Source: a virus (taxonomy: Duplodnaviria > Caudoviricetes). Taken from it: a stretch of DNA of 35,131 nt. Positions 1-35,131 of the stretch are shown in pieces. The number at the start of each line of letters is the position of its first letter. Position 1 is the first letter of the stretch. The DNA lies in the IMG/VR virus record IMGVR_UViG_3300017716_001227, positions 1 to 35,131 of that record; one strand, 5' to 3'. Below the pieces are notes generated by a model that was not told the DNA's origin, searched no databases, and worked only from the letters and a program-made list of their open reading frames with translations. Made by a program: the position numbers and the translations under genes.

Positions 1-2
1 CG

Positions 3-158
3 CGATTGTGTGGGGAGTTCGTGAAGGTGAACGGCCTGAACGAACCACGCGAAGACTGGCACCACAACTTGATTCACCCGTCAGGGGAATGCTCGCATGG
101 CAATGATCTTGTCTCTTCGGCGAGCGCCGATACTCACATCAACCATCAAACAACCTGA
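3..158 (+). CDS. Partial hypothetical protein (5' end outside window)
   Basis: Open frame RLCGEFVKVNGLNEPREDWHHNL...HQTT* running from the window edge to TGA at 156-158. Confidence 0.5.
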   Translation, partial: RLCGEFVKVNGLNEPREDWHHNLIHPSGECSHGNDLVSSASADTHINHQTT

Positions 159-209
159 ACACTTTGAACTCGGAGCGGTCGTCGGTTGATCTGCCGCGCC
201 TTGTTCGAC
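121..209 (+). other. attC-like imperfect hairpin (putative cassette recombination site)
   Basis: CGAGC(121-125)/GTTCG(203-207) outer arms and CACATCAACC(135-144)/GGTTGATCTG(184-193) inner arms with equal 9-nt spacers; GTTCGAC(203-209) is the exact reverse complement of GTCGAAC(470-476) at the end of the next gene. Confidence 0.4.
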
Positions 210-218
210 CTCTTAATT

Positions 219-482
219 ATGAAATTCCAAATAGGCAAATACTACCAACACGGCACAGGCCGCGTCATCTCGATCATCGGCACAGCTAACACGTTCTTCC
301 ACGGGTCTTGCCTGTTGGCAGAAGAGGAAGGCGGAGGACTAACACCCGTCGGAGTGGATGAGGATGCCGCGCAAAACTGGCATGAGGTGTCTGGATGGAG
401 GCGATCATGCTACGCTGGCAACAACATCCCTGACCCCAGCGAGTCAACTCCACGGGAGGCCAACTCTGAGTCGAACTTATAA
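219..482 (+). CDS. Hypothetical protein (cassette-like gene)
   Basis: ATG at 219 (MKFQIGKYYQHGTG...) preferred over TTG at 186; N-terminus resembles SH3-like 'G..Y.H.KG' small phage proteins. Confidence 0.7.
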   Translation: MKFQIGKYYQHGTGRVISIIGTANTFFHGSCLLAEEEGGGLTPVGVDEDAAQNWHEVSGWRRSCYAGNNIPDPSESTPREANSESNL

Positions 483-533
483 TATGGATAACGGAGAACA
501 AATAGAACAGTTTCAAAAGAAATTGGATAAATT

Positions 534-746
534 ATGAAAATACTTATAGCACCATATCTTTTTATCTATGCTAAAGAAGGTAAGATAAAATGTTTAACAG
601 TAGATGAAGCACACGAAGAAAAATTGACAAGTGAAGGATGGACGCACACCGCGACTATTAACCCTGCAAGATGGATTGAAACTATGGCGAATGGCAATCA
701 AGACCCATCAGATATGTTAGATGAAATTCAATTCAAAAACCCATGA
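534..746 (+). CDS. Hypothetical protein
   Basis: 70-aa ORF with ATGA overlap onto the next gene. Confidence 0.75.
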   Translation: MKILIAPYLFIYAKEGKIKCLTVDEAHEEKLTSEGWTHTATINPARWIETMANGNQDPSDMLDEIQFKNP

Positions 747-1879
747 GTATCGTAAACGATAAATTTAGATTTCACATTCTCGGCTTACCACACACAGTAA
801 GTTCCAAGGAGTTTAACGCCTGCGCTTACACCCAAAAAGTAGTGAAGTTCGGGAAAATGATGACCGAGCGCGGCCACGAAGTAATCCACTACGGCCACGA
901 AGACTCCGATCTAATCTGCACAGAACACGTTTCTGTCCTGACAAACGATGACTTCAATAAAAGCTATGGATCACATGACTGGAGGAAGACATTCTTCAAG
1001 TTCAATACGAATGACCATGCCTACCAAACATTCTACCGAAATGCTATTAAGGCAATCGGGCAGCGAAAGAAGAAGAATGACTTCATCCTACCCTTCTGGG
1101 GAAGCGGAGTTCGTCCTATCTGTGACGCGCATCCTGACCTAATCACAGTTGAGCCGGGCATAGGATATGCAGGCGGACACTGGGCAAGGTGGAAGGTATT
1201 TGAATCCTACGCGATCTACCATGCGTTCTGCGGAATGCAGGCAGTAGGGAATTGCCAGCAAGATAACTATGCCGTGGTCATCCCAAACTACTTCGACAAA
1301 GAAGACTTCGACTTCTGTGACCAGAAAGAAGATTACTTTCTCTATCTGGGTAGGGTATATAGCGGAAAAGGTGTGGATATTGCTATAGATGCCACAAAAC
1401 GGGCAGGGGTTAAGCTGGTAATAGCAGGGCAAAAAGAGGAAGGTTACGAGCTACCAGACCATGTAGAGTATGTAGGATACGCTGATGTTCCTACCAGAAA
1501 GAGGCTCATGGCGAAGGCAAAGGCATCTTTCGTCCCAAGTCAGTATGTAGAACCATTCGGAGGAGTCCAGATCGAAAACCTACTCTCTGGCACACCTACA
1601 ATTACCTCAGACTGGGGATCATTCACCGAGAATAACTTGCATGGGATTACAGGATTCCGCTGCCGCACTATGGGTGACTATGTAGATGCGGTCGCAAATA
1701 TCGACCAGATCAACCCGTATGACTGCCGCAAGTTTGGCGAGAACTTCACGCTGGAGAAGGTTGCGCCTCTGTATGAAAAGTATTTCAGCGATGTCCTTGA
1801 TGTCTATGATGGCGCAGGATGGTATGCAAACGGAAACGGCATTGATGCCATGACGAGGTTCTATCCAAGTATTATATGA
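743..1879 (+). CDS. Glycosyltransferase, GT-B fold (GT4/Glycos_transf_1-like)
   Basis: RGHEVIHY, VIPNYFD, YLGRVYSGKGVDIAI and the EPFGGVQIE (E-x7-E) motif. Confidence 0.9.
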   Translation: MSIVNDKFRFHILGLPHTVSSKEFNACAYTQKVVKFGKMMTERGHEVIHYGHEDSDLICTEHVSVLTNDDFNKSYGSHDWRKTFFKFNTNDHAYQTFYRNAIKAIGQRKKKNDFILPFWGSGVRPICDAHPDLITVEPGIGYAGGHWARWKVFESYAIYHAFCGMQAVGNCQQDNYAVVIPNYFDKEDFDFCDQKEDYFLYLGRVYSGKGVDIAIDATKRAGVKLVIAGQKEEGYELPDHVEYVGYADVPTRKRLMAKAKASFVPSQYVEPFGGVQIENLLSGTPTITSDWGSFTENNLHGITGFRCRTMGDYVDAVANIDQINPYDCRKFGENFTLEKVAPLYEKYFSDVLDVYDGAGWYANGNGIDAMTRFYPSII

Positions 1880-2103
1880 GTGACACAACAATTACAGATG
1901 AGATAAAGTGCTTGTCACTCATTGAAGTGATGGGAATGCCAAGTGAAAGAAGGGAGATTGCTTTAGGCGTGTTGCGAGCTATTAAAGAGCGCGATGAAGT
2001 AATCAATGTAATACGAGAAACATTGGAAGAAAACAGACATCTTGCCGATGGGGATGACTGCACATTGAGGAAACTTAAAGCAATAGTTACAGACTGGAAA
2101 TAA
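1876..2103 (+). CDS. Hypothetical protein
   Basis: 75-aa ORF translationally coupled (ATGA) to the glycosyltransferase. Confidence 0.7.
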   Translation: MSDTTITDEIKCLSLIEVMGMPSERREIALGVLRAIKERDEVINVIRETLEENRHLADGDDCTLRKLKAIVTDWK

Positions 2104-2105
2104 AT

Positions 2106-2651
2106 ATGAGTGACTACACATTTGAATCAAACTACTGGGGAGATTGCTGTAATACATTTGACGAGGATCAGAAGCACTATGTTTATGCTCGCTATATGGG
2201 ATTGAAGCAAGTTGGCTACTCGTTTGATGTAGAGGGTAAATCCATTGTTGATATTGGCGGCGGCCCGACATCCATGCTTCTCAAGACACTTAATCTTAAT
2301 AAAGGACTGGTAGTTGATCCGATTAATTATCCAGTTTGGACGTTCTTAAGGTATTCCATTAAGAATATCAATGTGATGGTATCCCGTGGAGAGGATTTTA
2401 TCAGTAACGATAGATTTGATGAGTGCTGGATATACAACTGCCTCCAGCATACAGACGATCCAGAGCTAATCATTCAAAACGCACTAAAGTCAGCAAAGAC
2501 ACTAAGAATCTTTGAGTGGATCAATGTGCCAGCGCATGACGGGCATCCAGTAGAACTAACAAAAGAGAAGTTAGATCAATGGATAGGTAAAGAAGGTAAA
2601 ACAATCCAACTCGCCGAGTCAGGGTGCTACGGAACCGCTTACTACCTATGA
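2106..2651 (+). CDS. Class I SAM-dependent methyltransferase
   Basis: Motif I-like IVDIGGG; FDECWIYNCLQHTDDP matches the FD...vL(E/Q)H..dP pattern. Confidence 0.8.
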   Translation: MSDYTFESNYWGDCCNTFDEDQKHYVYARYMGLKQVGYSFDVEGKSIVDIGGGPTSMLLKTLNLNKGLVVDPINYPVWTFLRYSIKNINVMVSRGEDFISNDRFDECWIYNCLQHTDDPELIIQNALKSAKTLRIFEWINVPAHDGHPVELTKEKLDQWIGKEGKTIQLAESGCYGTAYYL

Positions 2652-3037
2652 ACTGGGATGAATACGCAATGAGCATAGCAGAGGTAGTGGCTAAGAAGTC
2701 TAAAGACCCATGGTGTAAAGTAGGCGCGGTGATCCTCCGAGAAGACCATTCCATAGCCTCTGTAGGGTATAATGGATTCCCTCAAGGTGTAGAAGAAGAC
2801 TGGTCAGACAGAGAAGAAAGAAGGAAGTATGTAATCCATGCAGAACAGAACGCCCTGAGATATACAAGTCCGGGCGAAGGAAAGACACTGGTATCCACCC
2901 TGCTCCCATGTAGAGATTGCCTAAAGACCATAGCCACCTATAAGATAAAGAGAGTCCTCTACAAAGATATTTACAAATCCGACCCGATAGCCTTAGAGAT
3001 AGCAGAAAAAATGGGAGTCACACTAATCAAATTATGA
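2648..3037 (+). CDS. dCMP deaminase (cytidine/deoxycytidylate deaminase family)
   Basis: SKDP..KVGAVI, GYNGFP, HAEQNA and PCRDC zinc motifs; start MNWDEY at 2648 with ATGA overlap. Confidence 0.93.
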   Translation: MNWDEYAMSIAEVVAKKSKDPWCKVGAVILREDHSIASVGYNGFPQGVEEDWSDREERRKYVIHAEQNALRYTSPGEGKTLVSTLLPCRDCLKTIATYKIKRVLYKDIYKSDPIALEIAEKMGVTLIKL

Positions 3038-3117
3038 GCGACGAAATCTTAGCACTAATAATAGCATGGAGCATAGTAACAACCTGCTTCATTATAGAAA
3101 TGATAACAAGACGATGA
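3034..3117 (+). CDS. Small membrane peptide (27 aa)
   Basis: MSDEILALIIAWSIVTTCFIIEMITRR*, ATGA-coupled at both ends; below the ORF-track cutoff. Confidence 0.55.
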   Translation: MSDEILALIIAWSIVTTCFIIEMITRR

Positions 3118-3263
3118 CCGCCTGCCACCAAGCATTCCTAAACTACTACCCCTACCTAACCGAGAAATACGAAGACTTCAACGTCTGGTTATTCTCACAA
3201 GAACTAATCTGCGTAGCCTTCAGACAAGGCTGGGCATCTTGCAACGATTATCGTAACCAATAA
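3114..3263 (+). CDS. Hypothetical protein
   Basis: MTACHQAF... start at 3114 by ATGA coupling. Confidence 0.6.
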   Translation: MTACHQAFLNYYPYLTEKYEDFNVWLFSQELICVAFRQGWASCNDYRNQ

Positions 3264-3264
3264 C

Positions 3265-3585
3265 ATGAATACTGAAATAAATAACACACCTAAAACGGAT
3301 AAATGCGTAAAAGACAACAAGCATATCAAATTCTTACAGGAAGATGCGTGGGATGGGGTGAACAAAATCACGTTTGAAAACCCAATAGTTCATCTATGTA
3401 GGATACTAGAGCGCGAGCGCGACGAGTTGAGGATGGAATTGAACGCTGAGATAAAAGCCCATAAAGAGACAACCGCTAAATGGAGTTGTGATAACATGGA
3501 AGTTACTGTTCTGCAATGCGATCTTAATCAAGCGCGGCGAAAAATAAATGAATTACTCAAAAAGCTATCTGTAACGATACTATGA
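3265..3585 (+). CDS. Hypothetical coiled-coil protein
   Basis: TPKTD...CRILERERDE pattern common in small phage proteins. Confidence 0.75.
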   Translation: MNTEINNTPKTDKCVKDNKHIKFLQEDAWDGVNKITFENPIVHLCRILERERDELRMELNAEIKAHKETTAKWSCDNMEVTVLQCDLNQARRKINELLKKLSVTIL

Positions 3586-4724
3586 ATACAACACTAATAC
3601 ACGGCGACTGCCTTGAAAAACTTAAAACAATTCCAGAGTCATCTGTTGACTCAATCGTTACAGACCCACCCTACGGATTAAATTTCATGGGTAAGAAATG
3701 GGATTACGACGTGCCAAGTGAGGCGATATGGCGCGAGTGCCTGCGGGTGTTGAAACCGGGCGGCTGCCTGCTGGCGTTCGCAGGCACCCGCACGCAGCAT
3801 CGGATGGCGGTGAGGATCGAGGATGCTGGCTTTGAGATTCGGGATATGATCGCGTGGGTATATGGACAAGGTTTCCCAAAAAGTCTGGACGTGAGTAAGG
3901 CGATTGACAAGGCGGCGGGGGCGGAGCGAACCGAGATCATCGGGAAGAGCGCGCGCCACGGCGGTGGGATCGTCGGCAATGGCAGTAGTTACGAAGTGAG
4001 CCCAGAAGTGCCGATGTTGTACGCCACCGAAGCCGCACGCCAATGGGCCGGATGGGGAACCGCCCTCAAGCCCTCGCTGGAGCCGATCACCGTCGCCCGA
4101 AAGCCTCTCGGTGAAAAGACGGTAGCTGCGAACGTGCTGGCGTGGGGCACGGGGGCAATCAATGTGGATGGGTGCAGGGTGTGGACGGATGGCGGAACTG
4201 CAAAAGGGAGCAAGCATCAAGGTGATGGAAATGGCATTTATGGGGCAGGGCTACACGGAGCTTGCGAAATAACGCAGTTGAACGCTGGAAGATGGCCAGC
4301 CAACCTGATCCACGACGGCAGCGACGAGGTGGTGGGGCTGTTTCCGAATACTAAGCCGGGCAGCGCAACACTCCATCCCGGCACAGATCGCGGTAGCCAG
4401 TTTGGGCAGATTGTCAGCAGCGCCCGAACAACGGGCTATGCCGACACCGGCTCCGCCGCCCGTTTTTTTTATGTGCCTAAAGCAAGCAAGCGGGATCGGG
4501 AAGGTTCAACCCATCCAACCATGAAACCCACCGACCTCATGCGCTACCTCTGCCGCTTAGTGACCCAGCCAAACGGAACCGTGCTAGACCCGTTCATGGG
4601 ATCAGGCTCAACAGGGAAAGCCGCGATGCTAGAGAAATTCAACTTCATAGGTATAGAACTAGACAAAACATACTTTGACATAGCCTCAAAACGAATAGCT
4701 ATCGTTAACGATAATTGCACATGA
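3582..4724 (+). CDS. DNA methyltransferase, beta class (N6-adenine/N4-cytosine)
   Basis: VTDPPY (motif IV), RVLKPGG, HPTMKP and LDPFMGSGSTG (motif I) in beta order; no cognate endonuclease nearby. Confidence 0.95.
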   Translation: MNTTLIHGDCLEKLKTIPESSVDSIVTDPPYGLNFMGKKWDYDVPSEAIWRECLRVLKPGGCLLAFAGTRTQHRMAVRIEDAGFEIRDMIAWVYGQGFPKSLDVSKAIDKAAGAERTEIIGKSARHGGGIVGNGSSYEVSPEVPMLYATEAARQWAGWGTALKPSLEPITVARKPLGEKTVAANVLAWGTGAINVDGCRVWTDGGTAKGSKHQGDGNGIYGAGLHGACEITQLNAGRWPANLIHDGSDEVVGLFPNTKPGSATLHPGTDRGSQFGQIVSSARTTGYADTGSAARFFYVPKASKRDREGSTHPTMKPTDLMRYLCRLVTQPNGTVLDPFMGSGSTGKAAMLEKFNFIGIELDKTYFDIASKRIAIVNDNCT

Positions 4725-5186
4725 GCATCATATAACACCTGTCCATAGCTTTCTATTGACATACAAAAAGGCAGTTTTTCTCTGAGGAGGGGTATTACGA
4801 TTGCAGCATCTGCAAGTTGGGCTGTGTAGGGGAGGGGGGCAGGGGGTCGGCTTGCAGTATAATAAGAGATTCCTTGGAGCTGTGGCCCTGCCTTGTGCCT
4901 CGGCCTGCTTAGTATAGCGTTGAGCATTGCCAGTGTCACAGCGTCGAGCGTGATGGCAGGTCTTATTGCGACTGAAAATATCTCAGGAACTACTACTGAT
5001 ATTATCAGAAGATACTAGTCTCATTAAGAGAAGCGCATAATGCAAGCGACTTGCAATAATCTTTGCGCTACGTTGCCCCATATCGCGTTTGTTTTAATCG
5101 GGCGGGATAGTGGCATGGGGAGTTTTGGGGAGCAATCGATATTTGAGGCGATAGCCGGCAGAGTGATTTTCGGTTGCGGGAAATGC

Positions 5187-5300
5187 TATGCCATACGCAA
5201 TATGGCAAACATCGCTGCATAGCGATATAGCTATGGCATAAGACCTGCTAATGATGTTCTTGCCATACTCAGTATGGTAAATATCGCTATATGCCGATAG
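5187..5300. repeat. Tandem palindromic units TGCCATA-N5-TATGG(C/T)A, each followed by an ATCG...CGAT inverted repeat
   Basis: Unit 1 at 5189-5226, unit 2 at 5261-5299, plus an extra TATGGCATA at 5232-5240. Confidence 0.7.
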
Positions 5301-5329
5301 AAGAGTGGCACGAGAATTGCTTGCCCTTA

Positions 5330-5383
5330 TCTAAAAATAATAAATAAAAATCTGTTGACATCTTGCGGAATATTTGCGATAGT
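5330..5383 (+). promoter_or_regulatory. Strong sigma70-type early promoter
   Basis: TTGACA(5355-5360)-17 bp-GATAGT(5378-5383) with TGn extension and an A-rich UP element, upstream of the small-gene cluster. Confidence 0.8.
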
Positions 5384-5538
5384 GTGCGCGTGCTGACTGC
5401 GGAAGCCCATTGAATGTGGCTCTGTGGACTGAATCACAAATTGCTCTTTGAGATAAAAAAACTTTTCGCTTTGGTAAAATGCCATTGCGGAATCAACCCA
5501 CATTGAAGATGACCAAAAATCAAACTTATACATTAAAA

Positions 5539-5667
5539 ATGAAACTCGCAGCACTGAACATTAAACTTATTGACGCGAAAAGAGCCAACCAACCAACGGA
5601 AAAATTGCAATCGGCTTTTGATGCTCTTGCAAAGTTAATCTCAACCCAGATCTCAACCCAGAACTAA
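5539..5667 (+). CDS. Small early protein
   Basis: MKLAALNIKLIDAK... after an A-rich leader. Confidence 0.55.
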   Translation: MKLAALNIKLIDAKRANQPTEKLQSAFDALAKLISTQISTQN

Positions 5668-5689
5668 ACCCAAATAGAAAAACCTAAAA

Positions 5690-5845
5690 ATGAAAACCTA
5701 CGAAGAAATATTGCAAGCTGTCATCCGATACATTGACAAACACGGGGAGACGCAGGATGTCATCGATAAGGTTGAAACCATGCTGCCTGATGCGTGGTCT
5801 GCAAACATCATTGCGGATGCATTAGACGACATAGCCTCCCGATAA
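5690..5845 (+). CDS. Small early protein (51 aa)
   Basis: MKTYEEILQAVIRYIDKHGETQDV...ASR*; A/C-rich leader; not in the ORF track. Confidence 0.7.
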   Translation: MKTYEEILQAVIRYIDKHGETQDVIDKVETMLPDAWSANIIADALDDIASR

Positions 5846-5867
5846 CATAAAACCAAAAATTAAAAAT

Positions 5868-6134
5868 ATGAAAATTACCGACATCAACGAAATTAAATCC
5901 GCAAATTCAAAATTCATTCCATCCCCCGACGGAGCATTCGGAACCTGTCGCATCCTCCCCGGCCAATACGCCCAGGAAAATCAACAGGAGTGGGAAGAGC
6001 GTGGTTCGATCGACGGAAAAGCCGTAAAGGTTTTTTACCTTTTCGAAAACTTTGAAGCGGAGGCGGAAGACGGAGCCGACATGCCTTTTGACGCGGACCA
6101 CATCACCCACATTGAAATCGAAGACGAAGAATAA
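5868..6134 (+). CDS. Acidic early protein
   Basis: 88-aa ORF, D/E-rich C-terminal half, A/C-rich leader. Confidence 0.8.
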   Translation: MKITDINEIKSANSKFIPSPDGAFGTCRILPGQYAQENQQEWEERGSIDGKAVKVFYLFENFEAEAEDGADMPFDADHITHIEIEDEE

Positions 6135-6152
6135 CACAAGCCAAACCACAAA

Positions 6153-6368
6153 ATGAAAATCTATATCTACGACACACGGGCCGAGGCTCTCGCAGCAAAA
6201 AACAAACTTGATGGCAGCACCTATTACTTGGGGCATTATCAGCGCCAAAGGCCCGATTATTCTGCTCGGAAAATACGCGGGGAGGATGGGTATTATATCC
6301 ACGTCCGCTATTATTATTTTCCCGGCACATTTTACGCCCGAAAAAATGGGCCTTTGCTTGCTCATTAA
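6153..6368 (+). CDS. Tyr-rich early protein
   Basis: 71-aa ORF with A/C-rich leader. Confidence 0.75.
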   Translation: MKIYIYDTRAEALAAKNKLDGSTYYLGHYQRQRPDYSARKIRGEDGYYIHVRYYYFPGTFYARKNGPLLAH

Positions 6369-6414
6369 GTTCCCCCGATAACACAAACCAAAACCTAATA
6401 GAATACATAATAAA

Positions 6415-6948
6415 ATGAACACCACAGAAAACAAAACTATCAGCGACGAAGAACCAGCCGTTTATATCGGCACGTATAACAAATATAACAGCGGGAGTAT
6501 TGGCGGGGCTTGGCTTAGTCTTGAGGGCCACGATGAAGACTCGTTTTATGAAGCTTGCCGGTTGCTACATTCCGATGAGTCAGACCCCGAGTTTATGTTT
6601 CAATCCTTCCAAAACTTCCCCCGTGAGTTTTACAGTGAAAGCGGCTTTGATTCCGCCTTGTGGGACTGGCTGGAATTAGGCGAGGATGACAGGCAATTAT
6701 TGGCTCAATACTGCGATGCTATCGGCAGCGATGGATTGACCTTTGAACAAGCACGGGATGCTTTTCACGGAACGGCTGACAGTTTCGCAGAGTTTGCGGA
6801 ACGCATGGCCGCGGACTGCGGAGACATCCCCAAAGATATGCCAAGCTGGATTGTCATCGACTGGCAAGCTTCATGGGATTGCGGCCTTCGTTATGACTAC
6901 GCAACGAGCGAAGATGACAACGGTATCTGGTTTTTTCTTAATCACTAG
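6415..6948 (+). CDS. ardA: Antirestriction protein ArdA (DNA mimic)
   Basis: VYIGTYNKYNSGSIGGAWLSL, ESDPEFMFQ, IDWQASW; strongly acidic. Confidence 0.9.
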   Translation: MNTTENKTISDEEPAVYIGTYNKYNSGSIGGAWLSLEGHDEDSFYEACRLLHSDESDPEFMFQSFQNFPREFYSESGFDSALWDWLELGEDDRQLLAQYCDAIGSDGLTFEQARDAFHGTADSFAEFAERMAADCGDIPKDMPSWIVIDWQASWDCGLRYDYATSEDDNGIWFFLNH

Positions 6949-6960
6949 CTTTAACCAATG

Positions 6961-6993
6961 AGCGGGATGTTCAATCCGTCCCGCTTTTCTTTT
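6961..6993 (+). terminator. Intrinsic terminator
   Basis: AGCGGGATG/CGTCCCGCT stem followed by TTTCTTTT. Confidence 0.75.
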
Positions 6994-6996
6994 CTT

Positions 6997-7107
6997 ATGA
7001 ATAAACTTTACTCTTCTCTTCAGTATAATCGCGCAAAGAATCGTTTTTTCGGTCTTTTGCTTGTCTTTTCCACAGTCGGCGCAATCCTGATCTTTATTCT
7101 ATCATGA
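6997..7107 (+). CDS. Small membrane peptide (36 aa)
   Basis: MNKLYSSLQYNRAKNRFFGLLLVFSTVGAILIFILS*, ATGA-coupled to 7104. Confidence 0.55.
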   Translation: MNKLYSSLQYNRAKNRFFGLLLVFSTVGAILIFILS

Positions 7108-7313
7108 AACTAACTATTAAAAACGGAAAACTCACGCCTTATGCTTTCGCTTGTGGCTATGTCGAAAGAAAAGAAAAGGACGATGACAACAGGCTAACAC
7201 TTTCCAAGGAACACGGGGCTTTTCATCTTCGCGGCTTTCTTGGCGGTGTTCATGTTTGGGAATGTCCCGATACTTTGACGGCAGGCCGAAAAATGATGCG
7301 CTCCCTTCTTTAA
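7104..7313 (+). CDS. Hypothetical early protein
   Basis: GKLTPYAFACGYVE motif, of a type seen in small phage early proteins. Confidence 0.75.
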   Translation: MKLTIKNGKLTPYAFACGYVERKEKDDDNRLTLSKEHGAFHLRGFLGGVHVWECPDTLTAGRKMMRSLL

Positions 7314-7328
7314 TCCCCTCCACACTAT

Positions 7329-7358
7329 GCGGGAAACGTCCCATCCGTTCCCGCTTTG
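7329..7358 (+). terminator. Possible terminator hairpin
   Basis: GCGGGAA...TTCCCGC stem with a short T run. Confidence 0.4.
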
Positions 7359-7513
7359 CTCTATGCGCCCCGCTATCGCGTTTTTATTACCTTTCCGCTA
7401 TAATGCCCCTTCCTCTTTTCTTTCGCGCATTCCTGCGGCTTTGATCGTTTCCGATAATCCCTCCACAAGATTTTTCCCTCCGCAACAAACCAAACACCTA
7501 ACAAAATAATAAT

Positions 7514-7915
7514 ATGGAAATTGAAATTACAACATTTTCAGAAATGAATTGCTTCACACTCTCACACTCTGCTTTTGAGGGTGGAGAAAATGCAGGTCAA
7601 AACACTTGGAATGCCTCAAAAAAGCAGGCTTTAAATTCCTCTCCACCCCTCAACACTCCCGAAAAATTGCAAGCTATGCGTGACTTTGCGCGTGAAAGTG
7701 GCGGATGGAATCGGGAGGAAATTGCGGCATGGAGTGATAATGAGTTAAACGCTCTATTCTTGCAATGGATTGCTGGGGATGTGCGCGAATTAGGCGCGGA
7801 TTCTTTGGGGGAAATTGACTGGGAAGAGGCCGAGGAAATGCAAAGCGAGGGACAAGCCCCTTCAAACATCTTCAAAGGCGACGATGGGAAGATTTACTTC
7901 TACCTTGGAAACTAA
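7514..7915 (+). CDS. Acidic early protein
   Basis: 133-aa ORF flanked by CCCTCCACAA doublets. Confidence 0.85.
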   Translation: MEIEITTFSEMNCFTLSHSAFEGGENAGQNTWNASKKQALNSSPPLNTPEKLQAMRDFARESGGWNREEIAAWSDNELNALFLQWIAGDVRELGADSLGEIDWEEAEEMQSEGQAPSNIFKGDDGKIYFYLGN

Positions 7916-7974
7916 ATAACCCTCCACAAGATTTTTCCCTCCACAACACAATAAACCCAACACAACACAACAAA

Positions 7975-8064
7975 ATGCAAACACTCGAATTGAAAACAGA
8001 TGCTCTTGAAAAAGCAATTCGGAAAGCTAAATATGCAATCGCCAAAGCAAGGGGGGAAGCGTGA
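7975..8064 (+). CDS. Small protein (29 aa)
   Basis: MQTLELKTDALEKAIRKAKYAIAKARGEA*, A/C-rich leader, GTGA-coupled to 8061. Confidence 0.55.
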   Translation: MQTLELKTDALEKAIRKAKYAIAKARGEA

Positions 8065-8285
8065 AAATCCAAAAAGTAACTTTCCCCGCTGGCGGGATTC
8101 TTGGACGATTCGCCCTCCACAAAGTAACCTCGCCATACTTTTCCGGCCATTGCTCGGCGTGGTTCGATGCCAAGGGCAAGCTACAGGATTGCGAATGGAT
8201 AAGGCGCGACGGGGTTCATCGAATGATACCTATAGGCACGCCCATGTATCGTTATCTGGAAAGTCTCGGCCAAGTCTATAAATAA
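8061..8285 (+). CDS. Hypothetical early protein
   Basis: 74-aa ORF, GTG start coupled to the upstream stop, followed by a terminator. Confidence 0.7.
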   Translation: MKIQKVTFPAGGILGRFALHKVTSPYFSGHCSAWFDAKGKLQDCEWIRRDGVHRMIPIGTPMYRYLESLGQVYK

Positions 8286-8297
8286 CCCTCCACAAGG

Positions 8298-8330
8298 GGC
8301 AGAAATAGTCCAATCCTATTCTGCCTTTTG
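8298..8330 (+). terminator. Intrinsic terminator between convergent genes
   Basis: GGCAGAAATAG/CTATTCTGCC stem followed by TTTT. Confidence 0.65.
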
Positions 8331-8363
8331 TAAATACTTTTTTATGACACGATTTTGCTCTAC

Positions 8364-8927
8364 CTATTGTTGCCCTTCCACGGGTTCAAACTCCCCCTCC
8401 ACAGCATTGGAACATTCCACGGGAACAATATCAATATCGACTGCCTTTTTCGGCCCTTCCACATGGAGAGAAATCATGGCATTTATATTTAAACCCTTTC
8501 TATCGTGAAGGTTATTCTCATCCAGTCCCAAGGCTCTCGTTGCCATTTTCTCATATTGCGCGAGAACATCCAACCTTCCGGCTTGGTCTTTAATGTTCCC
8601 GCTTTTGTTCCGTATTTCAATCTGCTTTCTCTCCTCGGAAATCTGACTCAGCATGAAATTATAGTGATTCTCCGTTTCCCTCCGCATCACGTCCTCCATT
8701 TTTGGCGCAAGAGTATTTGCTACATCTTCACGCAATCTAAGCCTTTTGGAAATCCATCGGCCTTGCACCATCAAATTCTTCAGATAGTTCTTCGACATCT
8801 TGGAAAACTCCTCGGTCTTGAGAATGTCACCAAGCTCCGCACCCGCCATGTATAGCTGTTCGATCTTCGCCACATCCCACTTCCTTCGACGGGTTCCGAG
8901 TGATTCTGCATTATATTCTTGCTTCAT
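8364..8927 (-). CDS. HTH DNA-binding protein, terminase small subunit-like
   Basis: KWDVAKIEQLYMAG...GRWISKR resembles the TerS-type N-terminal HTH, followed by helical segments; start at MKQEY preferred. Confidence 0.55.
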   Translation of the reverse strand: MKQEYNAESLGTRRRKWDVAKIEQLYMAGAELGDILKTEEFSKMSKNYLKNLMVQGRWISKRLRLREDVANTLAPKMEDVMRRETENHYNFMLSQISEERKQIEIRNKSGNIKDQAGRLDVLAQYEKMATRALGLDENNLHDRKGLNINAMISLHVEGPKKAVDIDIVPVECSNAVEGEFEPVEGQQ

Positions 8928-8932
8928 ACCCT

Positions 8933-8961
8933 TTTCTATTCCATACACTTTCGCTTGTCAA
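8933..8961 (-). promoter_or_regulatory. Sigma70-type promoter, possibly leaderless
   Basis: Minus-strand TTGACA(8961-8956)-17 bp-TAGAAA(8938-8933), with ATG at 8927. Confidence 0.5.
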
Positions 8962-9012
8962 TAAATTTCCCTCCACAACATAACAACATAAACATAACCT
9001 AAAACACACAAA

Positions 9013-9279
9013 ATGAAAATATTCGTTACATTTAAAATAAACAACACGCAATATATTGGTCTGCCAAATCACACAGGAATTTTGATCTTAGACGATCAAG
9101 GGAATAACTATGGAGCTTGGCAATGCGTAAAGGTGTTTACGAAAAATATCAAGAGCAAAAAAGTTATTCAAAACCATGAAATTGAAAAAACTCTGTATGG
9201 TTTAAATACCCCGCCGCTTGCAATAGGTAAATGCTTTTTGCAAAGAGCTGAAGGTGAAAGCAAATTGACTATTAAATAA
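9013..9279 (+). CDS. Hypothetical protein
   Basis: 88-aa AT-rich ORF after a CCCTCCACAA + A/C-rich leader. Confidence 0.75.
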   Translation: MKIFVTFKINNTQYIGLPNHTGILILDDQGNNYGAWQCVKVFTKNIKSKKVIQNHEIEKTLYGLNTPPLAIGKCFLQRAEGESKLTIK

Positions 9280-9281
9280 AC

Positions 9282-10898
9282 ATGAACATAAACGATCTCA
9301 TGGCAACAGTTGAATGGTCGCACCCCATGCAGCTGCACACAAAGCGAGGGCCGCGCCTGCTCAAGAAAGCTCCGATCACTCAGGCTTTTTGGAAAGTCTA
9401 TGGTGAGGACAAGGAACTATTCAAAAGGCAAATGGCCGATGCTGGTATCCAGCTTGGCAAGTTCCGCGAGGAATGGCAACTAACCCATTGGTCAGACGAT
9501 CAGCTTAAATTCAAACAGATAATCGTTTCCGATAATCCTGTTGAAGAGGTTGCAGAATTGGATTTGATCCCTCTACTCCACCCCGAGGGCTTGCTACCCT
9601 ACCAGCTAACCTCAGTCCAGATGGGTGTTGCCAGCATGAATAAATACAATCGGGTACTTTTAGGCCATTCTACGGGTGTAGGAAAAACATTTTGTGCCCT
9701 TGGTATTGCTAGAGAGTTAGGCAAACGCATTGCGGTTATCTGTCCTCGTCCGATTACCACCGATTGGCATAGAGCCGCAAAGATGATGGGCGTTGAGGTA
9801 TTTGAGATTTGCGGTTGGGAGTGGGCCAAAACTGGCAAAAGTCAGTTAGGCCGATGGACGGATGAAGAGAAGAAAGACTTCCGCTTCATGCTGCCTCCTG
9901 ATGTCCTTCTTGTATTTGATGAGGTTCACAGGGGCAAAGGTGAAGCCACTCAAAACGCCTATCTAGTCAGGGATTCAGTGAATCAAAACATCTCTGCCAT
10001 TGCCCTGTCTGCTACCATTGCAGATGATCCAACTAAGCTATGGGCGATTGGTCAGTTTTTAGGCTTACACCAAGGCGGTAAAGACTACTTCCGATTCCTC
10101 AGTCAGAACGGATGCAGGAAAACCCGCTTCGGAATGCAGTTCACAGGAGGCCATTCAGTCCTAAAGCAGTTGCATAGTCGTATCTACCCCGAAAAGGGTA
10201 ATCGGCTTCGACATTCTGATCTTGGTGATGCGTTTCCAGAAACAATGATTAAGGCCAGAGCCTTCGACATGGACAACGCTCGAAAGATCGCTGGCGAATA
10301 TGACGACCTCTGCAACCGAATCGAGGAGTTGCGGATGCAGGAAAACTTCTCGGCAAATGTTCTGGCAGAGCAAACCAGAGCAAGGCAGAGGATCGAAATG
10401 CTCAAAGCTCCCGCCGTAGCAGCAATGGCGCGTGACTTGATCGAAGAAGGCAACTCTGTCTTCATTGCAGTCAACTACACCGAAACCCGTGAATGGCTCA
10501 TGGAAGAATTGAAGACAGATTGCGCCATATTCGGAGGACAGAACGACATTGACCGCCGAGGCAAGATTGATTCCTTCCAGAATGACAAGTCGAGAGTCAT
10601 CATTGGAATTATACAAGCGTGCAGAGAAGGTCTAAACCTCCACGATCTGAACGGAAACTATGGTAGGGTTGCGTTAGTTATGCCTACTCCAAGCCCATTC
10701 GATTTGAAACAGGTCTTAGGCCGAGTGCATCGCGCTGGAGGCAAGTCTAAGTCAATTCAGTTCATCGTCTATGCAGCAGGCGTAGGTATCGAGGAGAATA
10801 TCTGTTCCAAGTTAGACGGCAAACTCAAACAGATGGATTTGCTGGCAGATGGAGAGATTGATGCAACGATCTCCCTTGCTCCACCAGTAGCTAAATAA
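9282..10898 (+). CDS. Superfamily 2 (SNF2-like) helicase
   Basis: LLPYQ, TGVGKT (Walker A), FDEVH (Walker B), LSAT, EGLNL and QVLGRVHRAG. Confidence 0.93.
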   Translation: MNINDLMATVEWSHPMQLHTKRGPRLLKKAPITQAFWKVYGEDKELFKRQMADAGIQLGKFREEWQLTHWSDDQLKFKQIIVSDNPVEEVAELDLIPLLHPEGLLPYQLTSVQMGVASMNKYNRVLLGHSTGVGKTFCALGIARELGKRIAVICPRPITTDWHRAAKMMGVEVFEICGWEWAKTGKSQLGRWTDEEKKDFRFMLPPDVLLVFDEVHRGKGEATQNAYLVRDSVNQNISAIALSATIADDPTKLWAIGQFLGLHQGGKDYFRFLSQNGCRKTRFGMQFTGGHSVLKQLHSRIYPEKGNRLRHSDLGDAFPETMIKARAFDMDNARKIAGEYDDLCNRIEELRMQENFSANVLAEQTRARQRIEMLKAPAVAAMARDLIEEGNSVFIAVNYTETREWLMEELKTDCAIFGGQNDIDRRGKIDSFQNDKSRVIIGIIQACREGLNLHDLNGNYGRVALVMPTPSPFDLKQVLGRVHRAGGKSKSIQFIVYAAGVGIEENICSKLDGKLKQMDLLADGEIDATISLAPPVAK

Positions 10899-10913
10899 TT
10901 CTAAAAAACAAAT

Positions 10914-10948
10914 AGCCCACAGGGAATAAAATCCTTGTGGGCTTTTTT
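10914..10948 (+). terminator. Intrinsic terminator, probably bidirectional
   Basis: AGCCCACAGGGA/TCCTTGTGGGCT stem with a T run after and an A run before, between convergent operons. Confidence 0.85.
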
Positions 10949-10969
10949 GTTGTTATCGGTTACGATACT

Positions 10970-11251
10970 TTATGTGATGATTCGGGATTCCTCCTTCTCC
11001 TTCTCTGGTTCATCAAACCGCTTACGGAACTGAGCATTCTGATAATACATGAATGCCAATTCTAGGTACCTGATGCACTCAAATCCTTCACCCTTGCGGG
11101 ATTCTGATTTGATGACCATCATGCTTGCTGTATGCAACAGGCTTGCCATTGCATGGACTCGTTCGTTTAGTGTCTCGTCGCCGGACTTGATGAAAGTAAA
11201 TGCTTCCATCACCGCCTTCGAGGTTTCGTTTTGTGGTGTTTGTTCTGACAT
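10970..11251 (-). CDS. Helical hairpin protein, possibly Acb2/Tad1-like
   Basis: FTF...ERVHAM...GEGFECIRYLELAFMYYQNAQFR loosely fits FTYH...RY....RE.SLA.T.LEEA.MWANAAIAR. Confidence 0.5.
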   Translation of the reverse strand: MSEQTPQNETSKAVMEAFTFIKSGDETLNERVHAMASLLHTASMMVIKSESRKGEGFECIRYLELAFMYYQNAQFRKRFDEPEKEKEESRIIT

Positions 11252-11254
11252 AAA

Positions 11255-11428
11255 TTAGTTTAGTTTAACGTCTATTGATTCAATTATTAGTGCCCATTTA
11301 TCGTTGTCTGGAGATACTTCTTCGCTCATTATGACCTGGCTGATGCGTTTTAATATACAAGCCTCAACTTCTTCTTCAATGGGATTACTTCCGTCAACCT
11401 CACATTCAATTTCAATGTTTATTTTCAT
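11255..11428 (-). CDS. Small acidic protein
   Basis: MKINIEIECEVDG..., ATGA-coupled. Confidence 0.65.
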   Translation of the reverse strand: MKINIEIECEVDGSNPIEEEVEACILKRISQVIMSEEVSPDNDKWALIIESIDVKLN

Positions 11429-11748
11429 GCTTCCTCCCATTTTCCGATTGTCCTTAGAAATGCCTCTGCGCGTTGGGATGCGGTTGCTGTGGTTGTTTCA
11501 AATGTGCGACTTCCTTCTTCACAATTGCAACATATCAGTGCCAAGTGCCAGAGATATTCTCCTCGCTTTGTAAGTATCAGCACCTTCTCCGCTTCGTGCA
11601 TGGCATTTAGGTTGTTGCAGTAGTCGGGTAACTCCGCGTAGGTTCTGCAACCGTCAGTAAGCGGCTTAAAACCGTGCGTTTTTCGTTCTTGGTCAATCTT
11701 CCACCCACACGCTTCCGCGATTGCGATATTGATTTGTTCGTTTGTCAT
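11425..11748 (-). CDS. Phage ABA-sandwich-like domain protein (paralog 1)
   Basis: MTNEQINIAIAEACGW...PDYCNNLNAMHEAE...ATASQRAEAFLRTIGKW. Confidence 0.7.
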   Translation of the reverse strand: MTNEQINIAIAEACGWKIDQERKTHGFKPLTDGCRTYAELPDYCNNLNAMHEAEKVLILTKRGEYLWHLALICCNCEEGSRTFETTTATASQRAEAFLRTIGKWEEA

Positions 11749-11927
11749 TACGCTTCCTTTCCGAATTTCATCCACTCGTTTTCAGGCAAATCAAACCATG
11801 ACTTGTTGAACTTGTCGAAATCGTTTAACAAATTGATTAAAATTTGATCTTCCTGCATTTCTTTTGGCATATTACGGAGAATTTGAATAAGTTCCTCAAT
11901 TGAAATGTTAGTTTCTTCGTTTGTCAT
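11748..11927 (-). CDS. Chimeric mini-gene from a local duplication
   Basis: Starts MTNE like the downstream gene and ends KSWFD...EWMKFGKEA like the upstream gene; TAATG-coupled on both sides. Confidence 0.65.
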   Translation of the reverse strand: MTNEETNISIEELIQILRNMPKEMQEDQILINLLNDFDKFNKSWFDLPENEWMKFGKEA

Positions 11928-12898
11928 TACGCTTCCTTCCCGAATTTCATCCACTCTCCTTCGGCTGGATCGAACCATGACTTGTCGCCAAGGTCGATCA
12001 AGAGTTGGTGTTCTTGCACTTCTTGCGGCATTGAACGGAGGACTTCTGAGTTGGAGAAGTTACCGACATTGAGGAGCAAGAAGCGATGACCGGATGGCTT
12101 ATCGTCTTTACCTTGCTCGTTACGCACTCGGTTCCTTACTTCAGTTGAAGATAGCTTCTCGTTCTTCGCTGCTTCAAGAAGTTCTTGCTGTTTTTTAGCG
12201 GAGTCTTCCCCGAAGTTAGCGTTTCCGATCTCTCGGTAAACTGTGAACGGAAGCATTGGATCGCGCTTTGCAGCAGGGAAGGCACGGCAGGCACGGGCGT
12301 AACCTGACACGGTTGGATAGGACTTTTTAAAGTTAGCACACAACTGATTGACCACATCGTCATGTCCTGCGTTCTCCAAAGCTACCACTGAGTCACCAAT
12401 TATCCATTGTGCGCCGCTTTCGAGGGTCAGACCGAAGGCAAATGCTGCCACCCAGTCCTTCATCTCTACCTCTCCACGCGGAACGCACTGTGTCATTCCT
12501 GATCCAATATCGAACTTAGTGGTAAACGAAGATAACTCCAATCCCTGCTTGACGCTCTCCACAAGGGCGAGGGATTCGTTGACTGGTTCATCTTCGGTAA
12601 GTTCTACCTCTGCCTCTACTACTGGCAAGGCGAGGCGTTCTTCTGCCATTTCCTCAGCCATGTCCGAGTCAGCGGACATCTTCTCATACATCTCCAGCAT
12701 TTCATCTGGTGCATCGTCGCCAAGGTATTCGTTCTTCTGCAACTTTGCCCATGCTTTCTTGATATGGGTTTCGGAAATGCTGATCCCCGGCCATTCGGCT
12801 TTGGCGAACTCGGCCATTTGATTGAGGTACTTGGAAAGAGGAACAATGATTCCCTCTTGAGTTGGGCTAAACAATTCTAATTCTGGTTTCTTTTTCAT
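11927..12898 (-). CDS. LmbU-like DNA-binding protein with an acidic N-terminal extension
   Basis: QWIIGD...SYPTVSGYARACRAF...R...LPFTVYREI...QQELLEAA...LSSTEVR matches the LmbU-type W.IGD/HTH/LSFSHH pattern. Confidence 0.6.
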   Translation of the reverse strand: MKKKPELELFSPTQEGIIVPLSKYLNQMAEFAKAEWPGISISETHIKKAWAKLQKNEYLGDDAPDEMLEMYEKMSADSDMAEEMAEERLALPVVEAEVELTEDEPVNESLALVESVKQGLELSSFTTKFDIGSGMTQCVPRGEVEMKDWVAAFAFGLTLESGAQWIIGDSVVALENAGHDDVVNQLCANFKKSYPTVSGYARACRAFPAAKRDPMLPFTVYREIGNANFGEDSAKKQQELLEAAKNEKLSSTEVRNRVRNEQGKDDKPSGHRFLLLNVGNFSNSEVLRSMPQEVQEHQLLIDLGDKSWFDPAEGEWMKFGKEA

Positions 12899-12937
12899 TT
12901 TGGTGTTATTTGGTTAGGTGTTCTGGGGAGAACAGAA

Positions 12938-13750
12938 TCAATATGGAATGTCGTCGTTTTCTACTGGAGCGTCGAGGCTCAAGTCTGCCGCTGCTTTCTC
13001 TACGCACTTGGCAAAGGGAGTTGCGAATCCTTTGTCCAAGTAGTATTCATAGAGTTTAGTGAGGGCAGGCTTTCCGATCTCTGCCAGCTTCTTGCCCTTC
13101 TGAGAACCAGATGGGACGATAGCAGATGCCCAGTCTTCGGGATTAGTCTCTTCTTCGGTTGGCTCTTCCTTCTTAGGTGCTTCGACCTTCGATGAATAGT
13201 GAATACCTTTACGGTTAGCTTCGATGAAAACCGATGAGACATACGCCCGAAGAGTTTCTTCGTCTGTGACTTTACCAAGGTAAGCCATGCGAACCAAGGA
13301 GTCGATGTATTGGTGCATCTCCACGATTTGATCGAGCGCCTGCTCTGCATTATCGGTTACGATAACCTTGGGTGTTGATGAAACACGAGGAGGTTCTTCA
13401 CTCACGCCATCGTATTCAACTTTCGCTGAAGCTGAAACCTTGATGACTTGGTTGTGAATCTGCTGGCCTTCTTTGTTCTTGTAGCTCTCCTCCTCAAAGG
13501 TAACTCCATTCATGCCGTGTTTTCCGCGAGTCGAGGACAAGGTTACTGTCCGACCCTTAGCAGATTCGGGCTGAGTGTTCTTCCAGAAGGTTAGCTTATA
13601 GGGTTTCCCATCCACTTCGATCTCACCATTTTGGATGGTGTATGGGCCATAGTTGCCTTCGTGTTGCTTCTCTGGGAAGAGTTTGGTGATCTTCCCTGTT
13701 ACTTTCTTGATGATGTCTTTCGGCTCAAGGCCGTCTAGTTGGTTACTCAT
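12938..13750 (-). CDS. OB-fold single-stranded DNA-binding/annealing protein
   Basis: VTGKITKLF...YKLTFW RPA-like OB fold, acidic DDIPY tail, next to an exonuclease; start MSNQ at 13750 preferred. Confidence 0.65.
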   Translation of the reverse strand: MSNQLDGLEPKDIIKKVTGKITKLFPEKQHEGNYGPYTIQNGEIEVDGKPYKLTFWKNTQPESAKGRTVTLSSTRGKHGMNGVTFEEESYKNKEGQQIHNQVIKVSASAKVEYDGVSEEPPRVSSTPKVIVTDNAEQALDQIVEMHQYIDSLVRMAYLGKVTDEETLRAYVSSVFIEANRKGIHYSSKVEAPKKEEPTEEETNPEDWASAIVPSGSQKGKKLAEIGKPALTKLYEYYLDKGFATPFAKCVEKAAADLSLDAPVENDDIPY

Positions 13751-14056
13751 TTGATATTGTGCGTTATTTGCTATTGTTAATTTTTTTATTAGGTGTGAAG
13801 TTGTTGCCGATAAGATTATGATTATTAATGGATATACCCAATAATAAATTATATTATGTAGTCTAACTCTGATTCTATCAGGTAATTTCATTTACAAGTT
13901 TTCTTCGTTTACTTCCAGTTCTTTGATTTCTTTTGTTAATATCAAATGTATTTTCGTTTTCTAATTTTACTGCAATTAAGTCAGCTTTACGATTTTGAAT
14001 CCTATCGGCGTTGTTATATTCTTCTCTGTTTTTGTAGATAATAATCATATTATTTG

Positions 14057-14920
14057 TTATTCTTTATAGGTTGTTTTGTAGTAGTTGCAGAAGGGTGCTA
14101 CTGAGCAATAACGCTCGCAGCGAATATCCCCACCGCTTCGTTTCTCTATGCTGTGTTTCGCTCCATAGGTAGGTAGCAATCTTTCAGCTTCCTCCAAGGA
14201 CTCGCACACTTTTGCCGCTCGTTTATTGCCATCTTTTTTAATGGCAAAAGTATCTGGTTTTGCCCAGCGTTCCTTTGGATCGCAGGCAGGTATGGTATCG
14301 TCTGGCATTGCTGCCGCCGCTTGGTGAAGTTTGATCCTCTCCGCTGCGTAACGGATGACTTCGCTATCATCCCATAAAGGAATGTCAACGATGTGAACCG
14401 CACACTGAGGATACTCTTTGTCAAACTCAGCCTTGCTCGCCTGCCAGTCCCGAAGGATAGCGACGATCTGGAGCTTCTTTGGTGAGTAGCCATACTCTCT
14501 CCATAACATGGCGTTGCAATTGAGTTGCATTACCCACTCATTTTTCTGTCCGAGTAGGAAAGAGAAGACAGATGTTACTTTGAAGTCAGAAAGGATTCCT
14601 TTCTCCACTTCGTAGAGGTCAGTCTGACCAGTCAGCGTCCATCCATTGATTTCTTTGTAAAGACGCTTCTCAGTCATCTCTTCTTCTCCTCCGGCAAGCT
14701 CAAGAACTTTATGCACTGACTGACCGAGTAATGCCCACACCCTATCGGCTGCGTCTTCTACGATAAAGTCAGAGTAGCGTTTCTTGAGTTGGTTGATCTT
14801 TGGTGGCCCGATGAGCGTAGTCACGCTGATGTCTGCTTTCCTCTGTCCCGCCATATACCCATCGTGAGCTAATGCCCGATACATGGGTGCGGGTAAATCG
14901 TGTCTATTCGTGATCGTCAT
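14057..14920 (-). CDS. PD-(D/E)XK (Cas4/RecB-like) exonuclease
   Basis: GQSVH, TEKR, LTGQTDL, SDFKVTS, QLNCN and C-terminal RCERYCSVAPFC. Confidence 0.85.
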   Translation of the reverse strand: MTITNRHDLPAPMYRALAHDGYMAGQRKADISVTTLIGPPKINQLKKRYSDFIVEDAADRVWALLGQSVHKVLELAGGEEEMTEKRLYKEINGWTLTGQTDLYEVEKGILSDFKVTSVFSFLLGQKNEWVMQLNCNAMLWREYGYSPKKLQIVAILRDWQASKAEFDKEYPQCAVHIVDIPLWDDSEVIRYAAERIKLHQAAAAMPDDTIPACDPKERWAKPDTFAIKKDGNKRAAKVCESLEEAERLLPTYGAKHSIEKRSGGDIRCERYCSVAPFCNYYKTTYKE

Positions 14921-15065
14921 TTGGTTCGTCCCAATAAGTAGGTCGGATGCCGTGATCCATATCTCTGTTAGCGCACTCGTAGAGAAAGTTTGCTTCTCTC
15001 TCTTCTTCTATTTCGGAAGACAGGTCGTAGGGTTCGTCTTCCCCGTCGTTACAAGCCAAGCTCAT
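14904..15065 (-). CDS. Small acidic protein (53 aa)
   Basis: MSLACNDGEDEPYDLSSEIEEEREANF...DDHE*, ATGA-coupled; not in the ORF track. Confidence 0.6.
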   Translation of the reverse strand: MSLACNDGEDEPYDLSSEIEEEREANFLYECANRDMDHGIRPTYWDEPNDDHE

Positions 15066-15424
15066 TTCTCATCCTCCCATTTTCCGATTGTCCTTAGAAA
15101 TGCCTCTGCGCGCTCTCTGGCGGTTGCGTGGAAAATTCTGGTATGAAATCCAGTAATCTGGTGCAGATAATCAGCCATCTCACATAACTGCTGATCTCCT
15201 AATGTCATCGTCAACTGGTGGATCTCGTTGAGGTCGTTGCAGTAGTCGGGAATGACTTTAACTACATCGGAGGACGGCCATGAAAGTCGGCGTTGTTTTG
15301 CTGCTTTAGGCGTAAAGAAGCCAGTCTTCCATGCCTCTGGACGATCTTTGGGGCCGCGCGGGTTTTGAATTACATCTAATCCACACGCTTCTGCGATTGC
15401 GATGTTGATTTGTTCGTTTGTCAT
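15062..15424 (-). CDS. Phage ABA-sandwich-like domain protein (paralog 2)
   Basis: MTNEQINIAIAEACGL...PDYCNDLN...ATARERAEAFLRTIGKW. Confidence 0.7.
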   Translation of the reverse strand: MTNEQINIAIAEACGLDVIQNPRGPKDRPEAWKTGFFTPKAAKQRRLSWPSSDVVKVIPDYCNDLNEIHQLTMTLGDQQLCEMADYLHQITGFHTRIFHATARERAEAFLRTIGKWEDEK

Positions 15425-15642
15425 TTCTCAAAGCAGGCAGCAAGAAGTTCACTGACGCCTTTGAGGTGGTCGCCTTGCTCAACTACGGCTCGCGCGTTGG
15501 GTAGTTTACCCAATTCAAACTTGCCGTCTGCTGCTGCTGCTGATACCAAGCGGAGATAGATTTCCCTCTGCAAAGTTGGCGCGATAACTGCTGTTTCTAC
15601 TGATTCTACTGATTCTTTTTTTACTGTTGGTGTGTCTTTCAT
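15421..15642 (-). CDS. Hypothetical protein
   Basis: MKDTPTVKKE..., ATGA-coupled to the next gene. Confidence 0.7.
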   Translation of the reverse strand: MKDTPTVKKESVESVETAVIAPTLQREIYLRLVSAAAADGKFELGKLPNARAVVEQGDHLKGVSELLAACFEK

Positions 15643-15644
15643 AA

Positions 15645-16112
15645 TTAGATTTTTTTCCATGTTGTTTCTTTTTTGTAACGAACTCCAGCAATCACCATTT
15701 CGGATACTTCATTTGGTAAAGTGCTGAAATTAAATTCTGGAACTTCAGGTTTTTTGGGGTAGCATAGGATTTCATAAGCATGTGGATTGCGATAGACCAG
15801 CGCATCGCCGCTGACCCGCGCATCGCCGCTGACTTGCGCATCGCCGCTGACTTGCGCATTGCCGCAGACCAACGCATTGCCACCGAGCTGTGCGCCGCCC
15901 CAGACCCGCGCATTGCCGCAGACCCGCGCATTGCCGTAGACCAACGCATTGCCACCGACCCAGCAATCACCTTCTTGACTCAGGTTACGCTCGCCTTCGA
16001 CCCAGCCTCCAAGGTCGCCGGATTTGACATAGCCAAAATCTTTCAACGCTTGGATGCGGTAGAACATTATGCCCACGAGCTTTTTAGTTTTGTCTGTTAG
16101 TTTGTATTTCAT
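15645..16112 (-). CDS. Hexapeptide-repeat (left-handed beta-helix) protein
   Basis: MKYKLT...RIQALKDFG.VK.GDLGGWVE.E.NLSQEGDCWV followed by (G-N/D-A-x-V-x)n. Confidence 0.88.
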   Translation of the reverse strand: MKYKLTDKTKKLVGIMFYRIQALKDFGYVKSGDLGGWVEGERNLSQEGDCWVGGNALVYGNARVCGNARVWGGAQLGGNALVCGNAQVSGDAQVSGDARVSGDALVYRNPHAYEILCYPKKPEVPEFNFSTLPNEVSEMVIAGVRYKKETTWKKI

Positions 16113-16157
16113 AATTTTTGATTGTTGATGAGTTCACGGATTTCGAGTAGCATCTGT

Positions 16158-16592
16158 TTACGCATCGAATCGCGCATCGCCGCAGACCCACGAATAGCCG
16201 CTGACTTGCGCATCGCCGCTGACTTGCGCATTGCCGCAGACCAGCGCATCGCCGCTGAATTGCGCATAGCCGTAGACTTGCGCATCGCCGCTGAATTGCG
16301 CATCGCCGCTGACCCGCGCATCGCCGTAGACTTGCGCATCGCCACCGACCCGCGCATTGCCGTAGACCCGCGCATTGCCGCAGACCCGCGCATTGCCGCA
16401 GACCAGCGCATAGCCGTAGACTTGCGCATCGCCACCGACCCAGCAATCACCTTCTTGACTCAGGTTACGCTCGCCTTCGACCCAGCCGCCGTAACTGCCT
16501 GCTTGGACGTTGCCAAAGTCTTGAAGGGCTTGTATCAGGTAGAGCGTTACTTCGCCGTGCTTTTTAGTTTCTTCTGTTAGTTTGTATTTCAT
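16158..16592 (-). CDS. Hexapeptide-repeat (left-handed beta-helix) protein, tandem paralog
   Basis: Same MKYKLT N-domain and GDA/GNAxV repeats; first gene after the promoter. Confidence 0.85.
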   Translation of the reverse strand: MKYKLTEETKKHGEVTLYLIQALQDFGNVQAGSYGGWVEGERNLSQEGDCWVGGDAQVYGYALVCGNARVCGNARVYGNARVGGDAQVYGDARVSGDAQFSGDAQVYGYAQFSGDALVCGNAQVSGDAQVSGYSWVCGDARFDA

Positions 16593-16628
16593 AATTTTGT
16601 GGACGGAGGTTGTGCCATTCACAAGCTC

Positions 16629-16656
16629 AATCTACACGCTCCGATTATCGTGTCAA
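16629..16656 (-). promoter_or_regulatory. Sigma70-type promoter of the leftward DNA-metabolism operon
   Basis: Minus-strand TTGACA(16656-16651)-16 bp-TAGATT(16634-16629) with an A-rich upstream tract. Confidence 0.65.
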
Positions 16657-16691
16657 TAGATTTTTGTAATTTATTTTTATCGGTTACGATA

Positions 16692-16727
16692 ACAGAAAAC
16701 GCACCCCGAATTTCTCCGAGGTGCGTT
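16692..16727 (-). terminator. Intrinsic terminator of the late operon
   Basis: Minus strand AACGCACCTCGG-loop-TCGGGGTGCGTT followed by TTCTGTT. Confidence 0.75.
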
Positions 16728-16797
16728 CACCTAATGAATAACACATACACAAACCAGCGAAGTTTGCAGAGGCAATCTACATCAGCTTCGGCGGGTG

Positions 16798-19700
16798 TCA
16801 AGGCTTTTTCGCAGCAACCCTAACTTTGTTCTCCGCGATGTCCCTTGCACGATTACCGATTCGCTCAACAACTTTAGTGTAAGCCTCCGGTTTCATCGCA
16901 AAAAGCTTCTCGTAATTCTTCTTCATGGACTTCGTGAGAACCGCGCCATATTCCTTCGCAAACATCTCGTATTCTTTATTGGTTGGTTGCCTATCGAGCC
17001 TTTGTGCAAGCTGATTCCGAGTCGGTATGCTTGGCCCACCGCCCTGCTTCAAGACTAACTCATGGAGATTCACCGAATCTCTGTCAGTTGGGATGTCAAA
17101 AACAATCGGAACTCCGAGCTTGAATATTTTGTCAGCAGCATCGTTTGCCATCGCTGGTTCACCAAAAGCATTCAAGGATTTTGGTGCTACAGTAGGCCCG
17201 ATGAATGGGACGTTAGCCCACAATGCGCCTTCCAATGTCCGTCTATCTACTGGTTCGTTTAGAAAGTTCGATAGGTTACTTGCAAGGCTTGATCCCAGAA
17301 CAGGGATGATGGTCTTTGCGGGGAATGCGAGGCTCTTTGCCAAGCTCTCCACTCCGCGATCTCCATAGGCTTCAAATAGAGGTTTAGCTGCGAAGGCATA
17401 CGGGCCGCGACGAAGGGACGCACTCAATACATTCCCTGCCACGATAGCCGCATCCTGCATCTGGAGCGGAGTGTTGGTTGTCCGTCCCTGTTTCCTGCGG
17501 ATGTGCCAGTCATCTACCGCACCAAGCATCATGGCAGGCCAAGCGAAGACTTCAAATCCCCTCATGGTATTCAGAGTAAATTTGGTTTTGCCGAATTGAA
17601 CCCTCACAGTGTTCGGCCTATTATTCTTCACCCAAGAATCGTAATACTGCGGGTCTTCACTACGGAGAGGGCCGTTGCCAGTCACCACAATTTTGAATGG
17701 CTTCTCGTCATCTTCATCATCAGTTGAAGCTGACATCGCCGCACCGAATGCAAGCATGACCAAACTACCAGCGATAGTCTCAGTCAACCTTTGGCGGCGT
17801 TGGAGGTCGTTGCCTAAACTCTGGGCATACGGAGATGTTTTACCCATCTTCTTTGCAATGGAATCGTATGCAAAGCGGACTGCTCCATACGGAGAGAACC
17901 ATGCTGTCTCTCTCAGAACGCGAGCGGGAACGATTGCGAATCCGTAGATAATCCTGCTGAAAATTTTGATGAACTGACTATCCTGCCTATTCGCGGCGTT
18001 AGCCATCGTCTCAAGTAGCCAAATAGCAGGGAAGGATGTCACGCCATTATCTCGGATGTCAGTTTCCTCTTCACGGAATGCGTCGAGTGATTGCCTGTTT
18101 CTACCTACCGCTGACATAGCATCGTTGAGCGCGGCATCCATCACTTGTTGAGCGGGGAGCTTTGCGTCAGTCAAGGCTTGTCTCCATGCGGAGATGAAGA
18201 ACTCATCTGCAAGAACTGCTGCTTTATTTTTATCGGTTCCGATAGCGATCTGGTCGTTGTAGAAGTTTCGCTTTTCTTCCATCATGGCATTGAGCATCTT
18301 CGCCCCGTCCTTGCTGGACATTCCCTTTGCCTGCATCGCGGCCAAGGCATACTTGGATACCGATTGGTTCTGAAGAGAAGCGATAGCTCCGTAGTCAAGA
18401 GCATTCAAGACGCGACGAACATAATCCATCATACCGATCATCATGTTCTTTACCCCGTCTGCCCTATCGCGGGAAGTCTTGCCATTGTTGAATTGATCTA
18501 CGCCTTTCTTGTAGAGCTTCAAAAGTCCCTCATCATTCACCAAGTATTCGACGTTAGAATAAACTGTGACGTTGTTCTTGAAAGAGAAAGCAACTGTGTT
18601 TGCCCATGACTTGATTGAGTCAATAAAGGTAGTCAATGAAGCCGTGATTTGTTCTGGTCTTGCTGTTACCACACCATTTAGAGCTTGGGTAAGCGCATTC
18701 TTCACCGCTATACCAGCAGGCGAGAAGATGTTCACAGTCACAGTAGGGATACCACTCAATGCTTGTGCATCGTAGTATTGCCCGATGACATCCCTTGCTC
18801 TGATTGGTAGTTTGGCTTTAGAAATTACATCTTGGATTGCTTTGTGCGCTTCGGCTTTTGTTGCGTCAGCGGACTTAGGATCAGCAAGGATCGCGTCATA
18901 CTTGAGAAGAACTTTGTATTGCTCTGGAGTAAACCCAGTCCATCCATTCAATGCCGCCATGTCGCTCAATACATTCCTTGCTGGGTCTAATGCTCCAGCA
19001 CGGAGGGCTTGCAATACCTTCTGGAATGCTCTGCGGCTTCTGGTATCTCCAGTTTTCCAAGGTGCGGTCTTACTGATAGCATCTGTGAATGCCTGCTCCT
19101 GCGCCATCGTGAAGCGTTTCTGGAGCGAGATGTCCATCAACTTAGCAATCCTTTCAGACTGGGCAACATTCAATCCTGCTCTACGGAGGTAGTCACGCAT
19201 GACCTCATACCTCCAGTTAGGATTCTGTTGATCTTCCAGCGGAGTTTCTTTGATTGCTTTAACGATCTCCGAGATTGGCCCTTTCTCAATAGCTTTATTG
19301 ATGGAGGACAGTTCTCTTGAAAGGCTATTGATCTCATGCTGTCTCCAAACAATATCTGCCAGTGTTTCTGCTGCGGTTAGCTCTACGCCAGCTTCTTGTA
19401 GCTTGGCAACCAACATGGATTTCCAAGGAGCTTTGCGCCCCATGTCTGGCTTTTGTTTCAAGTCAGTGGATACGATAGCACGGACATCGTTTGCGGTCTG
19501 CCTTGCTGCCGCTGGATCGAATGAAGGCGTGTCAGACTGAATCTTGGCGAGCTTTTCAATCTCAGCGTCAGCTTGTTTTTGAACCTTCTTGTATTCTGTA
19601 TCAAGTTCTTCCTCCTCAGTCTTGCGCTGCTGAGTCTTCTTCTCGGTAGCTTTAGTGAACTCTTCGTTGATCTTACCAACCAAATCAGTCCCAGTTCTGC

Positions 19701-22700
19701 CGCCAACCGATTCAAGCTCATCAGTCAACTCTTGCTCGGTTACTTGTGGAGTCTTCTCTACCGCTGCATAGGCATCCTTGATGGATTTGATTTGTTCCTT
19801 AGTTGGGTTAGGCCCGTAGATGAACTCTGCTACATAGTTAGTGTAGGCATCCTGCTCGGCGCGGCCCATCATACTGAATCGAGCTTTCAACTCTGCCCTT
19901 GCTGCGAGCGTTCTACCCGCATCACTCGCTCCAATCATTGCAGTAGGTAGCCTGTTGATGTTTGCCATCATTATACCAAGCATCTTGCTATCACCTTCTG
20001 CCGCGAGTCTGATTGAATACTCAAACAAATCATTCACAAACAACGCTGCACCCATACTAATCTCACTTGCTGCGCCCGACTTATCTACCAATCTACCAAT
20101 GTCATTAAGTTCTTCGGCGTATGCCAATGCTTCTTTCCTATTTCCAGCCAGCTTCCCTAATGCGCGGAATGCTTCGGTAGTATTCTTCTCGGTTACTTTT
20201 GTAGGATCGAATTGCTTGCGGAGTAAATCTTTTGTTCTGGCGATGATAGCCTCTTGAGTTTCCACTTCCTCTCCCGCCTCTACACTCATTATTGTGGTGC
20301 GGCGAGTGGTTTTAGATGGTTTCTCACGACCTGTTGGTGCGGGTTCTACCGCTGACTTCTCTTCTACTTTTGCTTCCTCTGCTGGCTTTTCTGCGGATTT
20401 AGTTTTCTCGCCTATCTTACCCTTACCTACATTCACCGCACCAATCTCACCCTTTTTCGGAAGATACCCCATCAGTTCATTGAACTTCGCTGGCGCACCA
20501 CTCACTGCTTGCCATACTTCCCCAAGAAATTCTCTGACCGCATCACCGAATTGCTGGATCATCTGTTTAGCCCAAGTGCCAAACTCCATGCCAGCCTCGT
20601 AGATGTTCTGTCCTGCTTGGATGAAGTCTTCTTTGGTAGGGATTAGAACGCCGCCTTTTTCTCCGAGTTTTGGTTTACCTGCGGGTTGTGCGGCTGAAAG
20701 ACTTTTAACTTTTGCAACTAATTCATCAGGTGCAATTCCAGATCGAGCAACGCCATCCAAATCCATGAAAATATAACCAACTTTCCCATCCCCTTTTGGA
20801 TATGCGTATCCTTGAAAATCTTCATCAACTACTGCGCCAACTGGAAGTTGAGCTGGATCAACAAAATAGTTATCTGGAGTTTCAATAAAACCTTGTGTTA
20901 CACCAGAACTGCTTGGAGTTCCATTGCGATATGCACTTTTTTGATAATCATTTAGTGAATCAAATGATGGGAAACCTATGTCAGTTCTATCAAATCCCGC
21001 TGGCTCCGTTATCGTTTCCGATACTGCGGGGGTTGGTTGGTAGACATACAACTCGCCTTGCTTGACATAGCCTTCTGGGAGGGTGATGCCGTAGGTGTCA
21101 ACAGCGGATGCGGAAACTGGTCTGCGTCCTCCGTAGGACATGGTAGAAGCCGCAATCGTTGCTTTTTGGTTTTGGTTAAATACCCATTTCCCCCTTGTGG
21201 TTTGCGAGACAGAATAAGCGGTGGTCTTATTTAGCCCAAAACTTGCCAGCAACGCTTTTTCGGAGGGGGATTCCCCGCGAGCCAAAAACTGCGCCATAGC
21301 TGCTTCTGCTTTTTTCCTAGAAGCATAAATTTCACCGTCCGCGCTTTGCTTTTGGACTTTCGCTGCATCATATTCCTCCGGCGTCATCTGCTCTGGCTTG
21401 GTCACATCACGCTGGATAAGCGCAACCTCTGGCGCGGGAGCTTCTGCTGGTGCAGCAGAGGGAGCGGGGGCGGTCGCTTTCGCGGCCTCGGCAGCTGGTG
21501 TAGCTGCTCCAACTGGTTGTTCAGTTACCCCCGCTTTGAAAATATATTTACCACCTTCTTTAACATAACCTTTTGGTGGTTTAGTTTTTGAAACTTTTGC
21601 GCTCATTGCTGGCGCATTTGGGTCACGCAATGTTACTGGCTCAATCCTTACTCCTCCAACTGGGGCTTTGATATTGCCATCTCTGCCTCTACCTTTTTTT
21701 GGTTTCCAAGAATATGCAAACCCAGAATCGGATACATACAATTCCGCGTTTCCAGTCGGTGTTTCAATTATATCCCCTTCTCGGAATCCTTGTTTTTCTA
21801 AATGATTTGTGAGTGATTCGTTTGTTATCTTTGAAGCCTTGAATACCCTTACATCCTTTGGGTCGCGTTGCGTATATCCCAAGTCGGCGGCTTCTTCTAT
21901 TGTTACTTCTGCTGGTGCAGCTTGCTCGGTGACTGGTGCGGGAGTGGAAAGTTTTAATTCTACAAGCGCATCTTGAATGTCGTCTGGATGCGTGTTTGTT
22001 ATTATCTTTTCTTGAAGTTTAATATCTGAAACACCTTGTCTTTTAACTCCAACTCTTGATGCAAGTAAGTCTAACGATTCAGTTTCTTGAGATTCAATGA
22101 TTAGTTTTTGATATGCAGATAGATCATCCCATCTTTTAGATTCTTCTGGAGTTGGAATTGAAGAAACATTTTTTACCTTTGGAGGAACGACAACTTCTGG
22201 CGCGGCCTCTGCGATGGTTGGCGCAACCTCTGGCGCGGGAGCTTCTGCTGGTGCAGCTTGCTCGGTGACTGGTGCGGGAGAAATGTTTCTGCCAACTTGC
22301 TTGCCTTGCTGCATCGCCATGATGTCTTCGGTTGGATAACCAAAAATCGTAGATTTATTTCTCTCTTCAAGATAGGCTTTAGATTCCTCAACCGACATCC
22401 CGCTTGGCTTGGAAATGGGAACCTCTTTGACAACTGGTGCAGTTTCAGCTATTGGAGTTATTTCTTTTCCAACAGAATCAAGGATTACATTTTGTGCCGT
22501 TTCAATGTCTGGCAAACCAATCTGAATATCTTCCTTCTTTCCGTTTACAATTCTTTCTGCTCTGAATGTGCCATTAGAAGATTGCTGGACGGAATACCTT
22601 GTATCTCCATCGTAAGCAACTCCAGACATTTCAAGTTCATCTTTAAATTCTTGGCTTACTACTGGCTCAACTGGTGGCGTGACTACTTGCTCTACTGGCG

Positions 22701-24144
22701 CTTTAGTCCTCACAACTGGAATAGGCGTGACTCCCGGTATCACTTCTTTCCCCACCATAGACACAGGCGGTTCTTCGGTAACTATTGGCTTGGCAGGCGC
22801 GGCCTCCGTAGGTTGAACTGTCAACGATTGCTTGACAGTTGGCTCTGCGGGCGCGGCTTCTGGAGTGGTAATTGCTTTCGCCAATGCTGCCTGCTGTTCT
22901 TCTATTGTGGTTATCGGTTCCGATAAAAATTCTTCTCCAAGGGATTGCTTTAGTCCTGTAGCTTTCTTTTGCTCCTCGGATATTCGCATCCGCAATTGCT
23001 GCGCTTTTGGGTCAGTAGGCTCCAGCGTGTCTAACTCTTGCCTTAAAGAATCAATCGCGTTCTCGGATTGGTTAAGATCGTTGATAACCTTTTTGGTTGT
23101 AGAGTCAGTAGCGGAAAGTGATCTGGCTTCTCTATCTGCTGAACGATTGATGTCTTGTTCAGCTTTCTCTTCCGCTGAAAGAAATTCAACTCCCTTCAAC
23201 CCGCCACCAATAACACCGCCTGCCACCGCGCCCATAGTAGCTACTTGCGGAACATTCTGAAAGGTAGGAACATCCTTACCCTCTCTTTGTAGGGCGATGT
23301 TCTGTGATATTTGTTCTGCTGCCTCTTGAGTTCCCTCGGTCAAAGCCTCTACACCTCCAGCAGAAGCACCTTGCTTCAAGAACTCTCCAAGTGTTTTCTT
23401 TGTTACATCTTTTCCTCTACCAGTAAGAATGCGTGTTGCTATTCTCTCTGCTCCAGTTGATGCGGCCAATGCTCCAATTCCAGCGTTAGCAAGAATCAAA
23501 TCTAAGTTCTTACCACCATAGGATTGAGCTTCTGTAGCAGCACGATCAGCTTCAACTTCGTCAAGACCTTGCTCGCGGGAGTAGTCTCTGACTGATTGGT
23601 AGATGTCGCCTTTAATCGAGCCTGCCGCTTGAGCCGCGCCAATAGTAGCCTGCGCTCCAATTTGAACCGGTATTGATGCGCCTCCAGTCAATATGCCAGC
23701 AGCTAAAGACGGAAGCATATACCCCGCCATCTCTGGCCCAAGCGTCTCTGGAGATACAGCTACAGCTTTAAGACCAGCCATAACTTTATTGCCCAAACCT
23801 TTTCCTTCTGCCTCTTGGAACAAACGAGAAATTTCTTCTTTGTCTTGCTTCGCTTGAGCCGTAGTAAATTGGTCAATGTAGTCCTCTACTCCAGCAATCT
23901 CTTTAGACACCTTGTTATTTGCGCCAAATAGATCAGTAAACATCCTTACCGATCCAACTGCTGATTTCGCAAATGCACTGCCAGCCCTGCCAACTCCAGC
24001 TTCTAATTCTTCTGCTGCTGTTTGAAGTGTATCACCAATAGAAGTGCCTACTGGTTTTTCTATTCCGAGATATGAATCAGGATCAAATGACGTTTCTTTA
24101 ACGCCACCCCCTTCAGCAAGATAAGCGTCTGGATCAAAGGCCAT
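16798..24144 (-). CDS. Giant internal virion/DNA-ejection protein (2448 aa)
   Basis: FDPDAYL/FDPDSYL N-terminal repeats, Gly/Ala-rich hydrophobic helices, P/A/E-rich linkers, long helical C-terminal half; last gene of a podovirus-type tail operon. Confidence 0.75.
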   Translation of the reverse strand: MAFDPDAYLAEGGGVKETSFDPDSYLGIEKPVGTSIGDTLQTAAEELEAGVGRAGSAFAKSAVGSVRMFTDLFGANNKVSKEIAGVEDYIDQFTTAQAKQDKEEISRLFQEAEGKGLGNKVMAGLKAVAVSPETLGPEMAGYMLPSLAAGILTGGASIPVQIGAQATIGAAQAAGSIKGDIYQSVRDYSREQGLDEVEADRAATEAQSYGGKNLDLILANAGIGALAASTGAERIATRILTGRGKDVTKKTLGEFLKQGASAGGVEALTEGTQEAAEQISQNIALQREGKDVPTFQNVPQVATMGAVAGGVIGGGLKGVEFLSAEEKAEQDINRSADREARSLSATDSTTKKVINDLNQSENAIDSLRQELDTLEPTDPKAQQLRMRISEEQKKATGLKQSLGEEFLSEPITTIEEQQAALAKAITTPEAAPAEPTVKQSLTVQPTEAAPAKPIVTEEPPVSMVGKEVIPGVTPIPVVRTKAPVEQVVTPPVEPVVSQEFKDELEMSGVAYDGDTRYSVQQSSNGTFRAERIVNGKKEDIQIGLPDIETAQNVILDSVGKEITPIAETAPVVKEVPISKPSGMSVEESKAYLEERNKSTIFGYPTEDIMAMQQGKQVGRNISPAPVTEQAAPAEAPAPEVAPTIAEAAPEVVVPPKVKNVSSIPTPEESKRWDDLSAYQKLIIESQETESLDLLASRVGVKRQGVSDIKLQEKIITNTHPDDIQDALVELKLSTPAPVTEQAAPAEVTIEEAADLGYTQRDPKDVRVFKASKITNESLTNHLEKQGFREGDIIETPTGNAELYVSDSGFAYSWKPKKGRGRDGNIKAPVGGVRIEPVTLRDPNAPAMSAKVSKTKPPKGYVKEGGKYIFKAGVTEQPVGAATPAAEAAKATAPAPSAAPAEAPAPEVALIQRDVTKPEQMTPEEYDAAKVQKQSADGEIYASRKKAEAAMAQFLARGESPSEKALLASFGLNKTTAYSVSQTTRGKWVFNQNQKATIAASTMSYGGRRPVSASAVDTYGITLPEGYVKQGELYVYQPTPAVSETITEPAGFDRTDIGFPSFDSLNDYQKSAYRNGTPSSSGVTQGFIETPDNYFVDPAQLPVGAVVDEDFQGYAYPKGDGKVGYIFMDLDGVARSGIAPDELVAKVKSLSAAQPAGKPKLGEKGGVLIPTKEDFIQAGQNIYEAGMEFGTWAKQMIQQFGDAVREFLGEVWQAVSGAPAKFNELMGYLPKKGEIGAVNVGKGKIGEKTKSAEKPAEEAKVEEKSAVEPAPTGREKPSKTTRRTTIMSVEAGEEVETQEAIIARTKDLLRKQFDPTKVTEKNTTEAFRALGKLAGNRKEALAYAEELNDIGRLVDKSGAASEISMGAALFVNDLFEYSIRLAAEGDSKMLGIMMANINRLPTAMIGASDAGRTLAARAELKARFSMMGRAEQDAYTNYVAEFIYGPNPTKEQIKSIKDAYAAVEKTPQVTEQELTDELESVGGRTGTDLVGKINEEFTKATEKKTQQRKTEEEELDTEYKKVQKQADAEIEKLAKIQSDTPSFDPAAARQTANDVRAIVSTDLKQKPDMGRKAPWKSMLVAKLQEAGVELTAAETLADIVWRQHEINSLSRELSSINKAIEKGPISEIVKAIKETPLEDQQNPNWRYEVMRDYLRRAGLNVAQSERIAKLMDISLQKRFTMAQEQAFTDAISKTAPWKTGDTRSRRAFQKVLQALRAGALDPARNVLSDMAALNGWTGFTPEQYKVLLKYDAILADPKSADATKAEAHKAIQDVISKAKLPIRARDVIGQYYDAQALSGIPTVTVNIFSPAGIAVKNALTQALNGVVTARPEQITASLTTFIDSIKSWANTVAFSFKNNVTVYSNVEYLVNDEGLLKLYKKGVDQFNNGKTSRDRADGVKNMMIGMMDYVRRVLNALDYGAIASLQNQSVSKYALAAMQAKGMSSKDGAKMLNAMMEEKRNFYNDQIAIGTDKNKAAVLADEFFISAWRQALTDAKLPAQQVMDAALNDAMSAVGRNRQSLDAFREEETDIRDNGVTSFPAIWLLETMANAANRQDSQFIKIFSRIIYGFAIVPARVLRETAWFSPYGAVRFAYDSIAKKMGKTSPYAQSLGNDLQRRQRLTETIAGSLVMLAFGAAMSASTDDEDDEKPFKIVVTGNGPLRSEDPQYYDSWVKNNRPNTVRVQFGKTKFTLNTMRGFEVFAWPAMMLGAVDDWHIRRKQGRTTNTPLQMQDAAIVAGNVLSASLRRGPYAFAAKPLFEAYGDRGVESLAKSLAFPAKTIIPVLGSSLASNLSNFLNEPVDRRTLEGALWANVPFIGPTVAPKSLNAFGEPAMANDAADKIFKLGVPIVFDIPTDRDSVNLHELVLKQGGGPSIPTRNQLAQRLDRQPTNKEYEMFAKEYGAVLTKSMKKNYEKLFAMKPEAYTKVVERIGNRARDIAENKVRVAAKKP

Positions 24145-24148
24145 GTAA

Positions 24149-25642
24149 TTAAATTCCTAATCTTTGTTTGATTTGGTTTGCGCGAGGATCATTTGAATTC
24201 GCGTTAGCCCAGTCTAATGCTTGTTGATCCTTTGGCGAGAGTTTTTTTGCCGTTGCTGTTTTAGGTTGTGCGGCAGTCTTCAAGCGAATAAACTTAGCAT
24301 TGTGAACATTCGCAGCACCAGTTTGTGATCGTAATACTTTAATTTGATCTGCGGTAACTTGTGGAACTTCAATTTTAGTTTCTGGTTTTCCTCTAACTGA
24401 AAGTTCAACCATATTTTCCCCGCTTAATTCTCCCTTGCCTAATGGTAAAACATCAATAGCCAAAGCGTCATTTCCTGCTTGAGAAAGAAGATCACGAAGT
24501 TGCGGGTTTGAACTTACTTCAATCGAAGCATTCTGCCAATCTTGCAACCATCCAAGCGCAGCCTTAGCTTTTGGATCATTCTCAACTTCTGGTCTAAGGC
24601 TATAACTCTTTACTCCAGTTGAAGGATTAACATTTATACTTCCAACAATATATTGTTTGTATGCTTCTGGAATCTCAATAGCTCCAGCAAGACCCGGAAC
24701 TCCAATGCCTGCTTCTGAAGAAATCTCAATAAGACCTCTTCCTTTTGTTGGCTTATAGTTTGTCAGCATTTCTTTATTTGGGAAAAGAATGGAGTTGTTA
24801 TCCATCTCTGCTTTTTGTTTTTCAAATGGCAATGCCGCAAACTTATCTTCAAATTTAATGAACTTTTCAAGAACATTCTTAGGTGGGGGTGCTGATTGAA
24901 GATCAGGAAAAAGTGCGTTCTCTGGATTTGCGGGGTTAAGTGGGCCGCGAGCAAGGGGTGCTGGAGGATTATCTGCGGGTAACTTGGCCGCTGCTGCCGC
25001 ATCAATTTCATCCCTTGTTTGTGGAATTCCAGTTGGTGTAACTGCTGGCAATCCTGCTGCCGTTGCTTGAGTGGTAATTGATTTTGGTGTCATCCCCATG
25101 CCTCGTTGAGTTTGGATACCCTCTGTAGGAATTCGCAATCCGGGCAATCTACCTGCAACTACAGGGTTAACTCCCTCTGGATTTACTGTCTCATCAACTT
25201 CAACAACTCCACCATCACCACCATTCATGGTGTCTAAAATAGTTTGCGGGTCAAAAACATTATTTGTAGTTTTTGCAGCATAACGATCTTTATATGCCTG
25301 AATCTGACTCTGCCTCAAGAAGTCATCCGCTGCAATTTGATTCATCTTTATTCCAGCTTCCAATGCTGGCATCATAAACGGATTCCTCGCAACTGATGGG
25401 TCAGTCAAGAACGGCATCAGCTTCGCATACGCTTCCCCAGTCTTCCCTGATCCAGCAAGACTCATCGACTCCTGCATACTCTGCTGCAAGAATGGTAGCA
25501 TCTCCTGCGCTTGTTTCTGCTGCTCGCGTTGAGCTAAGGCTTGTCCTACATTCTGACCAAGTTTAGCCAAAGAATCTCCAACCCATGCGGTAGAATCCGA
25601 TGCGCGATTGGTTCCTGTCATTATGAGTTCTGCGATAGACAT
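24149..25642 (-). CDS. Putative internal virion/ejection protein
   Basis: GDSLAKLGQNVGQALAQREQQ N-terminus; middle of three genes in the ejection-protein position. Confidence 0.6.
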   Translation of the reverse strand: MSIAELIMTGTNRASDSTAWVGDSLAKLGQNVGQALAQREQQKQAQEMLPFLQQSMQESMSLAGSGKTGEAYAKLMPFLTDPSVARNPFMMPALEAGIKMNQIAADDFLRQSQIQAYKDRYAAKTTNNVFDPQTILDTMNGGDGGVVEVDETVNPEGVNPVVAGRLPGLRIPTEGIQTQRGMGMTPKSITTQATAAGLPAVTPTGIPQTRDEIDAAAAAKLPADNPPAPLARGPLNPANPENALFPDLQSAPPPKNVLEKFIKFEDKFAALPFEKQKAEMDNNSILFPNKEMLTNYKPTKGRGLIEISSEAGIGVPGLAGAIEIPEAYKQYIVGSINVNPSTGVKSYSLRPEVENDPKAKAALGWLQDWQNASIEVSSNPQLRDLLSQAGNDALAIDVLPLGKGELSGENMVELSVRGKPETKIEVPQVTADQIKVLRSQTGAANVHNAKFIRLKTAAQPKTATAKKLSPKDQQALDWANANSNDPRANQIKQRLGI

Positions 25643-25654
25643 AGTGATAAATTT

Positions 25655-26845
25655 TTATGTTGGAAGCGCAAATGGCCTGTCGCTCATTGATCCTGTTGCT
25701 GGACTACCGCCTAGATAAGTCCCGCCTGATGCTCGCGGCGTATTATACAATGGATATGATCCATAAGGATTATTTGCATACCCGCCCATTCCACCACCCA
25801 AGCCTTGTTGTGCTGCTGATGCGTAGCTCATTCCACTTAATCCACCATAAGCAGCCCGCCCAATGTCAGAGACACCTTGGCCGACTGCTTGCTGTGCGGC
25901 GTAACTTGCGGCTGCATTCTCTCTTTTCACATTGTAGATATTCTGCGCCTGCCCAGTCAATGCACCAAAGTTCCCTTGGTTAATCTGAGAGATAAGACCT
26001 TGTTGCTCCATAGCATTTTGTATGCCATATTGTTTTACTTGGATGTCTTGCCCTCTTCCTTGCAATCCTATCCCCATCATTTGCGGAACGTTTTGGGTGA
26101 ATGCACCAGCTAATTGCTGCCAACTTTGGGCTGTGTTTTGCAGTCCTCGGAAGCCTTCTGAAAGTCCAATGCTTGATGCCGCCAATCCCCTTTGCTGTTC
26201 GTTTACTCCGGGTGCTAATTGCATTCCAGCAATAATCCTTGCTTCGGAAGATTGTCTTAGTTGGTCAGCAAGTCCAGCCTGCGCTGTTTGAAATCCACCA
26301 GTCCTACCTGCCGTTGCTGGATTAAACCCTGCCCCTGACCTTTCAGCAATCGTTCGGTTGATTTGCTCTTGTTGAACTGGAGTGAGTTCACCCCTCAACA
26401 TACTTCCAACCACTCCTCGTTGCTGGTCAATCAACCCTTGGTTAGCTTGGAGGTTTTGATATTGCTGATTGAGATTATTTTCCCATTGCCCAATCGACTG
26501 CATTACTTGTCCTCTTGCTTGAGCGGAACCCGGAACAATGTTCTCGATTTGCTTTAAAGTATTTGCGGTAATTCTATTCGCCGCATTTATTGAATCAGTA
26601 GTCGCGTTTTGAAGATTAAATTCTGGAACCTTTAAGTTAGGATCAATCTTTGCTATGGCCTGCTTAACTTGATTCTGCTGGTCAATGAATTGACTTGTAG
26701 CTTTTGTAAGTTGCTTTTGATAACCCTTCCCCGCTTTACCTTGTGCTTTATTTGCCCTATCCGCTGCTGACATTGAGATAGCTGCTGATGCCCCTGCCGC
26801 TGCAACTCCTACAACTCCTGCCGCAATAGCGAATGCTGCACTCAT
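25655..26845 (-). CDS. Putative DNA-ejection (pilot-like) protein
   Basis: Ala/Gly hydrophobic N-terminus followed by a Gln/Gly/Ala-rich body. Confidence 0.65.
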   Translation of the reverse strand: MSAAFAIAAGVVGVAAAGASAAISMSAADRANKAQGKAGKGYQKQLTKATSQFIDQQNQVKQAIAKIDPNLKVPEFNLQNATTDSINAANRITANTLKQIENIVPGSAQARGQVMQSIGQWENNLNQQYQNLQANQGLIDQQRGVVGSMLRGELTPVQQEQINRTIAERSGAGFNPATAGRTGGFQTAQAGLADQLRQSSEARIIAGMQLAPGVNEQQRGLAASSIGLSEGFRGLQNTAQSWQQLAGAFTQNVPQMMGIGLQGRGQDIQVKQYGIQNAMEQQGLISQINQGNFGALTGQAQNIYNVKRENAAASYAAQQAVGQGVSDIGRAAYGGLSGMSYASAAQQGLGGGMGGYANNPYGSYPLYNTPRASGGTYLGGSPATGSMSDRPFALPT

Positions 26846-26864
26846 ATTTTTCCTCCTATAATTT

Positions 26865-27353
26865 TCATTTGATTAAGTCAGTTCTATTGTGCCGCCACTT
26901 CTGCACCATTGGGTCTTCCTTGGCGATGTGCGGATTAAAATCTCTGGAAGTGATGCTGTCAATGATTTCATCTGGATCAGTTAAATCTGTAACATGGCAG
27001 GTAGTCCAGATTGTGTCTTTGTGAGTAGCGAGCAAACGCCTTGTTCCTGCTTCTGTGATGCCCGTGTAGCCCGTTTTATAGCGGTGGGCAGGGATGCCAT
27101 GATACCAGACAGTCACGTCGCCTTTCATCACGAAAAATGGATGCGTAGTCAGATGGAGCAAGGTTGTCAGAATAGTATTTTTCGGCATGAAGATTTCCCG
27201 AATATACATCCCCGGAGTAAATCTATGAATCAATGGGCATTCCCGTGGAGGTAACTTCAGAATCTCCAAGTCCATCAAGTTTAGCTCATAGTCTGGATCA
27301 CCATATCCAACTACCTTTCTTGCATCAATCTTGTCTGGAATTGTCAGTGTCAT
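26865..27353 (-). CDS. Cupin-fold protein
   Basis: HRFTPGMYIREIFMPK...H.T.H.FFVMKG...GTRR...WTTCH. Confidence 0.7.
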   Translation of the reverse strand: MTLTIPDKIDARKVVGYGDPDYELNLMDLEILKLPPRECPLIHRFTPGMYIREIFMPKNTILTTLLHLTTHPFFVMKGDVTVWYHGIPAHRYKTGYTGITEAGTRRLLATHKDTIWTTCHVTDLTDPDEIIDSITSRDFNPHIAKEDPMVQKWRHNRTDLIK

Positions 27354-28312
27354 CTCGAAAGGAAATAATCGTTGGGTGAAGGCGACAATAAATCAGACCC
27401 GATCAAGTTATCTGCCCTACTATAGTTTGCAAATCGGATTGGAGCGGCAGTTGGAATCTCAATACCTACCATTTCCTTTTCTTGTTCTTGCACAGCTAAT
27501 GCTAAATTAGCCAAGAACTCCTGTGCTTTTCGGTTCTCTCTGGAGTTTAATGCAAGAATTGCATAAATCATCGCATCAGGAATAAACTCAACTAATTCCT
27601 TTGGATCGGTGAGATCAAAGTATTTCTTCGATGCGTAGAGTGTGATACACTCGCAAGTCTTCGGAGCTTTGAACCTACGGAATGTAGGATTGCTATCGTT
27701 GGGTTGATAGATTGCTATCAGCGTTCTTGCCTGCAACTCCATGTCGTAAGCATATACACGAATCCTACCTTTTGTTACTGGTTTTGATACTGAGCGAACC
27801 CCCTTGATTAACAGGTCAGTTTTGGAGAGGTTGGGACTCTGCGCAGCAAACAAGTTGACTTTGTGGTAGGTGTCGTATTGATCCTGCACTTCAAACATCA
27901 ACTCTGTCCCTGCATCTTCTATGTCTTCCGCAATGATTCCCAACTGGTATGGGTGCGCTGTGTAATCGCGGAACAATACATGAAGACCACCGACTTCAGT
28001 AATTAACCTATGGCATGAATGGTCTGCTTTCAAGGCGAAAGCGTTAGTCGCATTAAACCACTCGTCAGCAAGAGACGCAGAATCATCCCCGATCCAAGCA
28101 AGTTTGATTTGCTCGTAGCGGTTAGGCAGCGCGAAGCAATTGTTCACGCAGCAAATCTGGACATACTCTTCTTGAGAAGTCCAAGCTCGTTTATTCCATA
28201 GTAGTCGTCTTGCTTGGTTTACTGCTTTGACTCCGCGCTCGTATGAACAAGTGCCAGAGTCGCCGACAAACCCCTTCACAAGCTCTACCATCTCTTCGAG
28301 GGTATCGCCCAT
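27350..28312 (-). CDS. Putative head-tail adaptor/tail tubular protein
   Basis: TLEEMVELV...VNQARRLL...LPNRYEQI adaptor-like pattern; position near the nozzle gene. Confidence 0.55.
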   Translation of the reverse strand: MGDTLEEMVELVKGFVGDSGTCSYERGVKAVNQARRLLWNKRAWTSQEEYVQICCVNNCFALPNRYEQIKLAWIGDDSASLADEWFNATNAFALKADHSCHRLITEVGGLHVLFRDYTAHPYQLGIIAEDIEDAGTELMFEVQDQYDTYHKVNLFAAQSPNLSKTDLLIKGVRSVSKPVTKGRIRVYAYDMELQARTLIAIYQPNDSNPTFRRFKAPKTCECITLYASKKYFDLTDPKELVEFIPDAMIYAILALNSRENRKAQEFLANLALAVQEQEKEMVGIEIPTAAPIRFANYSRADNLIGSDLLSPSPNDYFLSR

Positions 28313-28331
28313 AGATTATCGTTACCGATAA

Positions 28332-28490
28332 TTATTTCTGGTAGCCTTGCTTGGGAGTGCCAGCAGTCGTATAGACGCTTGGCTTTTTCGAGCCAAGGTT
28401 AGGCTTGTTCCCCATGGTTTCACGGATCATTCCGCGAGTTGGCGAGCCGCCGCTTACGAGTTTAGGATCAGTTCCTTTTAGTGGTGTCAT
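28332..28490 (-). CDS. Small basic protein (52 aa)
   Basis: MTPLKGTDPKLVSGGSPTRGMIRE...GYQK* fills the gap and has an A/C-rich leader. Confidence 0.65.
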   Translation of the reverse strand: MTPLKGTDPKLVSGGSPTRGMIRETMGNKPNLGSKKPSVYTTAGTPKQGYQK

Positions 28491-28509
28491 ATTTTTGTTT
28501 GGTTGGTTG

Positions 28510-28986
28510 TTATGCTGAGTGGATTGCTACCCAATCCAATGTTGTTATTGTGGCCACATTGCTATCAATGATAGCTGTGAAACCAGAAATAGTTTGCGAT
28601 CCAGTTTGGACTGCAAAAATTGGTGCTGAAGGTGTGCCAAAGGTAGTGGTAACAGGTGTGAATGCTACAGTATAATTAGTACTTGGCATAGCAGTTGAAA
28701 AGGTAACTGAAATAGTTTGATCGGCAGTAGTAAGGCCAGTGATCGTGCCTTGCCTTACTTGTGTAGTAGTAAGAACATCAACTTGATTCTGCAAGTTCAA
28801 CAGATAATCATTGATTGTTTGAATCTGCTGTGTAGTGACATCTGCTAGTCCGGGGATATTCACAGTTCCACTCGCCAAAACAGTGTCAGTAAATTGCTGG
28901 AATATCTGAGTCCAGTTTCCAGTTGGGCAGAAGTCGTCTGGAACAGATGGAAAAATAAGTGCGGGTGATGAATCTTGATTGTCCAT
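28510..28986 (-). CDS. Putative tail needle/short fibre protein
   Basis: Short coiled coil followed by a Thr-rich beta domain (VTFSTAMPSTNYTV...LDWVAI). Confidence 0.6.
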   Translation of the reverse strand: MDNQDSSPALIFPSVPDDFCPTGNWTQIFQQFTDTVLASGTVNIPGLADVTTQQIQTINDYLLNLQNQVDVLTTTQVRQGTITGLTTADQTISVTFSTAMPSTNYTVAFTPVTTTFGTPSAPIFAVQTGSQTISGFTAIIDSNVATITTLDWVAIHSA

Positions 28987-28992
28987 TACAAT

Positions 28993-30849
28993 TTAATTAA
29001 CGATATTGTATTCCCAATATTTTTCTTGGCAACACAAAAATGGTTCGCATTCTTGATTTTCTTCTGGGCAGTCACCAACTGGGGAATCATCGTTGTTTTT
29101 AATGTTCGCCATCAACCTTACTCGGTCAACTGTAGCTGCACCAATCAGATTGATTTTAATCTGAAACTCACTGCCCTCTACTGATGGGATACCCGCCAAG
29201 TCATTGCACTCACTTGGGTCTGGAGTGTTAAACTTGTAGCGTTTGTAGCGATTACCACCCCGCTGCGGGACACATTCAGTCACCACCGGAGAACATGGAT
29301 TGCAGCCAAAAGTAGTAGGCACTTTAAGTTCCGACCAGCAAGGATTACTATCTGCGCGAAACTCAACGGAGCTTTCGACCTCTCCCTTAATCTCACTCAT
29401 CCACATTTCTCCGCCAGTAATTTTTTTGCGGAGGAACTTGTTTGTTGCTCCGCTTCGGTTGAAATCATACCTGCCAGTAGTGAAGCAGGATTCAATCTGC
29501 CTTGTTCCGTCTGGGCCAAAGTCATCAGTTTGTTCTGATGTCATTTCATACAAACGATTCCTGTTGTCTTTATCAAATGAGAAAGCAAACCCACGTTTCT
29601 GTCCAGCTATCAACGCCGATAACATTTGAGTTGGTCGAATGCCAGTCCATAGCCCGTTCCAACGGAAAGAAAGTTGCGCGTCTGGTGATGGGCTTGCAGA
29701 TTGATCTAAGTCCAACGCAATAATCCCGCGATGGTATCTATGCAAGCCCGGAGCTGATGTTCTTTTAATCTCAGGCGCAACTGTGCTTAATAGATAGTTG
29801 TCAAAAAACATGGTTGATGCAAATTGTCTAAGCCAAGGCGTGTCGCGCTCAACCCATTTGTTTACTTCCCGTGAAAGTTTACGAAGTGAGAAGTATCTAT
29901 TAAACTCAGATTGAGTATTTGAATAAAACGCCCAACCATCGTGTGACCTAAACCAAAGCTCAGAGTTTACCAATCCCAAGTATGGACTTGTGCATCCGCG
30001 CCCAAGTAATGAGATGCGTTGGATGTTAGTTGTGTTCCATTGCGCTCTTGGGATTGATACATCCATTGCGAACGCTCCGTTGCCAGTTAAGACTACAAGC
30101 TGACCTTGGCCGCGAAGGTTCAGCCCAAGCTCTGGCATTACTTTCATGCCAGTTATGTTTCCCATCATGCTTGGAGTAGAAAACGCCCCTCCCAATTCCC
30201 AGTAAGTTATCTCAGTGAATCTACGAGTGTTGGTAGTATCAGTAAATCCAGCACCAAAAATAATATCTGATGCGTAGATTTGGTTGAATCTATCCGAAAC
30301 AAAAACTCGGCCAAACGCATACTCCATGATCGTGCCAATCGGCATTTCTCGATTGAATGGATTTAGCCTTACTGCGTTTGTATTAAGATCGCCATTCCAT
30401 GCAATCGGGTTTTGGTATCCGTTCTGGATGTATAGTTGATCTTCAGCCTGCACGAAAAAGGTGTGCATCAAACTTCCATCATTCCATGTCCACCCATCCG
30501 CGACTGGGAGTTTGTATGCGTAAGCAACATTGTTTACCATCTTCAGAAAGTAAATAACCCCCGCGACTGATATTACTATTCCATCAGCAGATTCGTATGT
30601 TGTCCTCCGATATGGATACGCGCCTTGGAAGTTGCCAGTCTGAATATCGTTTACGATAGTTTCTGATTGTCCAGTTCCCGCTACGATATTGATATTCCTG
30701 ATACTTGGGCGAGTGCGGTTGATACCACCTCGGAAGGTTCGGTTCACCGATTCGGCTACATACATCTCAGGCAAATACGATGGATGCGTTGCAGCGTCTT
30801 GTGCTATAACACTTGTGAACCCATCAAAGACTGAACCTTCTGCTGGCAT
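28993..30849 (-). CDS. Tail nozzle/DNA stabilization protein (P22 gp10-like)
   Basis: 618-aa beta-propeller-like sequence (NRTFRGG..TRP, GRVFV, GRGCTSP, LWFRSHDG) in podovirus tail context. Confidence 0.65.
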   Translation of the reverse strand: MPAEGSVFDGFTSVIAQDAATHPSYLPEMYVAESVNRTFRGGINRTRPSIRNINIVAGTGQSETIVNDIQTGNFQGAYPYRRTTYESADGIVISVAGVIYFLKMVNNVAYAYKLPVADGWTWNDGSLMHTFFVQAEDQLYIQNGYQNPIAWNGDLNTNAVRLNPFNREMPIGTIMEYAFGRVFVSDRFNQIYASDIIFGAGFTDTTNTRRFTEITYWELGGAFSTPSMMGNITGMKVMPELGLNLRGQGQLVVLTGNGAFAMDVSIPRAQWNTTNIQRISLLGRGCTSPYLGLVNSELWFRSHDGWAFYSNTQSEFNRYFSLRKLSREVNKWVERDTPWLRQFASTMFFDNYLLSTVAPEIKRTSAPGLHRYHRGIIALDLDQSASPSPDAQLSFRWNGLWTGIRPTQMLSALIAGQKRGFAFSFDKDNRNRLYEMTSEQTDDFGPDGTRQIESCFTTGRYDFNRSGATNKFLRKKITGGEMWMSEIKGEVESSVEFRADSNPCWSELKVPTTFGCNPCSPVVTECVPQRGGNRYKRYKFNTPDPSECNDLAGIPSVEGSEFQIKINLIGAATVDRVRLMANIKNNDDSPVGDCPEENQECEPFLCCQEKYWEYNIVN

Positions 30850-31937
30850 TATGTTTTGATAATGTAGTTCATCGCCACGTTTTGTGGGCGAGTTTCTGTT
30901 TGTCCATCAGATGCTATTACATGAGTATGAGCGACATTTGGCCCACCAGTTGTTCCAGAGTATGCGTGTGTATGGCGAGTGTTTGCGCCAGTTGTGCTTG
31001 TTGCGCCAAATGAAACGCCAGTGGGACTGCTGCCATTGCCACGAGTATTGGTAAATCCAGTGACAGTATAATCATGGAAGTGATCTGGTGAATCAACTCC
31101 AGTGGTTCCACTAAATGAATGTGTATGACCTACTGACTCTGTTCCTGTATTACCACTGTGATTATGAGATTTAAATGCGTCTGCTTGAGTGGTTCCAAAT
31201 ACACGGAGAGGGTCAATTCCTCTTCCATTGTCAAACCCACGAACAAACATTCCGCGAAGATCAGGCACAGCAAAGTTTGTTAGTCCATCTCCAGCACCAT
31301 AGGTAATCCCAATAACAGAAAACAAATTAGGTTGTGGTGATGGATCAAGTGCCGCTCTACCATACAATGAACCATTGCAAAGAAGCCATCCAGAAGGCGC
31401 GGAGTTTGCAGCATATGGAACAATAGCTCCAGTTGGGATACCACCGGGAATCGTTGAGTTGAATTGGATGCCTCCACTCAATACCTGCAAGAAGTCTCCA
31501 TTTACTCCGCTCGCAAGCGAAAATGAACTGCCAGTTTTTACAATAACTCCATCGCCTACTGGAAGCAGTGAGGCCAAATTACCGATCTTCCATTGAGTGC
31601 CATCCCAATAAGCCAAGAAGTTATCTCCCGTATCAGTAGGTTGCCATTGCCTAACAGTCCCATCCGCTAAAAGAACCATGATCTTAGGCGCAACATTGAC
31701 TGCGTTAAGTTGCAGACTTGGTAACTTGATTGGTGCTGTCAGTGATCCACTCTTCCAAGCGACATCGTTGTTTTGGTCATACTGAAGCAAAGAAATTTCA
31801 GTTGGTTCCACCAATACCTTTTGGCAAGATGCGTTATCTTCTACTACAAGTTTGCGTCCGTCTGTAGTTGTTTCAAGTCCTTCACAGAATAAAGGAAACT
31901 CTGTGTCGCAAGGTGGGCAGTTTGTGCAGTCGCTCAT
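30849..31937 (-). CDS. Tail fibre protein with tail collar domain
   Basis: PTGAIVPYA...PSGWLLCNG...FAVPDLRGMFVRG...HxH repeats...ETRPQNVAMNYIIKT. Confidence 0.9.
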   Translation of the reverse strand: MSDCTNCPPCDTEFPLFCEGLETTTDGRKLVVEDNASCQKVLVEPTEISLLQYDQNNDVAWKSGSLTAPIKLPSLQLNAVNVAPKIMVLLADGTVRQWQPTDTGDNFLAYWDGTQWKIGNLASLLPVGDGVIVKTGSSFSLASGVNGDFLQVLSGGIQFNSTIPGGIPTGAIVPYAANSAPSGWLLCNGSLYGRAALDPSPQPNLFSVIGITYGAGDGLTNFAVPDLRGMFVRGFDNGRGIDPLRVFGTTQADAFKSHNHSGNTGTESVGHTHSFSGTTGVDSPDHFHDYTVTGFTNTRGNGSSPTGVSFGATSTTGANTRHTHAYSGTTGGPNVAHTHVIASDGQTETRPQNVAMNYIIKT

Positions 31938-33067
31938 GATGTTACGGATTTAATGATTGAAAAATTGATTACTGGTTGATCTATAGCAATTCCAAGAATT
32001 GATACAAGGTTGATTGTAAATGATGTTCCTGCAACTATTTTGCCCGGAACAATTATATATGTATTGGAACCACCAGAATATGATAAAGCAATAGTATCTG
32101 TTAATCCAATTGTAGTATTATTTACAGTAAATGAAACCCATGTATTCAATACAGGTGCAGCACTAACCAAGGTTATTGACCCGCAAATTTTGTTGATGGT
32201 TACTGGAGTTGTTCTTGAAGTTATCTGAGTGACAGTTCCTCCTGCACCAGTTGCGTATCCAACACCTGCTGATGGATCAGTGCTAACAATCCCGCCGACA
32301 ACTTGAAGTTTTGCTGCTGGAGTTGGAGTTCCAATTCCTACGTTTCCTGCGCTTGTTACACGCATCTGTTCAGTATTGTTTGATTTTATGATGAGCGGAT
32401 GCGCTGAAGATGTTCCTACTTCAGCCTGCGCGTTTTGTTCTGCGGTAAGATCGACCGATACTCCACCCTGAGTTGCGATATATGAAGATGATGCCGCTCC
32501 AGATGTATTGGTGTTATTGACCCTTACAGCAGTTTGCGCTGCCTGAGATTGAGATACGTCTAACTTTACTGCTGGAGAGTTAGTTCCGATACCCACACTT
32601 CCATTTGTGTTTGATTGGAGGTTCACGCTCGTTCCATCAATCTGAAGGATAGCTGAGTTAGTAAAAATCCTTGGTGTAGTTCCTGCGGCTTGGATACGAA
32701 GATCGTAGTCATCCGAGTTTGGATTTTTCAAATCCATGTAAACATTTCCTGTCCCGCCAACCTCAATACGAGTGTCGCCACTTGGGTTGTTCAAAAGCAA
32801 CTCAGTTCCGCTAATAGAGGAAAATGCTACACCGCCAGTTGAATCTCTTTTAACAATTGTATTCGGAGTATTTGTGCTTACAGCTTGAGTGAACTTGATA
32901 AACCCATCCGTAACTATCGGAATACTACCCTCTGTTCCTACAAGACGCTTTTGGCAGAACAATGAATCCTCAACTACAAATGCTTTTGCTGTGCTTGTTG
33001 TTTCAAGCGGTTCACAAAATAATGGATAGTCTATTTCGCAAGGAGGCGCGGGAGTGCATGGAGTCAT
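31934..33067 (-). CDS. Tail fibre protein
   Basis: Two GxVGIGT..P..KL.V fibre repeats; N-terminal domain shared with 30849-31937. Confidence 0.8.
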   Translation of the reverse strand: MTPCTPAPPCEIDYPLFCEPLETTSTAKAFVVEDSLFCQKRLVGTEGSIPIVTDGFIKFTQAVSTNTPNTIVKRDSTGGVAFSSISGTELLLNNPSGDTRIEVGGTGNVYMDLKNPNSDDYDLRIQAAGTTPRIFTNSAILQIDGTSVNLQSNTNGSVGIGTNSPAVKLDVSQSQAAQTAVRVNNTNTSGAASSSYIATQGGVSVDLTAEQNAQAEVGTSSAHPLIIKSNNTEQMRVTSAGNVGIGTPTPAAKLQVVGGIVSTDPSAGVGYATGAGGTVTQITSRTTPVTINKICGSITLVSAAPVLNTWVSFTVNNTTIGLTDTIALSYSGGSNTYIIVPGKIVAGTSFTINLVSILGIAIDQPVINFSIIKSVTS

Positions 33068-33082
33068 AAGGCTTTTAGTTTA

Positions 33083-33358
33083 TTATAGTGCTTGCCAAGC
33101 TGTTCCATTCCACACAAACATAGCGTTCGATGTGGTATTGAAATACAATGCTCCAACAATTAAAGCATTACCAGAATTATCCAGTGTTGGTGCGGTTGCT
33201 TTTGCGCCCAAGTAAACAGTGTTGAATTGAGTAACTTGATCTGCTGCATATTGAGCTATGCGAGCATAGTATGCTGCGCGTTCGGCAATTGCATTCATCG
33301 CGTCCTCACTTGGGCCGCACGGGTTACATTTAGAACTTCTGGAATTTGAACAGCTCAT
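33083..33358 (-). CDS. Small tail-associated protein
   Basis: YLGAKATAPTLDNSGNALIVGALYFNT...VWNGTAW fibre module. Confidence 0.7.
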   Translation of the reverse strand: MSCSNSRSSKCNPCGPSEDAMNAIAERAAYYARIAQYAADQVTQFNTVYLGAKATAPTLDNSGNALIVGALYFNTTSNAMFVWNGTAWQAL

Positions 33359-33376
33359 AATATCGTTTACGATAAT

Positions 33377-33739
33377 TTAATCAAGAAAACTTGCGTTGAC
33401 AAGTGTTAAATTAGGATGCGCCCATTTTAACCAAGCGTTGGCTATGTCGTTTGGATCATCATACCAAGCACGAAGATTGATTGATTTCCAATATGAGTCC
33501 CACACATAGAGCTTATTTGCCCCAGTTGGGTAAAGGTAAACGCAGACCGCATGACCCCAGTCCTTCGTCTGTATTCGCAATACGCGAGCCTGTATGTCGT
33601 TTTTCTTGAGTGCTTGCGTCATTGCTATTGCTTCTGGAAGACAAGCGTTTTTGTAGCGTCCTGCAAACTCAGGCTCGGTTACTGGAAGCGAGGCGCATCC
33701 AGCAAGAACAAGTATAATGATACTAAGTAGGATTTTCAT
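33377..33739 (-). CDS. Lipoprotein with transglutaminase/papain-like Cys-His-Asp motifs
   Basis: Signal peptide with LAGC lipobox; NACLPEA, WGHAVCVY and YVWDS. Confidence 0.65.
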   Translation of the reverse strand: MKILLSIIILVLAGCASLPVTEPEFAGRYKNACLPEAIAMTQALKKNDIQARVLRIQTKDWGHAVCVYLYPTGANKLYVWDSYWKSINLRAWYDDPNDIANAWLKWAHPNLTLVNASFLD

Positions 33740-34271
33740 TTTGCTTCAATAAATACGGAATCGTCTTTTGGTTGTATCTACTCATTTCGGAATATACAAG
33801 ATTAACAAATCCATCCCATTGTGCGGGGTAGATTGTTTGACATCCTTCGCTTGAAGTTGATTTGTAGCTGCCCTTGTGGATATTGATTGCTACTCCCATC
33901 GAGTCGCCTTCTTTGTCTCGCGCAACTGGCAGTTCTTCTTTTGCGTTAGCAGGTCGTAACGCTGGATAACCGCCTCCGGGTTTACTGATGCCATGATTGC
34001 CTTTGCGGAACCTATGAACGCCCGTTTTAAGCACCGCGATACCCTTCTTAAAAACAGAAGGATCGGTATTGGCGTTAAACGTAGCGTGAACAGAAGGGGA
34101 TAGTAGAATGATCGCATCATCATAAATTCCCCTTTGGTTGCCTGACGGCTGAAAAGTTTCAGAGTAATATCCCCTAATCCCTACCAAAGCAACGCGATCT
34201 TCTATTCCTGCTTTGATGACCATTGCGAGAGTCTTTTCCTTCGCCTGCTGTGGTCTGGAATTAGGAACCAT
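33723..34271 (-). CDS. Putative endolysin, L,D-transpeptidase (YkuD)-like catalytic motif
   Basis: LVGIRG, YDD, NTDP and INIHKG...SSEGCQT (H-x-G...S-x-GC); start MVPNSRP at 34271 by TAATG coupling to a holin-like gene. Confidence 0.65.
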   Translation of the reverse strand: MVPNSRPQQAKEKTLAMVIKAGIEDRVALVGIRGYYSETFQPSGNQRGIYDDAIILLSPSVHATFNANTDPSVFKKGIAVLKTGVHRFRKGNHGISKPGGGYPALRPANAKEELPVARDKEGDSMGVAINIHKGSYKSTSSEGCQTIYPAQWDGFVNLVYSEMSRYNQKTIPYLLKQNENPT

Positions 34272-34444
34272 TATCCTTTGCGAATTACATTGATAAGCCC
34301 AACGAGGCCAAGTCCTACTACAAGAATTGCTTCTTGGAGTTCTGGTTCGATCTTCACTCCGACTGCCGTAGCAATCAAGATGAGGCCGCGCCATGTAGAA
34401 TTTTCATTCAATTTTTCAAGTAGTGTTTCAATTATTTTTTTCAT
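34271..34444 (-). CDS. Holin-like membrane protein (57 aa)
   Basis: MKKIIETLLEKLNENSTWRGLILIATAVGV...ILVVGLGLVGLINVIRKG*; E.STW.G motif and two hydrophobic segments; not in the ORF track. Confidence 0.7.
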   Translation of the reverse strand: MKKIIETLLEKLNENSTWRGLILIATAVGVKIEPELQEAILVVGLGLVGLINVIRKG

Positions 34445-34599
34445 TTCTTTGTTCCTTTTGGTTCTGGAAGTTCGTATGTGAGTCTTCCGTAATCTGTTTC
34501 AAGCGATACTCCAAGCGTTGTGCAGCCCGTCAAAAATGCAAGCGCAAGAAATGTGAATGATACAAGAATCATGCCAAGTGCGATTTTTTCTGGTTTCAT
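34441..34599 (-). CDS. Small lipoprotein (52 aa), possibly spanin-like
   Basis: MKPEKIALGMILVSFTFLALAFLTGC lipobox; ATGA-coupled on both sides. Confidence 0.6.
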   Translation of the reverse strand: MKPEKIALGMILVSFTFLALAFLTGCTTLGVSLETDYGRLTYELPEPKGTKK

Positions 34600-34775
34600 T
34601 TATTTTTGTCCCAATTTTTAGCAATTACAATTAACGATCCGACTCCGACTGCGATACCAACTAAAAGAGAAGCAATTCTTAACCATGCCTCTACTTCTGG
34701 CAAGAGTGAAATTCCAACAGATGTTGCTGTTGCGAGCATCCCCGCGATTCCTGCGTTAAATGAATGAGTGTCCAT
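34596..34775 (-). CDS. Small two-TM membrane protein (holin/antiholin-like)
   Basis: MDTHSFNAGIAGMLA...LLVGIAVGVGSLIVIAKNWDKNK. Confidence 0.65.
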   Translation of the reverse strand: MDTHSFNAGIAGMLATATSVGISLLPEVEAWLRIASLLVGIAVGVGSLIVIAKNWDKNK

Positions 34776-34779
34776 AATT

Positions 34780-35130
34780 TTAATATGAGAGTTCCGCCAT
34801 CGCCGCGATGACAATTTTGTCGAATGAGAAAGGCGGCATAGCCCAATCGTTTCGTGGATTTTGATCTTGTGCAAAAATCGTTAAAATTCCTTGAAGGTAA
34901 GTATCTGTGGCACTTAATTCGGCACAAGTTTTGTTTGCGGAGGCGAGGTTGAGCCTCAAATAAAGAAGCGTCGGTTGGTAGTTGCTACCTAATCCAACGC
35001 TTTCGAGGTGTTCGATGGCGGTTACGAATGGCCGCAACACGGAAATATAATTCGACACGGCCTCTTCTACCTCTGCGCTCGTTGCAGTCGCAGGTAAAAC
35101 CAACGGCGGACGGCTTGGGCTGTATTCGTC
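34780..35130 (-). CDS. Partial hypothetical protein (5' end outside window)
   Basis: Frame is open to the window edge (DEYSPSRPPLVLPA...) and stops at 34780. Confidence 0.65.
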   Translation of the reverse strand, partial: DEYSPSRPPLVLPATATSAEVEEAVSNYISVLRPFVTAIEHLESVGLGSNYQPTLLYLRLNLASANKTCAELSATDTYLQGILTIFAQDQNPRNDWAMPPFSFDKIVIAAMAELSY

Positions 35131-35131
35131 C

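Follow-up and report, generated by a model that had tools for sequence, protein, structure and literature searches.

Why should a phage repeat one 14-bp palindrome, TATCG-N4-CGATA, along its genome, both between genes and deep inside them? The question is raised by a stretch of 35,131 nt (the window), one 35-kb piece of a freshwater (lake) phage genome of about 54 kb, in which 11 perfect copies are found, compared with a mean of 0.03 and a maximum of 1 in 100 dinucleotide shuffles. A preliminary description had listed these 11 copies, all of which were recovered with the positions and centres given there, and its hand estimate was about 0.04 chance copies for the 10 fixed bases. When one mismatch is allowed, 18 matches are found against 0.59 expected. 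The sites of the window, to which no strand is assigned, are the following.

748..761, perfect site, centre TAAA, in codons 2-6 of the glycosyltransferase gene 743-1879; shared by 9 genomes
2399..3579, three copies (2399, 3249 and 3566) with one mismatch, located in the inner arm in each case; they may be decayed sites
4700..4713, perfect site, centre TTAA, in the last codons of the DNA methyltransferase gene 3582-4724
7443..7456, early region, one mismatch in the outer base (G), centre TTTC; recurs in relatives
9521..9534, helicase codon 80, one mismatch; in 9 relatives the site at this place is perfect
10954..10967, perfect site, centre GTTA, between convergent operons, just past a terminator-like hairpin (10914-10943)
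13351..13364, perfect site, centre GTTA, within the SSB-like gene 12938-13891
16678..16691, perfect site, centre GTTA, flanked by a terminator-like hairpin (16728-16697) on one side and a sigma70-like promoter match (16656-16629) on the other
18231..18244, perfect site, centre GTTC, at codon 1967 of the giant gene (2448 aa)
21010..21023, perfect site, centre TTTC, at codon 1041 of the giant gene
22912..22925, perfect site, centre GTTC, at codon 407 of the giant gene
28317..28330, perfect site, centre TTAC, upstream of gene 27350-28312, 4 nt from its start
30645..30658, perfect site, centre TTTA, at codon 64 of the virion gene 28993-30849; shared by 21 genomes
33361..33374, perfect site, centre TTTA, 2 nt before the start of the tail-fibre gene 33083-33358

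The five one-mismatch copies described earlier are all present, and the 14-mer of site 7443 is seen 14 times among 29 loci. Two further one-mismatch matches, 6720 (centre GCAG) and 29608 (centre ACGC), have off-consensus centres and look like chance. The spacing first reported, 1.4-3.3 kb with a single 5.4-kb gap from 4700 onward, holds only when 7443 and 9521, each with one mismatch, are included; the perfect sites alone leave a gap of 6254 bp between 4700 and 10954. The SSB-like label of gene 12938-13891 comes from sequence reading, without a family match.

As had been noticed, the sites stand both between genes (10954, 16678, 28317 and 33361) and inside them (seven of the 11), where they impose the peptides IVNDK, IVSDN, IVTDN, IGTDK and IVNDI. 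When codons were resampled synonymously 2000 times with the proteins kept, the seven in-CDS sites compared with a mean of 0.204 and a maximum of 3; the dinucleotide shuffles together with this protein-preserving null rule out chance or an amino-acid artefact. Comparison with relatives points to selection on the DNA itself, as the site codons are either frozen or rebuilt synonymously. At codon 64 of the virion gene, ATC and GAT are fixed in 21/21 aligned genomes, against a background of 10 codon-fixed columns among 142 invariant Ile/Asp columns, and the helicase peptide ALSATIAD is spelled with the full site in 7 of 22 genomes and with other synonymous codons in the remaining 15. Synonymous codons are the route by which sites are kept, gained and lost, and in-gene positions shift between lineages; two further in-gene sites encode SETI/SEPI in another reading frame. 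The giant genes, about 7 kb long, carry sites at the average density of the genome, the largest ORFs of all genomes together having 53 sites over 140,913 bp, or one per 2.66 kb.

The palindrome is a property of the phage family, whose source material consists of uncultured phages from freshwater metagenome contigs. It is carried by all 29 relatives found by a helicase search, while a reversed-pattern control gave 0 matches; copy numbers in relatives are 15-29. Matching is close to all-or-none, each lattice-bearing genome having 11-29 perfect and 0-11 one-mismatch sites, with two-mismatch counts near background. The same lattice is found in a distant lineage (51% identity in the capsid, 41% in the large terminase), which includes a complete genome, G030, with 26 sites. 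It is absent from a sister clade at a similar distance, which has the same virion module and is devoid of the whole early/replication module. A search for another lattice in that clade was negative, gapped palindromes reaching at most 4 copies and 12-mers at most 6 in 8/8 genomes. A large sister group of capsid proteins (53-59% identity) is represented by four small contigs only, with three sites in 6.1 kb and two in 2.7 kb on two of them, and none on the others (1.7 and 2.9 kb). Among newly fetched records with at least three sites, 23/23 carry genes of this phage family, a count that rests on 100 of the 242 pattern loci. In GTDB, a single scan with the large terminase found one 51.8-kb contig in a Woesearchaeota metagenome-assembled genome (MAG) and no integrated copy of the phage; all 20 sites of that MAG lie on this contig, which is probably a misbinned phage. 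Cultured phages yielded only distant helicases.

The 451 sites of 23 genomes define the motif more closely. It extends to about 16-18 bp, with T at position -1 in 77% and C at -2 in 1%, and the base just inside each arm is G or T in 98%. The arms are invariant and the centres drift among genomes: the KWWM centre first proposed stands in the lineage of the window, and other lineages use TCAA/TTGA or CCAA/TTGG. The centres are not orientation-neutral, a point against the explanation favoured below: the AA form lies on the coding strand at 96/103 in-gene and 68/82 between-gene AA/TT sites, counts in which orthologous sites recur and the coding strand is A-rich. Sites occur about once per 2-4 kb, and in these related genomes the coefficient of variation of spacing is 0.42-0.79 against about 0.93 at random, below the random mean in 23/23 and with P<=0.05 in 20/23, in line with the under-dispersion that the preliminary description had put forward for checking. 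The regularity is moderate, with gaps of up to 12 kb in one genome (G005).

Which protein reads the sites? Comparing the two lineages that have the lattice with the sister clade that lacks it but shares their virion module narrows the reader to a few proteins. Two DNA-binding candidates track the lattice.

11927..12898, minus strand, best candidate reader (323 aa), with a ParB/Noc/KorB/LmbU-like DNA-binding domain predicted at about residues 142-268
8364..8948, minus strand, rival reader, small-terminase-like, with a predicted helix-turn-helix (HTH) and helical hairpin

The gene 11927-12898 stands in the replication/recombination block. Its structure model (pLDDT 82.6) comprises a mainly helical N-terminal domain without a match, the putative DNA-binding domain and a five-stranded beta C-terminal domain. 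Noc, Spo0J, ParB, KorB and SopB recur among its Foldseek and VIA matches at E>=0.15 and Z<8. Foldseek gives a probability of 0.99 to Noc and 0.8-0.9 to Spo0J/ParB (best ParB-family E 0.15, not significant); VIA gives Z 7.2 to Spo0J (106 residues aligned, rmsd 4.4), 7.1 to ParB-parS and 5.4 to KorB-OB (110/114 aligned, rmsd 3.5). All VIA Z scores are below 8, and the top VIA match is Raf1 (Z 7.6). The LmbU HMM (NF038070) matches residues 146-269 with E 1.2e-6, its 28.6 bits lying below the cut-off of 125, and PDB sequence searches returned nothing relevant. No GxxR-type CTPase motif was found in the first 140 residues of 8/8 candidate-reader proteins, nor a ParB_N domain (PF02195) above cut-off in 5 genomes, and a crude Walker-A scan of four genomes returned DnaB, TerL and one unassigned G030 ORF, with no ParA among them.

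The candidate is present in every fetched lattice-bearing genome of at least 35 kb, G030 included, and in 0/8 lattice-less genomes (best E 2.6). This presence/absence test amounts to about one contrast, that of the lattice with a single lattice-less clade, and as the entire early/replication module is missing from this clade, the lattice is tracked no less closely by the TerS-like, SSB-like, DnaB and HNH genes. The protein 11927-12898 is the best candidate because its putative recognition helix is conserved, with 7/14 columns unchanged across 25 core genomes in which identity falls as low as 56%, and that of the terminase-like protein varies. Between the core clade and G030 only 2/14 of these columns are invariant while the palindrome arms are identical; T219 and R255, outside the HTH, are invariant in both lattice-bearing lineages.

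The sites are real, evenly spread, kept at the DNA level within genes and, among the loci followed, found only in a phage family that encodes this candidate protein. The explanation that we favour, to which we give somewhat less than an even chance, is that they form a selected genome-wide set, with about one site in every 2-4 kb, to which a dimer of the phage-encoded ParB/KorB-type protein 11927-12898 likely binds, and that they likely tile and organise the replicating chromosome rather than switch single promoters. The parS-like architectural site for a dimeric protein suggested at the outset, as opposed to an ordinary operator, gains support from the spacing, the giant-gene density, the synonymous codons and the ParB/Noc/KorB-like model. 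Each half-site would be read by the HTH together with residues in the following helices, as in ParB, SopB and KorB, and the monomers would pair through the beta-rich C-terminal domain. Lacking a CTP clamp domain, the protein would not slide, and the resulting need for many fixed sites rather than a few would account for their even spacing. The bound array would bridge the phage DNA or compact it, and would label it as self in replication and packaging; where a site adjoins a promoter-like sequence, as a few do, local repression may be added. The phage bends codons, and sometimes residues, of helicases, terminase and virion proteins for about 20 fixed words of 10-16 bp, a cost which argues that the sites serve something needed everywhere along its DNA. 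If true, the ParB fold would have gained a further role, independent of CTP, in organising a genome or marking it as self.

The same ParB/KorB-like reader might instead exert global transcription control, its sites acting as operators or roadblocks that time or silence expression, in the manner of KorB OB or L5 stoperators; we consider this unlikely, though still worth weighing. Up to 268/451 sites lie outside recognised core CDS, and of 163 between-gene sites 81 fall within 20 nt of the called start of the next core gene, so that a regulatory role also fits. Site 16678 precedes the replication/recombination operon, and a sigma70-like -35 match lies 22 nt downstream of it; the promoter scan as a whole gave 15 matches against 18.3 in shuffles, with no excess. 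There is precedent in KorB, described as repressing from distal sites (PMC11790492), and in L5, with more than 20 sites in promoters and short intergenic spaces (PMC9283540). Against such control, at least 183/451 sites lie inside core CDS, the giant gene is occupied at average density, sites move within a gene between lineages, and stoperators are asymmetric with one working orientation, whereas the lattice sites are dyads. Neither a tyrosine integrase (PF00589) nor a resolvase (PF00239) was matched in 5/5 complete genomes, which leaves a role in silencing lysogeny without support, although the phage may exist as a plasmid prophage.

Alternatively, and rather improbably in our judgement, the small-terminase-like protein 8364-8948 would read the sites as dispersed packaging signals, packaging then starting anywhere on phage DNA and not on host DNA. 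Its family occurs in 26 lattice-bearing genomes and in 0/8 lattice-less ones at E<=10, the latter having a different, Terminase_2-like gene in the matching position (E 0.0055, below cut-off), and 45/45 loci found with this protein hold at least two sites. In two genomes (G093 and G097) the 230 bp or so preceding its gene contain three sites, and in G030 one site abuts its start. However, only 2/15 columns of its putative recognition helix are invariant in the core clade, and the gene has been exchanged (24-42% identity, 9 genomes) while the palindrome arms stayed constant. Dispersed signals also sit poorly with Pac-type small terminases, whose binding is described as weak and sequence-nonspecific, the P22 pac site being asymmetric (PMC9611059). 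The terminase identity itself comes from weak matches (atlas 0.94 to a Terminase_5 cluster; Foldseek E>2), a fold search with the model returned only generic helical hairpins, and IMG/VR held no loci with distant small terminases for a co-variation test.

A host protein, such as a nucleoid organiser, an SOS-type or other regulator or a defence-system licence, could also read the motif, the lattice-less clade then infecting another host. The arms are identical across lineages with 41% identity in the large terminase and 24% in the candidate reader, as a fixed host reader would give. We hold this improbable, given that the centre preference changes with phage lineage and that no unrelated lattice phage appeared among the loci followed. 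A slightly poorer prospect still is that the sites are cleavage or nick targets, of the T5/phiKMV/tf type of single-strand interruption, made by the conserved small HNH protein, or RNA hairpin signals. In favour are the near all-or-none matching, the coding-strand bias of the centre, a small HNH gene near the terminase that tracks the lattice, and the 14 nicks reported for the 46 kb of phage tf (PMC3517423). The known nick consensus, as given in that source, is nevertheless asymmetric and single-stranded, whereas the lattice site is a dyad. For a hairpin, compensatory stem change is almost absent (3 both-arm variants against 451 canonical sites), the two inner bases are often unable to pair (GTTA, TTTC) and folding with flanks is weak (-2.9 to -7.9 kcal/mol); invariant arms with drifting centres fit a DNA dyad better. 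Least credible as reader is an XRE-type HTH regulator of the core clade (L032:5009-5365, outside the window), which has an HTH_3 match above the Pfam cut-off, a recognition helix nearly invariant in that clade and a presence in 16/17 core relatives, but is absent from the complete G030 with its 26 sites (filters off, E<=0.05), where a small HTH-like ORF is unrelated to it in sequence. Lambda-O-type iterons were rejected, as the replication initiator family varies (fam107 in 10/18 and fam219 in 6/18 core genomes) with the motif unchanged.

Among known systems, LmbU resembles the candidate reader through the weak HMM match and a central HTH DNA-binding domain, and is described as a homodimer (PMC6510168). 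It differs in being a cluster-situated activator of actinomycetes (PMC6510168), and the N- and C-terminal domains of the candidate are unmatched. The L5 stoperators of Cluster A phages are comparable in number and spread, with more than 20 sites through the genome against 15-29 here, but those described in PMC9283540 are 13-mers without symmetry to which a monomer binds; they are aligned with the direction of transcription and belong to temperate phages. The lattice site is a perfect-arm dyad biased only at its centre, with at least 40% of copies in CDS, in phages in which no integrase or resolvase was found.

KorB and its operator OB, of the IncP plasmid RK2, come closer, with a ParB-family DNA-binding domain that the putative one of the model resembles, a site of 13-16 bp, placement near and far from promoters, and specificity partly from residues outside the HTH, as is also the case for SopB (PMC3597684). 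KorB is, however, reported as a CTP-dependent sliding clamp with KorA as co-repressor (PMC11790492), whereas the candidate is devoid of a ParB_N/CTPase domain, and the phage embeds its sites in coding sequence, at about 20 per 54 kb. The best fold matches are to the readers of ParB/parS, SopB/sopC and Noc/NBS, and sopC has a similar 16-bp dyad geometry; unlike these systems, the phage shows no CTPase domain and no partition ATPase in the crude scan, and its sites are spread evenly rather than clustered at an origin. Noc also has many dispersed sites.

The closest published case is the 17-bp dyad repeat of the Cluster O mycobacteriophages (Corndog), in print since 2015, present in more than 30 copies and left without a functional explanation (PMC4351075). 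The statement of the preliminary description that no described phage system has such a motif was therefore too strong, although neither TATCG-N4-CGATA itself nor such a system was found in a title-level literature search. Both repeat sets have genome-wide copies, invariant arms and an A/T-rich variable centre, and stand in intergenic and coding DNA; no integrase was found in either, and the slight bias of A on the transcribed strand in the Cluster O repeats (PMC4351075) parallels the strand bias of the AA centres here. The sequences differ, as do the geometries (7-3-7 in Cluster O, 5-4-5 extending to 16-18 bp here), and the intergenic sites of Cluster O crowd one arm (PMC4351075), whereas the lattice is under-dispersed. 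The annotation of Corndog gp90 includes a ParB-like nuclease domain; the candidate DNA-binding-domain profile, unmatched in cultured phages, had no match in it or elsewhere among the eight Corndog proteins tested. The Cluster O authors likewise predict a dimeric binder with a non-promoter role (PMC4351075). A wider and more doubtful proposal is that lytic phages reuse a chromosome-segregation DNA-binding domain as a whole-genome mark of self: a CTP-free ParB/KorB-type dimer would occupy sites a few kilobases apart, encoded throughout the genes, the coated DNA would be replicated, shielded from host defences and packaged, and the Cluster O repeats would belong to the same undescribed class.

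The counts bear out a lattice of a short palindrome. As the preliminary description had held, the window carries 11 perfect copies of TATCG-N4-CGATA at the positions it listed, against 0.03 in shuffles, and with one mismatch allowed there are 18 matches against 0.59 expected. Seven of the perfect sites lie in genes and four between them, while 2000 synonymous-codon redraws that kept all proteins gave a mean of 0.204 in-gene sites and a maximum of 3. The regular spacing quoted in the same description stands if the one-mismatch sites at 7443 and 9521 are counted and fails without them, when a gap of 6254 bp opens. Across 23 related genomes, some incomplete and all but the window treated as circular, the coefficient of variation of the gaps (0.42-0.79) is below the random mean (0.87-0.95) in every case, with P<=0.05 in 20.

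The 451 canonical sites of these 23 genomes reveal more of the motif. Its arms extend in both directions: outside them T stands at -1 in 77% and C at -2 in 1%, and just inside them G or T in 98%, giving a dyad of 16-18 bp. Both-arm variants number only 3 against the 451, a pattern unlike that of an RNA stem; words with two mismatches are close to background, and those with one are modestly above it. Of the sites with an AA or TT centre, 96 of 103 in genes and 68 of 82 between genes have the AA form on the coding strand, which speaks against a purely symmetric reading, in a count where orthologous sites enter repeatedly and the coding strand is A-rich.

At least 183 of the 451 sites fall inside core genes. 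In the largest ORF of each genome the sites, whose positions vary between lineages, have a density of one per 2.66 kb, a figure that retains three of the 23 genomes in which the largest ORF encodes a protein of ~820 aa without a site. At codon 64 of a virion gene, all 21 genomes aligned use the same Ile and Asp codons, compared with 10 of 142 background columns. A site close to the terminase C terminus is shared by 18 core genomes and, judged by residue number, by the distant lattice-bearing genome G030. Of 22 genomes, 7 encode the invariant helicase peptide ALSATIAD with codons that spell a full site and 15 with other codons; five of those seven have no perfect site at helicase residues 80-120, where nine other genomes have one. 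Some sites are thus old and others shift locally, a mixture more in keeping with a need for coverage than with the control of a single gene.

All 29 loci retrieved with the helicase contain at least two perfect sites; the motif pattern matched all 29 records, and the reversed-pattern control matched none of them. Seventeen genomes of 44-60 kb bear 15-22 sites each and others 23-29. G030, whose capsid and large terminase are 51% and 41% identical to those of the core clade of close relatives, has 26 sites with the same arms and with TCAA/TTGA and CCAA/TTGG centres instead. A sister clade about as distant as G030 (capsid 48-50%, terminase 41-42%) has at most one site in each of 10 records, and the eight of its genomes that were examined contain no other repeated palindrome. 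Two IMG/VR pattern scans gave at least 132 loci and 110 loci, of which 50 each were taken, with preference for longer records and those with several hits; every one of the 23 new records with at least three sites (8 and 15) holds genes of the window phage's family. A clear family gene was not seen in two two-site records (G084 and part of G054), and two others (G116, G136) were left out of this check. One 51.8-kb contig of the family with 20 sites (L162, G098:C3) lies within a Woesearchaeota MAG, into which it was probably misbinned. One capsid gene of the lattice-less sister clade is on a 129.6-kb metagenome contig (L594) over twice phage length, which may be a prophage or a concatemer, and another locus of that clade (L330:13264-14232) has a dimethylarginine dimethylhydrolase/amidinotransferase-like gene (Pfam E 9e-12).

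The 35,131-bp window is the entire virus record. Its genes include a glycosyltransferase, dCMP deaminase, DNA methyltransferase, ArdA, helicase, exonuclease, tail-fibre genes and a 2448-aa protein of no family. The sequencing runs that contain it are freshwater metagenomes, and at least half of the window's words are present in 5 of 24 listed runs. Relatives, of 49-60 kb, additionally carry a lambda-O-like initiator, DnaB, an XRE-type HTH protein, HNH nucleases and a large terminase; their putative capsid and portal labels are our own assignments, made with no family match. Searches for a tyrosine integrase and for a resolvase, in five complete genomes each, found neither. GCGCA-N12-TGCGC occurs 8 times in the whole window, probably stemming from beta-solenoid repeats.

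Features of the window
6415-6948 (+), early-region gene for an ArdA-type anti-restriction protein (Pfam E 4e-17)
8364-8948 (-), early-region small-terminase-like gene, on the opposite strand and far from the large terminase
11425-11775 and 15062-15424 (-), two small paralogues whose N- and C-terminal residues match
11748-11978 (-), short ORF that overlaps the end of 11927-12898 and whose own end nearly repeats the C-terminal residues of that protein; it partly duplicates the putative pairing domain and could serve as a decoy or be debris
11927-12898, gene of the ParB/KorB-like candidate reader
16801-16774 and 16656-16629 (-), identical sigma70-like matches, TTGACA-16-TAGATT, 145 bp apart, ahead of a tandem pair of beta-solenoid paralogues (YdcK repeat; 15645-16112 and 16158-16622)
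16798-24144 (-), the 2448-aa protein, unmatched in Pfam and PHROG, with counterparts of about 1700 to 2800 aa in relatives; by position, likely an ejected internal virion protein

The dyads are real, selected, evenly spread and restricted to the family that encodes the 11927-12898 protein, which is probably their reader. Shared by the core clade and G030 and missing in the lattice-less clade are its gene, 8364-8948, an SSB-like gene, DnaB, a small HNH gene, one initiator family and one tail gene. In its model (pLDDT 82.6) the N-terminal and middle domains are helical, and the C-terminal one is a beta domain of five strands. The middle domain, which weakly matches LmbU, resembles the DNA-binding domains of Noc, Spo0J, ParB, KorB and SopB, with indecisive fold-match scores (E>=0.15, Z<8, Raf1 at the top of the structure comparison). 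The putative recognition helix has 7 of 14 columns invariant in the core clade and 2 of 14 once G030 is added; outside the HTH, T219 and R255 stay the same in both. KorB uses T211 and R240 outside its HTH, and SopB R219, according to PMC3597684; judged from aligned ranges only, T219 and R255 may correspond to these.

Each site would be bound by a dimer of this protein. KorB, according to PMC11790492, spreads from few loading sites via a CTP clamp; a CTPase domain was not found in the phage protein, which without such a clamp would be unable to spread in this way, so that the genome would supply a site every few kilobases. Tentatively, we propose that the bound array organises or self-marks replicating phage DNA. 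The main rival, in which the same protein acts as a roadblock or repressor, seems unlikely. In its favour, site 16678 adjoins a promoter-like match and 81 of 163 between-gene sites fall no more than 20 nt from the next called start, though intergenic spaces in these phages are short anyway.

Other readers of the sites fare less well than the ParB-like protein. Quite unlikely is the 8364-8948 product, which looks like a small terminase and whose gene has three clustered sites just upstream in genomes G093 and G097.

Local clusters of relaxed-centre sites, surrounding the small-terminase-like gene and extending across the early region
G093:C1 32435-33245
G097:C1 31261-32071

The lattice-less clade has no homologue of this protein by broad profile, and a different Terminase_2-like gene occupies the matching place. 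Against it as reader, however, only 2 of 15 columns of its putative recognition helix are invariant in 25 core genomes, its gene is exchanged between lineages (24-42% identity in nine genomes with unchanged arms), and pac-type small terminases bind weakly and non-specifically according to PMC9611059. That a host protein, rather than a phage product, reads the sites we consider improbable. It is highly improbable that they are nuclease targets or RNA signals, the latter opposed by the rarity of both-arm variants, and the XRE regulator can hardly be the reader, since it was not found in lattice-bearing G030.

The lattice is real and conserved, and a literature search for the motif or a comparable system returned nothing relevant. 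L5 stoperators are asymmetric and oriented (PMC9283540), and in tf, T5 and phiKMV the nick sites lie on one strand (PMC3517423), both unlike the dyads here. The lattice would work like a ParB/KorB site system, but the phage protein departs from it in the CTPase domain. In Cluster O mycobacteriophages, which are without integrase, a 17-bp dyad with an A/T-rich centre and arms that do not vary occurs over 30 times, both between and within genes, and has no known function (PMC4351075); this is the same kind of feature with another sequence and no tested reader. The lattice is a fresh form of a known but unexplained sort of phage feature, with a testable candidate reader.
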